DNA of 55,576 bases, taken from positions 1 to 55,576 of the IMG/VR virus record IMGVR_UViG_3300013770_000001; one strand, written 5' to 3'. Position numbers and translations under genes: made by a program. How positions within the stretch are numbered: position 1 is the stretch's first letter; each line of letters opens with the position of its first letter. The notes beneath the pieces were generated by a model, which saw nothing but the letters and a program-made list of their open reading frames with translations, had not been told where the DNA came from and made no database searches. This document shows positions 1-55,576 of the stretch, in pieces. Source of the DNA: a virus. Its lineage: Duplodnaviria > Caudoviricetes.

Positions 1-107
1 GGTTACAGGTGGCCACAGGTGGCCACGGGGTGGCCACGGGTGGCCACAGGGTGGCCACAGGTGGTTACAGGTGGTTACAGGTGGTTACAGGTGGTTACAG
101 GGTGGCC
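1..107. repeat. Tandem array of about 10 copies of a 10-11 bp unit GGTGG(CC/TT)AC(A/G)
   Basis: Read directly: ggttacaggtggccacaggtggccacggggtggccacggg... up to about position 107; runs off the window edge. Confidence 0.9.
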
Positions 108-219
108 GTATAACGTACCATGAATACCGGGAGGGGTTATTTGTACGTTTGTATCAGAGAAAATTCAGAGACCCCGGCCCGGCCAGGTCTCTACGACAGA
201 TTCGCGAATCATGTTCAAC

Positions 220-311
220 GGCCTGATTTCGAGGCCTTCTTGCATCAGGGATCTCGGACCAAGGGCCTGATTTCGAGGCCTTCTTGCATCAGGGATCTCG
301 GACCAAGGGCC
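220..311. repeat. Exact 44-bp direct tandem repeat (2 copies)
   Basis: ggcctgatttcgaggccttcttgcatcagggatctcggaccaag at 220 and 264. Confidence 0.9.
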
Positions 312-450
312 GGGGAGGTTATTTCCGACCAGCAAGGATCAGGTCTCCAAGAATCAAGAAGGCTTTGCAGAAAAATTTTGGAATGATTCCACTTTAATGA
401 AGTGTGTGGAATCATAAAACCAGAAAAGAAAAAATCTTTTTATTTTTCTT

Positions 451-476
451 GGAATTTTTTCGCGTGAAATGGGTTA
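451..476 (+). promoter_or_regulatory. Putative ECF-type promoter GGAATTTT-N14-GTTA for the packaging/virion operon
   Basis: Same motif and exact spacing recur at 26796, 34218 and (reverse strand) 33919-33944, each at the start of a transcription unit. Confidence 0.6.
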
Positions 477-541
477 GTCGTACGAAGAGAAGTAGGTGAT
501 TCCAGAATCGTTACAAATGCGGAATCATTGCCAAAAGAAGG

Positions 542-1135
542 ATGTCTCCCATGGATGCAAACGACCCCGCCAAACTAGTTCGAGCTGAGGGACAGTTCGA
601 CCCGGACAGGTGTCCGAGCATCGCTGGCAACGGGGATCAGTGTATCATGAAGAAGGCACCGGGCTGTGACCACTGTGCGATTCACGGTGCCAAGCAGCAG
701 ATGGCAAAGCAGGGGCAGAAGGCTCTTCAGAACTTCCGAATCACCATGTGGAAGGCGGACGCAGTCGAGGGCTTGAACAGCCCTGACCTGAAGTCTCTCC
801 GCGAAGAGATCGTGCTCGTCCGGATCATGGTCACTCAGAAGTGGGAAGCCTGTAAGGATGACCAAGGGAATCCTTCTGCGGCCAAGTTGATGTTAGCTTC
901 CGGGGCGATCACCGGGATGTTGGTTCAATTGGGAAAACTCGTTGAATCATGTCACAAGATCGAAGCGGCTACTGGTTTTTTGGTAGACAAGACCGACCTC
1001 ATGCGTGTTATGGGGACAATTTTGCAGATTCTGGGAGAGGAGGTAAAAGATCCGGAAGTGTTCGGTCAGATAAGCAAGCGGCTGATGGATACCATCAGCA
1101 AGGAAAATGGAGGAACTGATTATGTCGTTAGCTGA
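542..1135 (+). CDS. Putative terminase small subunit
   Basis: First gene of the virion operon; helical, N-terminal Cys cluster; called from position only. Confidence 0.4.
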   Translation: MSPMDANDPAKLVRAEGQFDPDRCPSIAGNGDQCIMKKAPGCDHCAIHGAKQQMAKQGQKALQNFRITMWKADAVEGLNSPDLKSLREEIVLVRIMVTQKWEACKDDQGNPSAAKLMLASGAITGMLVQLGKLVESCHKIEAATGFLVDKTDLMRVMGTILQILGEEVKDPEVFGQISKRLMDTISKENGGTDYVVS

Positions 1136-1640
1136 ACTCAAAATCGTTGCGTCGTTAGGTGTGAACTGTGATGTGGCCAAGGTGGAAGGGGACAATAGTC
1201 CGAATCACCGCGACTACTCATCTTCGTCCATGTCCAAGCAGCGCAACTTCGGCACCACTGGTGCCTTGTCAAACAAGCTCTGGAGCGCGAAGTTTTCCCC
1301 GGCCGCGACGGTTGCTGTGCAGCACAGTCTCGGTGGGACGAACGGTGTGGCCTTGTTGGACGTGTTCGGTGATGCCGTCATCTTTACCCTGATTCACGGC
1401 TTCTTCCTGAAGAACACCGGCGCTACTATCCTGTCATTGGATGGCGGTGACGTGACGAACGGCTGGACGGCCTTGTTCCCGAACAACACCGACACGATCA
1501 CGATCCCGGTCGGTGCGATGGTCGGCTTCTTGGCCAGCGCCGATGCCGGTTTCGCAGTCGTGAGTACTGAACTGGTGCGCGTGACCAATACGGACGGCGT
1601 TGTCGCTGGCGAGTATCAGGTGACGGCGTTCGGTCGGTAA
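1122..1640 (+). CDS. Beta-rich putative virion (decoration) protein, paralog 1
   Basis: GGAGGA RBS before ATG 1122; shares DVFGDAV-F--I-G---N-G with the next gene. Confidence 0.55.
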   Translation: MSLAELKIVASLGVNCDVAKVEGDNSPNHRDYSSSSMSKQRNFGTTGALSNKLWSAKFSPAATVAVQHSLGGTNGVALLDVFGDAVIFTLIHGFFLKNTGATILSLDGGDVTNGWTALFPNNTDTITIPVGAMVGFLASADAGFAVVSTELVRVTNTDGVVAGEYQVTAFGR

Positions 1641-1712
1641 AGCGGACTGATTCGAGAATCTTGGAGGGCCGAAAATGGCCCTCCAGATTCGAGAATCTAA
1701 AGAGGGCTGAAT

Positions 1713-2204
1713 ATGTCGCTAGAAAGTCTACTCGTTGTGGTAGAAGCACTGGTGAAGATCGACGCGACGAAGATTCCGCTCACGTCGCTTGATCCTCTTC
1801 ACCATGACTTCTCGCTTGTTCAAGCCAAGAGCAACTATCCCGATGCAATTAAAGTGCATTGCACTCGACGGAGCTTGGCTCCTCTGGCTGTTGAGATTCT
1901 CGACGTGACCGGCGCAGCACCGGCTGGCTACAAGGCAATCGTGGATGTCTTCGGTGATGCAGTTGCCTTCACCACGATCTACGGTCTGATGGTCCGGAAT
2001 CGCGGTACTGCTCCAATTGGAATCCGGAATCGGTCAATCATGGGTCTGACGGACGTTGCCAGCATCTATGTCAATGGTGGCGGTTTTTACTGCAACAGTT
2101 TCGGCACAGATGGAATGCCACTGGTAGTCAATGACGGTCTGAATCTGGAGAATCTGGATGCCGTCCTGACCGCAGATTTCGATGTCTTCATGTGGGGGAA
2201 ATAA
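1713..2204 (+). CDS. Beta-rich putative virion protein, paralog 2
   Basis: Alignable with 1122-1640 over its whole length. Confidence 0.55.
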   Translation: MSLESLLVVVEALVKIDATKIPLTSLDPLHHDFSLVQAKSNYPDAIKVHCTRRSLAPLAVEILDVTGAAPAGYKAIVDVFGDAVAFTTIYGLMVRNRGTAPIGIRNRSIMGLTDVASIYVNGGGFYCNSFGTDGMPLVVNDGLNLENLDAVLTADFDVFMWGK

Positions 2205-2207
2205 GTC

Positions 2208-2468
2208 ATGGAACTCGCGAAACAATATGCCGCTCCGACCACTGCAACAAGCCTTGCCACTCTTTGCGGCGGAGATCTCAAATACTCGAAGGGCATTGCA
2301 TTGCAGGCGCCGCAGGCCAATGCGGCGAATCTGTATTTCGGGACTCAGTTCAAACAGCCGATCTTCGTGAATCCGGGTGGAAGCACCGCGGTGATGCCAA
2401 TCAGCTCACTGAGCGATATCTATGTCCTCGGTACCAGTGGCGACTTCATCAACGTCATCATTTTTTAA
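2208..2468 (+). CDS. Small hypothetical virion protein
   Basis: Tightly packed ORF, jelly-roll-like composition. Confidence 0.5.
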   Translation: MELAKQYAAPTTATSLATLCGGDLKYSKGIALQAPQANAANLYFGTQFKQPIFVNPGGSTAVMPISSLSDIYVLGTSGDFINVIIF

Positions 2469-2501
2469 TTGGGTCACATCCGTTCGCTTGAGGGCTAGGA
2501 T

Positions 2502-5093
2502 ATGCCATTCATAGATCAGGGGAATAACATGGGCTACCTCTTCAAATTTCCGCTTATCTTCAATCTGTCCACATTACTGGGACAGACTTTCAAATGGCTC
2601 CCTGCCTACGGGGTGAACGGAATCGGGGCGAATGGTGCTGCGCTCACTGGGTCCACCTTAGATCAGAACGTGCGTGGATTCATCAATAAGCACACAGGCC
2701 TCTTCGCGTGGAACACGCTTGATACGCCGACTGCTGAAGGCCACTATGAGACCGATGTCACGCAGATGCTGACTATTAGCAGCGATTTCAACAACGCGTA
2801 CTGGACCAAGATACGCTGCGCAACCCCAGCCGTGGATGCCATTGGACCAGATGGCGTGACAGTTGACGCCAATACATTGACTGAAGATGGTTCGGCCTCG
2901 ACGACACATTTGATGTCACGGGCAGTTGCCCTCGTCAGCGGCCAATATTATACATTCTCAATCTTCGTGAAAGCTGGAACCCGTCAAGGAATCTCGATGG
3001 GCGTCTCCGGAAACTTGTCAGCATTCACGATCATCTTCAATGCCTCAACCGGCAAGGTGGCGCCATCCGGAACTGCCGAAAAAATGTGGGTCCGTAAAGT
3101 CGGAACATCGGGATGGTACAAGATCGGCTTCCGCTGTCTCGCGACTGGGACAGGCAACACTACACTGTCAATCGACATGTATAATGGAACGACGGCAACT
3201 TACTCGGGCGACGGCGTCTCGACAGTCTTTGTCGCCAAGCCGCAGGTCACGAATACGAAGAGCTTCCAGACCTATATTGCGGATGCCGGAACCTTGGCCT
3301 TCACAGATCATCGGTTGGCAAATGCAGCAAACGCCTATATGGGCGCAACTGGTTCTCTGGTCCTTACATACCGGCCGAATCGAACCGCGGCTGCGATGGC
3401 TGCTTCCAAATACCTGTTCGACGCCAGTGTGGATGCAAACAACCTCTTCTGCCTGACTTACGACGCAACGAGCAAAAGTTATAGGCTTCAGATCAGTGAT
3501 TCGGGAGTCAGTCAGGTTAACCTGTCCGGGACGTACAACTATCCGAACGCGCAGAGCCTCGACATCATTGTGATCACGTGGAAGACCAATGAAGTCACCA
3601 TGTATATCAACGGTATCCAAGTCGATCAAGCTACTGTCTGCACGATTCCTGTGCCGAACACGACGATCTACCTCGGGAACAGTTTGATTCCGGTATCCGC
3701 GAACTCCGCCGATGGCCAGATTCAGTATCTCGCGTTGTCGAGTGTCTGCTGGTCTTCTGTGGATGCGTTGGTCGGAGACCAGTTGGCCCGTATCGAACTC
3801 GGCGCCGAATCACCAGACCTCCTGTTCTATGCTCCGCTTGAAACATCCATGGCCCCGCAATACTGCTCAATTGAAGTGCTTCGCCCGGCAACCGAAACTG
3901 TCGATGCTCTTGGAACATACCTTGATCCCACACTTCAGAAAATTGTGCAGGCCACAGCAAATGCAGGCAGACTCCAGTCGAAAGGTCTTTTAATCGAGCT
4001 AACCGGGGCCAACATCTGCTGGCAGTCTGGTGACTTGAGCGTCTCCCCGTGGGTGGCGGATGCGAACGTCGTCGTAACAGACCACACCGCGACAGTGCCT
4101 CCTCCGATGACAGTTGCGGGGGCGAAGACATGGAAGCTGACCAATGACGGCCTCGCGGCTGGAAAGGCTGTCAAGCAGGACTTAGTTCTCCGGCTCACGG
4201 CTGCGGCCGGGAGTGCAGCGGTCCTGGTTGCATCAGATGCCAGTGCATCGCCAACCTTCACGCTAGGAATCTATGATGACACTGCCACGGCCTATCGCGC
4301 GAAATGCGATTTTACTTGGACGGCAGGTGTCTTGGCAGCCGGAACACCGACGAACGGGACCGCGGACGCAGAGTTTCTCTGCACAATTGCAGGGGTCAAC
4401 TACTACTGGGCGACGATCAAGGCAGTTTCTGGAATCACGGCGGCAAACAATCACGGATTCCATTTCCTCCCAACTGGAACTGGCTCGACGGCAGGATACC
4501 AGCTTGCCTGTGCTGTTGACATCACAGTCACGCCTTTCCGGACGAGCTATGTTCCGACGGCGGGGGCAAGTGTTTCGGACGCATTTGACGCCATCTCATT
4601 CTCGAATCTGAATAATGAACTTGGTTATGGTGTCGAAGGAACAATGATCCTTGCATACACGCCACTCTTTGGCGCCTCAGAGGCAGTTGGAAACAATATC
4701 ATTGCGACATTGGGAAACTCACTTGCTGCGGGCGTGGTCTATCTTTCTGTGACTGCCGGCCTCTACCGAGCAACAATTTCGTTGACCGGAAATGCGGGCG
4801 CAGCAGCAAGTGCCGTTGTCCCAGTGAAAGGAACGACCGTCATTCTTGCCTGCACTTGGAAGCTGAACGACCTCAGGATGTTCACCGATGGTGTGCAGCG
4901 TGCACAGGATACACTTGTCGATATTCCGGTACTTAGCGGGAATCTGGTACTTGGAAATAGTGGCTGGTCTGTTGCGACAGTGAATGCTGCAAATGGCAGA
5001 GTCAAACACGCCAAGGTCTTCAAACGGGCCTTGACACCGACTCAAATTGCGGCTGAGACAAGGCTGATTAAGACGGCAATGGGCTTGATCTAA
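2502..5093 (+). CDS. Head spike/fibre-like protein with two carbohydrate-binding plus LamG/concanavalin-like modules
   Basis: Two similar halves (GSLVLTYRP..ITWK..MYING..IYLGNS and GTMILAYTP..CTWK..MFTDG..LVLGNS); TSYVPT motif; LamG-like end VFKRALTPTQI. Confidence 0.65.
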   Translation: MPFIDQGNNMGYLFKFPLIFNLSTLLGQTFKWLPAYGVNGIGANGAALTGSTLDQNVRGFINKHTGLFAWNTLDTPTAEGHYETDVTQMLTISSDFNNAYWTKIRCATPAVDAIGPDGVTVDANTLTEDGSASTTHLMSRAVALVSGQYYTFSIFVKAGTRQGISMGVSGNLSAFTIIFNASTGKVAPSGTAEKMWVRKVGTSGWYKIGFRCLATGTGNTTLSIDMYNGTTATYSGDGVSTVFVAKPQVTNTKSFQTYIADAGTLAFTDHRLANAANAYMGATGSLVLTYRPNRTAAAMAASKYLFDASVDANNLFCLTYDATSKSYRLQISDSGVSQVNLSGTYNYPNAQSLDIIVITWKTNEVTMYINGIQVDQATVCTIPVPNTTIYLGNSLIPVSANSADGQIQYLALSSVCWSSVDALVGDQLARIELGAESPDLLFYAPLETSMAPQYCSIEVLRPATETVDALGTYLDPTLQKIVQATANAGRLQSKGLLIELTGANICWQSGDLSVSPWVADANVVVTDHTATVPPPMTVAGAKTWKLTNDGLAAGKAVKQDLVLRLTAAAGSAAVLVASDASASPTFTLGIYDDTATAYRAKCDFTWTAGVLAAGTPTNGTADAEFLCTIAGVNYYWATIKAVSGITAANNHGFHFLPTGTGSTAGYQLACAVDITVTPFRTSYVPTAGASVSDAFDAISFSNLNNELGYGVEGTMILAYTPLFGASEAVGNNIIATLGNSLAAGVVYLSVTAGLYRATISLTGNAGAAASAVVPVKGTTVILACTWKLNDLRMFTDGVQRAQDTLVDIPVLSGNLVLGNSGWSVATVNAANGRVKHAKVFKRALTPTQIAAETRLIKTAMGLI

Positions 5094-5103
5094 GGAGCGG
5101 AAG

Positions 5104-5526
5104 ATGATTGAAGTAGATCCCAAACTCTTCGGCGAAGATGCGTGGCTCGTTCAGATTGAAACGGATTCGCGAATCTTCTCCGGTGAACGGTGGAACATTC
5201 TGATGAACACAATGGAGGTCTTACATTCCGAGGAAACGAAAAGTGTTGTCGAGGGTTCGCTGACACATTTCAATCCGCAGACCGGAGAGGTGTATTGGGG
5301 TCCGTGCCCATTGACACCGCTCCAGTGTGAGAAGTTGGTGCTCCTTCAAGAAGATCAAGCGATCAACAAGGGAAGTGCGAATCTGAAAGGTATCTCGGTG
5401 ATTGCCGTCTCTGAGGCTCAGGCAATTGAGGATACAGCCCTCGTGGCCAAGATGGATGAAGCCGCGATTCTGGACTCCAAAATCGTCTTGGAAGTGGGAG
5501 AGATTCAGAAAGACTTGGTTGTCTAG
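5104..5526 (+). CDS. Hypothetical protein
   Basis: AGGAG RBS; intact ORF. Confidence 0.6.
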   Translation: MIEVDPKLFGEDAWLVQIETDSRIFSGERWNILMNTMEVLHSEETKSVVEGSLTHFNPQTGEVYWGPCPLTPLQCEKLVLLQEDQAINKGSANLKGISVIAVSEAQAIEDTALVAKMDEAAILDSKIVLEVGEIQKDLVV

Positions 5527-5567
5527 AAAGATCCAATTGTCCTTGAGAAAGGAGCACTTGAACTCTC

Positions 5568-7238
5568 ATGCACCCGATGTTGGCTGAAGCTCTACAGACT
5601 CTTTGCAACGGTCTCGACCGCAAGGCGCTCGTGAAAGCGAGTGACTGGGCGGTCAAGTACCGTGTGATGGGCGGGGAACGACCCGGCCCTTGGAACTTTC
5701 GTCACTTCCCTTGGGCCAAGCAGATTCACGACACGCCAGCAGAGCGTGTCTGTGTTATGAAGGGCGCACAGTTGGGAATCACGGAAGTCGCAATTAACCT
5801 CGCCCTCAAGTGGATTGACATTGACTGTGCAAACGTGCTTTACTTGCTTCCGACCGAAGGGGGTGCAAACAAGTTCTCGGCAGCGCGTATTGAACCGGCA
5901 CTGGAATCATCCGAGCATCTGAAAAAGATCTTCGCCAACACCAAGAATATTGGACACAAACGAGCCGGAATGGCGAACCTCTTCATTCGTGGAACTCGGA
6001 GCAAGGAAGGTCTTAAATCTGATCCTATCAGTCTTTTAGTAGAGGATGAACTGGATGAAATGGAACAAGACAATCTGCCTCTTGCAGAAGAGCGCATGTC
6101 AGGCCATTCACATCGCAAGTTGTTCCAGATTTCAACACCAACAGTTGCAGATTACGGAATCGCAGCAGCTTACAAGAATTCCACGCAGAACCAGTACATT
6201 TTCAAATGCCCGTTCTGTAGCCGACAGACATTGCTGACCTATCCAGAATGTCTGTGCATCACTGCCGAGGATACGGAAGATCCAAAGATTCTCGAATCAT
6301 TCATCATGTGCCGGGAGTGCAAGCACAAGCTCGACCACCAGACGAAACACGAGTGGCTGGGTCTTGAAAACGCAGGTTGGGTACCTACATTCAAGGATCG
6401 TCTCACAGACGGCTACGGTCTGAATCAACTCTACTCGACCAAGGAACCACCATACAGCATTGCGAAGTCGGCTCTCAAGGCCCGGCTGGACCCGATAAGT
6501 GAACAGGAGTTCTACAACTCGAAACTGGGTCTTACCCACAAGATCTCCGGTGCGCAGGTTGATGACGAAGCCATTGCGAAATGTGTGAAGCAGTACCGGC
6601 AGACACGCCCGAACGAAGTAAAGGCAGCAGACCCTAACTACTTCTGCACGATGGGAATTGACATCGGGATTCAAAAGCATTTCGAGATTGACCAGTGGTT
6701 CATTGACCGGAACGCACCTGAAGCTGACTTGAATCTGAAGGCGACCTGCAGGATGATTCGCTGCGGGACAGTTCGCTCCTTCGATGAACTGCACTATTTG
6801 ATTGTGCAGTATTTCCCCAAGTTCGTTGTTGTAGACGCGCAGCCAGAGCGTACCATGTCTGCCGAGCTGGTCAAGAAGTTCTATGGTATCGCGCGTTGCT
6901 GCTTCTATGCAGGTGGCTGTACCGGTCGCCAGATTGTTGTTCGCCCGGCAGAGGATGGCTCGATCTCAGTAGATCGCACGTCTTGGATGGATCTGGCCAT
7001 TATGCGATTCATGAATGGCAAGATGCAAATTCCGTTTGACACGCCGCTGGACTACAAGGCGCATATCAAAGCACCTATCAAACACTACGGCCGTGACCGG
7101 GATGGGAATCCTGTTGCGCGGTATATTACTGGTGAGAGTACACCCGATCACTATGCACATGCCCGTACCTATTCTGAGATTGCTTTCCGAATGGCTACTT
7201 CTCGCGGGCATAGTCAAAATTTGGCAGGAGTAATCTAA
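5568..7238 (+). CDS. terL: Terminase large subunit, lambda GpA type
   Basis: Walker A KGAQLGITE, Walker B LLVEDELD, coupling motif ISTPT, CPFC/CREC zinc site, nuclease motifs GIDIG and DHYAHA. Confidence 0.9.
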   Translation: MHPMLAEALQTLCNGLDRKALVKASDWAVKYRVMGGERPGPWNFRHFPWAKQIHDTPAERVCVMKGAQLGITEVAINLALKWIDIDCANVLYLLPTEGGANKFSAARIEPALESSEHLKKIFANTKNIGHKRAGMANLFIRGTRSKEGLKSDPISLLVEDELDEMEQDNLPLAEERMSGHSHRKLFQISTPTVADYGIAAAYKNSTQNQYIFKCPFCSRQTLLTYPECLCITAEDTEDPKILESFIMCRECKHKLDHQTKHEWLGLENAGWVPTFKDRLTDGYGLNQLYSTKEPPYSIAKSALKARLDPISEQEFYNSKLGLTHKISGAQVDDEAIAKCVKQYRQTRPNEVKAADPNYFCTMGIDIGIQKHFEIDQWFIDRNAPEADLNLKATCRMIRCGTVRSFDELHYLIVQYFPKFVVVDAQPERTMSAELVKKFYGIARCCFYAGGCTGRQIVVRPAEDGSISVDRTSWMDLAIMRFMNGKMQIPFDTPLDYKAHIKAPIKHYGRDRDGNPVARYITGESTPDHYAHARTYSEIAFRMATSRGHSQNLAGVI

Positions 7239-9019
7239 TGGCGAGCATCTCCAGCTTACTACACCCCGAGTACGTTGCAAACGTATCGGACTGGAAACGA
7301 TTCCACGACGTGCTGGAGTCCGGGCGTCGCTATGTCGAAACGTACCTGACAAAGTATAGTGAGCGGGAGAATAACGACCAATTTCTAGAGCGGGTGGCCT
7401 CGGCATACGTTCCGGCACATGCCAAAGCAGCCGTTCTGGACGTGACGAACTCGATTGCCCAGCGCATGTGCGACGTGAAACGCACGATCCCTGATGATGA
7501 CTACAAACTGGCGATTCAGGGCTTGAACGGCGGGATTGATCGTGAAGGTTCGACCATCGAAGCCTTTTTGCGGACCAAAGTGCTGCCAGATCTTGCAGGT
7601 GTCGGCAAGATCGCAGTCTATGTGGATAAGGCGAAGATTCCCGAATCTGCCGATGCTCTTGAAGTTGCAGCGATTCGACCCTATTGCTACGTCTATCAGG
7701 CAGAAGATATCCATACTTGGCGGCATGTGAACGGCGAGCTAATGGTCGTCGTTCTCCGAGACTGTATCGAGACAATGGACGCCGCGACCGGGGCCGTCAT
7801 CGGGAACAAGGACCAGTATCGTGTCCTGAAACTCGTGACCGGCCTCGACGGTGAGAAATCCGTCAGTGTTCAGATTCTCGAAAAGGGTGCCGAAATGGAC
7901 ACCTCAGGTGGAACTCCTGATGTCGTGATCTCTTCTGAGAGTCTCAAACTCTCACGAATCCCGCTCGTGATTGGTGAACTCCCCGAAGCATTGCTCGAAG
8001 ACGTGGAAGCGGCGCAGGCAGCTCTGTTGAATCTGGCGTCGTCGGACTATACTTACGCCCTCAAAAGCAACTTCCCACTCTATACCGAGCAGATTGATCG
8101 TCTCGGTCAAGATGTTCCCGGTTTGGAATCTCTTGGTCCGAACGGTGAACAGCCAGATGAGACCGGCGGGATTCTGACCACAAATGTGGCGAATGCCAGG
8201 ACTGCCACTGTCAAGCCGAAAGTTATTCCAATTGGGGCAACGAACGGACGTGGCTACGCGAGTGGACTCGACCGCCCCGGCTTCATTAATCCGTCGTCAG
8301 AGCCGCTCCGGGCCAGTATCGAACTGCGGCAGACCATTAAGGAAGAGATTCGACAGATTATGAATCTGTCTTTGAAGAGTCTGTATGCACAGAGAGCGTC
8401 AGCAGACAGCAAGAAATTCGATGAATCCGGAATGGAAGCCGGCCTCGGTGTCATCGGCTACGAACTGCAACGCATGGAAATCGCGATTGCTGAAATCTGG
8501 ATGATGTACCAAGAGGTCGAAGGCCAAGTTATCATAAAATATCCGGAGGACTACTCCCTCAAGACGGATGATAGCCGCCGTTTGGAGGCAAAAGAGCTTG
8601 CAGAATTGACCATGACCGTGCCGTCTGTTTCGTTCCAGAAAGAACTCGTAAAAGAGGTCGTCTCGGTTCTCCGGAGGGGCAAATCGACACCAGACCAACT
8701 GAAGAAGATGTTTGATGAAATCGACGCACAGCCAGTGATTGTCACTGATCCAAAAGTCCTCATTGCCGATATGGAGGCTGGACTTGTTGGACCTGAACTG
8801 GCATCCAAAGTGCGCCTATACCCTGAAGGGGAGGCGAAACGTGGACAAGATGCAGTTGTCGAACGACTTGCCCGAATCATGGCGGCCCAGGGTGGCGCAA
8901 ACGGTACAAGAGGCGTCTCTTCGCCGGGTGACACCACCGCGGCAGATGAAAAGACGCTGTCTCAAACCCCAGCAGCCACTGGGGCAACGTCGGCTAAAAC
9001 TCGCGGGGAGGCCAAGTAA
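7238..9019 (+). CDS. Portal protein
   Basis: 593 aa directly after terL; N-terminal HPEY..W..F..YL..Y.ERE pattern typical of phage portals. Confidence 0.8.
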   Translation: MASISSLLHPEYVANVSDWKRFHDVLESGRRYVETYLTKYSERENNDQFLERVASAYVPAHAKAAVLDVTNSIAQRMCDVKRTIPDDDYKLAIQGLNGGIDREGSTIEAFLRTKVLPDLAGVGKIAVYVDKAKIPESADALEVAAIRPYCYVYQAEDIHTWRHVNGELMVVVLRDCIETMDAATGAVIGNKDQYRVLKLVTGLDGEKSVSVQILEKGAEMDTSGGTPDVVISSESLKLSRIPLVIGELPEALLEDVEAAQAALLNLASSDYTYALKSNFPLYTEQIDRLGQDVPGLESLGPNGEQPDETGGILTTNVANARTATVKPKVIPIGATNGRGYASGLDRPGFINPSSEPLRASIELRQTIKEEIRQIMNLSLKSLYAQRASADSKKFDESGMEAGLGVIGYELQRMEIAIAEIWMMYQEVEGQVIIKYPEDYSLKTDDSRRLEAKELAELTMTVPSVSFQKELVKEVVSVLRRGKSTPDQLKKMFDEIDAQPVIVTDPKVLIADMEAGLVGPELASKVRLYPEGEAKRGQDAVVERLARIMAAQGGANGTRGVSSPGDTTAADEKTLSQTPAATGATSAKTRGEAK

Positions 9020-9546
9020 TGACCTACACGATCACTATTGGAGCAACCAATTATACGTCTTATTTAAGCGTAGCGGCGGCAGCTACGATTCTGGAATCGG
9101 AACTGAACACGTCACCATGGGATTCGAGTGACGTTCCGCTTCGGGAGAAGGCACTCTTGATGGCGACACGTGTCGTGGAGTCACTGGCCTTTGCCGGATC
9201 GAAAGTGGACTCCACGCAGGTGCTCCAGTTTCCACGTCAGTTGAAGCTGCCGGTGAACTCTTGGCAGGGGGTGACTGGCTCTGTTCCCGGCCCAACGACG
9301 ATTCCTTCTCAGATTGAGAGGGCAGTTGCCTTGATGGCCGTTGCTTTCTTGGATGGCATCGACCCTGATATCGAATTCGATAATTTGCAGATGATTCACT
9401 CGAAGTACAATGGTATCGAGATGAATTTCGGGCGGGCCGAATATACCCAGTACAAAGTTCTGGGAATTCCATGCTACAGTGCATGGAAACTATTGAAACC
9501 CTTTCTCCGAGACGGCCGCGGGTTGTCTCTATCTCGGGTATCGTAG
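9019..9546 (+). CDS. DnaT-like head-tail connector (head completion) protein
   Basis: SYLSVA..W..EKALLMATR..F.G.K..Q.LQFPR..IP..I..A signature. Confidence 0.7.
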   Translation: MTYTITIGATNYTSYLSVAAAATILESELNTSPWDSSDVPLREKALLMATRVVESLAFAGSKVDSTQVLQFPRQLKLPVNSWQGVTGSVPGPTTIPSQIERAVALMAVAFLDGIDPDIEFDNLQMIHSKYNGIEMNFGRAEYTQYKVLGIPCYSAWKLLKPFLRDGRGLSLSRVS

Positions 9547-9568
9547 CTCACAGCCTTAGGAGTTCTCA

Positions 9569-9955
9569 ATGTCGAATCTCGAAAAAGAAACAGACGCGAC
9601 TGCGAAAGCAGCCGCTTATGAAGCAGCAAAAGCTGCCATGGTTGCTGCGCCCGCTCCGCAGAATCCGCTACCGTCAGACCAGCCGCAGTCGGCGCAACAG
9701 GCGTATGTTCTGAAAACAGAGCAACAGGAACAGATCAAACTCGCGATGGCGAACGAAATCGCCACGTGGAAGAAGGTCATGGACGTTCTGAAAGCAGAAC
9801 TGAAAGTGGCCCGGAATCAGATGACGCTGCCGGTTAATCGCGAACAGCGAATTCTGGACCTCGAAGCTGCTCTTGCAACTGTGCAGGCAGTGGATGGCGA
9901 AAAACGTGTTCTGTTTCAGGACAAGTTGGATTTGCTCATCGCGTCGATGAAGTAG
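9569..9955 (+). CDS. Hypothetical coiled-coil protein
   Basis: AGGAG RBS; ORF followed by a terminator hairpin. Confidence 0.6.
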   Translation: MSNLEKETDATAKAAAYEAAKAAMVAAPAPQNPLPSDQPQSAQQAYVLKTEQQEQIKLAMANEIATWKKVMDVLKAELKVARNQMTLPVNREQRILDLEAALATVQAVDGEKRVLFQDKLDLLIASMK

Positions 9956-9966
9956 TCAAATTAGAC

Positions 9967-9996
9967 GGGTATCCCATGCGGGATACCCAGTCTTTC
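9967..9996 (+). terminator. Intrinsic terminator-like hairpin
   Basis: gggtatccc-atgc-gggataccc followed by a short T-rich tract. Confidence 0.55.
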
Positions 9997-10068
9997 CTAT
10001 GAACCATCTTTTGAGATTGCTGTGCTTTCTCTATTTAAGGTATCTTAACTCATAATGAGGGTCTTACA

Positions 10069-10890
10069 ATGTTGAAGCATCATTTCTTTGTCAAAGCATT
10101 TAAAGTTGCGCACGAAGGTGAAGGCACCGGGGCGGCAACTGGCGGGGCAACTGGCGGGGCAACTGGCGGAGAGGGCGCAAAACCGGCCGGCGGTTTCACT
10201 CCCGAACAGCAGGCGCATATCAATTCCTTGTTGAACGAGGAAAAGACCAAAGCCAAGAAAGTCGCCGCCGCATTGCAGGTCGAACTGGAAAACATTCGGA
10301 AGCGGTCGAATCTGACGGCAGAGGAACGTGACCAGAATCAGGCGCGTGTCGAAGCACTGGCCGCAGAACTAAAGACTGTTCAGGAAGTGGAACGGGACAA
10401 GCTCGTCCGCCTTCAGAAGGACTCAGAAGTGGCCACCAAGGCAGCGACTGAAAAAGCCAAAGTAATGGAACAACGGTTCCAAAATCTTCTTATTTCAAAC
10501 GCAATCATGTCCGGCAGTACCGGAAAAGGATATGCAGCCCGGAATCCCCAGCAGCTTGCACGGATTCTGGCAGGTGACACCCATGTGGTGGAAGTTCTGC
10601 AAGATGGAAAACCGACGGGCGAGTACGCGGTGAAAGCCACGTACAACGGCGTCAATGAAAAAGGTGAAGCGGTGACACTGGAGCTTCCTGTGAGCGAGGT
10701 CATTCAAAAGATGGCTTTGTCTAAGGAACATTCCAATTTATTCACCGGTGAAGGCATTGGCGGACTGGATCGAAGCACCACGAGGGACGCTTCGGCGCAG
10801 CTAGACGCGGCCGAGTTGGCGGAAAAGAATCCGGAGGAATATCAGCGCCGCCGGAAAGATGGTTCGCTCACTCTCACGAACATGAAATAA
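10069..10890 (+). CDS. Capsid scaffolding protein with FKVAH leader
   Basis: Gly-rich linker (GGAT repeats encoded by a 12-bp repeat), FTPEQQ motif, long coiled coil; directly upstream of the capsid gene. Confidence 0.75.
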   Translation: MLKHHFFVKAFKVAHEGEGTGAATGGATGGATGGEGAKPAGGFTPEQQAHINSLLNEEKTKAKKVAAALQVELENIRKRSNLTAEERDQNQARVEALAAELKTVQEVERDKLVRLQKDSEVATKAATEKAKVMEQRFQNLLISNAIMSGSTGKGYAARNPQQLARILAGDTHVVEVLQDGKPTGEYAVKATYNGVNEKGEAVTLELPVSEVIQKMALSKEHSNLFTGEGIGGLDRSTTRDASAQLDAAELAEKNPEEYQRRRKDGSLTLTNMK

Positions 10891-10931
10891 CCAGAATCGG
10901 ATGTTCCGATTCTAGAATCAAGGAGTTTGAC

Positions 10932-12287
10932 ATGAAGTTGTTTTTGAAACCGTTCAAAGTCGCACACGCGAACAGTCTGACCGCGTTCAATCCCGCGATC
11001 TGGGCCCAAGAATCCCTGATCGTGCTTGAACAAAAACAAGTTGCGGCGAATTTCGTTCACCGTGACTTCAGCAATCAGATTCAAGCGTTCGGCGATACGG
11101 TGCACACGCGCCGGCCCGGCAAGTTCTACGCCAAGCGTAAAACGACTGCCGATCAGGTCTCGATTCAAGACGCATCTTCGACTGACGTGCAGATTGTTCT
11201 GAATCAGCACCTGCACACTTCGTTCACCATCAAGGACGGCGAAGAGTCGTTGGCAATGCAGTCGTTGGTTGCCACCTACTTGGAACCGGCCATGACGGCC
11301 ATTACCCGCGCTCTGGACGAAATCGTTCTGTCCGCGGCCTACGCAGGTCTGGAAAATCACGTCGGTCGCCTCGGCACCGCCGCGAGCAAAGCAAGCTGCA
11401 TTGCACTTGATACCAAGTTCAACCAGCTCAACGTTCCCGCAGATGATCCGCGTTACTGCTTCTTGACCCCGACCTCCAAGGGTGACTTGCTGGCAGAAAC
11501 GTCGTTCACCAAAGCGAACGAAATCGGCACGACCGACGCAGTGCGCAAGGCTTACCTTGGTGAACTGTTCGGCGTCAACTATATGATGACGCAGTTGGCT
11601 CCGACCATCGACGCCGGTGCTCTGACCTTGATCACTGCGACGAACACCAACGCCTTGGCGAAGGGCGCAACTGGCTCCTTCACCGTCGGCGCAGCCTCCG
11701 GCACTCTGGCGGCTGGCATGTGGGTGACTGCGGCAGGGATTCCGTACTTCGTGACGGCCTGCACTCCTTCGACGGCGATCACTCTGGATCGTCCGCTGGA
11801 TGAAGCCATCGGCGCAACGGACGTGTTCACGTTCGTGACGCAGGCGCAGATCGACACCAATACCTATGCGGCTGGGTACGCAAAGGAATTGCTGTACAAA
11901 ACCGAACTGGCTCAACGCGGTCAGTTGTTCAACCTGAAACTGGACCTTCAGCGCTACGGTGCGTTGTCGGAAGCCAGCTTCGCCACGTTGCTGCTGCCCC
12001 ACATCCCCACCGCAACGACCGTCACCGCGAACGATGTGATCGGCCTCGGCCCCGCAGGCAACTGGAACATGGCATGGCATCCGAATGCCATCGCTCTGGT
12101 GACTCGTCCTCTGTCGGCGATTCCTGCCGGCATGGGTGCACGTTCGTCTGTGGCTTCGAGCCGCGGCTTCGGTCTTCGCGTGACGACCGGCTACAGCATC
12201 TTGGATCAGGGCATCGTCGTGACCATCGACGTGCTGGCTGGTGTCAAAGTGCTGGACGCGAACCTGATGGCGATCATGTTCGGTTAA
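10932..12287 (+). CDS. Major capsid protein (P22 coat-like) with FKVAH leader and an internal beta-rich insertion
   Basis: P.IWAQESL..L..VHRDF..GDTV..RRP, D.L.GVKVLD C-terminus; strong AAGGAG RBS; biased codon use. Confidence 0.85.
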   Translation: MKLFLKPFKVAHANSLTAFNPAIWAQESLIVLEQKQVAANFVHRDFSNQIQAFGDTVHTRRPGKFYAKRKTTADQVSIQDASSTDVQIVLNQHLHTSFTIKDGEESLAMQSLVATYLEPAMTAITRALDEIVLSAAYAGLENHVGRLGTAASKASCIALDTKFNQLNVPADDPRYCFLTPTSKGDLLAETSFTKANEIGTTDAVRKAYLGELFGVNYMMTQLAPTIDAGALTLITATNTNALAKGATGSFTVGAASGTLAAGMWVTAAGIPYFVTACTPSTAITLDRPLDEAIGATDVFTFVTQAQIDTNTYAAGYAKELLYKTELAQRGQLFNLKLDLQRYGALSEASFATLLLPHIPTATTVTANDVIGLGPAGNWNMAWHPNAIALVTRPLSAIPAGMGARSSVASSRGFGLRVTTGYSILDQGIVVTIDVLAGVKVLDANLMAIMFG

Positions 12288-12326
12288 TCGGTTTGGTCAG
12301 ACGTGATGCTCGTCTGACCGCCCGCC

Positions 12327-12360
12327 GGGAGGGGCGATACCGCCCCTCCCATTTAAATTT
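12327..12360 (+). terminator. Intrinsic terminator after the capsid gene
   Basis: gggaggggcg-atac-cgcccctccc then atttaaattt; a second hairpin ggtcagacg/cgtctgacc lies just upstream. Confidence 0.7.
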
Positions 12361-12374
12361 ACGGAGGGTCGAAA

Positions 12375-12728
12375 ATGACAGAAACAGTAATCGAGATTCT
12401 GAAACAGTTCGGTCTTCCGGTGCTACTGGTACTGTATTTCTTATGGAAAGATGACCTGCAACAGAGGACTGACCGAAAGGCGCTGAAAGAGCAGCAGGTT
12501 CGTGATAAGGAAGAGAGGGACTCGCTTGCTCTGCGTGTCGCCGAGGTCGAGGCCCATAGCCGGACTAAGTTAGAGGTCATTGCCGAGAACTCAGCCGTCG
12601 CCCTGAATCACTGCGCGCAGGCACTGGAGATGAGTTCAAGGATTATCCAAGACAATGCCGGTCAGCGTGACAGACTGATTCAGGCACTTGCTGAAAACAC
12701 GGCAGTTCTTCAGGGAATGAAAAAATGA
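12375..12728 (+). CDS. Membrane protein, holin-like (one N-terminal TM plus coiled coil)
   Basis: ILKQFGLPVLLVLYFLW hydrophobic segment followed by a charged helix. Confidence 0.4.
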   Translation: MTETVIEILKQFGLPVLLVLYFLWKDDLQQRTDRKALKEQQVRDKEERDSLALRVAEVEAHSRTKLEVIAENSAVALNHCAQALEMSSRIIQDNAGQRDRLIQALAENTAVLQGMKK

Positions 12729-13147
12729 GTATGCTTCGGCAGATCGACAACTTAATCTACGCCCTCGAACGGTCTGCCCCGACCGTCGGGGTCGTTTTGA
12801 TTTCGGTTGAATCTGCCGACTATGATATCACAAAAGGCAGTGTCACGAAAGAGACTCGACGGCTCAAACTTCCGCGCGCGGTCCAGCTCTCACAGGAGAC
12901 AGTGCAGAAGAAGCTTCTCAACATGATGAAACTTGGCTCTCTTAGTGCGGCGACACAGATGGACACCATGCTTATTGTGAGGGCCAAGTACATCAAGGAC
13001 GGATTCGTTTTTGATAAGGACTGCAAAGTTCAAATCGGAACTACATTGTACGAGATCGTCTATTTCGAGACACCGTCCGAGATTCGTGGCTATTTGGTCG
13101 GTCTTCGTGGGACGGGTGCAGCGAATCCAGTGGGAGAACAGGAATGA
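12725..13147 (+). CDS. Putative head closure/stopper protein
   Basis: Size, position and YDI.KG..; V.IG...YEI beta pattern. Confidence 0.45.
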   Translation: MSMLRQIDNLIYALERSAPTVGVVLISVESADYDITKGSVTKETRRLKLPRAVQLSQETVQKKLLNMMKLGSLSAATQMDTMLIVRAKYIKDGFVFDKDCKVQIGTTLYEIVYFETPSEIRGYLVGLRGTGAANPVGEQE

Positions 13148-13659
13148 GTCAAGACCCACTGGAACGCGATCTATGGCCTCGCTGGATCTTTGCATCCTGT
13201 GCACAGTTCTTCAAAGAGCAACTGCCAACGGCAGATTTCTTTGTTGAGGGGCAGGAGTTCAAGGAGGACAATATCAAGGATTCTGTCCAGTTCAGGATGG
13301 ACGGTCCTCAGATTTCACAGATCAGTAGCACTATCTGGCGAGTGCGTCTGGAAGTCAATATCTATGCTCAATCAGTGATTCGGGAATCTTCTTGGCAGGA
13401 TATTCACAAATTGGTTGGACTCGTTTCAGCGGCGTTCAAAGACATCCCCGTCTATCGATTCGGAAAGGTGGAAGAGGATGCCCGCAATAATGATACCCTT
13501 TGGGACTGTCTCCGACTTGTTCAGGAGCTGACCGGACAGGACGGTGCTATAAATGTTACACACTTTGGGCAGGTCGTCCAAAATACCAAAGTAATGGCGG
13601 CAACTATCGCCGGCCACTACATCGTAGATCATGATACTGACATAGGAGGAATAGCATGA
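13144..13659 (+). CDS. Putative tail terminator
   Basis: Directly upstream of the tail tube gene; typical size. Confidence 0.45.
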   Translation: MSQDPLERDLWPRWIFASCAQFFKEQLPTADFFVEGQEFKEDNIKDSVQFRMDGPQISQISSTIWRVRLEVNIYAQSVIRESSWQDIHKLVGLVSAAFKDIPVYRFGKVEEDARNNDTLWDCLRLVQELTGQDGAINVTHFGQVVQNTKVMAATIAGHYIVDHDTDIGGIA

Positions 13660-14189
13660 AATTTTCGTGCTTGCGTCCCTTCAAAGTCGCGCACCGGCAG
13701 ATCGCTTTCCGGGATTGCACTCTGAAGATCAAGGACGGAACCACTCCGACCCCCAAGAGTTTGACCGTCAAACTCGGCAATGGGAGTCTGACGTGGGATG
13801 AGAAGCGAAATATCGAGTATATTCTCGACCGCGGGAATCTGGACGACGTTCGCGAAGGCGATCAAGTTCCGGTTCAGTTCGATCTCGAAGGCAGCTTCGA
13901 GAAATATACTGGTTCGGTCGGGTCGAGCACTCCGACGCCAGACGATGCGCTCAAGAATTTGGGCGAGGCAAGTGACTGGGTGTCCTCGGATGCCGATGCT
14001 TGCAAACCGTATGCGGTGGACTTGGAACTGTCAATCGTCCCGTCGGGATGCACTTCCGATGACAAAGAAGTCTTCACTTTCAGCGACTTCCGCTGGGAAG
14101 ACGTGAAGCACAACACGAAAACGGGCATGTTGTCCGTCTCCGGGAAGTGCAACATCATCCGGCCCTCTGTGGTCCGGCAGGCTCAGTAA
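13656..14189 (+). CDS. Major tail tube protein with FKVAH leader
   Basis: AGGAGG RBS; beta-rich, 177 aa; followed by a terminator and the chaperone gene. Confidence 0.7.
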   Translation: MKFSCLRPFKVAHRQIAFRDCTLKIKDGTTPTPKSLTVKLGNGSLTWDEKRNIEYILDRGNLDDVREGDQVPVQFDLEGSFEKYTGSVGSSTPTPDDALKNLGEASDWVSSDADACKPYAVDLELSIVPSGCTSDDKEVFTFSDFRWEDVKHNTKTGMLSVSGKCNIIRPSVVRQAQ

Positions 14190-14197
14190 ATAGCATC

Positions 14198-14228
14198 GGG
14201 TGTGCCCAGTAATGGGCACACCCATTTT
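14198..14228 (+). terminator. Intrinsic terminator
   Basis: gggtgtgccca-gtaa-tgggcacaccc-atttt. Confidence 0.7.
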
Positions 14229-14240
14229 AGGAGATTCAAG

Positions 14241-14759
14241 ATGAAAATCGGCGGGAAAAAATTAGAAGGGATCAATGTGGAACCCTTCGTACTCCCTCGG
14301 GCGACCGGGGATATTGTGTTTCAATTGCAGGCCGTTCCGGATATGTCCGGATTCCTTGCGATCTGCCCGGAACCGGAAGTTCCGATCTCGGTAAATGCTA
14401 AGACGGGGAAGAAAGCACCCGACCCGGACAGTGAAGACTACCTCAAGGCACTGGGTGAATGGGCGGGACGGAAGTACCGCTACATTCAGATTCAGTCCCT
14501 TGCAGCGACGAAAGAACTGGAATGGGAACTCGTGGATGTCAAGAATCCCGAGACTTGGGATCTGGTTCCGAAGGAACTGAAAGCTGCGGGTTTGACTGAT
14601 ATCGAGATCGCACGTCTGCTCGGTGCAATCAACGCAGTGCAGGGTCTGAATGACACCAAATTCCAAGAAGCCCTTGACCGTTTTGTCTTGCGCCAGAAGG
14701 AGGCACTGGCAGAGGACGAAGCGAAGACCTCCCGGAAACTCGCTCAGTCGAGTATGTAA
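14241..14759 (+). CDS. Tail assembly chaperone (gpG-like)
   Basis: AGGAG RBS before ATG 14241; lies between tail tube and tape measure. Confidence 0.7.
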   Translation: MKIGGKKLEGINVEPFVLPRATGDIVFQLQAVPDMSGFLAICPEPEVPISVNAKTGKKAPDPDSEDYLKALGEWAGRKYRYIQIQSLAATKELEWELVDVKNPETWDLVPKELKAAGLTDIEIARLLGAINAVQGLNDTKFQEALDRFVLRQKEALAEDEAKTSRKLAQSSM

Positions 14760-14923
14760 TCTGGCGGGCTTGCGAACGGTTAGGGATTCGGCCACCGGGG
14801 ATATTGGGAGACTGGGATGAGAACAACGATTGGACTCAAGCCCAGTTACTCGCCTATAACACCCTCCGGGGCTATGAAGAGTATCAGGTACAGGCGGCTC
14901 TCGCAGGGGCCAAGATCAAGTAA
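14678..14923 (+). CDS. Tail assembly chaperone -1 frame extension (gpT-like)
   Basis: The -1 frame is open from 14678 to TAA at 14921 (..EYVIWRACERLGIRPPG..QAQLLAY..) and lacks its own ATG. Confidence 0.55.
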   Translation, partial: PFCLAPEGGTGRGRSEDLPETRSVEYVIWRACERLGIRPPGILGDWDENNDWTQAQLLAYNTLRGYEEYQVQAALAGAKIK

Positions 14924-14939
14924 AAAGGATTCGCGAATC

Positions 14940-15566
14940 ATGCCAGTAGACTTCTCCCGGTTCTTCCTCGATGCAGTGACGAGTGGTGGCACACGAAGTG
15001 TCACCACTCGCCTCTTCATTGATATGAAGAAGCTGTGGAAAGCCTGCACCTTCTCATTTCTTGAAGCAGCACTGGATAAGATTCATGTTGACACCGGCAT
15101 GTCGGCAGCTTCGCTCATGCCGCTCGCAGCAAAGGTTCAAGTTCGCAGTCAGATTGAGGCACAGTTAGCTGGGATGGGAACGCCGACCAAGCCCGGCCAT
15201 AAGACACTCTATGGACGGTGGGCGTCCAATAATGCTGAGTTCAAAAGTCGCACACTGGGTGAGCAGTTAGGAAAGAAATCCTTTGCTCTGACCTATGGCG
15301 ATGCAAACAATCCGATCTTCTCCTTCGACTTCGAGATCGCAGTTTTCCAATTGTATTTGCATGAGACCTCCGAGAACTGGATGAATGAGCGCGGCGGGCG
15401 CAAGAGCCAGAACTGGCACGCAATCGAGGCAGGTTATTTTGCTTTCTTGAAGCATTTCGATGATAATGTTGATTCGTATATCAATGTGGACAGATTTGCA
15501 CAAATAATGCTCGAAGGTGAACGCGGCGGTGCCGACCTCGTTGAGGAGGGCGATTTCGATGGCTAA
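14940..15566 (+). CDS. HK97 gp10-like neck/tail completion protein
   Basis: HVDTGMSAAS resembles the PVDTG.LR.S motif. Confidence 0.5.
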   Translation: MPVDFSRFFLDAVTSGGTRSVTTRLFIDMKKLWKACTFSFLEAALDKIHVDTGMSAASLMPLAAKVQVRSQIEAQLAGMGTPTKPGHKTLYGRWASNNAEFKSRTLGEQLGKKSFALTYGDANNPIFSFDFEIAVFQLYLHETSENWMNERGGRKSQNWHAIEAGYFAFLKHFDDNVDSYINVDRFAQIMLEGERGGADLVEEGDFDG

Positions 15567-18500
15567 GCAATACAAAGTACAAGCAAACTTCGACGAGATC
15601 ATCAAGGGTCTCGATGCAACGACTATTGCCATTATGAAGACGGCAATGGCCGAGAAGCAGCTTATTAGCTATACGAAGACGATGAACTCCGAGGGCGACC
15701 TTCAGAGCCTCAAGTTAAAACTGCTTGCGAAAGATGGCGATATTCTTGCAGCAAGTATCGCGAAAGTTCTGACTGAGACTGAGGCCGGTGTCGAGATTCA
15801 GACGGCCTACACACAGTCAGTGATCGGCTCGACGGTCGCGGTTAAGAACCAGATCACAACTGCCGAGAAACTGATTCAGACTCAGAAAGAAATCAACCGG
15901 ATCAAGAGTGACTATCGGCCTTCAAGGGCGCGAGTTGGAGCAACTGGTTCTGACTTGGAAGGGGCTCAAATCTCTTATGCGCAGCAGGCGGGGAAGCTGG
16001 CAGAAATGGGCGGGAGCAACGGCATTTCCCTTGAACAAATCCGTAAAATGCGTGGCGAGATCTCGTCCGGTCAGACACAGGTCTATACTGGTGAACTCCG
16101 CGAAGTGCAGGCCCAATTATACCGTGTTATGCAGGCAGAACGTGAATTAGGAATCGCGACCCGCGATGCTGGTCAAGCCAGCCAGAAGGCTGGTGCGCTG
16201 GCGGTGGAAGCACTCCGCAAAGAAGAGGTAGAACTCGCTAAGGTGCAACAGGCGAGATTCAAGATGCAGCAACAGATTGAGGGGCAGTTGCAGGCAATTC
16301 GCAAGCAGGTCTATGCCGATCAAGCGGCGGAAGCTCTCCGGCAGGGAAGACCCCTCACGCTGAATACACCCAAGGGTCCGATGCTACTGAATACAGACGC
16401 AGCGAAACGTGCAACGGCAGAAGAGACGGCGAGTCTAAAACAACTGGATGTGCAGACAAAAGAGACCGAGAAATCAGGGAAGATGCTAGGTCTGACATGG
16501 GGGACTGTGTTCAAGATCGGGATGATTCAAGTCTTTCACGCTGGGATGACTGCGCTCCTCCAGTCCGTGCGTGATGGCGTTCAGACGACGGTTCAATTGG
16601 AGAAAAGTCTCTCCGAGATCATGACCATTGATGACTCCCGCATGCCGTTTGGAACGTGGGCACACGGTCTTCGTCAGTTGTCGGACTCCTTTGGCCTCGA
16701 CATCCTCGACCAAGCAGAAGCTGCGTATCAAGCCCTGTCGAATCAGGTTGTCCGTGGTGCAGAAGTCTTCGAGTTCATGCAGCAAGCCAACACATTGGCG
16801 GTTACGACTGTTTCCAAGACATCTGAAGCCGTTGACGTTCTCTCGACGGTTATCAACGCCTTCGGTCTTCACGCCTCGCAGGCGGACGAGATCAGTGCCT
16901 CGCTCTTCAAAACAGTAGAATTAGGCCGTGTCCGTTTGAAAGAAATGGGCAATGCGATGGGCGCGCTGGCCGTCACTGCGGATCAGTTGGGCCTAAGCTA
17001 CGATGAATTGAACGCGTCGATTGCAACTGTTACGATTCAGGGTATTAAATTTGATCGCGCTCAGACACTAATCCAGAATATCATGTTGAAGTTGATTCGC
17101 CCTACTGAAGAGATGACTAAGCTCTTCCGCACTTGGGGGGTAGCATCCGGGGAAGCCGCAATCAAGGCTTTCGGTTGGGAAGGTGTCTTAGAGCGGATTC
17201 GCATCGCTTCTCAGGGGAGTTCAAAAGAACTAGGTGAACTGTTTGGACGTATCCGGGCGATTCAAGGCGCCATGACATTCTCGCATCAGCACCTCGAAAC
17301 CTATAACAAGGACTTGCTTGCGATTCGCGAATCAGAAGCATCGTACAGTGCGGCGACCGGCATTGTTATGGAAAACGTGGGTAAGAAGTTCGAGATCGCT
17401 GAAACCAAAATCAAGAATTTCTTCACCGTCGATGTCGGAACACGGCTCCTGAGTCAGATTGGGGCACTCACTGGAGATTTCGATGACCTTGTAATTGCAG
17501 CAAAGAGTTTCTTTGAACTCATCAAAGTCGGCGCGGCTGTTGCAGTTGGCATGCTTACAATCAAACTGTCACAACTTGCCCTAGCTTCCACCCTGGCAAC
17601 AAAGGGTTTTCAAGCAGCATCAATTGCCTTTACTGCGAGTCCATATGGTCTTGCACTTGTGGTCATCACAGCCGTGATCTATGCAACTGAACGGATCATC
17701 ACCCTTGAAGGTGAGATGCAGGAGAAACGGCAAGCGGCGGCACAGGAAGAACTTGAAAACTTCCAGAAGATTGAATCGGCTCAACAGAAACTTGCTGACC
17801 AACGTATTGAATCCGTGACGAAAATGAACACGGCGATCTTGAATTCATCTGGAGTTGCATCTGTAAAGATCACTGCGCGGTTAAATGCAGAGATGGATGC
17901 CTTCATCAAGGGGAATAAAGACGCCTCTGAAACCTTCAAGGAAACGATTCACTCCCTTGACACCGCCATCAACGCGCAACTCTCTCTCACGAAAGATGCG
18001 ATTAATCGGTACACGCGTGAGGCTGAATCTGCCAGTGGTGACATTGGCAAGATGTTTGACGATGTCGGAAAGGGGATATTTTCAACCAGTCTGAAAGGGA
18101 TGATGCCAGCAGGCCAATTGGCTGCCCTTGAGAATAAGATAAAGAGTGTTCAGGCACTTACACGGCAGGCTGCGGGCGGTGACGATCTAAAATCAGCAGA
18201 AGCCTTCATGGCTGAGGCTCGGAGTTTGAGGCACGAGGCAACCGAGATTGCTGCGGCACAGAAGTCGAAGGGGGCCAATTACGATCTATCGATTTATGCC
18301 CAGAAAGAACTCGATCTCGTGGTTGCACAGGCCCAGATTCGACGGGATATGCAGGACAGGGCGATGGCTGCACTGAACGAACTCCATAAGAAGGAGATGG
18401 AGCAGCAGGCAGAGTTGCGACAGGCTTCAAGACTTGGAGGCCGTCTAGAGAAGTTCAATATCTCCGACCTCTTGGACAAGGGGACGACTGCTTCGATCAC

Positions 18501-19437
18501 CGAAGCAATGTCCTCGCATGAAACCGACTTGGGACAGTTCACTGGTCTCCAACACAAACTCGGTCTTGATCTTGGGGCATCTGAAGAGCAGATTCGGTGG
18601 GAGAAAGAAAAAGCAATTCTCCAAAAGAAACTGAACTCCCTTGAACTCGCGAATCTGGATATGGCCCAGACGCAAGCGACAGAGATTCTGAACGCGCGCA
18701 TTGAAGCCTACAATACCTCGATGACGAGTGTTCAGGCCCATTTTGCGGGTGTCACGGCGACATTCGAGAAGCTGAAGGGTGGCCCCGGTGGTGAGACGCT
18801 CGACCTTTCAGAATTGGCCACGCTCAATGACCTAATTAGTAAGCATCGGTATGCTGACGCGATAAAACAGGAAGATGTTGCGAGTGCTGCTTTGACCCAA
18901 AGGCAAGGACAGGTTCTAGACGATATGGACCTAATGAAGGGTAGACGCCACACGGCGTGGAACGCGGATTTGAAAGAGGAGGCAGAGGCAATCACTTCGA
19001 TGCTGGGTATTCTTTTGGACAAAAATGGACCTAGCCTTCGGGATGCCACTCAGATCGAAAAGGATCAGGAAGCGATTAAAAAGATCCAAGAAGATTCAAA
19101 ACGGTATCTTCCGCTCATTGCTAAGTTCAAAGAGGAGCAACTCATTGGTGAAAAGTCTGATCTGCAAATTCTACAGGAACGGTGGGATATCCTCAAGAAG
19201 ACCCAAGAACTGCAACAGAAACTAGGATCGGGTCTCTCAGACGTTCCAGTTATCCTGCCGCCGACAGTCCCGACACCAGTAGGAAGCCCAGAGGGTGATT
19301 CTGGAATCGGTAATAGTACGATTAACTTGAATATTGGAGGGGAGAAGGTGGCCGTTCTTAATATTAAGGGAATTGTTGCTGGGATTAAGAAGTATGAGCG
19401 TGTTACGAGTTTCGGAAGTCAGGTTGATGTAGCATAG
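15559..19437 (+). CDS. Tape measure protein (TP901-like core)
   Basis: About 1290 aa, helical and Ala-rich; AEAAYQALS..LFKTVELG..motif; GAGGAGG RBS. Confidence 0.9.
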   Translation: MAKQYKVQANFDEIIKGLDATTIAIMKTAMAEKQLISYTKTMNSEGDLQSLKLKLLAKDGDILAASIAKVLTETEAGVEIQTAYTQSVIGSTVAVKNQITTAEKLIQTQKEINRIKSDYRPSRARVGATGSDLEGAQISYAQQAGKLAEMGGSNGISLEQIRKMRGEISSGQTQVYTGELREVQAQLYRVMQAERELGIATRDAGQASQKAGALAVEALRKEEVELAKVQQARFKMQQQIEGQLQAIRKQVYADQAAEALRQGRPLTLNTPKGPMLLNTDAAKRATAEETASLKQLDVQTKETEKSGKMLGLTWGTVFKIGMIQVFHAGMTALLQSVRDGVQTTVQLEKSLSEIMTIDDSRMPFGTWAHGLRQLSDSFGLDILDQAEAAYQALSNQVVRGAEVFEFMQQANTLAVTTVSKTSEAVDVLSTVINAFGLHASQADEISASLFKTVELGRVRLKEMGNAMGALAVTADQLGLSYDELNASIATVTIQGIKFDRAQTLIQNIMLKLIRPTEEMTKLFRTWGVASGEAAIKAFGWEGVLERIRIASQGSSKELGELFGRIRAIQGAMTFSHQHLETYNKDLLAIRESEASYSAATGIVMENVGKKFEIAETKIKNFFTVDVGTRLLSQIGALTGDFDDLVIAAKSFFELIKVGAAVAVGMLTIKLSQLALASTLATKGFQAASIAFTASPYGLALVVITAVIYATERIITLEGEMQEKRQAAAQEELENFQKIESAQQKLADQRIESVTKMNTAILNSSGVASVKITARLNAEMDAFIKGNKDASETFKETIHSLDTAINAQLSLTKDAINRYTREAESASGDIGKMFDDVGKGIFSTSLKGMMPAGQLAALENKIKSVQALTRQAAGGDDLKSAEAFMAEARSLRHEATEIAAAQKSKGANYDLSIYAQKELDLVVAQAQIRRDMQDRAMAALNELHKKEMEQQAELRQASRLGGRLEKFNISDLLDKGTTASITEAMSSHETDLGQFTGLQHKLGLDLGASEEQIRWEKEKAILQKKLNSLELANLDMAQTQATEILNARIEAYNTSMTSVQAHFAGVTATFEKLKGGPGGETLDLSELATLNDLISKHRYADAIKQEDVASAALTQRQGQVLDDMDLMKGRRHTAWNADLKEEAEAITSMLGILLDKNGPSLRDATQIEKDQEAIKKIQEDSKRYLPLIAKFKEEQLIGEKSDLQILQERWDILKKTQELQQKLGSGLSDVPVILPPTVPTPVGSPEGDSGIGNSTINLNIGGEKVAVLNIKGIVAGIKKYERVTSFGSQVDVA

Positions 19438-19447
19438 GAGATCAAGA

Positions 19448-20080
19448 ATGTTAAAACAGTTCCAAACACTCGGGAGCCTTGTTCGGGCCGCTGTCTGCGA
19501 CCCCAAGGAACTTGAGATCATCGCAGGGGCATTGAAGCGGGACCGCGGGCAACCCAGTCCCTGTGTTCTGCGCGGTGTCTTCACATGGAGTCAAGAACGA
19601 GGCCGGATTGTTGCGCCGAATGGCAAACTGATTCGGGTTGGCAAGATCATCAACAGCGGTAAAAGCCAGAACGGCAACGCCAACGTCGGAATCAACTCAT
19701 TCCTCGGCGTGAACTATCATGCTGACACTCAGATCACCGATTGGTACTTGGGGATGATCAACAACGCAGGCTACTCAGCACTGGCAGCGGGCGACACGAT
19801 GGGGTCACACGCCGGCTGGGCTGAGTTCACGGCCTACTCAGAAGCAGCACGTCCGACATGGTCTCCCGGCGCAGCGGCTGGCCAAGCGATCAGTAACTCC
19901 GCGGTTCGGGACTTCACGATTACCGGCGCCGCCGCGACCCTGCAGGGCGTGTTCCTCACCTCAGTCGCGACCAAGGGCGGGACGACGGGTGTTTTGAACT
20001 CGACGACACTGTTTGCGACACCGATTCCAGTTGTTGCCGCTGACGTGATCCATGTGACCTACTCCATTACGGGAAGCTAA
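19448..20080 (+). CDS. Putative tail/virion protein
   Basis: WYLGMI..W.EFTAYSEAARP.W..FTI..G.FL pattern seen in small tail-associated proteins. Confidence 0.5.
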   Translation: MLKQFQTLGSLVRAAVCDPKELEIIAGALKRDRGQPSPCVLRGVFTWSQERGRIVAPNGKLIRVGKIINSGKSQNGNANVGINSFLGVNYHADTQITDWYLGMINNAGYSALAAGDTMGSHAGWAEFTAYSEAARPTWSPGAAAGQAISNSAVRDFTITGAAATLQGVFLTSVATKGGTTGVLNSTTLFATPIPVVAADVIHVTYSITGS

Positions 20081-20082
20081 CA

Positions 20083-20880
20083 ATGGCTGACGTATACCCT
20101 GTCCTGAATCAACCACTCTCCGCAGTGGCAGTCGTACTGCGGAGTGTGGAATTCTATGCCTCGCTTGTGCAGCCGATGGCTATTGGCGATATGGGCGACA
20201 AGGGCGCTGCCCCGATTCTGACTCAGGCCATTGTCTTGACGACGATCTTGGCCCGAAGCGCGAATCTGGAACCAGTCATAATCGCTTTAGCAACGGCAGC
20301 AGTTGCCACTTCGTCCAAGGTGCTGGCGCAGGCAACAGTGCTTCTCGCGGCAGTGGCCGTGACTCGAAGTGCTAACCTGTCCGTCTCCCAGCCCCTAGTG
20401 TCAAAGCCGATGCCGCTGGCATACAACGACAACGCAAGCGACTGTGCGTATGCGCCATGGATCAGTGCCGGGGCGCTGACGCCACCGCCGGCGACACTGA
20501 CTCTTGGAACAAGGACATCTGTTCTCTTCGACGATGGATTGGGGAACACTCTCCAGATCAAGAATCCGTCATTTGGGAACGTGGACACAATGGATCTGCA
20601 CCGGCTCGTCTTGGAGACTCGCGGTGGCGAGACACGTGTCTTCCGTGATAGTAATTGGCCAACCGACTATATCTTCAAGATCAAGTTCCGTGCCCTCTGC
20701 GATGCCGATGCCCTCGCATTGCAGAACTTCCTCCTTGCCACGCCGGGCCGTCTGATGACCTATACAGACCACGAGAATCGCGAGTGGGAAGGTCTTCTCA
20801 CGACGCCTGATTCCGGAATCCCACAAGTGGGTAAGAAGAATTTCGAGTGCGAGTTGATCTTCATTGGGAGGCCAGCATGA
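20083..20880 (+). CDS. Tail protein with C-terminal distal-tail-like domain
   Basis: C-terminal half aligns with the next ORF (KNP.F...; F.F; L.F; G....TDH....W). Confidence 0.5.
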   Translation: MADVYPVLNQPLSAVAVVLRSVEFYASLVQPMAIGDMGDKGAAPILTQAIVLTTILARSANLEPVIIALATAAVATSSKVLAQATVLLAAVAVTRSANLSVSQPLVSKPMPLAYNDNASDCAYAPWISAGALTPPPATLTLGTRTSVLFDDGLGNTLQIKNPSFGNVDTMDLHRLVLETRGGETRVFRDSNWPTDYIFKIKFRALCDADALALQNFLLATPGRLMTYTDHENREWEGLLTTPDSGIPQVGKKNFECELIFIGRPA

Positions 20881-21281
20881 TAACACTTTCGGCACCCTCT
20901 GAGGCACCGGAGACGGCGAGCCTGCTCAAGAATCCCGAGTTCGCAGATGAGCAGGCACTCAGTATCAAGATGACACATTCGATGGCGATGGACGGAACAT
21001 TCTATAGCTATATCTCGACGAAAGGTGTCGATGAGCGAAAACTCACATTCAGCTTTACGAAGGTACACAGAGCAAAGTGCCTCGAAATCCTTGCCTTTTT
21101 GGATAAGTATGCCGGTGGACGAATCCGATTGAAAGACCATAATGGCGTCCTCTGGACAGTGCGGCTTCTGACAGAGCCTCAGGAATTACGTGTCCTCTAC
21201 AAAATGAACCATGACGATCTCGTCCAGCGTCGGGAGGGTTGTGATTTCAGCCTAACCTTCAAGGGGGTGAAAATTGTCTAG
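20877..21281 (+). CDS. Distal-tail-like protein
   Basis: Position after tape measure; paralogous to the C-terminus of the previous gene. Confidence 0.5.
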   Translation: MITLSAPSEAPETASLLKNPEFADEQALSIKMTHSMAMDGTFYSYISTKGVDERKLTFSFTKVHRAKCLEILAFLDKYAGGRIRLKDHNGVLWTVRLLTEPQELRVLYKMNHDDLVQRREGCDFSLTFKGVKIV

Positions 21282-24200
21282 GGTACTAACGGGCACAGCC
21301 CAAACACAGATTGCGAAGAAGACCGGCACCGAGCCGGTTTTTGCCGTTGGTATCTTCTGGAGCTGCGTTCGCAATGCAGCCGGGCAAATTGTGTCTCTCG
21401 GAGCAGAGTCACTCCACTGCGATACCGACATGCCGAATCTGACGGGTGGTGGCATCCCGATTCCGCACGGTGAGCCTTGTGCGCTGATGAGTGTCTCCGG
21501 CTTCGAATCTGTGCAGGAAGTCTCAACCGGCAAGTCGTCAAACAATGTCTCTGTCACGCTTGAAGACTCTGGTGGCTTGTTGCACGACTTCATATCCACG
21601 ATAAATGTCCTCAAGATTCCAGTTCAAATCTACCAGCTCTATGAAGGGCTTGACTTCGACCATCGAATCCTTCTCTTCACCGGCGAGGTGTCCTCACCGA
21701 TCAAGTGGACTGAAGGTGGGCGGCTCCTCAGTTTCGACGTGACTGACCCTCTGGAGGGGAAGGACGTCGGCTTCTCGATTGAAAGCGCGGAGCAGACATT
21801 CTTCGCCCGTGAATCAGTGGGCAAGGCATGGCCCATCTGTTTCGGAAGCCCGATCAGAGTCCCAGCGGTCAAGATCTTCGAGCAGGTGAAGGGAGCCAGT
21901 CTGACTAAGTACGGGCTTATCACTCACGATGAATTGAAGAAGTTGGAGAAAGCAGCAGAAAGCTATGCTGCGCAGATTCAGCCCGCTGCACTGGCTCAGG
22001 TTTTTGCGGGCAGTGGTTCGTTCTTAATCGCTCCGCAACATGCGGCTCGCGATGCTGACCTCACAACACTTGGACTTGATAAGTTCGCAAACGGTGTGTT
22101 ACTTGCAGCGGAAGTAACGGGCGATGGATACTTTGCTCCGGCAGCGACCCCGATTGCCGAGGTCTCAACCGATGACGCTGTGATGCTTGATGGAATCTCA
22201 GACGCTGCCGCCGATCTCCAAGCCGAATTGGATGCCCTTCTGGAGTGGAGTCCTACTCTTGAGGCCGACCTCCGACAGTACGCCGAAGTCTGCACTGCAC
22301 TCCGCTTGCGTCAGGACGAGTCGGCCCTGATTCAGCAACAGTTGAATGAGGACGCAAAGGAGATCGGCCTTCTGCAACTTGGTCCAAGTAGTCTTGCGGA
22401 TATCGTCATCTGGCGGGCAGCAGAAGTGTCCGGTCTGAATCGATCTGCGGTCAAGACCAAGATGGACGACCAGACAACAAAGATTGGAACTGTGATAACT
22501 GCTATTCAGACCCATGATGGTCTTTTAGTTGCTGCAGATATTAACCTGACGGCAAATATTGCTGCACTGGAAGCAACGAAGACGGCTCTCGAAACCGTTC
22601 TCTTGGCTCTGAGTCTCACGGCGATTCAGGTTGAAGGCGGAAACGACTTTCCGCAGGCGACAGAGATTCAAGTGCTCGTGAACAATCTTCGGCTGAAGGG
22701 TATCTTCACCGGGGAACTCTTCACAGTGACAGACAACCAGATGGCGACAGACACGGCAATGAATCTGGCCTCGCGAGACGGGGATGAGACAAGGACCAAA
22801 CTCTGGCTCGCAGATTCAGACCATGACCTCAAGAACAAGTATTGTCTTGTCTACACGCCAGCCATTGATGACTTCAACCCCATGGTACGGGTGATCTATA
22901 TCGTGGACCAGAACGGATCTGAGTGTACGATTGAGCCAATCATCTGGGACCGTGTCGATGGAGAATTCCCATATGCCTACCACCTCTTCAACGAGAACGA
23001 CATCATTATCGAGACCTCACCTATCGTCTTCAAAAGCTGGCGAGATGCAATTGGAGATGACTACGACGGCCACTACACTGGCCTTGCGCAACTGCCAATC
23101 AAGGACTGGAAACTGAACATCGGGGACACCGTCTACCTCGACGGCAGTTTTCAGGATACCTATGTCTTCAATCTCGTGCCGACGACATCTGTTCTGGAGG
23201 TAATCGGTGAGCGGTCAATCAAGGGTGTCACAACCAAGGTGCCGATTCCATCCCGCTACTACACAGTCGGAAGTCTTGATTCTAGAATCAGTGGCTTCGC
23301 GTCCTCGATTGTCACCTTCAAACGTCCACTGCGCGCTTATCAGGGCGAGGGTTGGAGCGACAAGGTTTGGGTCACATGCCAGTCCAGCCTCGGCTCCAAC
23401 ACAGCGGATATCCTGCAGTGGATTATTACGAATTGGACGACACTTGGCTATGATGGGACAAGCTTCACATATGTGAACGGCAAACTGACAAACTACCCAT
23501 CGAACTTCGCTCTTACAAGCACTCAGAGCGCGCTAAAGCTATTGCACGAGATCGCATGGCAAGCACGGTGCCGAATCTCGATGAATGCCTTGCAAACTAT
23601 CAAGATTACCTATCTTGCGGAAGAACCGGCCAGTGTCAAGACACTGACAGATGCTGATATTGAACTCAAGAGTCTCGAAGTGTCGTTCACACCAATCGAA
23701 GACATGGTCACGGTCTTCAAAGCGAACTGGCGGGATGACCTGTCCGCCGAAGAGAAGAAGGTCATACTGCTCACTAACGTTCCGACATTCGGGCGGCGGG
23801 AAGGTGTGTACGACTTCTATATCTACAATATTCGGGAACTGGTTGTCAAATCAGCAACCTTCTGGGCGATTCGGTATGGCAACTCATGGAAGCGGGCGTC
23901 TTTCGTCGGATTCCTGAATCAGCTCGACCTCGAAACGCTTGACTGCGTGACACTCAACCTGTCAAAGCAGTTCCTTGCTTTAGGAGCCATTAAGGGGATT
24001 ATTGAACATTCGGTCTACGACTCGGGAAGCTTGAGATTCAAGTTTGATATCTGGCTTCCAATCATCGCAGGACAGATGACGCAGGATCAATTCGCATGGC
24101 CCGCGAGTCTCGGAAGCGGGGTTCGCTACCCCGCTGATTCGACAACGACACGGTTCGACACCGGCGAGCAGTACCCCTCTGACAGCGGGGACACACTGCC

Positions 24201-24771
24201 AGCCGATCCGACAACCGGACGCCAGCAGTATGACTACTCCGTGATTCCGAGGGTTCACCGCCATACGACACGTCAGGACTACCTTCGCGAGATCGACATC
24301 CACAAGACGCAGTTAATTGATTCAGCCCTCGGCGTAAAGGTGCTGCTGAACACACTTCTCGCTACCGCCAAGACGGGGCGTGTGGATGCCATAGGCAACC
24401 CGGAGCATGTCCTAGCACTGAAAGCAACCGCCAATATCAAGGCCGGAAATGGAGATGTCGGGCCGATTGCACTCGACGACAGGTCGGCGGGTTCACTCAT
24501 CTTCGACACTGTAATGAAGATCTTCCGCCCGTCTGGTACTGCTGTGATGGCAATGGTCAAGATCACTGCAAATGAAAGCCAGTATGTCTACACTGCCGAC
24601 GTGTACGAGAACGGTAAGGATGGCGGTGTCACACGGCCCGCGCAAACTATCCATGTCCAGCAGGCCCACATCTCAGCGGTGCTCCCAAACGATAGTTGGT
24701 TCGGACCAGTCTACCTCGCGGCAAATGGGACATGGCAAGGACAGCATGGAATCTGGTATAAGGAAACGTAA
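21274..24771 (+). CDS. Tail tip/baseplate hub protein with coiled-coil insertion
   Basis: 1165 aa; GKAWPICFG, N.ADIL..I..W and ARC motifs of central tail tip proteins. Confidence 0.65.
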   Translation: MSRVLTGTAQTQIAKKTGTEPVFAVGIFWSCVRNAAGQIVSLGAESLHCDTDMPNLTGGGIPIPHGEPCALMSVSGFESVQEVSTGKSSNNVSVTLEDSGGLLHDFISTINVLKIPVQIYQLYEGLDFDHRILLFTGEVSSPIKWTEGGRLLSFDVTDPLEGKDVGFSIESAEQTFFARESVGKAWPICFGSPIRVPAVKIFEQVKGASLTKYGLITHDELKKLEKAAESYAAQIQPAALAQVFAGSGSFLIAPQHAARDADLTTLGLDKFANGVLLAAEVTGDGYFAPAATPIAEVSTDDAVMLDGISDAAADLQAELDALLEWSPTLEADLRQYAEVCTALRLRQDESALIQQQLNEDAKEIGLLQLGPSSLADIVIWRAAEVSGLNRSAVKTKMDDQTTKIGTVITAIQTHDGLLVAADINLTANIAALEATKTALETVLLALSLTAIQVEGGNDFPQATEIQVLVNNLRLKGIFTGELFTVTDNQMATDTAMNLASRDGDETRTKLWLADSDHDLKNKYCLVYTPAIDDFNPMVRVIYIVDQNGSECTIEPIIWDRVDGEFPYAYHLFNENDIIIETSPIVFKSWRDAIGDDYDGHYTGLAQLPIKDWKLNIGDTVYLDGSFQDTYVFNLVPTTSVLEVIGERSIKGVTTKVPIPSRYYTVGSLDSRISGFASSIVTFKRPLRAYQGEGWSDKVWVTCQSSLGSNTADILQWIITNWTTLGYDGTSFTYVNGKLTNYPSNFALTSTQSALKLLHEIAWQARCRISMNALQTIKITYLAEEPASVKTLTDADIELKSLEVSFTPIEDMVTVFKANWRDDLSAEEKKVILLTNVPTFGRREGVYDFYIYNIRELVVKSATFWAIRYGNSWKRASFVGFLNQLDLETLDCVTLNLSKQFLALGAIKGIIEHSVYDSGSLRFKFDIWLPIIAGQMTQDQFAWPASLGSGVRYPADSTTTRFDTGEQYPSDSGDTLPADPTTGRQQYDYSVIPRVHRHTTRQDYLREIDIHKTQLIDSALGVKVLLNTLLATAKTGRVDAIGNPEHVLALKATANIKAGNGDVGPIALDDRSAGSLIFDTVMKIFRPSGTAVMAMVKITANESQYVYTADVYENGKDGGVTRPAQTIHVQQAHISAVLPNDSWFGPVYLAANGTWQGQHGIWYKET

Positions 24772-25958
24772 TGGCAAGTAAAGAGATCACAGAGTTCGAG
24801 CCAGTGAAGGAGAATGCCTTCGGTGGAATCTCGCACGACCGAGAAGGCAACTCGCTGATTATCCAATCAGCGGGCGCAGGCTATTTTGGCAATGTGGGTG
24901 CGCCATTGCTGCTTCCCAAACTCCGGAAGTACATCTATTTCACGCCCGCGATGAAATGTTCTGACCTTCAGGACGGCCCGTGGCGAGTTCTTAACGCCGA
25001 TTTCTCCACAATCTTATTGGCACCCAAGAGCAAATGTGTTTGGGAGGAATCAACCTATTTGCTTGCCTCTTACCACGTGATAACCGGAATTGAGTACGGA
25101 ATGTGGTCGGACATGAATGGATTCGTCTGGCAGGATGAACGGCTGTATTCCCCGCCAGGAACGAACCAAAGATCAGGAATCTTCAAACTTGATGGAAGCA
25201 ACACTGGATATCTTGGTGTCATTCTGACACTGGCGGGCGGATTCCCTCCGATTGCACTTAGATTCGCGAAGTCAACGAATCTTCATCTAGGCGCGTCTGC
25301 CACATGGGCATCGACCCACAGTGGAGAGATCACAACAATCGACAGTTTTGTCTACACCTATGTGTCAGTCCACGCCTTCGAGAATAATGGGAGTTGCTTC
25401 GCCTGCTGGGTCTACAAGTCTGGTTCCCATTACTATCTGGAGATGTGGGTCTCAGCGGATGCCGGTGTCACATGGGCGAAGAAGTATTCAGAAGATTCCT
25501 CAAGCAGCTTTGTCCCGGTTCTGAAGTGGACCTTCATTCAAGATTCAAGCAATATACAACTCTTCTATGACCGGAGTGACTCCAACACTCCAGAATATAT
25601 CTATACAACAGATAACGGCGCCACATGGACGAAGGCGACGCCTTCAACGCTTTCATATACAAGTACGACAACGGCTTGTCCAGGCGTCATTGCTGCGAAC
25701 GGTGATTACGTAATCTGTAACGGTACGGATGTTTGGGTTTCGAGTGACAATGGTGCGTCGTGGTCGAGCGTGAAATCTGTAAGCCCTGGACCTTGGGGCA
25801 CGATCCTGATTCGGGCGACAAACGACCATCTCTTCAATTGCTATCTTGGCGGTTCTTCAAAGCTCTACATCTCTGAATCATCAGACGATGGAGCTACATG
25901 GACGGATACCGATACTGGACTCACTGGTATCGCAGATGTTTGGACAATGAAAGGATAG
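24771..25958 (+). CDS. Asp-box (BNR) beta-propeller, putative receptor-binding protein or glycanase
   Basis: Four Asp boxes: SADAGVTW, TTDNGATW, SSDNGASW, SSDDGATW. Confidence 0.7.
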   Translation: MASKEITEFEPVKENAFGGISHDREGNSLIIQSAGAGYFGNVGAPLLLPKLRKYIYFTPAMKCSDLQDGPWRVLNADFSTILLAPKSKCVWEESTYLLASYHVITGIEYGMWSDMNGFVWQDERLYSPPGTNQRSGIFKLDGSNTGYLGVILTLAGGFPPIALRFAKSTNLHLGASATWASTHSGEITTIDSFVYTYVSVHAFENNGSCFACWVYKSGSHYYLEMWVSADAGVTWAKKYSEDSSSSFVPVLKWTFIQDSSNIQLFYDRSDSNTPEYIYTTDNGATWTKATPSTLSYTSTTTACPGVIAANGDYVICNGTDVWVSSDNGASWSSVKSVSPGPWGTILIRATNDHLFNCYLGGSSKLYISESSDDGATWTDTDTGLTGIADVWTMKG

Positions 25959-25961
25959 ACT

Positions 25962-26777
25962 ATGCAAAAGATCGACCGTATTCCAGCAAAGGGGCAAAAA
26001 ATGCCGGAATCAAAAATGCCGAAGATGCCAATGATGCCTATGATGACACCGGCAGGCATGAAGAAGATGGCAAATAAAGCAGTCACCATCATGCGAATAA
26101 TTACGGGCTGCTTGATTCTTGGCTTCTTCCTCTCAATGGTTGTGAGTTGCGATAGTCCACTCGGTGTGACACCAACTGAAGCAACACAGAGCCACGACTA
26201 CGTTATCCAAGCAACGAAAGAACTACAGGCTGCACTTGCAATGGCCGACGGTCCAGATAAGATCATGGCAGTCGAGAAAGCGCAGGCGCGTTTCGAGGAC
26301 GCGTTGAATAAGTCTGTCATTCTTGAGAAGCGGGTAGAAACAGCAGAGGCCAATGCGGAGAAACTGTCAGCAGGAAATACTTTCATTGGCGGGCTGACCA
26401 GTCCGTCTGGTATCGGTCTTATCGTTACGACACTCACCGGCATTTTGATCGAGTACAAACGACGCCAGCAGAAGTCCATCTCGGCCGGTCTGACCGAGGA
26501 CGTGGAATACGCGAAGGCCCATATCCCTCCAGTGATTGTCTCCACCGTGATGGACAATATCCGTGCGAAGCAGGAAGCCCGGAATCAGACGGATGCAATC
26601 GGGAGTCTCGTCGAAATGATTCCTGACTCTGTGACTGAAGCAGCGGTGAAGTCGGCAGGCGTGTTGCTCACCGGCGCCATGGAGGGTAAGAATCTTCAAC
26701 AGATCACCGCCGATGCCAAGACCGAAGGACTAAATCTGGTGAAGGGAATCACCGAATCGAATCTCCAGACGCCTTAA
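25962..26777 (+). CDS. Putative lipoprotein/membrane protein (spanin-like architecture)
   Basis: Signal-like MRIITGCLILGFFLSMVVSC, helical linker, second TM GIGLIVTTLTGILIEY followed by KRRQQK. Confidence 0.5.
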   Translation: MQKIDRIPAKGQKMPESKMPKMPMMPMMTPAGMKKMANKAVTIMRIITGCLILGFFLSMVVSCDSPLGVTPTEATQSHDYVIQATKELQAALAMADGPDKIMAVEKAQARFEDALNKSVILEKRVETAEANAEKLSAGNTFIGGLTSPSGIGLIVTTLTGILIEYKRRQQKSISAGLTEDVEYAKAHIPPVIVSTVMDNIRAKQEARNQTDAIGSLVEMIPDSVTEAAVKSAGVLLTGAMEGKNLQQITADAKTEGLNLVKGITESNLQTP

Positions 26778-26795
26778 ATCTTTCTGAAAATTCCC

Positions 26796-26821
26796 GGAAT
26801 TTTATTGCCCAAATCCTGTTA
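26796..26821 (+). promoter_or_regulatory. GGAATTTT-N14-GTTA promoter motif
   Basis: ggaattttattgcccaaatcctgtta; same spacing as the other three copies. Confidence 0.6.
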
Positions 26822-26842
26822 ATCAAATGTGGAGATTATCCA

Positions 26843-27889
26843 ATGGCTGGAATCAAATCCACCCGAGGGATCGAAATGAAAGATTCTGGAATCAAACGGG
26901 ACATAGAACTACTGAAGGCAACCGGAAAGATTCGGGAGCTTGGGTCCAAATACAAGGCAGCTCTGCGGCATATCGAGGAACAGGACAAGTTCCTTGAGAA
27001 GGTCGTGAGCTTCAAGGATGCTATTCGGGGAGCACAGATTCCTGTGCTCCCCGTTGTGCAGTCCAAGGAATCTGAAGCGACAGCAGTTGTTCTGGCCTCA
27101 GATTGGCACGCAGGCGAGAAGTACAAACGGTCAAAGGTGAACGGCCTGAACGAGTTCAACCTCGAAACATTTCACATCCGGCAGGGATTGTTCTTCCAGC
27201 GGACGCACAACGCTCTTGAGATGCTCCGAAGCAAGTCGCGAATCGACACAGTCGTCTTGGGGCTGTTGGGCGACTTCATCACTGGCTATATCCATGATGA
27301 TCTGAAGGAAAGCAATTCGATTGCTCCCTGCGAAGAGATCACGGTCGTCTACGAAGCCCTTGTAAGCGGGATCAACTTCCTGTTGAATGAGTGCCACATC
27401 AAACGACTGATCCTGCCATGTTGCGTCGGGAATCACGGAAGGACAACGATCAAGCCGCGCTCGACGACCAAGATCGAAAACAACTACGAATGGTTGCTCT
27501 ACTACTTCATCAAGAATCACTTCCGCAAAGATCCGCGTGTCGAACTGATGCTCCCGGAAGGCACCCATCAGTATCTGGATGTGTACGGATTCAAACTGCG
27601 CTTCCATCATGGTGACAATATCAAGTATCAGGGCGGAATCGGCGGGATTCACATCCCGCTCAAGAAGGCGATTGACAAGTGGAACCAAGCGATTCGTGCC
27701 TACATGGACTTCTACGGTCACTGGCACTCATTGGAGTTCTCGGAGTTCTACACCGGTAATGGCTCTCTGATCGGCTATGGCCCGTACTCGCTCGACAGCA
27801 AGTGTGAGTTCCAACAGCCGAAGCAGGCACTCGTTCTTATTCACCCACAACATGGTGCAGTGACACGTATGCCGATTCTTTTAACGTAG
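26843..27889 (+). CDS. Calcineurin-like metallophosphoesterase
   Basis: Motifs SDWHAG, LGDFI, GNHGR, HHGD, GHWH. Confidence 0.85.
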   Translation: MAGIKSTRGIEMKDSGIKRDIELLKATGKIRELGSKYKAALRHIEEQDKFLEKVVSFKDAIRGAQIPVLPVVQSKESEATAVVLASDWHAGEKYKRSKVNGLNEFNLETFHIRQGLFFQRTHNALEMLRSKSRIDTVVLGLLGDFITGYIHDDLKESNSIAPCEEITVVYEALVSGINFLLNECHIKRLILPCCVGNHGRTTIKPRSTTKIENNYEWLLYYFIKNHFRKDPRVELMLPEGTHQYLDVYGFKLRFHHGDNIKYQGGIGGIHIPLKKAIDKWNQAIRAYMDFYGHWHSLEFSEFYTGNGSLIGYGPYSLDSKCEFQQPKQALVLIHPQHGAVTRMPILLT

Positions 27890-27898
27890 GAGCGGGGA

Positions 27899-28210
27899 AT
27901 GTGGATCAAGGAGCATAGCATCATGCCAGTACCAAAAAGTGATTTTCGTACTTGCGCAGACGGATCAATATCCGTCCCAGCAAGAGGGATTCCGCCGGAG
28001 TGTCCAGAAGGGTACGAGAAGAATCCCGGCGACCCATATTCATTTCTACCGATTCTGCTACCATGTCAGTATCGGGAATATAAGAAACGAGGGACTCGGA
28101 CCTGTTGTCCGGGAACAACATATACAGAGTGTTCATACAATAAAAAGGTCATACACCGTGGAATCTGTAAGGCATGTGCCTCTCAGCCCACAGTCTATTT
28201 CAAGGTGTAA
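27899..28210 (+). CDS. Cys-rich hypothetical protein (probable metal-binding)
   Basis: Multiple Cys including TCCP and CKAC; AGGAG RBS. Confidence 0.55.
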   Translation: MWIKEHSIMPVPKSDFRTCADGSISVPARGIPPECPEGYEKNPGDPYSFLPILLPCQYREYKKRGTRTCCPGTTYTECSYNKKVIHRGICKACASQPTVYFKV

Positions 28211-28223
28211 CTAGGAGATTCAG

Positions 28224-28487
28224 ATGACGAAGAAATTGGTTTTTCCCATGATGATGGACGGCCAGGAAATCATCCGGCAGGGTGACGTGATCCTGATCCA
28301 TCGGAGCAATACGAAAGTAGAAGCCTTCCTCGATAGTCAGTTCCCGCGCCGGCGCCCTTTGATTCTGATGTGGGATCTGACGCCTGAGTACACGACGCTT
28401 GCGACGATTCCGGAATCGGAATCGGACACCAATGAAAAGACCCCGGAAGCAGAAGCTCCCGAGGCCGGTATTGATCTTGACAAATGA
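28224..28487 (+). CDS. Hypothetical protein
   Basis: AGGAG RBS; last + strand gene before the convergence point. Confidence 0.55.
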   Translation: MTKKLVFPMMMDGQEIIRQGDVILIHRSNTKVEAFLDSQFPRRRPLILMWDLTPEYTTLATIPESESDTNEKTPEAEAPEAGIDLDK

Positions 28488-28512
28488 CTCGCTTGGCAAA
28501 CAGCATGATTCA

Positions 28513-28541
28513 AGAAGTGGCCGAATGGCCACTTTTCTTTT
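28513..28541. terminator. Bidirectional terminator between convergent gene blocks
   Basis: agaagtggcc-gaat-ggccactttt-ctttt. Confidence 0.7.
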
Positions 28542-29220
28542 ACCCTAACAATCCTTCAAGTGTCATTTTTTTGTAGATTTGTGCAGTGATGATTGAATCT
28601 GCGAGGGCATCGTGTGCATGGCCATGCTCGATCTTGAGGATTTGCGCAACCCATGAGAGACTCTGCTTGGCAAATGGGACCGTCTCACCGTGCATTGCGG
28701 CCCGGTCGTTGAGATAGTTTGCGACTGCCATCGTGTCCCTGTAGAGGCCCGAGAAATATTCCTCGTAGAGTAACTGCCCGAAGAAGGCATGAAGGAACGC
28801 CCGGTCAAAGGGATAGTTGTGTCCGAGCGGCAGAATCTTCTTTCGGAACCCACCGCGTGTCAGCGGCAGTTTGAGCATGTCAAACCACTGATAGAAGAGT
28901 TCGATTGCAGCTTCTCGGCGGACGCCTGTGAGTTCCAGCATGGTAAGTGAGAGGCCGGTTGTCCCTGCCGCCTGCTTATTCCAGCGGGAGGGCATCTCTG
29001 GAATGATATTCAGATAGAAGGGCTGGACATCTTCACGAGGTTCCAGATTCGCATCCAGCGGAAGAATGCAAAGCTGAATCACTTCGTTGAAGCCCGGAAT
29101 CAGGCCGGTAGTCTCAACGTCCACAACGCAAAGCTGATCTTCATTCCAGTGTTGGAGCGTGATCTTCTTAGGTGTCGTCGATATCTCTGGCGGCGTCGAG
29201 TCTGCTGTCGGGTCTTCCAT
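28540..29220 (-). CDS. DEDDh 3'-5' exonuclease (DnaQ/RNase T-like)
   Basis: VVDVETTG, GHNYPFD, HDALADS. Confidence 0.85.
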   Translation of the reverse strand: MEDPTADSTPPEISTTPKKITLQHWNEDQLCVVDVETTGLIPGFNEVIQLCILPLDANLEPREDVQPFYLNIIPEMPSRWNKQAAGTTGLSLTMLELTGVRREAAIELFYQWFDMLKLPLTRGGFRKKILPLGHNYPFDRAFLHAFFGQLLYEEYFSGLYRDTMAVANYLNDRAAMHGETVPFAKQSLSWVAQILKIEHGHAHDALADSIITAQIYKKMTLEGLLG

Positions 29221-29222
29221 GG

Positions 29223-29633
29223 CTATTTCCTTATGAAGATTCGGGAACCGAAGAGGTATACATACGAGATATACCGTTTGAAATACTCTTCATTCCCAGT
29301 AGGGTCAAAGAACAGTTCAGGAAGTCCTTTCTGGTTGATTCGGCCAACTGCCCATTGTTCCATATCCGGCTCGTGTTCGATAACTGGCTTTCGTAACAGG
29401 CAGAGTGTATCTGCCGGGATGTCGAGGCACGTGGGGTACTTTACTTCGCCAACATGAATCAGGTAGAGCTTGAAACCACTAAGCCACGCCTGTAGGGTTG
29501 GCCACCACGATTTTTCATTGGTGGGAAGTGTGGGCACGAGACCGATGTCTATTTCCAAGACACTCGCAAGAGAAGCCTCTAGGCTTCCTTTCTTGCTTCC
29601 TGTCCATGCTTCCGGAGATTCTACTTCGATCAT
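29223..29633 (-). CDS. Hypothetical protein
   Basis: ATG overlaps the stop of the upstream methyltransferase gene. Confidence 0.55.
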   Translation of the reverse strand: MIEVESPEAWTGSKKGSLEASLASVLEIDIGLVPTLPTNEKSWWPTLQAWLSGFKLYLIHVGEVKYPTCLDIPADTLCLLRKPVIEHEPDMEQWAVGRINQKGLPELFFDPTGNEEYFKRYISYVYLFGSRIFIRK

Positions 29634-30490
29634 CCTCGTGCCTCCTTGATCCAAAGCCTCTCGGTTGCCTGAATCCTTGATGTACCAATAGACTCGTCTG
29701 CTCGTGTGCGCATGGACCCTGTCACATCCCAACTGTGAACCGCATCCCATTCCTGATCGTCGTAAAGTGGGTGCGGATAACCCGAGAGCGCGACGAATCC
29801 TTTCAGGGATTGGATTGTCTTGAGCAGCGCCTCGTGGTCGATCTGGTGTTTGTAGATTCCATTAGAGCTTCCGTAGTATGGTGGATCAACGTAGAAGACC
29901 ATATCGAGACTGTCGAAGTCAAGTAAGCACTGGATCGCGTCGAGATTCTCGATCTGGACATTACGAAGCCGCTCATGAATCGGGAAGAATTGTGGGAGTC
30001 GATCCCTGATTCTTCCAGCTAGGGAGAGCGTTCCAGAGGTTCCCCGTCCGAAGGCTTGTCCCTTGCCTCCAAAGGAATAAATGACACTGTAGAGCCAAAG
30101 GGCCGCTCGCTCAACATCCGTCCGAGCTTGCGCCCACGAGTCACGACTATAGTAATACTCTTCCCGCCCATGAATTGTAAGATCGAGGCGATCCATTAGG
30201 GCTTGAAAGGATTCGGGGTCACGAATGACCCGGTAGGTATTGGTGATGCCGTCGAATCTGTCATTGAGAATCTCCAGTGGGGACGGCCGTCGGTTCAACA
30301 ACACTACTGCGCTGCCCGCACATGGCTCACAGAAGCCGTTGCGATATGGGAGAAGGGGCAATAGTTGATCTAGGGAGCCTAGTTTGCTTCCCGGATAGTT
30401 CATTGGCCCCTGAATGATCTTGGTGCGATCAAACTGGTGCTCGGTTGCATCCAAGTCTGCAAAGAGGTCTTCATCATTTGATTCTGTCAT
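29630..30490 (-). CDS. DNA adenine methyltransferase, Dam/D12 family
   Basis: YPGSK, EPCAGSA.V, ILND, FYVDPPY; probable start MTESN at 30490. Confidence 0.85.
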   Translation of the reverse strand: MTESNDEDLFADLDATEHQFDRTKIIQGPMNYPGSKLGSLDQLLPLLPYRNGFCEPCAGSAVVLLNRRPSPLEILNDRFDGITNTYRVIRDPESFQALMDRLDLTIHGREEYYYSRDSWAQARTDVERAALWLYSVIYSFGGKGQAFGRGTSGTLSLAGRIRDRLPQFFPIHERLRNVQIENLDAIQCLLDFDSLDMVFYVDPPYYGSSNGIYKHQIDHEALLKTIQSLKGFVALSGYPHPLYDDQEWDAVHSWDVTGSMRTRADESIGTSRIQATERLWIKEARG

Positions 30491-30911
30491 CTTCACCGCT
30501 CCCTTTCTCTTGGAATTCAATAAGAAAAGCGATATTGCACATTGCGTGGGCCAAGTGAGAAAGACCAGATTCATCATCCTTATCTTGGCCAGCAACCCAG
30601 AGAAAGAGATGCCGAAGTGCTGCCCCAAAGACTCGCGTCCACTTGAAGCCCTTTCGCCAGTTGTTGTCGTCATATTTCTTTGCGCCGTAGGTGAGTACAC
30701 TTCCAAGTGCCCTGATCGCAGATTCGGGAATCAGTTCGAGGCGCTGTTTCTCACCATCGTACTTGACCGCAACCATACCAAGTGCCTCTCTTGCCTGTTC
30801 TTGTATGATGGATTGATTCAACCCCGAGCCGAGTGGCGGTCGGTCGCTTCGTGGACTCTGATCCTTCGGGGAGATTGGGACAGATGGAATCGCGTCATGT
30901 TGGTTAATCAT
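30474..30911 (-). CDS. DUF5664-like dATP/dGTP diphosphohydrolase-domain protein
   Basis: KYDGEKQRLELIP..VLTYGAKKY..NWRKG..AALRHL..D.ESGLSHLAHA.CN. Confidence 0.8.
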   Translation of the reverse strand: MINQHDAIPSVPISPKDQSPRSDRPPLGSGLNQSIIQEQAREALGMVAVKYDGEKQRLELIPESAIRALGSVLTYGAKKYDDNNWRKGFKWTRVFGAALRHLFLWVAGQDKDDESGLSHLAHAMCNIAFLIEFQEKGSGEDDRIK

Positions 30912-31135
30912 TTAGCAACCTCCGCTAACTTCTTACCGAACACCCAATCACCGCGACGTTCAATTACCCAAAAGTTCTTTGGAGGTGGATCGGGGACGTG
31001 GACGCCTATGAAGAATGTAAGATCCAACATCAAAAGATATTGAATCTCGGAGTTGAAAGCAACCATCAACTCTGCCTTCTGTTCAGGTGTACAGATGGTT
31101 AATGCGCCCTGAAGGGTTAGATTAGGATTTGTCAT
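30908..31135 (-). CDS. Hypothetical protein
   Basis: GGAGGT RBS; fills the gap in the leftward operon. Confidence 0.5.
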   Translation of the reverse strand: MTNPNLTLQGALTICTPEQKAELMVAFNSEIQYLLMLDLTFFIGVHVPDPPPKNFWVIERRGDWVFGKKLAEVAK

Positions 31136-33845
31136 GTGACACCTCCAAATACTCCCCAACTAGGACGAACTTCTTTCCCTCCATATCTTTGGTCAATTCG
31201 GCTTCATCGAGAAGCCACTTGATATTCCCGATGTAGTGCTGCGCATCCTTATGCCATCGGCCTTTGGGCATCGCACGGGGGAGATCTCGTCCCAAAGCGA
31301 TCTTGCTCGGCACTCCCACGATTCGGTTCTGCTCGCACCATGAAGCGAACTGGTCGTAGAAGTCGCTGAACTTGATCTTGTACCCATGAGCCAAGACAGC
31401 TCGATCAGAGATGAACTCCTCCAAGGGCGAGCGGTTGGACTGTTCAAGGACTGACTTCTCCGTCGATTCAAGTGCTGGTACGTTGAGTCGGTCGTTTGAT
31501 TCAGGAAGTTCTAGATTCAGAATCTCGGCGAGGAAGTCAGGCGCCTCCTTCTCCAGATTCAGGATCAACCGCTTCTTCGAAATCAGCTCTTCCAAAGCAA
31601 GAGGGGGTACGTTAATCGGGACAATACGAGTGTCACCCGGGAAGATGGGGCAATAGCTGGCGTGGTTCGCACAGTGAATCCAGTGCGTCGTGTTGGGTGC
31701 ATGAAACGGAGCTTGGTACATGTGACGGATGTTGATGTAGGGCGACGTGACCCAGTCCTTGATTTTGTTATACGCATGTTGGCCACCTCCACGTGTCGCC
31801 TGAAGATTCACTTCTTCCAGAACAGCAATGATCGTGCCTTCTAACTCGCCATTGAAGTTCTGTTCAAGGGCATTTTCTGCCCGCTGATAGCCCTTGGTCA
31901 AGAGCAAAGACATCGCTTCATGGAAGGATGACTTGCCGGTGTTCTGTTCGGGCGAGTAGAAGAACAGGTACGGGAGTGGGTCCATCGGGAACTGGAAGAG
32001 CGAGGCCACCCAACACTTCAGGTAGTCCCCGCCTGTCTTGATTCCGTTAGCACGGCACCATGGATTCAGTGATACCGAGTGGTCAATACCGTGCCCGCAG
32101 TGGGTCAGAATCTTGAGCCATGTTGGATAGTGAAGTTTGTCCAACTCTTGCGTAGGCGTGAACCGAAGACGTGCGGCCTTCTGATTCCACTCACGCGAAC
32201 CGGGGTACTCGGGCTGGAACGGCTTGTTGACGAGCTTCCATGCGCGCCAAATCAAGGAGCCAATAATGGTGTCGATCTCATTCGCCGAATACTTCTTCAG
32301 GGCGCGAAGGCCCGCTTTGACGTGGACTAGCGGCTCATTCCGCCAAGTGCCCTCAGCCTTGATGACCCAGCCGGCATCCTCGCTTGAAGCAGCAACAAGG
32401 TGGCGAATCGTTTCGTCACGATTGATGAGTTCAGGTTCGGCTTTCAGGTCTAGTTTGGGTTGGAAGATTCGGGACCATGGCTTCCCACCTTCGGCGAGCC
32501 ACCCGGTCATCCCGTCACCCTTGTCAGCACTCTCCCGTGCAACTGTGACAATCAGGCGACCGTCCTTATGCGGGCGCAGCGTCATCTCACGACTCAGAAG
32601 CCCATCAGGGAGATTGATTTCGATTCCGAGGAGTCGAGCTGCCTTCGCAGCCTTCAGACCATTCGTGAAGACAAAGGCTCCCTTGTCGTTCTCGATCCCA
32701 CTGTTGGCTCGGCAGGCTTCGGCGAGGTCCGGGTCTTTATTGAGGAAGCAACGTGTCCAACCAGCAGAATCATTGGACCACGACTCGTGTTCTGTTACGC
32801 CAGTCGTGTACCGACGGACGCCCCACGCGCCGTTGCGGAGAGGGAAGAGGAAACAGTTATGGTCAGTGCCAAGTTCGGAGCCGCTAGCGAGCGTCTCGAA
32901 AGTCCCGCGCAGAGCAAGAGCGGTATGCGCCTTCTTGAGAATCGCCGTATGCGTGATAAGCATGTGGTAGTCGCTATCCCACCACCACGCGCTTGCGAAA
33001 TGCTCCGTTAAGTAGTCGATCAGTCTCTTGTGGTCTGAATCAAGCGGTATGTTTTCGCGCTGGCCGGACATCTCTTCAAAAAGAGACATCTCAGATTCCT
33101 GAATCACTTGAGGACGGTTCTTTGCCCTCTTCCCAGTTACAACCGTGAGATGGTCCCGCCAATTGGCTGGAACAGATTCCAGAATCACGCCCTGCTTAAT
33201 TAGCTTGAAACCGTCCGTACCCTTACACTTGCGGTGCCACACCCACATGTTGCCGCCGCAGTTGTCCACCTTGGACTTGAAGTCAAAACCAGTGGTTGCT
33301 GCCAGCAGATTCAGAATCGAACGGCCGAGGGCAGCATGTTCAGTGTGATTCGCTGTAGCAATTCCCTTTAGATGCACGTAGAGGTGCAATCCACTGCCAG
33401 AGGAAGACTTTCTGACGGTCACCCAAGGAATTTTACAGGCAGCTTGCCGGACTGATTCCAAATCATCGTTCGACAGTTTCTTGGAGTGTCGCTCCGCGTG
33501 ACCTACGATAGCGTCGAAGTCGAACGCGACCCAGAGGCTCTTGCGCTCCTGCCAGTTCCAGCCGGTCATGCCAATTGCCTCAGCATGTTCGGCGAGATCA
33601 AAATGAATGTCCGAATCAGTGTACTCGGGTTCAGAATTGGCGTTGTACGGAATCCGAAAGGCTTTCCAATGAGACTTCCCATCTGTGAAGGACTGAAACT
33701 TCTTTCCCTTGAACTCGCCGATCTCTCGCTCGCCGCTACCTTGCGCGACGTTCACCTGAACCTCCATTGCAGAGGAGTACAGATTCGCCAAGTCACCCTC
33801 AGCGACATTGGTGAGATACATTTTGATCGAGTCAGTTTTCAGCAT
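31122..33845 (-). CDS. Primase-polymerase/helicase (AEP N-terminus plus SF3/D5-like NTPase)
   Basis: FDFD and SSSGSGLHLY primase motifs; EQNTGKS Walker A; LEEV Walker B. Confidence 0.8.
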   Translation of the reverse strand: MLKTDSIKMYLTNVAEGDLANLYSSAMEVQVNVAQGSGEREIGEFKGKKFQSFTDGKSHWKAFRIPYNANSEPEYTDSDIHFDLAEHAEAIGMTGWNWQERKSLWVAFDFDAIVGHAERHSKKLSNDDLESVRQAACKIPWVTVRKSSSGSGLHLYVHLKGIATANHTEHAALGRSILNLLAATTGFDFKSKVDNCGGNMWVWHRKCKGTDGFKLIKQGVILESVPANWRDHLTVVTGKRAKNRPQVIQESEMSLFEEMSGQRENIPLDSDHKRLIDYLTEHFASAWWWDSDYHMLITHTAILKKAHTALALRGTFETLASGSELGTDHNCFLFPLRNGAWGVRRYTTGVTEHESWSNDSAGWTRCFLNKDPDLAEACRANSGIENDKGAFVFTNGLKAAKAARLLGIEINLPDGLLSREMTLRPHKDGRLIVTVARESADKGDGMTGWLAEGGKPWSRIFQPKLDLKAEPELINRDETIRHLVAASSEDAGWVIKAEGTWRNEPLVHVKAGLRALKKYSANEIDTIIGSLIWRAWKLVNKPFQPEYPGSREWNQKAARLRFTPTQELDKLHYPTWLKILTHCGHGIDHSVSLNPWCRANGIKTGGDYLKCWVASLFQFPMDPLPYLFFYSPEQNTGKSSFHEAMSLLLTKGYQRAENALEQNFNGELEGTIIAVLEEVNLQATRGGGQHAYNKIKDWVTSPYINIRHMYQAPFHAPNTTHWIHCANHASYCPIFPGDTRIVPINVPPLALEELISKKRLILNLEKEAPDFLAEILNLELPESNDRLNVPALESTEKSVLEQSNRSPLEEFISDRAVLAHGYKIKFSDFYDQFASWCEQNRIVGVPSKIALGRDLPRAMPKGRWHKDAQHYIGNIKWLLDEAELTKDMEGKKFVLVGEYLEVSHDKS

Positions 33846-33918
33846 TGGTGTCTCTGAATCTAGGAATCAAATCTCGCGGAGATTTGATTCTATGTCCTCT
33901 TAGAGTATCCGTATTGAA

Positions 33919-33944
33919 TAACTGAAAATTCCGTTAAAAATTCC
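33919..33944 (-). promoter_or_regulatory. GGAATTTT-N14-GTTA promoter motif driving the leftward operon
   Basis: + strand taac-N17-attcc, the reverse complement of the motif. Confidence 0.6.
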
Positions 33945-34217
33945 GGTAATTCTGTAATTTATTTGTGTCCTTATAAGGGGCCCCTCGCCCGAAAACAGTA
34001 AGCATATAACTGCTTTAGAATGAAGGATTTAACTGTTTTCGATAATAACTGTTTTCTAACAACTGCTGTATCTTTTCTCTTTCCTATTCTTTCCTTTACA
34101 GAAGTAGAAAACAGTAAGTAGTAATTCAGTTAAAGTATTCATTTTAAAAGACTTAGATTTTTGAAAAGAGTAATTCAGTTAGCTACAAATACTGGGCCAA
34201 TTAAATTTATTTTTCAC

Positions 34218-34243
34218 GGAATTTTTTAGTTCCTGCTAGGTTA
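34218..34243 (+). promoter_or_regulatory. GGAATTTT-N14-GTTA promoter motif driving the rightward operon
   Basis: ggaattttttagttcctgctaggtta. Confidence 0.6.
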
Positions 34244-34344
34244 TTCCTTTACCGCATATCTCATAGTGAGAAATGCACCGCCAGAATCGAATCCAGTAGA
34301 TTTGATTCGGCAGATTCATGAATCGTACTGGAGGAATCGTTATT

Positions 34345-35343
34345 ATGGATACCCCAAAGGTAGCCACCGTCAAGCTCGAACAGATTCGGGCCAATCCCGT
34401 CGCACTTCGCGGCGTGAACAAACAGACTGAAGCCTATGAAGGTTTGGTTCAGTCGATGCGGAATCAGGGTTTCTTCGGCGCCATCACGGTGCGCGAACAG
34501 ATTGACCCTGTGACCGGCCAGAAGTATTACGAAATCACCGACGGGTTGCACCGATTCTCCGCAGCCGGCGATGCCGGTCTGAAGGAAATCAACGTCAGCA
34601 TTGTCACGCTGACGCAGGACCAGATGCTCGAAGCGCAGATGTTGATGAATCTGCACACCATCGAGACGAAGGCGTCGGAATACACTGCGCAGTTGAAGCG
34701 GATTCTGTCACGTGACCCGCTGATGACTGTCGCCCAACTCGCGAAGAAGGTCGGCAAGAATCCGACGTGGATCGAAGATCGGCTGTCCCTCAGCAAGATT
34801 TCGAATCCCAAGATCATGGCTCTGATCGACGAAGGCAAGATCAAACTGGGCAATGCTTACGCATTGGCTCGCCTGCCCGAAACCGAACAGACCACGTTCA
34901 CTGACCGTGCGATGACCGAAGAACCGAAGACGTTCGTGCCCGCCGTGAATGAACGCCTGAAGAATCTGCGCGCCGCCGCGCTGTCCGGCAAAGATGCCGC
35001 GCCGCCGACGTTCTCGCCGAATCCGACTCTTCGCTCCCGCAAGGAACTGGTCGATGAAGTGATCGGCACGACCGCCGGCACCGCAGCGAAGGCTCTCATC
35101 GCCGCGTCGAAAGACCAGACCCCTGCCGCGATCTTCGCGCTGGCCGTGAAGTGGGCAATCCATTTGGATACCGCTTCCGTGAATCAGCAGAAGGCCGAAT
35201 GGGATCAGCGCCAAGCTGCCGAAGCGAAAGCCAGGGCCGAACGCAAGGTCGAACAGGAAAAGAAAGCAACCGAGAAAGCCGCAGCAAAGGCAGCAGAAGC
35301 AGCCGGTGCGAAGGTGGACGCTCAGGCTGTCGCCAAGAAGTAG
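34345..35343 (+). CDS. ParB/Spo0J-like protein 1 (ParB-N, HTH, Ala/Lys-rich tail)
   Basis: SMRNQGFFGAITVR..YEITDGLHRF; HTH TVAQLAKKVGKNPTWIEDRLSL; GGAGGA RBS. Confidence 0.8.
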   Translation: MDTPKVATVKLEQIRANPVALRGVNKQTEAYEGLVQSMRNQGFFGAITVREQIDPVTGQKYYEITDGLHRFSAAGDAGLKEINVSIVTLTQDQMLEAQMLMNLHTIETKASEYTAQLKRILSRDPLMTVAQLAKKVGKNPTWIEDRLSLSKISNPKIMALIDEGKIKLGNAYALARLPETEQTTFTDRAMTEEPKTFVPAVNERLKNLRAAALSGKDAAPPTFSPNPTLRSRKELVDEVIGTTAGTAAKALIAASKDQTPAAIFALAVKWAIHLDTASVNQQKAEWDQRQAAEAKARAERKVEQEKKATEKAAAKAAEAAGAKVDAQAVAKK

Positions 35344-35371
35344 AATCACAGGACGCTGTGATTCGCCATGG

Positions 35372-35407
35372 AAAGCGGAAGCCACCCACAAGGAGGTTTC
35401 CGCTTTT
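35372..35407 (+). terminator. Terminator-like hairpin after ParB-like 1
   Basis: aaagcggaagcc...ggtttccgctttt. Confidence 0.55.
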
Positions 35408-35413
35408 CGTGCT

Positions 35414-35477
35414 AGGGCCATGGTGCAATAGTAGCATCCGGTTGCCGGGATGTAGGTATCGAATCCTACTGGCCCTA
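35414..35477 (+). ncRNA. tRNA-like element with collapsed anticodon arm
   Basis: Acceptor AGGGCCA/TGGCCCT, D stem GTGC/GCAT, CCGG-TTG-CCGG arm, T arm GTAGG-TATCGAAT-CCTAC. Confidence 0.6.
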
Positions 35478-35502
35478 TTTAAATCTCAAAAGGAAACAAT
35501 CA

Positions 35503-36207
35503 ATGAGTGAAGCTGAACCAGAAAATCAATTGGCTGAGATTCCAGCATCAACTGGAGCTTTGGCGAAGAATAGCGATGCGCTCTTTGAGCAGATGGCGTC
35601 GCCGGGGGACTTCTTCCCACGTCTGCAACTGATCACAAACAAAAGCAGATACTGCGACCAAGGTGACGGCACTGGTGTCAAGGTGAATCATTTCGGGCTT
35701 TTCCTTGGGAAAGAACCAGAAGACGTGGGTGATCGTCTCGACTGTGTCATACCTGCTGACGCGTGGCGCCCGAAGGCGCTGTACACAGGTGACGGCTCGG
35801 GTGATTCGGAGTTTGTCTGCTCCCATGATCCTGAATCAGAAGCGTTCAGGTCGATTAGGAAACGGTCGGAATTTCCAGATTCGAAATGCCAGTATGGTCC
35901 TGAATTCCTGATTTACCTGCCGGAAAAGAAGAAGTTCGTGACTTTCTTCTGCGGGAGCAAATCCCAGCGCCGCGAAGCCGACAAGTTTCGCGCATTGCAG
36001 GGCGGAGCCGTTACGCTTTCGCCCCGTCGCGCCGAGAAGGGCAAGTTCGTCTGGTACGTCACCGTCGCGCAGAAATGCACGCGGAAGTTGGAACTTCCGA
36101 CGGCGACCGTCTGGAACGAATCCATGAACAAGTTCAGGAATCCTGCAACCGCCGAGACCAAAGAACGCAAGCCGGTTGAAGGCGCAGAAGGGGGACGTGT
36201 TCGTTGA
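35503..36207 (+). CDS. Hypothetical replication protein (possible ssDNA-binding)
   Basis: FPRLQL motif, aromatic/basic beta-rich core; position in the replication block. Confidence 0.45.
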   Translation: MSEAEPENQLAEIPASTGALAKNSDALFEQMASPGDFFPRLQLITNKSRYCDQGDGTGVKVNHFGLFLGKEPEDVGDRLDCVIPADAWRPKALYTGDGSGDSEFVCSHDPESEAFRSIRKRSEFPDSKCQYGPEFLIYLPEKKKFVTFFCGSKSQRREADKFRALQGGAVTLSPRRAEKGKFVWYVTVAQKCTRKLELPTATVWNESMNKFRNPATAETKERKPVEGAEGGRVR

Positions 36208-36710
36208 TTCCACTCTCAGTCTCCCGGCCCGATTGGGAGGCATTTACAAAGGGCTGCAAAACCTGTCTCGGCTATGATCCCATAGCCGAGATAGATGATG
36301 CGGGCCTTAGCAGGCAAGCAGGTGCTTTCCTTGCAACGCTCTCTCTGAGTGATGACCCGCTTGATAGCATCAAGAGCGGGCATCACTCGGCGGAGCATTT
36401 CTTTATTTCTTGCATGTCAGAAGCAACAGGTCTTTGTGTGATTCAGATTCTTGCAGCAACAAGGTTACAGTATCTCACAGTCGCCAAGACGATCAAACCA
36501 TTCGGAATCTTCTCAGGTTCATTCAAGGCGTGGACGGAAGCAATTCTTCATTTCTGCCAGAAAGATTCGTACCCGGAGGCCCGAAAAGAGTTCACTGATG
36601 TGTATCAGGCATTTATGAAAGACAAAGGCTTCATGCAGGTTTTCTCAGGATATAATGAGGTTGAAACTAATGACGGAATCATTCTTCTCCGCAGAGGGCG
36701 CCATTCCTGA
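36204..36710 (+). CDS. Short ThyX-like (Thy1 fold) protein, possibly degenerate
   Basis: GHHSAEHFF and SGSFKAW..I..FC resemble ThyX motifs; RHR motif absent. Confidence 0.35.
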   Translation: MIPLSVSRPDWEAFTKGCKTCLGYDPIAEIDDAGLSRQAGAFLATLSLSDDPLDSIKSGHHSAEHFFISCMSEATGLCVIQILAATRLQYLTVAKTIKPFGIFSGSFKAWTEAILHFCQKDSYPEARKEFTDVYQAFMKDKGFMQVFSGYNEVETNDGIILLRRGRHS

Positions 36711-38670
36711 AGGCGAGTCACAACAAGATCTGATGGGCGGCAAGTGGTGGGTCAAAGCAACTTTTCGACGCGAGAAGGGCAGAATCTACATAAGCTGGGG
36801 CTTTAACAAGCAGATTCGGGAAGAGATCAAGCTCATGGAAGGCACCCATTGGTGCGGGGCTGACGATCCTACTATGAAGGCTTGGTGGTATGTCACTGAC
36901 TCCGTGCGGAATCATTTCCAGTTTGCCTACCTGATGGGCAAGAATCCATACAGGCACTACGATCTCCCATTGGTTGAATTTGAGACGAAACGACCCGCTT
37001 ATAACCATCAATTGGCGATGGCCAGCTTCATCATCACACGGCACTTTGGAGTGCTCGCCTGCGAGATGGGAACTGGCAAGACACTTGCGATGATCGAGGC
37101 GATGGAAGCCACGATTCCGGAGACCTCTGGGCACGAAGACATCGCATGGTATGTCGGCCCCAAAGCAGGTGTCAAAGCAGTCGCCCGCGAACTCATCAAA
37201 TGGGATTCCCGAATCAGTCCCCGTATGCTGACCTACGAAGGTCTGGTCAAGGTGATGGCGCAGTGGCAACCTGGCAACCCTGCTCCGCGCTTCGTGACAT
37301 TCGATGAATCTTCGCGAATCAAAACAGCAACAGCGCAGCGATCACAAGCGGCAAGAGCACTCGCTGACGCAGTGCGCAAGGAACACGGCCTCAATGGCTA
37401 TGTTGTCCTTATGAGCGGAACGCCCGCACCCAAGTCACCGCTTGACTGGTGGAATCAATGTGAAGTCGCCTGCCCAGGATTCCTGCGGGAAGGTTCGGCG
37501 ATCAAACTACAAAAACGTCTCGCCATTATGCAAGAAGGCACGTCACTCGCCGGTGTCGCCTACCATCGCCCGCTCGCATGGCTGGACGATGAACGCCGCT
37601 GTTTGAAATGCGGAAAGTTCGAGGACGATCAAGGCCACCAACAACAGATTCTGTCCTCCTTCTCCGGTCTGCAAGAGATCAACACGTCATACCATCCGTG
37701 GACACCTTCTGAGAATGAAGTGGCCAAGCTCTACAAGCGCCTTGAAGGGCTTGTACTGGTCCAGTTCAAGAAGGACTGTCTGGACCTCCCTGAGAAGACA
37801 TACGAGATAATCGAGATTCAGCCGACATCAGAATTGCTGCAAGCTGCTGCCTCGATTCGCCGCCTCTCAAGAACGGCGATTCAAGCGCTCACGCTTCTGC
37901 GGGAACTGTCAGACGGATTCCAGTATCAGGAAACCGTGAGTGGCAAGGTGCAATGCCCTCACTGCTTCGGACGCAAACGTGTCACAGAGTATGAACCTGT
38001 TGAGCCGGTTGATTCGATGGCTCCACTCGACATCCATAAGGAAGACTTCAAGCAGGCCGAAATGGACTGCCCGTACTGTGGTGGCGAGGGTGAGGTCGCC
38101 AGCTATACACGAATCGCAGAGCGAGTTGGGAGTTTGAAAGATGGCGTGTTCACTGAAGAACTCGAAGCCCACGAGGATGTTGGCCGCTACATTGTCTGGG
38201 CGGGATTCTCGGAAACTATCGACCATCTGGTTCAGCTCGCCCACCAGAACGGCTGGGCCACACTTTGTGTTGACGGGCGCGGCTATCGTGGCGAGGGAGT
38301 GGACCGCCAACCGATTCCGGATGCAGATCTACTCTCTGCGATGGACCGAAGCGATAAGAATTACGAGGAATGGCGAATTAAGCACCCGAAGGTGTGTTTT
38401 GTCGGACACCCCAAGGCAGGCGGAATGGCTCTCACGCTGACGGCCTCACCGACGGAGCTGTTCTACAGTAACGACTTCTCAGGTGAAGGTAGGATGCAGG
38501 CTGAGGACCGTGCCCATCGGCCGGGTATGGACGCGAATCGTGGTCTCGTGATTAAGGACATATTTCTTCTTCCCTCTGACCGATTGGTCTACGAGAATCT
38601 GAAGAAGAAAAAGAAACTGCAACTGCTTACCATGACTGATTTGGAAGCTATCTTTGAAAGGAGCAACTAA
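36670..38670 (+). CDS. SNF2-family helicase with zinc-finger insertions
   Basis: EMGTGKT, FDESS, MSGTP, GGMALTLT, QAEDRAHRPG. Confidence 0.9.
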   Translation: MTESFFSAEGAIPEGESQQDLMGGKWWVKATFRREKGRIYISWGFNKQIREEIKLMEGTHWCGADDPTMKAWWYVTDSVRNHFQFAYLMGKNPYRHYDLPLVEFETKRPAYNHQLAMASFIITRHFGVLACEMGTGKTLAMIEAMEATIPETSGHEDIAWYVGPKAGVKAVARELIKWDSRISPRMLTYEGLVKVMAQWQPGNPAPRFVTFDESSRIKTATAQRSQAARALADAVRKEHGLNGYVVLMSGTPAPKSPLDWWNQCEVACPGFLREGSAIKLQKRLAIMQEGTSLAGVAYHRPLAWLDDERRCLKCGKFEDDQGHQQQILSSFSGLQEINTSYHPWTPSENEVAKLYKRLEGLVLVQFKKDCLDLPEKTYEIIEIQPTSELLQAAASIRRLSRTAIQALTLLRELSDGFQYQETVSGKVQCPHCFGRKRVTEYEPVEPVDSMAPLDIHKEDFKQAEMDCPYCGGEGEVASYTRIAERVGSLKDGVFTEELEAHEDVGRYIVWAGFSETIDHLVQLAHQNGWATLCVDGRGYRGEGVDRQPIPDADLLSAMDRSDKNYEEWRIKHPKVCFVGHPKAGGMALTLTASPTELFYSNDFSGEGRMQAEDRAHRPGMDANRGLVIKDIFLLPSDRLVYENLKKKKKLQLLTMTDLEAIFERSN

Positions 38671-39698
38671 TGGAAACGACGTTAATCCCCGGCGTAGAAG
38701 TGGTGAAGACTAAGTCCGCAGACGGAACGACCATCACGGCCAATGCGATTCCCATTGCCAAGATCTTCATGGATATGGAGTTCAACTCCCGGCAGCAGGA
38801 GTTGAATCCGTCGAAGGTCTCTGGCTTGGCAGGTGACATCCGGGATAAGACGACCGAATCATTCGGTGGCCTTATCAGTCCGGTTGTCATCAGCGACATC
38901 CCTGAATCACGGAAGCAGTTCGCACCTCCCGGCGCAGAACACTGGCTGGTCTGCGGCTATCGTCGTACTATGGCCTTCCAAGTCTTGGAACGCGAGACCA
39001 TCCCCGCAATCTATATCCCGCACCTCACGGAACTCGATGCCCGATTCATGAATCTGGCTGAGAATCTGATGCGAGAAGATTTGAACTTCGGACAGGAGTC
39101 GAAGGCCATTATTCCGCTCCTTGCCGAGACGAAGAACGAGGAAGAGATCGGCCGCAAGTTGGGTAAAAGTCGTGGCTGGGTACAGGTGCGCCGGATGTTC
39201 CTCGGTCTCCCGGAGGACATGCGCCGCAAGTTCCTCGAAGATGAAGGCCTCGTTTCCCAGCACCAGATTCGTGACCTTTCCAACGTGCTTGGAACCGCAG
39301 GCCCGGAGGCGGCACGGCGTGAGATGGCTCTGATGATTGACGCCAAACTTGGCGGGAAGACACCGCGCCGTGTCAATACCGAGCGGAAGAAATTGGGAAA
39401 CAAGTCGATTCGCACCAAGGGCGAGATCGAACAGATGCAGACGCATATCCGAGAAGCAATCGGGAATGGGCATCTCACAGTCATCCTTGGGTGGACAATT
39501 GGTGTCGTCACGAACGCAGAGGTTGCGGCCGTGATTCTGCAAGAGGCGAACACGCTCGGCAAGTTCTACAACCCAAGCGCAATGGAGGTGTTAGACGGTG
39601 ACAAATCAACAGAAGGCAAAGGCGACGTGGGCACCACCCAAAACGCTCCAGAAGGAGCAGGAGAATCTGTCGGAGAGGTGGGAACACCCTCTAATTGA
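38670..39698 (+). CDS. ParB/Spo0J-like protein 2
   Basis: GLISPVVI..LVCGYRRTMA Arg patch, NLAENLMREDL, HTH EEIGRKLGKSRGWVQ. Confidence 0.8.
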   Translation: METTLIPGVEVVKTKSADGTTITANAIPIAKIFMDMEFNSRQQELNPSKVSGLAGDIRDKTTESFGGLISPVVISDIPESRKQFAPPGAEHWLVCGYRRTMAFQVLERETIPAIYIPHLTELDARFMNLAENLMREDLNFGQESKAIIPLLAETKNEEEIGRKLGKSRGWVQVRRMFLGLPEDMRRKFLEDEGLVSQHQIRDLSNVLGTAGPEAARREMALMIDAKLGGKTPRRVNTERKKLGNKSIRTKGEIEQMQTHIREAIGNGHLTVILGWTIGVVTNAEVAAVILQEANTLGKFYNPSAMEVLDGDKSTEGKGDVGTTQNAPEGAGESVGEVGTPSN

Positions 39699-39999
39699 GA
39701 TCGAGGCAGCGATCTATGCGCAGGCAAAGATCACCGGATTCGCGAATCGGAAGCGTGAACTTCCAGAACTTCTCATGCTGGCAGTTTCGGAGCTTTCTGA
39801 GGCGCTCGAAGCTGATCGGGCAGGCGGTGGCCAGAGCGAAAAGATTCCGGAGTTCTCCAAGATCGAAGAGGAACTGGCTGATGCGGTAATCCGGATTCTG
39901 GATGCGAGTGCTTCACTCCGTCTCGGTGTCCCGAGGGCTATCATCGCGAAGATTCTCTATAACAAGCATCGTCCGAAACTTCACGGAAAGAGGTACTGA
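39598..39999 (+). CDS. MazG-like NTP pyrophosphohydrolase
   Basis: LMLAVSELSEALEADR..EEELADAVIRILD..K..YN..RP..HGK. Confidence 0.8.
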   Translation: MTNQQKAKATWAPPKTLQKEQENLSERWEHPLIEIEAAIYAQAKITGFANRKRELPELLMLAVSELSEALEADRAGGGQSEKIPEFSKIEEELADAVIRILDASASLRLGVPRAIIAKILYNKHRPKLHGKRY

Positions 40000-40001
40000 A
40001 C

Positions 40002-40301
40002 ATGACAGATTCACAACTGGAACAGATCAAAGACGCAGTCGTTGAGAAGATGAAGCATCCTCAACCGAATCTCTTCATCCCAACGAAGGGTACCGTTGAT
40101 AAAAAGAAAGAGCGTGAACATCAGGAAATCGAACAACGCGTAGCGTTAAATCCCGACCTGTATATGAATCACCCGACTGGCCAACTGGACAAGGATGGTA
40201 AGCCAGTCATCATTCGAAAGGTGAAGACATGGCAACGGAAGCAGATGACTGGTCCGAGGACAGAAGCGGAATTGCAGGCAGGCCCGCCATACGGGGAGTA
40301 G
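40002..40301 (+). CDS. Hypothetical protein
   Basis: GAGGT RBS; intact ORF. Confidence 0.55.
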   Translation: MTDSQLEQIKDAVVEKMKHPQPNLFIPTKGTVDKKKEREHQEIEQRVALNPDLYMNHPTGQLDKDGKPVIIRKVKTWQRKQMTGPRTEAELQAGPPYGE

Positions 40302-40437
40302 TTCCACCATGGAATAAGTTTCGCTGTGCAAGATGTATTACTGGCACATCGTTGCAGAAGAGCAGGCAACTCTTCCTCGTCGGTCCCGGAGCGGTTAAGA
40401 TTCCTGCTTTTTGGAGCAGGGTTATAAGGAATCCGAG

Positions 40438-40581
40438 ATGATTCTCACTGAATCAGATGTCAAACGGTTCTGGAGGCAGTCGGCCTTTCTCCAAACAAGA
40501 AAGGATCTGGCGAGACAATTCGGGGTTTCAGTTGGAACAATTGCCCATATCCAAACCTTTCGGACGTGGACACATATTTAG
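40438..40581 (+). CDS. 47-aa HTH mini-protein resembling the C-terminal DNA-binding part of HNH homing endonucleases
   Basis: MILTESDVKRFWRQSAFLQTRKDLARQFGVSVGTIAHIQTFRTWTHI; AAGGA RBS; below the ORF-track cutoff. Confidence 0.55.
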   Translation: MILTESDVKRFWRQSAFLQTRKDLARQFGVSVGTIAHIQTFRTWTHI

Positions 40582-40590
40582 GAGCCAGTT

Positions 40591-43086
40591 ATGATCTTTC
40601 TAGATTCTGAAACATGTGGACTTCATGGAATGGCGGTCTTGCTCCAATTTGCCGAAAATGACCAAGAGATTCAGCTCTTCGATATCTGGAATCATCCGGC
40701 CCAACAGACGCTTGATCTGATTGAATACTTTGTGAACCATGAAGGTGGTCTTGTCATGTTCAATGCTGCCTTCGATTTCTTTCATCTTTGCAAACTTTAC
40801 ACTGTGTTTTCATTGCTCCCGGACAAGCAGTGGATTCCAATTGAACATATTGATGCGATTGCAAATCTGGAAGCAGCAGGACGTGATGGTCCCTGTCTGA
40901 AGCCACACTCAGTTGTGGACCTCATGTTGGTTGCTCGAAAAACTGCCTACCAATCCACGATGGAAAGAGATGATATCATCATTAAAAAGGTGCCAACAGC
41001 TCTTGCTTTTGAATTGGCGAAGGAACTGACCAGAGTAGTCCCCTTGAAGGGAATCTACTTCGCTCGAAAGCAGGACAAGAAACAGTGGCAAGTTGATGAC
41101 ATATTCAACGAATTTGAAGAACTTGTTCCGATGTTCAAAAATGTGGTTCTTAGATTTGCACCCTCTTCTGCGCTGAAAGCCTTGGCGGTCGATGCTTTAG
41201 GAATCGAGGAAGCAACCTACTTCTCGGATATTGGACTCCCTGCAAGCGCGATGCCAGAAGAACTTGGATACGCCCCATTCGCAACAGCCATCGGGCAGAC
41301 CGATCAGTGGAATCTTTCTTGGCCTGACTACGGCCGGATCAAGATTCACAATGAATTTTGGGAGTTAAATCCAATGGCTCGCGAGTACGCTGAGAAAGAT
41401 GTGGAATATACTAGAAAGTTATTTTGGTTCTTTAGTGCAAAGGCGAGGGGGAAGTCAGATGCCGAGGCGAGAATCATCGCTAATGATCCGACCCATCCTA
41501 TTGCCCCAATGGGCATGGACGACAATGACTCCGTATTAGCCTGCGCCGTAGCGGCAGTTCGCTGGCGCGGGTACTCGATTGATCTCCCAAAAATGACAGC
41601 ATTGCGAGATTCAGCCCTCGCACGGACCAAGACGAAACTCAACTTCGCATCTGCAGCAGTCTGCAAGATTTATTTGCAGCAGGTGATGACACCGCTTGAA
41701 TCAGCAGTCTTGAAAGTGGATGGCCTGCTCTCGACCAAGGGTACGATTCTGGAAGAGGTCTCTCGCTGGAAGATCAACACCATCTGCACGGAGTGCAATG
41801 GCCTCAGCAGCGTGGACCAAGAGGGGAACGATGTCCCTTGTCCAAGCTGCGGGGGCACTGGATTGATTCCGACTGCCGAGCAACACCCAGCGGCACTGCG
41901 TGCACGAGAGATTCTTGACTTGCGACACGCGAAGAAGGAGGTGGAACTTTTTGAGAAGTTTCTACTCGCCGGAAGATTTCATGCCAGTTTCAAAGTGATT
42001 GGGGCTTTATCTGGGCGAATGGCTGGTGGGGACGGTCTAAATGCCCAAGGAATAAATCGGAGTAAAGAGATTCGGAGAGCATTCCCGCTGGCATGGGGGG
42101 ACTTGCGGCTCAGTGGAGGGGACTTCAGCGGATTCGAAGTCTCAATAATGGATGCGGCATTTCGAGATCCTGTACTTCACCAGAAGTTAATCTCAAAGCA
42201 TGTCTGTATGGACTGTAAAGGAACTGGAATAGATCCCAGGAAGGGCGGAATCTGTTCGGACTGCAAAGGGACCAAAGAAGTCCCATACAAGATCCACGCG
42301 CTGTTTGGTCAGCACTTCTTCCCCGGAAAAGACTACTGGGGGATCTTGGCAACGAAGGGCCAACCTAACGAACTTGATCTCTATGACCGCTCTAAGAAGG
42401 GTCTCTTTGCGATTGCCTACGGTGGTGAAGCCTACACACTCGTCAATCGCGTCGGGATTCCTGAAGAACAAGCGCAGAAGGGTTATGAGAGTTGGTGTCG
42501 TGAGCACAAGGTTTGGGCACAGGAACGTGAGAAAGTTCTCGCACAGTTTCGGGCTATCGAGCAGCCAGCCGGGATCAGAACCAGAGTAATATGGACCGAT
42601 CCAAAAGAGTTCGTTGAGTCCATGTTTGGATTTCGGCGATATTTCACGCTAGAGCAACAGATTCAAAAGGCTCTTTTTCAGATGGCCGAGAAACCGCCCC
42701 CTCACTGGAACCAAATCCAGCTCAAGGTCGTTCGGCGAGACAGAGAACAGACTGTGACGGGTGCACTGAAAAGCGCATGTTACGGTGCGGCATTTGCGAT
42801 TCAGGGCAATGTGATGCGGGCGGCGGGGAATCACGTGATTCAGGCGACTGGCGCGGAAGCCTGTAAGATGCTCCAGAGGAAACTTTGGGGTCTCCAACCG
42901 ACTGGAATCTCGCGCTGGGTGGTCCAACCAGCCAATATCCATGACGAACTGATGGTTCCGATGCTTCCGGACTTGGTCCCTGCTGCAAATAAAATCGTGG
43001 CAGATTTCATCAGTGACCTTAAGACTAAAATTCCACTGGCAGCTATCGAGTGGGGAAACGATCTTAAGTCTTGGGCGGAGAAATAA
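40591..43086 (+). CDS. polA: DNA polymerase family A with 3'-5' exonuclease
   Basis: DSET, FNAAFD and YAEKD exonuclease motifs; motif A DFSGFE, motif B KKGLFAIAYG, motif C IHDEL. Confidence 0.9.
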   Translation: MIFLDSETCGLHGMAVLLQFAENDQEIQLFDIWNHPAQQTLDLIEYFVNHEGGLVMFNAAFDFFHLCKLYTVFSLLPDKQWIPIEHIDAIANLEAAGRDGPCLKPHSVVDLMLVARKTAYQSTMERDDIIIKKVPTALAFELAKELTRVVPLKGIYFARKQDKKQWQVDDIFNEFEELVPMFKNVVLRFAPSSALKALAVDALGIEEATYFSDIGLPASAMPEELGYAPFATAIGQTDQWNLSWPDYGRIKIHNEFWELNPMAREYAEKDVEYTRKLFWFFSAKARGKSDAEARIIANDPTHPIAPMGMDDNDSVLACAVAAVRWRGYSIDLPKMTALRDSALARTKTKLNFASAAVCKIYLQQVMTPLESAVLKVDGLLSTKGTILEEVSRWKINTICTECNGLSSVDQEGNDVPCPSCGGTGLIPTAEQHPAALRAREILDLRHAKKEVELFEKFLLAGRFHASFKVIGALSGRMAGGDGLNAQGINRSKEIRRAFPLAWGDLRLSGGDFSGFEVSIMDAAFRDPVLHQKLISKHVCMDCKGTGIDPRKGGICSDCKGTKEVPYKIHALFGQHFFPGKDYWGILATKGQPNELDLYDRSKKGLFAIAYGGEAYTLVNRVGIPEEQAQKGYESWCREHKVWAQEREKVLAQFRAIEQPAGIRTRVIWTDPKEFVESMFGFRRYFTLEQQIQKALFQMAEKPPPHWNQIQLKVVRRDREQTVTGALKSACYGAAFAIQGNVMRAAGNHVIQATGAEACKMLQRKLWGLQPTGISRWVVQPANIHDELMVPMLPDLVPAANKIVADFISDLKTKIPLAAIEWGNDLKSWAEK

Positions 43087-43323
43087 ATGGATGAACAACT
43101 CTTTGAATTGATGTTGAATGTTCGACAAGGTAGAACACTCAACGAAGAGGAGGCAAAACTCCTCATGAATCTCACAGTCTTTCTAGCTGAAAGGAGCAAG
43201 TACCGTGCAAGACTCATCACCCTTATGGAAGAAGCAACCCACAAGAAAGGATATAAGCTTCCAAAAGAACGCCGAACTGACCAAGATCAACAGTCTACTA
43301 GAGATTCGAACTCTCCTGTATGA
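43087..43323 (+). CDS. Hypothetical protein
   Basis: Abuts the polymerase stop codon. Confidence 0.45.
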   Translation: MDEQLFELMLNVRQGRTLNEEEAKLLMNLTVFLAERSKYRARLITLMEEATHKKGYKLPKERRTDQDQQSTRDSNSPV

Positions 43324-43588
43324 AGAGTTTTTGACGATTAAGTCGTGTCTTCACCTTCTCGAAGCGATTAGTGCCTGTGTGCAATGGACTAATGCACACC
43401 AGAAAGAGCGCGAGGCGCTGATTATAGCAATCAAGAAAAGGGATCTTGAAACTGTCAAGAAATGGTTTTCGAAGCGTGAGCCGTCTATCCGTGATCTGCG
43501 GAAAGAGGCAAGGAATCATGGAGTTGCGAACTACTCCCGCCTGAGCAAGAATGAATTGCTCTGGGAGTTGAAGGAGATCAAGAAATGA
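43205..43588 (+). CDS. Protein with C-terminal Rho-N-like (HeH) nucleic-acid-binding domain
   Basis: SIRDLRKEARNHGVANYSRLSKNELLWEL. Confidence 0.6.
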   Translation: MQDSSPLWKKQPTRKDISFQKNAELTKINSLLEIRTLLYEEFLTIKSCLHLLEAISACVQWTNAHQKEREALIIAIKKRDLETVKKWFSKREPSIRDLRKEARNHGVANYSRLSKNELLWELKEIKK

Positions 43589-43956
43589 AGGTGGAACAGG
43601 GAACGCTCGAAGCGGCCATCGACAAGTTGCTGGAGGAAATGGCATGGGCCTTTGAACTGGTCCACCGGAAGCTGGCTCAGCGGCCGAAGCGGCAGACAGC
43701 CAACAAGTTGATTGAGGCGAGAAAGTGGCTTCTCGACATTCATGACGGGCCATTCGAGAACTTCCGCAAACTGTATACTAGCCAGTGCCCGGAGCACTGG
43801 CAGCAGTTGGAACTTCATGGACTGGATGGAAATGACCTCCCGGAAGTGAGGAATCTGAGCGTCCTGAAGCGGGCCTTAACAGCAAGTCTCAAGAGGGGAA
43901 TCTCAAGAGTTTTCATTCTTGAGACAATCAAACAGAATGGAGAGAAGGATGAATAA
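43585..43956 (+). CDS. Hypothetical protein
   Basis: AAGGAG RBS; ATGA overlap. Confidence 0.55.
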   Translation: MKVEQGTLEAAIDKLLEEMAWAFELVHRKLAQRPKRQTANKLIEARKWLLDIHDGPFENFRKLYTSQCPEHWQQLELHGLDGNDLPEVRNLSVLKRALTASLKRGISRVFILETIKQNGEKDE

Positions 43957-44410
43957 CCTACCGAAGGAATCAGTGGACAAGCCGCGTATGCCGCTTGACA
44001 ACCGGAAGAAGCCGACCGGCTTCCAGCAGATTCAAGGTTTTCTTAATGCCGTCGCGGGCCAGTTGCAAAATCTCCAGAAACAAGTTCTGGAGCTTCAGCA
44101 GGCTCAAGCATTTACCAGTTGCGCCATCGCAGCACTTATGAAGAAAGGAATGGTGACTAGTGACGAAATCCAAGCAGCCTACGAAAGCGCCAAGTCTGAA
44201 GCAGGTAAAGCAAATGCTGAACCAGATGGTGTTCAATCCTCGGGACGTGATGACACCGCTGGGAATCGCAGCGGAGGAGGGGAACCCGAAAGCGTACCGG
44301 ACACATGCAATGATACTACTGCGGGAGTCCCGGCTTCCGTCCCTGTCAGCGGTGACACGCCGCCAGAAGGAGCAGCAAGTGATCCGGCTCCTAGTGCTGG
44401 CTCAGTGTGA
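43949..44410 (+). CDS. Hypothetical coiled-coil protein with run-on tail
   Basis: GGAG RBS; tail overlaps the next ORF. Confidence 0.5.
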   Translation: MNNLPKESVDKPRMPLDNRKKPTGFQQIQGFLNAVAGQLQNLQKQVLELQQAQAFTSCAIAALMKKGMVTSDEIQAAYESAKSEAGKANAEPDGVQSSGRDDTAGNRSGGGEPESVPDTCNDTTAGVPASVPVSGDTPPEGAASDPAPSAGSV

Positions 44411-44540
44411 AGAGTCGGAGATTCCGGAATCAAGCTTCAAGCGCGGAGTTCACGAGGTCGTCTCCGAGAGTAGAGGAGTTCTTTCGGTGGGGCCGAACCC
44501 CGATCTGAGCGAACCGTACAGTCGCCCGGTGCAGGGATGA
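44214..44540 (+). CDS. Hypothetical protein (start uncertain)
   Basis: Stop overlaps the next gene's ATG (ATGA). Confidence 0.4.
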   Translation: MLNQMVFNPRDVMTPLGIAAEEGNPKAYRTHAMILLRESRLPSLSAVTRRQKEQQVIRLLVLAQCEESEIPESSFKRGVHEVVSESRGVLSVGPNPDLSEPYSRPVQG

Positions 44541-44875
44541 TTACCGATCCAGAGTTTCTCCTGCTTCCTCTAGTACGAATCCCGGTTTTAGAAGAACTGG
44601 GATTCGTATCCGGGAAGCGAGACTCAACATGGTATCACGCAGCAGATAATGGCAATCACATTGCGGTTATCTGCTGCGTCCATGTCAGGGAGGTTCAGTT
44701 CGGAATCAAGTTCGCGCTGACATACGATGAGTGTTTCGCTGATTCGGAACTCCTCAAAGCGTATATCCTGCACCTTTTCAAGATGCAGGAATCAACTCTC
44801 GGTCTCAACCCGTTGGAGTATATGAATGGACCCGCTCAGAGTGAAACGAACACGGAAGGATGGCCCGGAGGCTAA
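44537..44875 (+). CDS. Hypothetical protein
   Basis: Intact ORF in the operon. Confidence 0.5.
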   Translation: MITDPEFLLLPLVRIPVLEELGFVSGKRDSTWYHAADNGNHIAVICCVHVREVQFGIKFALTYDECFADSELLKAYILHLFKMQESTLGLNPLEYMNGPAQSETNTEGWPGG

Positions 44876-45176
44876 GATTCAGTACGAGGTCATTGCCTTT
44901 CTGCGGAATGAAGGTTGGTTCGTGAAGGAAACGCAGGGCAATATGTATATGAGTGGCTGGCCGGACATCTTCGCCTGTCATAGCACATATGGACTCCGTT
45001 GGATTGAGATCAAGCTGCCGAATATGGAAGGCTCCAGATTCACAGCCGCTCAGTTGGAGGACTTCCCCAAGTTCTGCGCGAACGGAGCCGGTGTGTGGAT
45101 TATGACGGCAGCCACGCATCATGAGTACAGTGTCCTCTTCGGGCCTGCAAATTGGTTCTCCTTTATCAAACTGTAG
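44826..45176 (+). CDS. VRR-NUC domain nuclease (Holliday junction resolvase-like)
   Basis: EAKIQ..I..FL..GWPD..WIEIK..TAAQ. Confidence 0.8.
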   Translation: MDPLRVKRTRKDGPEAKIQYEVIAFLRNEGWFVKETQGNMYMSGWPDIFACHSTYGLRWIEIKLPNMEGSRFTAAQLEDFPKFCANGAGVWIMTAATHHEYSVLFGPANWFSFIKL

Positions 45177-45188
45177 AAAGGTCTGTAT

Positions 45189-45803
45189 ATGGCGAAACGA
45201 ATCTCTCTGATGTGTGATCTGAGCAGCCTCTTCCGCACGGTGGGTTTCCAGCACCCGCGGCGGAAGCTGTCCTACAAGAAGCTGCTTGCCTTCTGTGCAG
45301 AGCTGGGAGAGGTGAAACTCCAGAAAGCCTATGGCCTGCAAGAGAATAAAGAAGCAAGCAAGTTCATAGCGGCTTTGCAGCACCTCGGATTCTCGACTCA
45401 CTACAAGCGAATTGGGCCGAGCAAGCAGCATGTGTCATGGAATATCGCCATGACAATAACGGCGATTCATGAACTGCCAGAGTACGATACTCTGATTCTT
45501 GCCAGTGCCGAACACGATCTCTGGCGGCTTATTCGCTACATTCGCGAAGCGCATAACAAACAGGTGATCGTGATCGCCTGTAACATTCCAACGGCTGTCA
45601 AGAATGTCGCGACAAGCTGGTTCGAGGTCACTGAGTCGATGCTGGAGGAACCGAATGGACTTGCAAAAGGCACTCAACCGAATATTGATTCGTTTGACAT
45701 ATCAGATGGAGCTACGTTCTCTGAAGATCCAATCCCCGGATGCGCGAATCAAAGTGAGCAAGATCCCAAGCTTAAAATCGGACCTGACACCGGAGCCGGT
45801 TGA
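45189..45803 (+). CDS. NYN/LabA-like PIN-fold protein
   Basis: CDLSSL..Y.KL..AYG..L...GF..LILASAEHDL..L..V.V. Confidence 0.65.
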   Translation: MAKRISLMCDLSSLFRTVGFQHPRRKLSYKKLLAFCAELGEVKLQKAYGLQENKEASKFIAALQHLGFSTHYKRIGPSKQHVSWNIAMTITAIHELPEYDTLILASAEHDLWRLIRYIREAHNKQVIVIACNIPTAVKNVATSWFEVTESMLEEPNGLAKGTQPNIDSFDISDGATFSEDPIPGCANQSEQDPKLKIGPDTGAG

Positions 45804-46053
45804 AACCGTCTCCGTGACTGAGGCGATCTTGATTGAGGGTTGTCTTGCCTCAAACGAGATTCGGCGGCTCATAATTGGTTTGGCTGATCTCGAAGAAGTG
45901 CTGCTCCCCGATGAATTGAACGAAGAGTATAGTGTCGGTATGACAACGTGCAAGGTCTGCAATTTTAGATTCCTTGCAACATTCCCAGTTGCTGCCGAAC
46001 CACCACTCCTTTGCCCGGAATGCGGAAAAGTCACCTGTTTCAGATCAAAATAG
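45655..46053 (+). CDS. Protein with C-terminal zinc ribbon
   Basis: CKVC...CPECG; GGAGGA RBS before ATG 45655. Confidence 0.55.
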   Translation: MDLQKALNRILIRLTYQMELRSLKIQSPDARIKVSKIPSLKSDLTPEPVETVSVTEAILIEGCLASNEIRRLIIGLADLEEVLLPDELNEEYSVGMTTCKVCNFRFLATFPVAAEPPLLCPECGKVTCFRSK

Positions 46054-46168
46054 GATAAAAGATGTGACCAAGTATCTCAGAGCACGAGCTGCCAAAACGT
46101 GAAACCGCTGTGCCAGGCGACACCATCAAGTTGCTGCTAACTTGGAATATCAAACGAGGAGTTCCGCT

Positions 46169-46711
46169 ATGAAGGTCTTTATAGATATGGACGGGGTTCT
46201 TGTGAATCTGCCCGCGGCAGCATTCAAATTCCACCGTATTCTGGATATATACGCCCATCCCAAGAATCTCGGGAATTACTCGATGCACGAGACTTCTGGC
46301 CTCTCGCGTGAGGACTTCTGGTCACTGCCCTCACAAGTTTGGCAAGATGCTCCCAAGATGCCTGATGCTGATGCCATCGTGAATCTCTGCATTGCAAACT
46401 TCGGACCGGATAACGTCGCCTTCCTCTCGATGCCGGGAGGGAGGGACATCAGTGAATGTATCAAAGGCAAAATGCGCTGGATCGACCGCCACTATCCGGG
46501 TTTCAAGAAGAAATGTATCTTTACCGCCCATAAAGGTCTCTTGGCCCATCAAGGGGCTTTACTTCTTGATGACAGCGATGAGCAGGTCCAGTTCTTCCGG
46601 GACCGAGATGGTAATTGCATCTTGGTCCCTCAAGCCTGGAATCGTATGTTTTCTCTTAGGGACAAGAGTTACGAGTTTGTTGCTCAGGAGATTCAGCGGT
46701 ATGTTAGTTAA
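46169..46711 (+). CDS. HAD-family 5'(3')-deoxyribonucleotidase-like protein
   Basis: FIDMDGVL, K..W, LLDD motifs. Confidence 0.8.
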   Translation: MKVFIDMDGVLVNLPAAAFKFHRILDIYAHPKNLGNYSMHETSGLSREDFWSLPSQVWQDAPKMPDADAIVNLCIANFGPDNVAFLSMPGGRDISECIKGKMRWIDRHYPGFKKKCIFTAHKGLLAHQGALLLDDSDEQVQFFRDRDGNCILVPQAWNRMFSLRDKSYEFVAQEIQRYVS

Positions 46712-46772
46712 CGCTCACGTTCCGAATCTAACCGCGCCTTCAAGCAGAATGAGACTTTCAGGAGTCCTTACG

Positions 46773-47015
46773 ATGACGACACTGGTCTTCAAACAGGCGG
46801 GACTCTGGTGCGCCTACTGTCTCGACTACAATCTAATGGCTGTGACACCAGTGATTCTGGAATCGATTGCTCTGTTGGAATCCATGGTCAAGATCCATGA
46901 AGGCGACTCGGTCCCAGTCGAACAGCAGTACTGGGATGCCTATGCTGCTATTGAGCTGAACCATTTCGAGCCGAAGAACAAGTTCATCAAATCGTGGAGG
47001 ATTAAGAATGGCTAA
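46773..47015 (+). CDS. Hypothetical protein
   Basis: AGGAG RBS before ATG MTTLVF. Confidence 0.45.
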   Translation: MTTLVFKQAGLWCAYCLDYNLMAVTPVILESIALLESMVKIHEGDSVPVEQQYWDAYAAIELNHFEPKNKFIKSWRIKNG

Positions 47016-47475
47016 GATTGAACTATCGAATGGGAAACCAGTCACGCCCGAGCACAAGGAGATCGACCCCGCGACAGGCCAACAGAAGGGCTATGTTGTC
47101 CTCACTGCCGAGGAACGTGCGAAGGGCTTCGTGCGTCCTGTGAGGCATAAGTACGTCCACATAGGTGTCAGGTCGAAATATCCGTTGCGCGATTTAACAC
47201 CGGAAGAACAGGCTGATCCGTTGAGGGGCGGGCAGGGATGGGTGAAATACGAGGAGTACCCTGAATCTGAATCGCCGCTTGTGGGCAAGGGATGGACCAA
47301 GCAGGAACTGAGATCGGGCTGCGGAACAGTCACAGCGATGGCTGACGCACTCGCGGAGACATACGCCCGAGATCCGAAGTTCTATGGCATGACATTCTGC
47401 TGCAAGTGTAAGATGCATTTCGACGTGGGCCAGTTCATTTGGGACGACGGTTCATCTGAAGTAGTGGGGAGTTAA
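47008..47475 (+). CDS. Hypothetical phage protein with probable zinc site
   Basis: EERAKGFVRPVR..H..CG..AETYARDP.FYG.TFCC.C..HF. Confidence 0.6.
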   Translation: MAKIELSNGKPVTPEHKEIDPATGQQKGYVVLTAEERAKGFVRPVRHKYVHIGVRSKYPLRDLTPEEQADPLRGGQGWVKYEEYPESESPLVGKGWTKQELRSGCGTVTAMADALAETYARDPKFYGMTFCCKCKMHFDVGQFIWDDGSSEVVGS

Positions 47476-47478
47476 GAA

Positions 47479-47826
47479 ATGGACCTGAATCAATTGGCAA
47501 TTCTGCGGGAGGCATGGCTCAAGGATGCTGCCGAGCAAGGAGGCGACCCCTTCGCGCTCGACAGCTTCGCTAACTACGCGGTCGCGTGTACGGAGCTTCA
47601 TGAATCAATCCTCAAACAGATTCCGCTCCAACTCGTAGAACTCAAGATGCAAAATGTGTCGGGTGGAGGCGTGCTCCTAACAACGTGTACGGGGAAGCCG
47701 ATCCTACTGGTCATCGCTGGCGATGTCGTCATGGTCAAGACGAAGCTGGAGCAGAAGCCATTGCCCCCGAATCAGACATTCACGATTAGTCGAGGGTTCG
47801 AGGGTGAACTTGGAGGTCCGTCATAA
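47479..47826 (+). CDS. Hypothetical protein
   Basis: GGGGAG RBS; intact ORF. Confidence 0.5.
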   Translation: MDLNQLAILREAWLKDAAEQGGDPFALDSFANYAVACTELHESILKQIPLQLVELKMQNVSGGGVLLTTCTGKPILLVIAGDVVMVKTKLEQKPLPPNQTFTISRGFEGELGGPS

Positions 47827-47905
47827 TTGGGGCAGGGTGCTATGTCGATGAGTTCAAATGCTTGATTCGAGAATCGGGCGGTGTCATCCTCATGGAGGAG
47901 CGTGC

Positions 47906-48367
47906 ATGAAATTATACAGGCAGCGGGGAGAGAATTGTTTCCATATCGCAATGGCTTGTATCTTGGAGATTCCACCTCCGGAACTTATCAAGGTACTCGG
48001 CCATGATGGTAGGAAAATCCTATGGCCCAAGTACAAAGATACAAGGAGGTTCTGCGGCTTCCACCCGCAGGAAATGATTGACGCCGGCAAAAGACTCGGG
48101 CGGGCACTAACACTGATTGAGACCTCGCCGAGGTCAATACAGGATGACGACCTGCCGGAATACCGCGTGTTCCAAGATTCCCGCAGCGAGCAGGCAAGGC
48201 TCTTGAACTGGCTCCAGACTAGGCCAGCGGTTCTCTTTATCTCGTCGGATGTAGATCACGCAATCGGCTGGGACGGGTTTCAGGCATGGGATCAGGCAAC
48301 TGGCCGCTGGGAAAGATTCGAGAATCTGACGCCATATGCAGCACTGGTGCTCTGTGGAAAGATTTGA
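47906..48367 (+). CDS. Hypothetical protein, possible papain-like Cys-His-Asp fold
   Basis: Q....CFHIAMACIL ... HAIGWDG ... D; GGAGGAG RBS. Confidence 0.4.
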   Translation: MKLYRQRGENCFHIAMACILEIPPPELIKVLGHDGRKILWPKYKDTRRFCGFHPQEMIDAGKRLGRALTLIETSPRSIQDDDLPEYRVFQDSRSEQARLLNWLQTRPAVLFISSDVDHAIGWDGFQAWDQATGRWERFENLTPYAALVLCGKI

Positions 48368-48553
48368 TTCCATGGAATCAAATCTAGAAATCTCGGACCC
48401 TTACTACTGTGGACGGTTCCCAAAAAATAATTTTGGAATTGTCAAATAACATCGCACATGCCAAACAATCCATTGTAGAATGAGTCCTCGGAGGGAATTC
48501 CCGGCGGGAGTCTAGAATTTTGCCTTTCCAGTAGATTTGATTCGGAGAAGGAC

Positions 48554-49057
48554 ATGGCGGCGAATCTCTTGGCCCATGAGACGAAGATGATTCTGGAATC
48601 GGCCTCCCGATTCATCCAGATGGCACCTTCCAAGCGCGACGACATCTTGTCGGTTGCGACGTTGCGCTATCTTGAGATTCGTGGCCAAGGTCATTTGCCT
48701 GCGACGATGGCTGCGGCGATTCAGAACGCAGTAAGGGACTATCTGTACGAGGATCACTTAGTGCCCTGTCCGCCGTCACACGAATCATTTCCGAGTGTGA
48801 CGAGTCTGAGCGCGGGGAAGGAAGAGGCAGCGGTGAAAGAAGCACTGGAGTTGTTTGCTCGTCAAGATTCCGGTACGTTGCAAGAAATCTTCGAGCATTT
48901 GAATCTGTCTGTTCGGGAGAAGTCAGTCGCCCAGCGACTTGTGGAGGGTTACAAGGAATACGAAATAGCACAGTATTTGGAGTTGTCAGAGTCCGAAATA
49001 TCAAGGGTCGTCTCGTCCATCAAGGACAAATACATCAGGAGAAAGAATCATGACTAA
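48554..49057 (+). CDS. Sigma-70 region 4 (ECF-like) transcription factor
   Basis: LSVREKSV..LVEGY...EIAQYL.LSESEISR region-4 HTH; region-2-like DDILS..IQNAVRDYL. Confidence 0.65.
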   Translation: MAANLLAHETKMILESASRFIQMAPSKRDDILSVATLRYLEIRGQGHLPATMAAAIQNAVRDYLYEDHLVPCPPSHESFPSVTSLSAGKEEAAVKEALELFARQDSGTLQEIFEHLNLSVREKSVAQRLVEGYKEYEIAQYLELSESEISRVVSSIKDKYIRRKNHD

Positions 49058-50048
49058 CGTAATGGAAGCGGTGCATCCGGTCACAGGTCAGCCGCTGCAC
49101 TCAAACAAACCGGCATGGACTGGTATTGGTTACAAGACCAATGCCAAGACCTCACGTGAGGCGCTGGACTTGGCGAATCTGGATTGGGATGTGAAGATGG
49201 GAAGGGCCGAGTTCGTTGCGGGTATGCCGCCATTAACCTATACCTATCCCGACAAGTTCGTGACCTACCGGACGCCCCGGAACACGCCGATTCCACTCGG
49301 CATGGTCGGCCCCAAGTACCGTGTTCTCCAGAATCGCGATGCCTTCGCACTCTGCGATGAACTGGTGGGTACCGGCGAAGCGACGTATGAATCAGCCGGG
49401 ATGCTGGGGAATGGACGCCGGGTCTGGATGCTGGCGCGGTTGAAGGAGGACATGGTGATTCGAGCCGCAGGCGGGGAAGATATCAGCCGCCGCTTTCTGC
49501 TGTTCCTCAACAGTCACGACGGAAGCAGCGCGGTCGAGATCGTGCCGACCGACATGCGTGTGACATGCAGTAACATGCTGAACCGGATTCGGCGCGCAGG
49601 TGCGAAGCACAGCTACAAGGTGATGCACACTGCCGGCATGGGCGGGAAGCTGGACGAGATTCGGAGCATCTTCGCGGCCTTCCGCAAAGAAGACCTGATC
49701 TCTCAAGCAGCCGTGCAGCGCATGGCCGACACGTCGCTGACAGATCTGAAACTTGGCGAGATCGTCGACGAACTGTGGCATTTTGATCCAGACACCGAGA
49801 ACGAAAAGGTGCGGGACGCGCATTATGACCGCTCCGAACGGATTCAACGCCTGTTCAGAGCCGGCCTCGGCTCCTCACTGGCGCAGGACACGCGGTGGGG
49901 CGGTCTGAATGCGATCACCGCCTATGTGGACCATGTTATGACCGAGACGGCCACACCTGAGAATCGCTTCAAAAGCGTACTGCTCGGGAAAGGTGCGATC
50001 ATCAAACGCGCAGCGTTCTCCGCCCTGTACGTTCCGATTCAGGCCTAA
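49050..50048 (+). CDS. DUF932 family protein
   Basis: LGMVG..Y.VLQN..AF; ESAG.L..GRRVW; NSHDGS; RV.C.N.L; T.WG..NAIT.Y.DH. Confidence 0.85.
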   Translation: MTNVMEAVHPVTGQPLHSNKPAWTGIGYKTNAKTSREALDLANLDWDVKMGRAEFVAGMPPLTYTYPDKFVTYRTPRNTPIPLGMVGPKYRVLQNRDAFALCDELVGTGEATYESAGMLGNGRRVWMLARLKEDMVIRAAGGEDISRRFLLFLNSHDGSSAVEIVPTDMRVTCSNMLNRIRRAGAKHSYKVMHTAGMGGKLDEIRSIFAAFRKEDLISQAAVQRMADTSLTDLKLGEIVDELWHFDPDTENEKVRDAHYDRSERIQRLFRAGLGSSLAQDTRWGGLNAITAYVDHVMTETATPENRFKSVLLGKGAIIKRAAFSALYVPIQA

Positions 50049-50129
50049 AAGACTGAGGTCGATCTACTGGTCAGGTGCTCCCTCTCCCTCTCCCTCACCC
50101 GACCAGTAGATCCCTCCAAAGGATTCAAC

Positions 50130-51200
50130 ATGAGCAAGCGACAGTTCGTGCAACTAGCACACAAGTTCGAGCCAACCAAGAACCTGATCGGCGGCTATTT
50201 CGCCTCCGAGAAGCTGGACGGGATGCGCTGTCTATGGGATGGCGGAATCACTCGCGGGCTGCTCAAGACCACAGTGCCGTGGGCGAACACAGCGAAGGAT
50301 GGCCGCTACTTGCAGGATCAGGTCTGCACTGGCCTGTGGTCGCGATACGGACATCCGATTCAGGCACCGGACAGTTGGCTCGACACGCTGCCTCAGATCA
50401 TTCTTGATGGGGAGGTCTTCGACCGGCGGTCCCGGCAACGAATCATGTCTGTCGTCAAGCGGCAGACACCTATTGAGAGCGACTGGAAGGGTATCCAGTT
50501 GCACGTGTTTGACAGCCCGCCGCCGCATGTCCTCTTCGCCGATGGGGAGATACGGGAGACCAACTATAAGAAGTCGTTCTTCGGTGTCCGCTCGTGGGTG
50601 TCCGAGAAGCTGAACAAGCTCACTTGGATGTCTGGTGGCGATTGTCTCATGTTCAAGGATGTGTACAAGAAGCTGAAACTGATTCCGAAATCAGAGAACC
50701 TCGAAATCTTGGAGCAGGTGGAGCTTCCACAAGAGGAAGCGGCAGCTCGCTCTATGGTCGAGCAGATGGCTGATCGAATCTGCGGCGACGGTGGTGAAGG
50801 TGTAATGCTTCGAGCACCGTGCAGCGCGTACTACACAGAACGTGCCCACACGTTGCTCAAGTACAAGCCCTTGCACGATATGGAGGGTGAGATCACCGGC
50901 TACACGACGGGGCGGGAGACGGACCTAGGGTCGAAGCTCCTCGGCAAGATCGGTGCCTTGATTCTGCAGCTTGACAATGGACAGAGACTGGAACTGTCCG
51001 GTCTCACGGATGAAGAACGTCGATTGTGCTCCGGCGGCGAGCAATGGGCATTGGTGAATCCGGAGTGCGAGTTGCCTGCGGAGTTCGAGTCAATCAACTT
51101 CGTTCGCGGTGAACGAGTGACATTCAAGTACCGTGCATTTACAGATGCGGGAATCCCGCAGGAAGCACGCTATTGGAGGAAAGAGGACAACGGGCCTTGA
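50130..51200 (+). CDS. ATP-dependent DNA ligase
   Basis: SEKLDGMR (KxDG), LDGE, VFD, EGVMLR, LLKYK. Confidence 0.9.
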   Translation: MSKRQFVQLAHKFEPTKNLIGGYFASEKLDGMRCLWDGGITRGLLKTTVPWANTAKDGRYLQDQVCTGLWSRYGHPIQAPDSWLDTLPQIILDGEVFDRRSRQRIMSVVKRQTPIESDWKGIQLHVFDSPPPHVLFADGEIRETNYKKSFFGVRSWVSEKLNKLTWMSGGDCLMFKDVYKKLKLIPKSENLEILEQVELPQEEAAARSMVEQMADRICGDGGEGVMLRAPCSAYYTERAHTLLKYKPLHDMEGEITGYTTGRETDLGSKLLGKIGALILQLDNGQRLELSGLTDEERRLCSGGEQWALVNPECELPAEFESINFVRGERVTFKYRAFTDAGIPQEARYWRKEDNGP

Positions 51201-51204
51201 ACCC

Positions 51205-51912
51205 AAGAAATTCGGCCGAGTCCGGAGATTCCAAACTTGGATACGCCGATGAAGCCGCAGGACTACGATCCGCCAATGGTTTGGTGGGGTCTTTCAGATG
51301 ATTAACCGGGTGTGCCTCTGCCGCAAGGTAAGCATACTTCATCCGGTGCTGTGCGGTTGGGAGCAGGGGTTCTTGCCTGCGCCGTAAAAGATGACCGTAA
51401 GGGAGTCTTTCCGCACTTGAATTTCTGGATTCGGTACGCAAACAGGCAAAGCGATCCGCCAATGGTTTGGTGGGGTCTTTCAGATGATTAACCGGGTGAG
51501 CCTCTGCCGCAAGGTAAGCATACTTCATCCGGTGCAATGCGGTTGGGAGCAGGGGGGGGGTTCTTGCCTGCGCCGTAAAAGATGACCGTAAGGGAGTCTT
51601 TCCGCAGTTGAATTTCTGGATTCGGTACGCAAACAGGCAAAGCGATCCGTAAGGATGATTTTGCAGGTTCGAGACCTGTCCGAATCCAGAGGAGTACGCG
51701 TAGCCCAATGTAAGGAGGCACCTCGATAAAAAGAGGAAAAAGTGTGGGTATGCAATCCCATCGCGTATAAGTGGGAGGGAACTTGTTAGTTGAGAATCAG
51801 AGACTGAGGTAGCCGACAGGGTTGCTCCCTGATTCTCGGCAGAATGGTCCATGACTCAACTATACGGGGCGTACGGCTTGTAGCAGCAAGAGTATGTGCG
51901 TCCCTCCCATTG
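51205..51912 (+). ncRNA. Large ornate structured ncRNA (GOLLD/ROOL-class candidate)
   Basis: No credible ORF; many stems and GNRA loops; long-range helix 51771-51780 with 51901-51910. Confidence 0.6.
51266..51649. repeat. Tandem duplication, 186-bp and 191-bp copies
   Basis: Units start cgatccgccaatgg at 51266 and 51452; differ by four substitutions and G-run length (4 vs 9). Confidence 0.9.
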
Positions 51913-52096
51913 AATTTACGGTGGTCGTGGAGCAGATTCTGCATGTAGGGCTTCTCTTAATATCGCAGCGGGCAGACTAGCCGGCTGCCCGTTGAGAGAG
52001 GTTGAATCTGCTCCCGGCCGATTACTTTCTATTCCTGAATCTGTGATTCGGGAATCCGTCCTGAGATCGGTTATCTCAAGTATAAAGGTCGAAGCC

Positions 52097-52531
52097 ATGG
52101 CTACTGTCAAAACGCCAGAAGATTATTTGGACGAGAACGTGCTGACTTGCGACAGGCAACGGGCTGTCGAGGAGCATATCAACGAACTCCGAAATGATCG
52201 AATCTGCAAGCGACGTGAAACCGCAGGCGGGCCAATCCGGGAGTGGATTCAGTCCGACATGCCACTCTTGGTGGGTGTGTGGGTCCGTCTGACGGATAGG
52301 CTAGGTAATGACCAGATCGGAAGGGTGCAGGCCGTGGGGACGCAAGAAGGTAAGAATCTGGGTTACTACCGGATTCTGCTCCCCGATGTTGAGACCGAGA
52401 CGCCGGATGGTCGGAAAGAGCCGACCTATGCCAAGGTGCAGTCCAAGGATGTGGTCATCCTTGGGGCAAATTACTTCCTTGGAACGATCCAGAAGATTCC
52501 GGGCCTCCCCGTCATTGGAAAGGTGGCGTAA
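52097..52531 (+). CDS. Hypothetical protein (SH3/KOW-like beta C-terminus)
   Basis: AAGG RBS before ATG 52097. Confidence 0.5.
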   Translation: MATVKTPEDYLDENVLTCDRQRAVEEHINELRNDRICKRRETAGGPIREWIQSDMPLLVGVWVRLTDRLGNDQIGRVQAVGTQEGKNLGYYRILLPDVETETPDGRKEPTYAKVQSKDVVILGANYFLGTIQKIPGLPVIGKVA

Positions 52532-52845
52532 TGCAGATCCAAGAGTTACTAGCACGTCTCGGTCCCCGGCGGCACATTCGTGTCTCCGGGGATCTTGAAC
52601 GGTTCTACGTGATGAATCAGTTCAAGATCGAGATTGATGTCACATCACTCATAAAGCCCCTGCTCGCCGGTCGGTGCACGCCACCAGAGGTTGCAGACCA
52701 GTTGACCAAGATTCTTGGGTGTTGGATCACGGCCAGTTACTCTGACCTGATCATTCACCCGGAGTCAAGGTCCGGGTGGACGGCCGACGGGCTGGTGTGC
52801 AAGGCAGCACTCTTTCATATCGGAACCTACGAGGATGACCTATGA
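52531..52845 (+). CDS. Hypothetical protein
   Basis: TAATG coupling with the upstream gene. Confidence 0.5.
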   Translation: MQIQELLARLGPRRHIRVSGDLERFYVMNQFKIEIDVTSLIKPLLAGRCTPPEVADQLTKILGCWITASYSDLIIHPESRSGWTADGLVCKAALFHIGTYEDDL

Positions 52846-53282
52846 CTATTGAGAATCCAATTCTCCTCGCATGGGAGAGCGTGAACGAAGCGATGGTGAT
52901 TCTTTCAGCGAGTGAGCGGCTGAAAGAGTCCCCATCTAAGTGGTATGCTTGGCACCGTGACACGCGAATCCTGTCTGGTGCTGCTGCAAACTATCTCCTG
53001 ACCGTTCATCCTATTTTGCGGGAGATCGAACGGCTCGTGGAGGCGGGGCTTCCGATTCCGGAACCGCTTGTGACACAGTTAGTCAAGGGTAGGGAGGTGT
53101 ATGATGGCGGTGAAGTGGAATCGGGAAGTGGCCCGGAAGTTGACGATTTCTCTGCGGAAAGAAATAGCGCGAATCCGTATGCGGAACACGGTCCTCACGC
53201 AGGAGAACAAGGAACTCTCCCTTTCCAACCAAGAGCTAACGGAGTCAAATCTAAAGAAGGACCAAGCGTACCAAAGGCTTAA
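52842..53282 (+). CDS. Hypothetical protein
   Basis: ATGA overlap. Confidence 0.5.
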   Translation: MTIENPILLAWESVNEAMVILSASERLKESPSKWYAWHRDTRILSGAAANYLLTVHPILREIERLVEAGLPIPEPLVTQLVKGREVYDGGEVESGSGPEVDDFSAERNSANPYAEHGPHAGEQGTLPFQPRANGVKSKEGPSVPKA

Positions 53283-53337
53283 GGCCGCTCTCTGCGTGGC
53301 GCAGGGTGCACTGAGGGAGATTCAATGTGACGAATAA
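53101..53337 (+). CDS. Small coiled-coil protein
   Basis: GGAGGT RBS; overlaps the tail of the previous ORF. Confidence 0.45.
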   Translation: MMAVKWNREVARKLTISLRKEIARIRMRNTVLTQENKELSLSNQELTESNLKKDQAYQRLKAALCVAQGALREIQCDE

Positions 53338-53668
53338 AGCCACTTCTGGCAATAGTCGCAAGGCGCTCATCTTCTTAATCGAAGATGACGATGTGCTGAC
53401 CAAGGGGCAGAAGCTGACTGGACGGCACCTTCTCAACACGCTTCCGCTGAGGAATCTTCCGTCTTTCGTCAGCGTGGATGCGATGGTCGAAGGGTTCAGA
53501 CTCATTTGGGTGGGGGTGACAATCAAGATTCAGGGTGATGGAAAGTACACTTTCAAGCACCTGACACCTGAAGGGATGTTAGTGTGCAGCGGCGGGCCTC
53601 AAGAAGGTCGGTTGCCCACGGCGTGGCGAAAAGCAATTGCCCAGTGTTGTGAAGGGAGAGAATCATGA
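53327..53668 (+). CDS. Hypothetical protein
   Basis: GGGAG RBS, GTG start. Confidence 0.5.
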   Translation: MTNKATSGNSRKALIFLIEDDDVLTKGQKLTGRHLLNTLPLRNLPSFVSVDAMVEGFRLIWVGVTIKIQGDGKYTFKHLTPEGMLVCSGGPQEGRLPTAWRKAIAQCCEGRES

Positions 53669-53829
53669 ACTTCGACTTCAGCGCCTGTGATCGCTGCAAA
53701 ACCTGTGGGCAGCCACCCAACAAATACGTTCTCAAAGAGGGGATCGAGGAGGTCAAAATCTTCTGTTGTTGTCTAGAGCCACTTGTCCTTCCCAAGCTCT
53801 CCACTGCCGTGGAGATAACCCCATGCTAA
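53665..53829 (+). CDS. 54-aa Cys-rich mini-protein
   Basis: MNFDFSACDRCKTCGQPP..FCCC; ATGA overlap; below the ORF-track cutoff. Confidence 0.45.
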   Translation: MNFDFSACDRCKTCGQPPNKYVLKEGIEEVKIFCCCLEPLVLPKLSTAVEITPC

Positions 53830-54152
53830 CCAAGAAAGAGTTCTTCCTCTGGATGAAGGAGTGCCGCAGCCGACCGGGGGTGCAGCTCTGTGAGATTCAC
53901 GATCACAGGTATGCTGTCAGGCTGGAGTACAACGAGCCGTCTCTCCTTTTCTACAATAAGAAAGGGTACATTTGCTCCCTTTCCATTGGGGCAAAGCACA
54001 CGACGATTATGGCCTCTTCAACGCAGGTGCTTTGGGCACAGATCAAGGCTTGGTTCACGGAGAGTCCACCGACCAAAGTTCATGGATTCCAGAAGGCATA
54101 CAAACGTGTCAGGAAGCAACGTAGGGGACGATGCCTTGGTAGAGGCGAGTGA
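53823..54152 (+). CDS. Hypothetical basic protein
   Basis: GGAG RBS before ATG 53823. Confidence 0.5.
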   Translation: MLTKKEFFLWMKECRSRPGVQLCEIHDHRYAVRLEYNEPSLLFYNKKGYICSLSIGAKHTTIMASSTQVLWAQIKAWFTESPPTKVHGFQKAYKRVRKQRRGRCLGRGE

Positions 54153-54233
54153 GTCACACTTCTCCGAGGCCGATGACTCGTTGGATGACGACATATTCAA
54201 ACAAGTGGGGCCATAGTTAAATGAGTCTTTATT

Positions 54234-54304
54234 GGGGGTATGGCGTAGGGGTAACGTGGCTGACTTGCACTCAGCAGTCCCCGGTTCGAATCCGGGTACC
54301 TCCA
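54234..54304 (+). tRNA. tRNA-Ala(UGC)
   Basis: Acceptor GGGGGTA/TACCTCC with G3:U70 and A73 alanine identity elements; anticodon arm GCTGA-CTTGCAC-TCAGC; T arm CCCGG-TTCGAAT-CCGGG; CCA not encoded. Confidence 0.9.
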
Positions 54305-54355
54305 ATTTAAAGGCAAAAGTTCCGAGTCACCCAAATGCTGACCAAGAGGTTCTAT

Positions 54356-54973
54356 ATGAAGATTCGAGACTTCCCATCCAATATGCTCCCTTTGTTTGAG
54401 GAACTCCTCGAACACTGTGAGGTGTTCGATTCGGAGTTCGACTTCACAGTCAAGGTGTGCGATATAACGAATCTTCCACTCGCGCCATTAGAGAGCGAGC
54501 GGGCGGCAGTGAGAATCGCGCGGCACAGTTCAGAGGACAGTCCATACCAAACACAGATCGACACCGGTCGTGGGCTGGCTTATGTGCGAGAACTGGTAGA
54601 ACATATAGCGGAGTGTCCGCCGATTCTTCTCTTCGGAACTATCTGGATTGACGGAGTGCACAGGGTTGCTGCCGCAAGAATCGCTGGACTAAAGGAACTT
54701 CCAGCCATTGATCTTCAGGAGTATTTCGACAAGTATCCCTGCACCTATGACGGGTATATTGACCATTGGAATCTCGATCAGCACTGGCCGGAGTTCGAGC
54801 ATTTCCCGTTGGAGGTAGAACCGGGAATCTTTGTCGTTGCGAAAGGTCCAAAGAGGCTTCGAATAGACGGTTGGATGACCAAGAATGCTTTTGAATGTGC
54901 CTATAAGTGCATCGCCTTGAGCACAGAGGGCTGGCAGGCCGAGCACTACGATCAGGAGGACATAGATGAATAA
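54356..54973 (+). CDS. ParB/sulfiredoxin-like nuclease-domain protein 3
   Basis: PPILL...IDGVHRVAAARIAGLKELPA. Confidence 0.7.
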   Translation: MKIRDFPSNMLPLFEELLEHCEVFDSEFDFTVKVCDITNLPLAPLESERAAVRIARHSSEDSPYQTQIDTGRGLAYVRELVEHIAECPPILLFGTIWIDGVHRVAAARIAGLKELPAIDLQEYFDKYPCTYDGYIDHWNLDQHWPEFEHFPLEVEPGIFVVAKGPKRLRIDGWMTKNAFECAYKCIALSTEGWQAEHYDQEDIDE

Positions 54974-55208
54974 GATGTATGACACAGTTCTCTGCAAGCC
55001 AGTATGGTGTTGCAAGATTCAAGAGGGTTGGCTCGGCGGTGTATTGCCGGATCTCTCCGGGACGCAGTTCTTCACGGAGAGTGAGTTTTCGTCACGTTTC
55101 ATACCATTCACAGGAGCGACGTGGTGCTGGTATCAGCTTGAGACCAATGGCCTTGTGATTCTCATGGTCCTGATACTTGCACGCTGTCTCATGGAGGGAA
55201 ACCGATGA
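54966..55208 (+). CDS. Hypothetical protein
   Basis: AGGAGG RBS. Confidence 0.45.
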   Translation: MNKMYDTVLCKPVWCCKIQEGWLGGVLPDLSGTQFFTESEFSSRFIPFTGATWCWYQLETNGLVILMVLILARCLMEGNR

Positions 55209-55265
55209 AGGGCTATAAAATCACCGCGGCAGCGGAGCACCTCTCTCTGGGTTCAGGAGTCAAGC

Positions 55266-55576
55266 ATGATCGCCTATAAGGTCTGTTCAACAGACGCGCA
55301 GAAAAGACTGCGGTCACATTTCTATCCGCCTATGAGTCCCCTCAACATTGTCTATGAGATCGGGAAGACAGTCCTCGCCCCGACAGAGGCAAATCCATTC
55401 TTCTGTTTTGTGACTCTTGAAATGGCAAAGAAGTTTTGCGAGTTTTTCATAGTTCCGAGAAGAATCATCCGTGTCGAGGCTGAACACGTCCTGCGAGGCG
55501 CCGTTGTAGTCGGCGTTCAGCGGGATGCCGCGCTCCTGCGCGGCCTCGGCGATCGAAACGTGGATCGCATCCGGGT
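55266..55576 (+). CDS. Hypothetical protein, truncated by the window end
   Basis: AGGAG RBS, MIAYKV... reads open toward the window edge. Confidence 0.45.
   Translation, partial: MIAYKVCSTDAQKRLRSHFYPPMSPLNIVYEIGKTVLAPTEANPFFCFVTLEMAKKFCEFFIVPRRIIRVEAEHVLRGAVVVGVQRDAALLRGLGDRNVDRIR

Follow-up and report, generated by a model that had tools for sequence, protein, structure and literature searches.

The 12-bp motif GATTC-NN-GAATC, present in 31 exact copies in the 55,576-nt stretch of DNA analysed here (the window, an entire IMG/VR virus record without a cultured relative), is under selection at the level of DNA, and we put at about 0.85 the probability that it constitutes a binding-site system for a phage-encoded protein. 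Its anatomy is best read as that of a recognition site in which two 5-bp half-sites, GATTC and GAATC, face each other in inverted orientation, and comparison with related phages is best read as indicating that the protein that reads the motif co-evolves with it. All 31 coordinates listed in an earlier, sequence-only reading match the sequence, and there are no further copies:

199-210, copy GATTCGCGAATC, in crude ORF 120-386, frame 1
498-509, outside the crude gene calls, 33 nt ahead of ORF 542
1649-1660, on the left side of a GC-rich hairpin, not in a crude gene call
1686-1697, on the right side of that hairpin, likewise not in a crude gene call
5164-5175, genic copy
6287-6298, within the large terminase gene
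7636-7647, copy
9087-9098, copy
10908-10919, upstream of the capsid gene (ORF start 10932), adjoining its ribosome-binding site
13377-13388, copy
14928-14939, with an ATG directly after it
17322-17333, copy
19297-19308, copy
20809-20820, copy
23278-23289, copy
23909-23920, copy
26882-26893, close to the start of ORF 26843-27889
28406-28417, copy
30721-30732, between the methyltransferase gene and a MazG-like gene
33094-33105, within the primase-helicase gene
33175-33186, within the primase-helicase gene
34313-34324, copy GATTCATGAATC, overlapping the first ATG of the ParB-like 1 ORF
37204-37215, within the SNF2 gene
39043-39054, within the ParB-like 2 gene
39737-39748, within MazG-like ORF 39598-39999
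44420-44431, copy
46853-46864, copy
47864-47875, 6 nt inside ORF 47858-48367
48315-48326, copy
48589-48600, close to the start of the sigma-like gene
52045-52056, copy

Dinucleotide-preserving shuffles (n = 100) gave a mean of 0.18 copies and a maximum of 2, none reaching 31, and about 1.1 copies are expected after allowing for the high frequency of both 5-mers. The enrichment also survives a codon-aware null, under which about one genic copy is expected against the 24 seen; the mean over 300 synonymous-codon shuffles was 8.1 copies (sd 1.15, maximum 12), a figure that includes the seven copies outside the crude gene calls, to which the shuffle was confined and which it could not touch. That the copies occupy different reading frames, as had been claimed, is borne out by the genic ones (8, 6 and 10 over the three frames), and the accompanying proposal that the constraint acts on DNA and not on protein is backed by the synonymous-codon shuffle and by the differing palindromes of relatives, described below. 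When the spacer in GATTC-Nk-GAATC is varied from k = 0 to k = 12, k = 2 yields 31 copies and every other k yields 0-2; 0-2 copies each result from the reversed arrangement (GAATC-Nk-GATTC) and from both direct arrangements. Near-copies number 20 with one mismatch and 67 with two, and no more, and we saw no conservation in the flanks of the copies. The central dinucleotide does vary, with eight of the ten strand-collapsed classes present (AA/TT and AC/GT are absent). The mean distance between copies is about 1.7 kb, their spacing is more even than random (CV 0.65 versus 0.97, P = 0.005), and they are 2-3 times enriched within 100-150 nt past a gene stop (P ~0.008). A separate matter from the 12-mer is the 4.8-fold excess of GAWTC in the window: the 5-mers GATTC and GAATC occur 497 times on both strands against 103 by zero-order expectation (4.84-fold), and GACTC/GAGTC, at 0.87 of that expectation, show no excess.

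The clade of the window is large and uncultured, with 415 primase-helicase relatives, and 31 of 76 distinct relatives carry an iterated palindrome of their own, the loci counted being distinct main-clade ones of 9 kb or more and the cut-off logP ≤ -8; the best logP in 60 Markov resamples was -3.9. Examples include GATT-N5-AATC, GATG-N4-CATC, GGTA-N4-TACC, GTTT-N4-AAAC and AGTTA-N-TAACT. When motifs and loci are cross-tabulated, each motif has 5-35 copies in loci of its own class and mostly 0-3 (4-5 in a few cells) in loci of other classes, the exception being a GATT-N4 locus (L068) with 12 copies of GATT-N5. Even spacing recurs, 26 of 29 relatives having a CV under the random mean, and 84% of the relatives' sites fall wholly within coding sequence. 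Planctomycetota-borne relatives have no iterated palindrome, though both ParB-like genes and the primase-helicase are present. The differing palindromes point to a private recognition code, for which the candidate reader is phage-encoded. We hypothesize that this reader would be a sequence-specific DNA-binding protein from the phage's conserved early/replication module. The module common to the clade consists of ParB-like 2, SNF2, X35 and ParB-like 1, then the primase-helicase, (the methyltransferase) and an exonuclease; these genes, and a sigma-like gene considered below, lie in the window as follows:

28540-29220, minus strand, RNase T/DnaQ-like exonuclease
29630-30490, minus strand, D12-class (Dam-family) N6-adenine methyltransferase, 286 aa according to the protein collection
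31122-33845, minus strand, primase-helicase (AEP-type primase, SF3/D5-like helicase, C-terminal winged-helix-like part), candidate reader
34318-35343, plus strand, ParB-like 1 (ParB_N and HTH_ParB; DGLHR replacing GERR), candidate reader
35503-36207, plus strand, X35, Pam3_Gp34/DUF5895-like, its predicted model weakly resembling gp32-type OB folds
36655-38670, plus strand, SNF2-family helicase
38670-39698, plus strand, ParB-like 2 (GYRR and ENLmREDL retained; recognition helix clade-invariant)
48554-49057, plus strand, sigma-70/ECF-like or GerE-type HTH protein with half-site arrays upstream

The half-site of the palindrome also builds direct (H-n-H) and inverted arrays around an AT-rich spacer in this module, in the window as in each related lineage with its own half-site. 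Those of the window, with the spacer itself, are:

26851-26859, double half-site AATCAAATC, close to the start of ORF 26843
33846-34317, AT-rich spacer separating the divergent primase-helicase and ParB-like 1 genes, candidate region for an origin and early promoters
33865-33889, half-site array AATCAAATC-N7-GATTTGATT on the left flank of the spacer, immediately upstream of the primase-helicase start
34293-34310, plus strand, direct double half-site CCAGTAGATTTGATTCGG on the right flank of the spacer, 3 nt ahead of the copy at 34313
48360-48385, perfect 26-bp palindrome AGATTTGATTCCATGGAATCAAATCT ahead of the sigma-like gene, each arm holding two half-sites
48528-48545, plus strand, second copy of CCAGTAGATTTGATTCGG, 9 nt ahead of the ATG of the sigma-like gene

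The control-region arrays take the form AATCAAATC..GATTTGATT in GATT-type phages and CCATCCCATC..GATGGGATGG in one GATG-type phage; other phages have GTTTaGTTT, GAGTtGAGT, TGAGtTGAG, CTTCgCTTC, GGTTtGGTT or GGTCtGGTC. Half-site arrays upstream of the sigma-like gene occur in the window and in one relative.

Among candidate readers we place ParB-like 1 first, as a tentative choice. It belongs, as an HTH protein, to the ParB/KorB/Noc family, and a dimer of it would occupy each palindrome; the arrays would be operators at early operons (its own, that of the primase-helicase, and the sigma gene), and the 31 dispersed copies, ~1.7 kb apart, would load or anchor it genome-wide. This scheme resembles the use that KorB makes of the dispersed operators through which it acts in plasmid RK2. 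Counting for ParB-like 1 are its ParB_N and HTH_ParB domains, its matches to Spo0J/ParB/Noc structures, and a site over its own first ATG with a double half-site 3 nt upstream (a second ATG, preceded by a GGAGG site, lies 27 nt downstream of the first). The enrichment of copies past gene stops also counts for it, and so do the arrays before the sigma-like gene and ORF 26843, which show the pattern of a global regulator and not that of a single origin. Against it, direct double half-sites with a 5-bp period are, to our knowledge, not usual for ParB-dimer sites, and the Planctomycetota-borne relatives have both ParB-like genes without the iterated palindrome. Around the presumed recognition helix of ParB-like 1 (KSxxWIxxRL), residues change freely inside the GATT class and scarcely differ between a GCTC-type and a GATT-type phage; among columns of ParB-like 1, none was found to follow the half-site more closely than control-protein columns do. 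ParB-like 2 has one and the same putative recognition helix (SRGWVQVR) in phages of different half-site classes, and no residue of either ParB tracks the half-site. No ParA-type partner was found among the 40 ORFs scanned with Pfam. Clade-wide, ParB-like 1 has DGLHR where ParB carries the nucleotide-binding motif GERR, and a CTP-driven sliding clamp is therefore unsupported. In its favour, KorB is described as a ParB-family clamp capable of long-range silencing (PMC11790492), and ParB-fold proteins without the CTP motif as able to bind ATP or GTP (PMC12704722). The sequence-only reading had proposed a dispersed site system for a phage DNA-binding protein, with the ParB-like proteins as one example of a reader; the palindromes of relatives and the arrays strongly support the site system, but the lack of GERR in ParB-like 1, the invariant helix of ParB-like 2 and the absence of tracking residues weaken the ParB-like reader.

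The primase-helicase is an equally serious candidate, if itself a doubtful one. As a self-loading initiator, its monomers or hexamers would bind the direct arrays flanking the AT-rich spacer, which would be the origin; inverted pairs would serve as operator or loading sites, and the dispersed palindromes, separated by roughly the length of an Okazaki fragment and, through their symmetry, usable on either strand, would be secondary sites for loading or priming. In the window, and likewise in relatives spread over many half-site classes, the initiator gene does adjoin an AT-rich region with a set of short repeats on either side. In SaPI origins an AT-rich region lies between two groups of short iterons, in the SV40 origin GAGGC pentamers are arranged 2+2 and inverted, and Rep proteins of iteron plasmids use one half-site in direct repeats at the origin and in inverted repeats at their own promoter. 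The 1.7-kb mean spacing is close to the size of bacterial Okazaki fragments, and the best solved folds for the primase-helicase model are the NrS-1 and SaPI5 primase-helicases, PriRep1 with dsDNA, ASFV PrimPol and MPXV E5. Among 871 columns conserved in GATT-type phages, scanned over seven proteins, position 246 of the primase-helicase differs in the most other classes (10 of 12); it lies in a basic loop, RRKNLPQ, and is Q in GATT, K in GATG and R in GAGT and GATC. In a wider set, however, many loci that still have AATC-type arrays carry K, R, S, A or H at this position, and covariation with the half-site is therefore inconsistent; the C-terminal winged-helix-like part showed no class-specific pattern. 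Also against the primase-helicase as reader are the arrays upstream of the sigma-like gene and ORF 26843, and the Planctomycetota-borne relatives that have the protein without iterated sites; no initiator known to us has dozens of sites within genes.

It is unlikely that another phage protein is the reader, acting as a repressor or activator with the dispersed sites as stoperator-like roadblocks; candidates are the sigma-70/GerE-type HTH protein (48554-49057), a fast-evolving small ORF (36204-36710) or a regulator outside the conserved module. Short half-sites, either single or paired with two bases between them, are bound by GerE/NarL-type HTH proteins, and the strongest half-site structure in the window, the 26-bp palindrome with a double half-site, precedes the sigma-like gene. 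A clean recognition code, moreover, is seen in neither ParB nor primase-helicase. The sigma-like protein is fast-evolving, with weak homologues (17-30% identity) in three of five relatives' records; with the window's protein as query, none was found in the other two. Upstream of these homologues lie direct and inverted half-site arrays in a GATT-type relative (L181), two copies of the relative's own palindrome in L180 and isolated sites only in L182. Yet the GerE match is just 1.2e-05 and the ECF sigma model falls under its cut-off. As for roadblocks, stoperators are oriented, whereas the phage's sites are palindromes without orientation, and 84% of the relatives' sites sit wholly inside coding sequence. 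The earlier comparison with stoperators accordingly holds in concept, that of many dispersed, co-evolving sites, but not in anatomy.

It is improbable that methylation maintains the palindrome, the phage Dam-family or a host methyltransferase modifying the two GAWTC sites in each copy and a methylation-linked process or reader preserving them, as has been proposed for HIP1. The phage does encode an adenine methyltransferase of the D12 class whose DPPY motif is intact, GAWTC is enriched and GASTC is not, and GAT lies within most half-sites of methyltransferase-bearing relatives; GAWTC is at least 2-fold enriched in 28 of 93 loci with the gene versus 2 of 29 without it (Fisher P = 0.012, the loci being non-independent and the sets overlapping). 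This HIP1-like alternative, also raised by the sequence-only reading, is disfavoured because relatives without a detected DNA methyltransferase retain palindromes: strong ones occur in 11 of 16 relatives that lack a methyltransferase gene in the syntenic position between primase-helicase and exonuclease, and several of these (GTTT, GAGT, AGTTA) contain no GAT. None of five whole relatives' records, one with terminal repeats, matches PF02086, PF01555 or PF00145. To judge from these gene complements, the methyltransferase is unneeded for the palindromes in relatives. Of the four two-GAWTC arrangements, T..A alone is enriched; motifs such as GATT-N5-AATC have no GAWTC inside, and direct arrays (GATTTGATT) are non-palindromic targets. 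GAWTC-specific methyltransferases are known (PMC8919816), but GAWTC is depleted, not enriched, where its methylation is known.

Least probable is a motif shared with the host, whether as a mark of host composition or repair or as an uptake, Chi-like or regulator site there. The 12-mer is commoner than its reversed control in 301 genomes (at least one copy in 268; control mostly 0), but the counts per genome are 2-9 in five genomes and 0-60 in the 301, against 31 in 55.6 kb; the top density, 60 copies over 6.3 Mb, is lower than that of the window by a factor of at least 58. The motifs of relatives differ, and each goes with arrays in the control region of its own phage; nor would a mutational signature predict even spacing or concentration at phage control regions. 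Two checks named by the sequence-only reading, the codon-aware null and the density in possible host chromosomes, support the finding: none of 306 bacterial genomes searched, among which the phage's host may not be included, shows a comparable density.

Were ParB-like 1 the reader, its genome-wide loading could serve silencing, compaction, or self-marking against co-infecting relatives.

All 31 copies of GATTC-NN-GAATC (the 12-mer) that the sequence-only reading had located in the window were recovered at their coordinates, and there are no further copies. Dinucleotide shuffles of the window give a mean of 0.18 copies and a maximum of 2, and the frequency in the window of its two half-sites, the 5-mers GATTC and GAATC (jointly GAWTC), leads to an expectation of ~1.1. 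The arrangement is specific: when spacers of 0-12 nucleotides were compared, N2 alone was enriched (31 copies vs 0-2 at the others), the other three orders of the two 5-mers occur 0-2 times each, just 20 one-mismatch copies are present in the window, and the flanking bases are without conservation. The claim that most copies lie inside genes, in differing frames, also holds (24 of 31 are genic, and all three frames are used), and it survives a codon-aware null model. When synonymous codons were shuffled inside 65 crudely called ORFs, which cover 93% of the window, a mean of 8.1 copies was obtained, 7 of which are immovable because they lie outside the gene calls, so that ~1 genic copy is expected vs 24 seen; the same shuffle lowers GAWTC from 497 to 237. 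Spacing between the copies is more regular than for randomly placed points (CV 0.65 vs 0.97, P = 0.005), with a density of one per 1.8 kb and a largest interval of 4.7 kb, and the copies are 2-3-fold enriched within 100-150 nt downstream of gene stops (P about 0.008). At 1649-1697, between the ORFs at 1107-1640 and 1713-2204, two identical 12-mers (GATTCGAGAATC), 37 bp apart, flank a GC-rich hairpin, GGAGGGCC-loop-GGCCCTCC.

The window record is linear, with a completeness estimate of 60%. Its structural genes include a gpA-type large terminase, tail genes, and a capsid protein that is remotely like those of actinophages and cyanophages. The replication block carries on its minus strand an RNase T-like exonuclease, a D12-class adenine methyltransferase, a MazG-like pyrophosphohydrolase and an AEP-primase/SF3-helicase fusion, and on its plus strand ParB-like 1, the protein X35, an SNF2 helicase, ParB-like 2, a second MazG-like protein and a family A polymerase; beyond it are an NYN-domain protein, a sigma-70/GerE-like HTH protein (the sigma-like protein), a DUF932 protein and a ligase. 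One MazG-like gene adjoins the methyltransferase gene, and the presence of two such pyrophosphohydrolases may hint at a modified nucleotide pool. Searches of cultured phages (blastn and tblastn) with 8 kb of window DNA gave no match, remote capsid hits were of at most 33% identity, and there was one weak primase match; a scan that used the terminase alone as query yielded no relative.

Features of the window
29630-30490, minus strand: D12-class adenine methyltransferase
30474-30911, minus strand: MazG-like pyrophosphohydrolase, next to the methyltransferase
31122-33845, minus strand: primase-helicase
33846-34317: AT-rich spacer
33865-33889: left array, AATCAAATC-N7-GATTTGATT
34293-34324: right array, CCAGTAGATTTGATTCGG, then a 12-mer over the first ATG of ParB-like 1
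34318-35343, plus strand: ParB-like 1
35503-36207, plus strand: X35
36655-38670, plus strand: SNF2 helicase
38670-39698, plus strand: ParB-like 2
39598-39999, plus strand: second MazG-like protein; the two MazG-like proteins match phrog_801 'dATP/dGTP pyrophosphohydrolase' (1.2e-41) and phrog_3301 'pyrophosphatase' (1.1e-21)
48360-48385: 26-bp perfect palindrome, two half-sites per arm, 150 bp further upstream of the sigma-like gene's 18-mer
48554-49057: sigma-like HTH protein
54233-54305: tRNA-Ala (anticodon TGC), near the record's right end

A profile built from methyltransferase homologues (39-50% identical) retrieved 63 IMG/VR loci, 62 of which share the synteny ParB-like 2, SNF2, X35, ParB-like 1 / primase-helicase, methyltransferase, exonuclease; their primase-helicases are 44-55% identical to that of the window. 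A scan with a primase-helicase profile found 415 relatives, and the 80 that were analysed added 74 new loci. In an unbiased scan for gapped palindromes, strong iteration of a private motif emerged in many of the methyltransferase-profile loci: GATT-N5-AATC (20.8 kb with as many as 30 copies), GATG-N4-CATC (up to 33), GGTA-N4-TACC (25), GATT-N4-AATC, (T)GATA-N5-TATC(A) and TGAT-N6-ATCA. The primase-helicase-profile loci add GTTT-N4-AAAC, GAGT-N4-ACTC / TGAG-N6-CTCA, AGTTA-N-TAACT, CTTC-N3-GAAG and GCTC-N4-GAGC; at least 14 different half-site/spacer versions occur among the relatives. Such a palindrome reaches an enrichment score (logP) of -8 or lower in 31 of 76 main-clade loci (at least 9 kb, overlaps removed), where the best of 60 first-order Markov resamples scores -3.9. 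When loci are cross-tabulated against motifs, those of a motif's own class hold 5-35 copies and the others mostly 0-3, with a few cells at 4-5; L068, a GATT-N4 locus, additionally contains 12 GATT-N5 copies.

Regular spacing is general among the relatives: the CV falls under the random mean in 26 of 29 loci, a count that includes L008, a tandem array to be set aside. Non-coding DNA is touched by 156 of 961 sites (89 expected, some loci being from the same contigs), and therefore most of the relatives' sites are intragenic. The L008 array, with its CTAG-N5-CTAG / ACTA-N5-ACTA periodicity (13-27 hits, spacing CV 0), is a simple repeat that is unrelated to the dispersed sites. Six relatives that have no iterated palindrome (L010, L016, L048, L024, L059 and L058) display an over-represented, non-palindromic 8-mer containing GAT/ATC, with counts of 18 for CAAGATCA, 15-16 for GAAAATCA, and 13 each for AAGATTAA, CTGATAAG and CATCGACA; in L058 and L059 such 8-mers belong to control-region arrays.

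The half-site of the palindrome also builds arrays in control regions. In the window, the AT-rich spacer parts the divergent primase-helicase and ParB-like 1 genes and has half-site arrays on both sides; the 12-mer at 34313 overlaps the first ATG of ParB-like 1, and another copy, at 39043, lies within ParB-like 2. The 18-mer of the right array recurs upstream of the sigma-like gene. This layout recurs in relatives, each time built from the half-site of the phage concerned: CCATCCCATC..GATGGGATGG in a GATG-type phage and, in further loci, CATCGACATC..GATGTCGATG, GTTTaGTTT, GAGTtGAGT, TGAGtTGAG, TATCaaTATC/GATAttGATA, CTTCgCTTC, GGTTtGGTT and GGTCtGGTC; one relative has three tandem copies of GTTACC-N4-GGTAAC upstream of ParB-like 1. 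Upstream of the sigma-like homologue, L181 (GATT-type) has half-site arrays and L180 has two copies of its own palindrome. In the window and its relatives, two sets of short repeats surround an AT-rich spacer beside the primase-helicase gene, as in an iteron origin. Since dispersed sites and control-region arrays co-vary over many lineages, which is our main evidence, the motif is best read as the binding site of a phage-encoded, co-evolving DNA-binding protein. The spacer core of eight loci (L009, L014, L074, L094, L107, L114, L118 and L127) also contains a palindrome, (C)GTAAGTC-N10-14-GACTTAC(G), which is constant across lineages with different half-sites.

Which protein would read the 12-mer? 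We rank ParB-like 1 first, at a rough probability of 0.4, because arrays precede several operons in the manner of a KorB-like global regulator, and because ParB-fold proteins can use other nucleotides. The protein carries the ParB N-terminal and HTH domains, with matches to PF02195 (1.5e-09), PF17762 (3.2e-07) and TIGR00180 (68 bits vs a cut-off of 58), and both ParB-like proteins match Spo0J/ParB/Noc structures. Of the CTP-binding GERRxRA and ENLQRExL clamp motifs, the first is altered in ParB-like 1: DGLHR replaces GERR in all 49 aligned sequences, a few of which have Q or N for H. Passages in PMC12704722 indicate that nucleotides other than CTP are usable by ParB-fold proteins. The putative recognition helix of ParB-like 1 varies without relation to the half-site; the best column, Y181, differs in 7 of 12 classes, yet is common to the GATT, GATG, GCTC and GGTC types. 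ParB-like 2 retains GYRR and ENLmREDL, and its helix is invariant over phages of different half-sites, which fits a conserved target, not the variable half-site; the GTAAGTC..GACTTAC palindrome, whose constancy parallels that of the helix, could be its site. Among 40 ORFs scanned with Pfam, in a record that is ~60% complete, there was no match to a ParA/CbiA-type ATPase, a KorA-like or IncC partner, a repressor or an integrase.

The primase-helicase ranks second, as a somewhat unlikely reader, because one half-site, direct and inverted around an AT-rich region, is the classic layout of an initiator and its origin. Its predicted structure (pLDDT 84) matches NrS-1, the SaPI5 primase-helicase, PriRep1-dsDNA, ASFV PrimPol and MPXV E5, a likeness of fold only; among these proteins are initiators that recognize their own origins. 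Position 246 of this protein, which differs in 10 of 12 other classes, is the top of 871 GATT-conserved columns in seven proteins; its residues (Q in GATT, K in GATG, R in GAGT and GATC) would suit base contacts. In a wider set of 134 sequences position 246 is inconsistent, with K, R or S at many loci with AATC arrays, and the C-terminal part of the protein yielded no half-site code. Specificity-determining columns were accordingly set aside as a route to the reader, since the top column failed and neither the ParB helices nor the primase-helicase C-terminus offers a code. When sister phages with different motifs are compared by the pairwise identity of their module proteins, every protein diverges in parallel, and the comparison does not inform on the reader. 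The proposal of the sequence-only reading stands in part: a dispersed site system that co-varies with the lineage arrays is strongly supported, whereas its assignment to ParB-like 1 or 2 gains no residue code.

The sigma-like protein is a further candidate. It matches GerE and, weakly, an ECF sigma model, and its homologues in L180 and L182 are open frames of 222-241 aa in which stretches resembling regions 2 and 4 are seen; judging by this resemblance, a sigma factor is probably encoded by the clade itself. X35 was rejected as a reader: the protein atlas places it as Pam3_Gp34/DUF5895-like, and its model (pLDDT 83) has weak matches (best E 4.6e-03), among them a PhiC31 RDF fusion and gp32-type OB folds, which make it more likely a predicted single-strand-binding OB-fold protein.

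The sequence-only reading had offered a HIP1-like palindrome tied to methylation as the alternative. In its favor, the window encodes a D12-class methyltransferase, whose nearest solved relative is E. coli Dam (E about 5e-04), and the 12-mer contains two GAWTC. The comparison of relatives with and without the gene went the other way. Sixteen loci of at least 9 kb have the exonuclease following the primase-helicase with no methyltransferase gene between them (gaps down to 156-850 bp), and 11 of these 16 have a palindrome at logP of -9 or lower, several without GAT. Such phages are represented by five whole records (50-74 kb, direct terminal repeats being present in one), none of which matches PF02086, PF01555 or PF00145, three methyltransferase families that were matched by control genomes. 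Moreover, only one of the four pairings of two GAWTC is enriched in the window, and GATT-N5-AATC and like motifs contain no GAWTC. The methyltransferase is thus rejected as a general cause, and a methylation or HIP1-like origin of the palindrome appears disfavored as far as phage enzymes of these three families go.

GAWTC by itself is the window's most over-represented 5-mer, at 4.84-fold over the zero-order expectation (497 vs 103; 249 and 248 for the two 5-mers on the plus strand vs about 50 expected), with GASTC (GACTC/GAGTC) at 0.87 of expectation. Outside the 12-mers there are 435 GAWTC, and isolated GAWTC are in 4.2-fold excess; the relatives' isolated half-sites are at 0.8-1.7 times expectation, an excess like the window's not being seen there. 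GAWTC reaches at least 2-fold enrichment more often in loci with a methyltransferase gene (28 of 93) than in those without (2 of 29; P = 0.012, the loci not being independent). The window's excess may reflect a distinct process related to methylation, or single half-sites may have a use that is particular to the window. Other words are strongly depleted in the window: CCWGG (15 vs 125 expected, 0.12), and CCCGGG, GCTAGC, GGTAAC/GTTACC and GAGCCC/GGGCTC, with 1-2 copies each, which suggests avoidance of restriction sites. GATC is absent from L072 and L074 (closely related phages, 12.6 and 18.7 kb; observed/expected 0.0), which suggests strong avoidance of a GATC-cutting enzyme.

The possibility of a signature of the host chromosome was approached through a primase-helicase profile search of 185,579 species' genomes, which yielded 38 loci; the record titles of 29 name Planctomycetota, Pirellulales, Thermoguttaceae or similar taxa. 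In these deeper relatives (36-43% identity) the module lacks the methyltransferase, and the spacer is short (140-330 bp) and made up of a single long inverted repeat that is specific to the locus. Among the 24 loci of at least 9 kb, no iterated palindrome was found except in two phage-sized contigs, L142 (GGTT-N5-AACC, 10 copies) and L146 (GATT-N4-AATC, 29 copies). Several of the loci (L147-L158 and L164) lie in Planctomycetota contigs of 0.4-4.2 Mb, two of them in one chromosome; these are probably prophages, and they give a first host lead for the clade's deeper branch. Five of those genomes contain 2-9 copies of the 12-mer each, and 301 genomes from the phylum to which the L147 genome belongs contain 0-60, a density of no more than one per 105 kb. 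An equal density in the host would have pointed to a host mutational signature; the 306 genomes hold a maximum of 60 copies each vs one per 1.8 kb in the window, and as far as these genomes go, the palindrome does not appear to be a host-wide signature.

Two other readings were rejected: a promoter is argued against by the palindromic site, by the 24 of 31 genic copies and by the 84% of relatives' sites that are fully coding, and an RNA hairpin, with a stem of 4-5 bp and a loop of 2-4 nt, was judged by inspection to be too weak.

The binding-site reading has precedents. The KorB OB operators of RK2 (IncP) are short palindromes with a free central position, scattered over ~60 kb, some at promoters (the one that drives the operon of the reader itself among them) and others far from promoters. 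KorB is described, in PMC11790492, as a ParB-family HTH protein that acts at a distance. The window shares with KorB-OB a dispersed, free-centered palindrome, some copies near control regions, and a ParB-family candidate reader; it differs in a ~2.5-fold higher site density, in the lack of GERR from ParB-like 1, and in direct double half-sites beside the palindromes. According to PMC9283540 and PMC6550527, related Cluster A mycobacteriophages differ in their stoperator motif, which evolves together with the protein that reads it. Like the 12-mer, stoperators number tens of 12-14 bp copies over a ~50 kb phage genome, mostly outside classical promoters; unlike it, they are asymmetric, oriented with transcription and bound by the monomeric immunity repressor of temperate phages. 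The 12-mer, examined as a stoperator, is a perfect palindrome with a free center and not an asymmetric, oriented site, and its half-site, unlike a stoperator, also builds origin-like arrays.

The origins used by SaPI Rep/PriRep, iteron-plasmid Rep and SV40 large T have two repeat sets flanking an AT-rich region beside the initiator gene, and use one half-site in direct and inverted arrangement, a layout that is classic for initiator origins. Iteron repeats, however, stay at the origin or a few control loci, whereas the window has 31 further copies along the genome. Noc binding sites are many dispersed ParB-family palindromes across a replicon. PMC5961200 describes, for the half-parS sites of chromosomal ParB, many dispersed palindromes and half-sites that organize a whole replicon. 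Noc and half-parS sites have a density of about one per 50-100 kb; the window, which is viral, has a site every 1.8 kb. HIP1 (GCGATCGC) of cyanobacteria is a short palindrome, hundreds-fold over expectation, genic in all frames, that overlaps a methyltransferase target. It is, however, a feature of the host chromosome with a methylated core, whereas the motif here is phage-specific, changes between relatives, is kept without methyltransferase genes and, unlike HIP1, is linked to control-region arrays.

That scattered sites can evolve together with their reader is known already from stoperators, KorB operators and Noc sites. Literature searches on motif strings of the GATNNNNNNATC type found FNR boxes and no paper that uses them in this sense; those on highly iterated palindromes in bacteriophage found none that are phage-borne, and those on phage ParB and over-represented palindromes found nothing on this clade or its motifs. 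The apparent novelty lies in the anatomy, in the tie to origin-type arrays, in the even spacing and in how many half-site variants there are. As an improbable proposal, we hypothesize that the clade has a private genome-marking code: a lineage palindrome derived from the origin half-site, with the self-loading primase-helicase or a partner from its module as reader, would limit replication initiation, priming or protection to DNA bearing the phage's own mark. Each lineage would seed its whole genome every 0.7-2 kb with its own palindrome, the mark would exclude co-infecting relatives and perhaps the host chromosome too, and selection for incompatibility among phages would have left its mark in the rapid replacement of half-sites.

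The dispersed-site principle here appears in a large, wholly uncultured phage clade and with a simple, readable anatomy: a half-site of 4-5 bp forms direct arrays where the region is origin-like, and palindromes at even intervals through the genes. In practical terms, a contig's motif predicts its phage lineage. The clade also provides a natural series in which the drift of DNA-recognition specificity can be traced along with dozens of sites, and it could reveal the benefit to a phage of a genome that bears a mark every 1-2 kb.

Follow-up and report, generated by a model that had tools for sequence, protein, structure and literature searches.

The tRNA-like elements of mascRNA/MALAT1 are cleavage signals for RNase P and RNase Z, and the tRNA cluster of phage T4 encodes two stable RNAs, species 1 and 2, that are not tRNAs. 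These systems are cited as analogies to the phage locus described here, and relatedness to them is not claimed. In plant mitochondria, t-elements are non-canonical tRNA-like substrates of RNase P and RNase Z that set mRNA ends (PMC1920247). The YrlA Y RNAs of bacteria and phages are non-coding RNAs with a D arm, a T arm and an acceptor-like stem open to tRNA enzymes (PMC4201824). Among the large RNAs, GOLLD (RF02032) combines a variable 5′ region with a conserved 3′ region and sometimes carries tRNAs in its linker (PMC12286853).

The window analysed here is the whole 55,576-nucleotide stretch of a tailed-phage contig from soil, and the record to which it belongs is ~60% complete. A crude estimate of ORF coverage gives ~96% for the window, and its largest gene-free stretch is an interval of 896 nt (the runner-up, at 33846–34265, measures 420 nt). 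The interval is flanked upstream by a ligase gene, the identity of which was confirmed by family matches, and downstream by an ORFan gene at 52097–52531. An earlier note, made from the letters alone, had placed an ornate non-coding RNA at 51205–51912; that segment is indeed structured and non-coding, but the stretch continues to 52096. The features discussed below are as follows. R3 is a covariance model for tRNA that was trained on 18 real tRNAs, namely the tRNA-Ala of the window and 17 tRNAs of related phages; its E-values, like those of the single-sequence model R2 introduced below, are rough.

51201–52096, + strand: the whole non-coding interval, lying between the ligase stop codon (51198–51200) and the next start codon (ATG at 52097) in the ORF list
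51211–51263, + strand: leader segment, with predicted pairing to 52058–52093 (28 bp in five pieces) in the MFE fold
51266–51451, + strand: copy 1 of a tandem repeat unit (186 nt), from the repeat search; its core is rich in hairpins, including GCAA and GUAA loops
51428–51458, + strand: duplicated 5′ half of tRNA-like module 1, from its position in the repeat register
51429–51481, + strand: junction of copies 1 and 2, spanned by a 53-nt contig of run X1 at depth 12
51452–51642, + strand: copy 2 of the repeat unit, 191 nt, from the repeat search and alignment to copy 1
51619–51689, + strand: tRNA-like module 1, matched by R3 over its full length (30.0 bits, E 1.2e-7)
51694–51771, + strand: tRNA-like module 2, a degenerate cloverleaf (R3, 24.5 bits, E 5.5e-6)
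51770–51911, + strand: domain D, a three-way junction closed by an 11-bp helix and bearing one short hairpin and one long arm with bulges
51922–52020, + strand: domain E, a bulged hairpin of ~100 nt with an 11-bp perfect stem (51929–51939/52004–52014)
52031–52055, + strand: hairpin F, 11 bp with a 3-nt loop, just 5′ of the next gene
35414–35479: third tRNA-like module (R3, 29.6 bits), with CCGG-UUG-CCGG replacing the anticodon arm

The interval is non-coding: each of the six frames has a score typical of out-of-frame sequence, and its ORFs belong to no family and lack real homologs. Codon-usage scores are negative in every frame, at −0.09 to −0.37 bits per codon, where in-frame genes reach +0.27. 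The one long open frame, 237 aa on the − strand at 51139–51852, has no Pfam or PHROG family, and a search of 1.84 billion representatives with its product gave just three weak multi-stretch matches (E between 5e-7 and 3e-5). Real genes have codon scores of +0.065 or more; this frame, at −0.03, lacks the codon usage of the phage. The view that no credible ORF exists was right in substance. A simple scan of 50900–52300 revealed zero promoter-like and zero terminator-like sites, which fits read-through transcription.

Like GOLLD and ROOL (RF03087), the interval is large, highly structured, non-coding, phage-borne and near tRNA sequence. It differs from both in having no covariance-model match, in consisting mostly of serial local domains and in that half of its 5′ part is a recent duplication. 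A GOLLD-like context is present (a tailed phage, a nearby tRNA-Ala as the earlier note had pointed out, and internal tRNA-like modules), yet context does not define the family. Direct covariance-model searches with GOLLD and with ROOL gave no match at E ≤ 10, and both families were also absent from the two Rfam scans; the 14 control genomes were likewise without ROOL, so the direct ROOL search is weak alone and is complemented by the independently negative scans. At gathering scores the Rfam scan returned the tRNA-Ala alone and nothing in the interval, and the permissive scan (E ≤ 10) gave two junk matches, leuA-Halobacteria at 19 bits (cut-off 47.9) and SNORD94 at 15.4 (cut-off 60). The other families of Rfam 15, including OLE, HEARO, raiA, tmRNA, group I/II introns and riboswitches, gave no covariance-model match. 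Membership in GOLLD, ROOL, OLE or any other Rfam family is not supported by covariance-model searches, either at the gathering score or at E ≤ 10, and size, tRNA context and dense hairpins are insufficient for a GOLLD or ROOL assignment.

Pairing in the interval is above chance and specific to the + strand. The + strand MFE of 51201–52100 is −372.1 kcal/mol, compared with −312.9 ± 6.4 in 20 shuffles (z −9.3), in agreement with the dense pairing noticed earlier; on the − strand it is −293.5 kcal/mol (z −3.7). In a separate run with 12 shuffles the interval had a z of −6.7, and 11 other 900-nt windows ranged from +1.4 to −5.3. When every 900-nt running span of the window is compared, the interval ranks first both in GC-adjusted + strand stability and in strand asymmetry. 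The separately closed domains each outscore their own shuffles, pointing to a modular predicted fold. According to the model, the fold would be mostly a string of locally closed modules, and an integrated multi-junction fold is not obvious.

The leader is by itself unstructured (z −0.3). Its predicted pairing with the tail would enclose the entire interval and would also mask the weak ribosome-binding region in front of the ORFan gene. In the MFE, UUCGGCC (51211–51217) is paired with GGUCGAA (52087–52093), located 4 nt upstream of the start codon, with a probability of 0.87 in the 900-nt context. The pair probability of leader and tail overall is 0.76–0.87 in the 900-nt context and 0.11 in an 1100-nt context, in which 100 nt of flank are added per side. 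The cofold gain of −15.3 kcal/mol was equalled by 0/561 and 3/561 control segment pairs; the segments were picked after the fold was seen, so that the pairing is suggestive only.

Over half of the supposed single RNA of ~700 nt (377 of 708 nt) is occupied by a tandem duplication, which the earlier note missed. The two units are 98% identical, and the duplication is recent and near-exact. Copy 2 differs from copy 1 by the substitutions T51313>A51499, T51350>A51536, G51351>A51537 and C51416>G51607 and by a 5-nt indel in a G-run (five extra G after 51551); in three of the four substitutions the copy-2 base is A, and three of the four break pairs of copy 1. G51351 and C51416, for example, pair in the copy-1 MFE, whereas copy 2 presents A and G at these positions, which do not pair. 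The core of the copy-1 unit folds with a z of −2.6 (3/200 shuffles as good; − strand z −0.6). A 7-nt sequence, CGATCCG, is found at all three unit boundaries (51266–51272, 51452–51458 and 51643–51649). Tandem Repeats Finder left the 186-nt duplication unreported, but a general repeat search did detect it. An independent contig set, from soil run X1, supports the duplication in DNA: besides the contig across the junction, a 193-nt contig covers copy 1 at depth 15.8, with flanks at 8.7–8.9. The segment 51482–51619 is without any X1 contig, so that the copy-2 variants rest on a single witness; X2 and X3, two other runs from that study, gave no contig for the interval. The duplicated half of module 1 comprises the acceptor 5′ strand, the D arm and the start of the short arm, and its own 3′ half is absent. 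The 11-nt TCTGGATTCGG (51424–51434) is complementary to 51680–51690, and so is its copy at 51615–51625.

Modules 1 and 2 are tRNA-derived, with full-length covariance-model alignments well above background. The acceptor stem of module 1, extendable to 11 bp (51615–51625/51680–51690), is accompanied by U8-A9, a D arm with GG and the T arm GCAGG-UUCGAGA-CCUGU, and a UCC-GUAA-GGA hairpin stands in place of the anticodon arm. The fold of this module has a z of −4.7, with 0/200 shuffles as good, and the T-loop-like cagg-ttcgaga-cctg previously pointed out is present at 51664–51678; the cc-gcaa-gg and cc-gtaa-gg hairpins listed with it are likewise found in the sequence. In module 2 (z −3.0) the acceptor stem has 7 bp and is accompanied by UA, the D arm lacks GG, a further arm, CCUC-GAUAAAAA-GAGG, has an 8-nt loop containing UAA, and the T arm is GUGGG-UAUGCAAU-CCCAU. 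This module has lost the D-loop GG and the T-loop U55/C56 together. The tgggtat-gcaa-tccca element, reported as a GNRA-capped hairpin, is really this 5-bp GUGGG/CCCAU stem with an 8-nt loop, a T-arm remnant of a degenerate tRNA, and the pairing of tacgcg (51695–51700) with cgcgta (51762–51767), which is present, constitutes the module 2 acceptor stem. Two of the helices described as ornate are therefore mere stems of tRNA-derived cloverleaves.

In the R3 search of 5.6 kb, the next match after modules 1 and 2 scored 7.4 bits. Over the whole window, with filters off and E ≤ 1, R3 gave exactly four matches: the tRNA-Ala at 61.9 bits, modules 1 and 2 with unchanged scores, and the module at 35414–35479. 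The stems are paired in all modules while the loops differ, and a 7-nt anticodon loop is absent from all three. The presence of a second anticodon-less module elsewhere (35414–35479) implies that the module 1 design is not a one-off decay. Both modules were missed by ARAGORN and by the Rfam tRNA model, and with loops of GUAA (4 nt) and GAUAAAAA (8 nt) neither is taken for a functional tRNA; the sole ARAGORN call in the window is the tRNA-Ala at 54233–54305 (Rfam tRNA match at 54234–54304). R2, a single-sequence model of 51691–52030, matched the tRNA-Leu(taa) of related phage L014 (28.6 bits, E 1.4e-8); of 50 related records this was the only one with a tRNA(UAA) match, which corresponds exactly to module 2. 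This tRNA-Leu(taa) is itself called by ARAGORN and has a D arm near-identical to that of module 2, which is related to it.

Phage tRNA genes and pseudogenes resemble the modules in their homologous cloverleaf and in lying within a few kb of a ligase gene (at 16 of 71 related loci, the sequence retrieved around the ligase gene includes tRNA genes of at least 50 bits). The modules differ from them in going undetected by ARAGORN and by the Rfam tRNA model and in having no 7-nt anticodon loop. With the t-elements (PMC1920247) the modules share non-canonical cloverleaves, a well-kept T arm and a position between genes inside long transcripts, which in the phage are presumed, neither being functional tRNAs, and GGTTCGAGACC of module 1 is one position off the t-element motif GGTTCRANYCC given there. 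The t-elements belong to another kingdom and genome type, however, the phage modules swap the anticodon arm for a mini-hairpin, and cleavage is here only predicted. Similar to YrlA, the interval is non-coding with a D arm, a T arm and an acceptor-like stem. In YrlA, by contrast, the domain resembling a tRNA lies inside the RNA, and a closed stem-loop takes the place of the acceptor stem (PMC4201824); in the phage, each module builds its acceptor stem from its own 5′ and 3′ ends. The window has no Ro60/TROVE gene (no TROVE match in this ~60% complete record; two control genomes matched) and no Rfam match to such RNAs, and a Y RNA identity was rejected. A tmRNA was rejected as well, with no ARAGORN or Rfam call and acceptor strands merely 54 nt apart. 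An attP site with a tRNA 3′ end was also rejected: no tyrosine integrase was found, a search of 185,579 species genomes for a 22-mer of the T arm and acceptor strand gave no exact match, and 39 degenerate-pattern matches included none inside a tRNA.

Domains D and E are the best-folding parts of the interval and are not tRNA-like. In domain D the MFE and the centroid coincide at −64.4 kcal/mol (z −5.7, 0/200 shuffles as good; − strand −51.1, z −4.0). Domain E reaches −59.0 kcal/mol (z −5.6, 0/200 shuffles as good; − strand −43.3, z −4.2); no T-run follows its hairpin, and the terminator scan gave 0 sites.

Searches for homologs extended over several collections. Comparison of 51201–52100 with 50,697 phage records by blastn returned nothing, exact 25- and 26-nt patterns of the interval had no match in IMG/VR, and the use of ligase or terminase as a single-protein anchor there led to no homologous locus. 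At 71 ligase-anchored loci, 50 of which were searched as whole records and the remaining 21 as loci only, the best blastn E was 1.9 and nhmmer found nothing at E ≤ 10; BLAST against the 50 whole records gave matches of 14–32 nt only, the best on the T arm. Model R1 (51452–51695) matched 0/50 records at E ≤ 1. Over the window and the 21 other loci it gave, two self-matches aside, a 32-nt match (13.8 bits, E 0.025) at the same coordinates of L055 and L056, and a weaker match at window 854–875 (8.2 bits, E 1.2). For R2, the L014 tRNA was the sole match across related records and loci. The nearest relative of the ligase is 51% identical and the downstream gene matched no homolog but itself, which indicates that the searched collections hold no close kin of this phage. 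With no homolog beyond the tRNA-like modules, the repeat unit, D and E have no covariation backing. In relatives, a compact tRNA gene with short flanks replaces the interval. Large ORF-free gaps in L012, L018, L050, L031, L059 and L057 have no sequence in common with the interval and no Rfam family. TRNA-shaped elements of 140 nt in L070 and L006 display no detectable similarity to each other or to the window.

Our favoured reading, at a probability of about one half, is that of a tRNA island that has been remodelled, rather than a single ornate RNA, with tRNA-like modules that may serve as signals for RNA processing. Its core would be the two adjacent + strand modules (51619–51689 and 51694–51771), the first retaining an acceptor stem, a D arm and a canonical-looking T arm and the second all four stems with non-tRNA loops. 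The 186-nt hairpin-rich segment ending in the 5′ half of module 1 would have been duplicated in tandem via the CGATCCG repeat, with the two long, very stable hairpin domains D and E placed downstream of the modules. We infer transcription, cleavage and any benefit to the phage: the interval would be transcribed together with the rightward replication-gene array, and host RNase P on the 5′ side and RNase Z or RNase E on the 3′ side could recognise the acceptor/T-arm stacks. Cleavage would then separate the ligase part of the long transcript from that of the genes downstream, in the manner of plant mitochondrial t-elements, and the flanking hairpins would shield the new 3′ and 5′ ends. The search of sequencing runs found the interval sequence in no RNA run. 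Several points argue against processing. The acceptor/T stack of module 1 can extend to 16 bp, not 12, and may ill suit RNase P; ARAGORN and the Rfam tRNA model do not detect the modules, so that enzyme recognition is not assured; and the processing model leaves unexplained why so compact a genome should keep ~550 nt of additional structured sequence. The leader/tail pairing and the extreme strand asymmetry over 900 nt fit one large RNA at least as well.

The interval might instead be vestigial DNA of no function to the phage, made up of a pair of tRNA pseudogenes, a duplication by slippage and residual hairpins, its structure signal being inherited from former tRNA genes and terminators. Module 2 suits such decay, with its missing D-loop GG and T-loop U55/C56 and its 8-nt ‘anticodon’ loop, as do the partnerless half module borne by copy 1, the disruption of copy-1 pairs by three of the four copy-2 substitutions, and an interval that has no homolog in all searches and corresponds in relatives to a compact tRNA gene with short flanks. 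Yet tailed-phage genomes are compact, and this is by far the biggest gap in a window ~96% covered by ORFs; the stems of three separate tRNA-like modules are all still paired, a clean swap of anticodon arm for mini-hairpin occurs twice in one phage, and the best-folding parts, D and E, are not tRNA-like. We consider vestigial DNA a somewhat unlikely explanation. Another rival is a large RNA of a new class, ~0.85 kb long, closed by leader and tail, with a duplicated variable 5′ part, tRNA-like modules in a central linker and a stable 3′ part, an architecture analogous and not homologous to that of GOLLD. GOLLD has a less conserved 5′ and a conserved 3′ region, a location near tRNA islands and a linker sometimes with phage tRNAs (PMC12286853); the first rank of the interval in + strand stability and strand asymmetry, and the 28-bp leader/tail pairing matched by just 0/561 and 3/561 control pairs, point the same way. 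Set against these are the missing match to GOLLD, ROOL or any other Rfam family, a predicted fold that, the closing helix aside, resembles beads on a string, the fall of the closing-helix probability to 0.11 when 100 nt of flank per side are included, the lack of homologs and hence of covariation, and an internal duplication of 98% identity that is unlike a finely tuned fold. Such a large RNA seems unlikely to us. Slightly less likely still is its specific form, in which 51211–52093 would be a single ~0.85-kb RNA of an undescribed class with a 28-bp 5′/3′ helix, an expandable duplicated 5′ domain, two tRNA mimics, anticodon-less or degenerate, in the central linker and a rigid 3′ domain; if true, a soil phage would have arrived independently at a GOLLD-like solution, perhaps one that displays tRNA-shaped modules to host factors.

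The UUCGGCC/GGUCGAA pairing and its probability of 0.87 would also suit a long cis-acting leader of the ORFan gene, in which 51211–51217 masks the ribosome-binding region. This is improbable, as the pairing probability depends on context, no riboswitch or leader family matches, a loop of 880 nt between the strands is unlikely for a regulator, and the downstream gene offers no homologs for comparison. Scarcely credible is a protein gene on the − strand at 51139–51852, or a diversity-generating retroelement with the copies as template and variable repeats: 237 codons are open and A is the copy-2 base in three of four substitutions, but the frame has no Pfam/PHROG family, three weak matches and a codon score of −0.03, the window encodes no reverse transcriptase, and the copies abut directly and sit in no target gene. 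A retroelement or retron was in any case rejected by the absence of RVT_1 from the window, the non-coding nature of the copies and the presence of only four substitutions.

Returning to the remodelled tRNA island, cutting of the modules by host tRNA-processing enzymes would amount to a phage ‘tRNA punctuation’ in which anticodon-less tRNA mimics divide long transcripts. Such punctuation is known from plant mitochondria (PMC1920247), and a limited literature survey found no phage example. Three modules in a 55-kb contig, together with the odd tRNA-shaped elements in relatives, suggest that this class escapes the standard tRNA finders when phages are annotated.

The helix joining gtgggaggga (51771–51780) and tccctcccat (51901–51910) is in place at the coordinates given in the earlier note, with 10 bp including one G-U. 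Two further helices listed there, gagaatcag (51792–51800)/ctgattctc (51829–51837) and agttgag (51788–51794)/ctcaact (51855–51861), are both present but not fully compatible, since both use 51792–51794 and cannot both form in full. The agccg (51811–51815) and cggct (51874–51878) segments of the putative pseudoknot both exist. Further downstream, a 72-nt piece with hairpin F has a z of −2.1 (10/200 shuffles as good), and the 19-nt motif of this hairpin has two 3-mismatch look-alikes elsewhere in the window, one of them inside a gene.

The gene-free interval 51201-52096 (896 nt), bounded by the end of the ligase gene at 51200 and the ATG of the next gene at 52097, is the biggest gap of the window, the second biggest measuring 420 nt. 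It is read here as a remodelled tRNA island and not as one ornate RNA. The earlier note had placed an ornate RNA of about 700 nt at 51205-51912; its position after the ligase gene holds, while the span proposed was too short. The window (IMG/VR record, 55,576 bases) is estimated at about 60% of the virus genome and carries a tailed-phage gene set comprising terminase, portal, major head protein, tape measure, primase, helicase, DNA polymerase and a ParB-like protein. The nearest relative of its ligase displays 51% identity, and searches of IMG/VR with terminase and ligase as queries found no close kin; judged by sequence comparison, the phage appears to stand alone among the collections searched. 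The features discussed below are as follows, where z is folding strength against shuffled sequence and R3 is a covariance model built from 18 genuine tRNAs (the tRNA-Ala of the window and 17 tRNAs of related loci).

Features of the interval and its surroundings
35414-35479, + strand: third tRNA-like module; R3 29.6 bits
50130-51200: ATP-dependent DNA ligase gene (Pfam OB domain and PHROG 114)
Leader of the interval: z -0.3
51266-51451: repeat unit, copy 1; core z -2.6
51452-51642: repeat unit, copy 2; core z -2.0
51619-51689, + strand: tRNA-like module 1; R3 30.0 bits, z -4.7
51694-51771, + strand: tRNA-like module 2; R3 24.5 bits, z -3.0
51770-51911: domain D; z -5.7
51922-52020: domain E; z -5.6
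Last 72 nt of the interval: z -2.1
52097: start ATG of the next gene, an ORFan of 144 aa whose sole database match is its own sequence
54234-54304: tRNA-Ala; R3 61.9 bits

The interval is non-coding, as the earlier note had held. By log-odds of codon usage, with 13 long genes as training set, genes in frame reach +0.27 bits per codon (minimum +0.065) and small downstream genes outside the training set +0.10 to +0.20, while the interval yields -0.09 to -0.37 over its six frames, resembling out-of-frame sequence. The single long ORF (- strand, 51139-51852, 237 aa) has a codon score of -0.03 and no Pfam or PHROG family; against 1.84 billion representative proteins it gave three weak multi-stretch matches (E 5e-7 to 3e-5), none at 1e-10. 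No family was found at E<=1 for the nine smaller ORFs.

The + strand of the interval is structured beyond chance. A 900-nt piece folds at -372.1 kcal/mol versus -312.9 +/- 6.4 in shuffles (z -9.3) and its reverse strand at -293.5 kcal/mol (z -3.7); a separate shuffle run gave z -6.7, with 11 other 900-nt windows of the phage between +1.4 and -5.3. The dense pairing originally noticed is thereby borne out. In a GC-corrected scan of both strands (200-nt windows, 50-nt step, averaged across 900-nt spans), the interval takes first place in the window on two counts, + strand stability and strand asymmetry; the asymmetry is -17.5 kcal/mol per 200 nt, with a genome mean of -2.55. The signal is uneven across its parts, as the z values listed reveal. 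Strong hairpins are not unique to the interval, since other spots of the phage fold better locally, e.g. 44530-44679 (z -9.8). Within this 150-nt piece, two long, nearly perfect, adjoining hairpins of about 17 bp and 14+5 bp (44573-44679, + strand) form the strongest local fold in the window on both strands; the ORF list has 44537-44875 and 44160-44540 at this place. A cluster of long hairpins at 36210-36440 (+ strand, z -4.2), with a 14-bp perfect stem near 36262-36295, lies where ORFs 35503-36207 and 36204-36710 meet, and the small downstream ORFan genes at 52201-53500 also display above-average + strand folding (running residual -12.3; z -5.3 for the 900-nt window starting at 52601).

Membership of the GOLLD or ROOL families, suggested at first from size and context, found no backing: direct searches with RF02032 and RF03087 gave no match at E<=10, and a full Rfam 15 scan of the window returned the tRNA-Ala as its single match. 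Permissive filters at E<=10 added only two junk matches in the interval, far under their cut-offs, and ARAGORN found neither tRNA nor tmRNA there. No TROVE/Ro60, reverse transcriptase or tyrosine integrase gene was found in the window.

R3 revealed a different affinity. Run over the whole window with filters off at E<=1, it gave exactly four matches, the tRNA-Ala and the three modules; in a 5.6-kb search the next match scored 7.4 bits, a clear gap in bit score, the E-values of the model being rough owing to quick calibration. Module 1 retains U8-A9, a GG-bearing D arm, the T arm GCAGG-UUCGAGA-CCUGU and an acceptor stem that can lengthen to 11 perfect pairs, its anticodon arm being shrunk to UCC-GUAA-GGA. 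All four stems are kept in module 2, with a T loop of 8 nt, a D loop lacking GG and the 8-nt loop GAUAAAAA. The T-loop-like element, the tacgcg/cgcgta helix and the tgggtat-gcaa-tccca hairpin that had been assigned to the ornate RNA are indeed present and belong to these two modules. The third module lies 16 kb from these two, in the spacer that separates ORFs 34318-35343 and 35503-36207. Its plain MFE structure is a cloverleaf whose acceptor stem has 7 bp and whose T arm carries an 8-nt loop; a D arm is present, and the mini-hairpin CCGG-UUG-CCGG stands where the anticodon arm belongs. Neither ARAGORN nor Rfam calls this module. Upstream of it (35343-35412) lie a hairpin and a terminator-like hairpin with a trailing T-run. 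None of the three modules can serve as a decoding tRNA. No tRNA in 185,579 species genomes is the source of the segment of module 1 that comprises its T arm and acceptor strand: this segment had no exact match there, and none of 39 degenerate matches fell within a tRNA.

More than half of the RNA first proposed, 377 of 708 nt, is a tandem duplication that had been missed. The two copies differ by four substitutions and a 5-nt G-run indel, and the heptamer CGATCCG present at all three unit boundaries points to a putative microhomology-mediated origin. G51351 and C51416, paired in the copy-1 fold, are A and G in copy 2 and do not pair, a difference given no weight here. Each unit ends in 31 nt that form the 5' half of module 1, so copy 1 holds a partnerless half module. 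Only one public sequencing run, a soil metagenome that is possibly the source sample, contains the sequence. Its Logan contigs, made with a different assembler, agree with the duplication: a 193-nt unit contig has a depth of 15.8, about twice the 8.7-8.9 of the contigs that flank it, and the copy 1/copy 2 junction is bridged by a 53-nt contig of depth 12. The four copy-2 differences have no second witness, because no contig carries copy-2 variants (none covers 51482-51619, the stretch with the 9-G run and all four substitutions); the two copies may really be the same, or copy number may vary.

Sequence like the interval was absent from all 71 related loci, fetched by ligase alignment, and the whole records of 50 of these contained only short T-arm matches. 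R1, a covariance model that covers unit 2 and module 1, found nothing in the 50 records; on the window and the other 21 loci it recovered both copies, with otherwise one 13.8-bit, 32-nt match in L055/L056 and one of 8.2 bits elsewhere in the window. R2, a model of 51691-52030, had one match in the 50 records (28.6 bits), a tRNA-Leu(taa) that ARAGORN calls in locus L014 and that is located in a short intergenic spacer. The alignment covers 51694-51768 with a 7-bp acceptor stem, UA, D arm, anticodon-type arm and T arm, the D arm being nearly identical to that of L014. Genes for tRNAs (>=50 bits) occur within the fetched ligase flanks of 16 of the 71 loci, often for a tRNA-Leu(taa) that follows the ligase stop at a distance of 1.4-4 kb; the interval is therefore an expanded, remodelled form of a tRNA site common in this ligase-related group.

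We consider it most likely, with moderate confidence, that the tRNA-like modules act as cleavage signals for host tRNA-processing enzymes. A long rightward transcript would run through the interval (no promoter-like or terminator-like site was found at 50900-52300), host enzymes would cut it at the modules and the hairpins on either side would shield the resulting ends. The same working principle is described for the t-elements of plant mitochondria, tRNA-like cleavage signals for tRNA-processing enzymes, in PMC1920247. The main rival explanation is that the interval is purely vestigial. A third reading, one RNA of about 0.85 kb, draws on 28 bp of pairing predicted between 51211-51263 and 52058-52093, equalled by 0/561 and 3/561 control pairs, on the extreme strand asymmetry over the whole span and on GOLLD, which at times carries tRNAs in its linker according to PMC12286853. 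However, the probability of this leader/tail helix falls from about 0.8 to 0.11 with 100 nt of flank per side, its segments were chosen after the fold was seen, and no homolog was found for a covariation test.

Several related loci display unusual intergenic sequence. ORF-free stretches of 640-920 nt, without tRNA, Rfam family or sequence shared with the interval, occur at L012 9755-10677, L050 7704-8513, L018 7611-8355, L059 7873-8564 and L031 9754-10397. L070 (7472-7612) and L006 (7053-7196) each carry an intergenic element of some 140 nt, located 1-1.5 kb downstream of ligase, in which a D-arm-like hairpin and a canonical T arm accompany an acceptor-like stem and an inserted, long middle arm; ARAGORN calls neither element, nhmmer detects no similarity between the two, the L006 element has only a 14.5-bit tmRNA fragment match in Rfam and the 3' part of the L070 element scores 18.2 bits with R3. 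Full-length tRNA-model matches were obtained in L068 and L071 (1985-2123 and 2324-2444; 38-40 bits) and at L050 4575-4717 (24 bits); ARAGORN, run on L068 and L050 only, made no call, and these sequences of 121-143 nt are tRNA-shaped with insertions of 45-70 nt.
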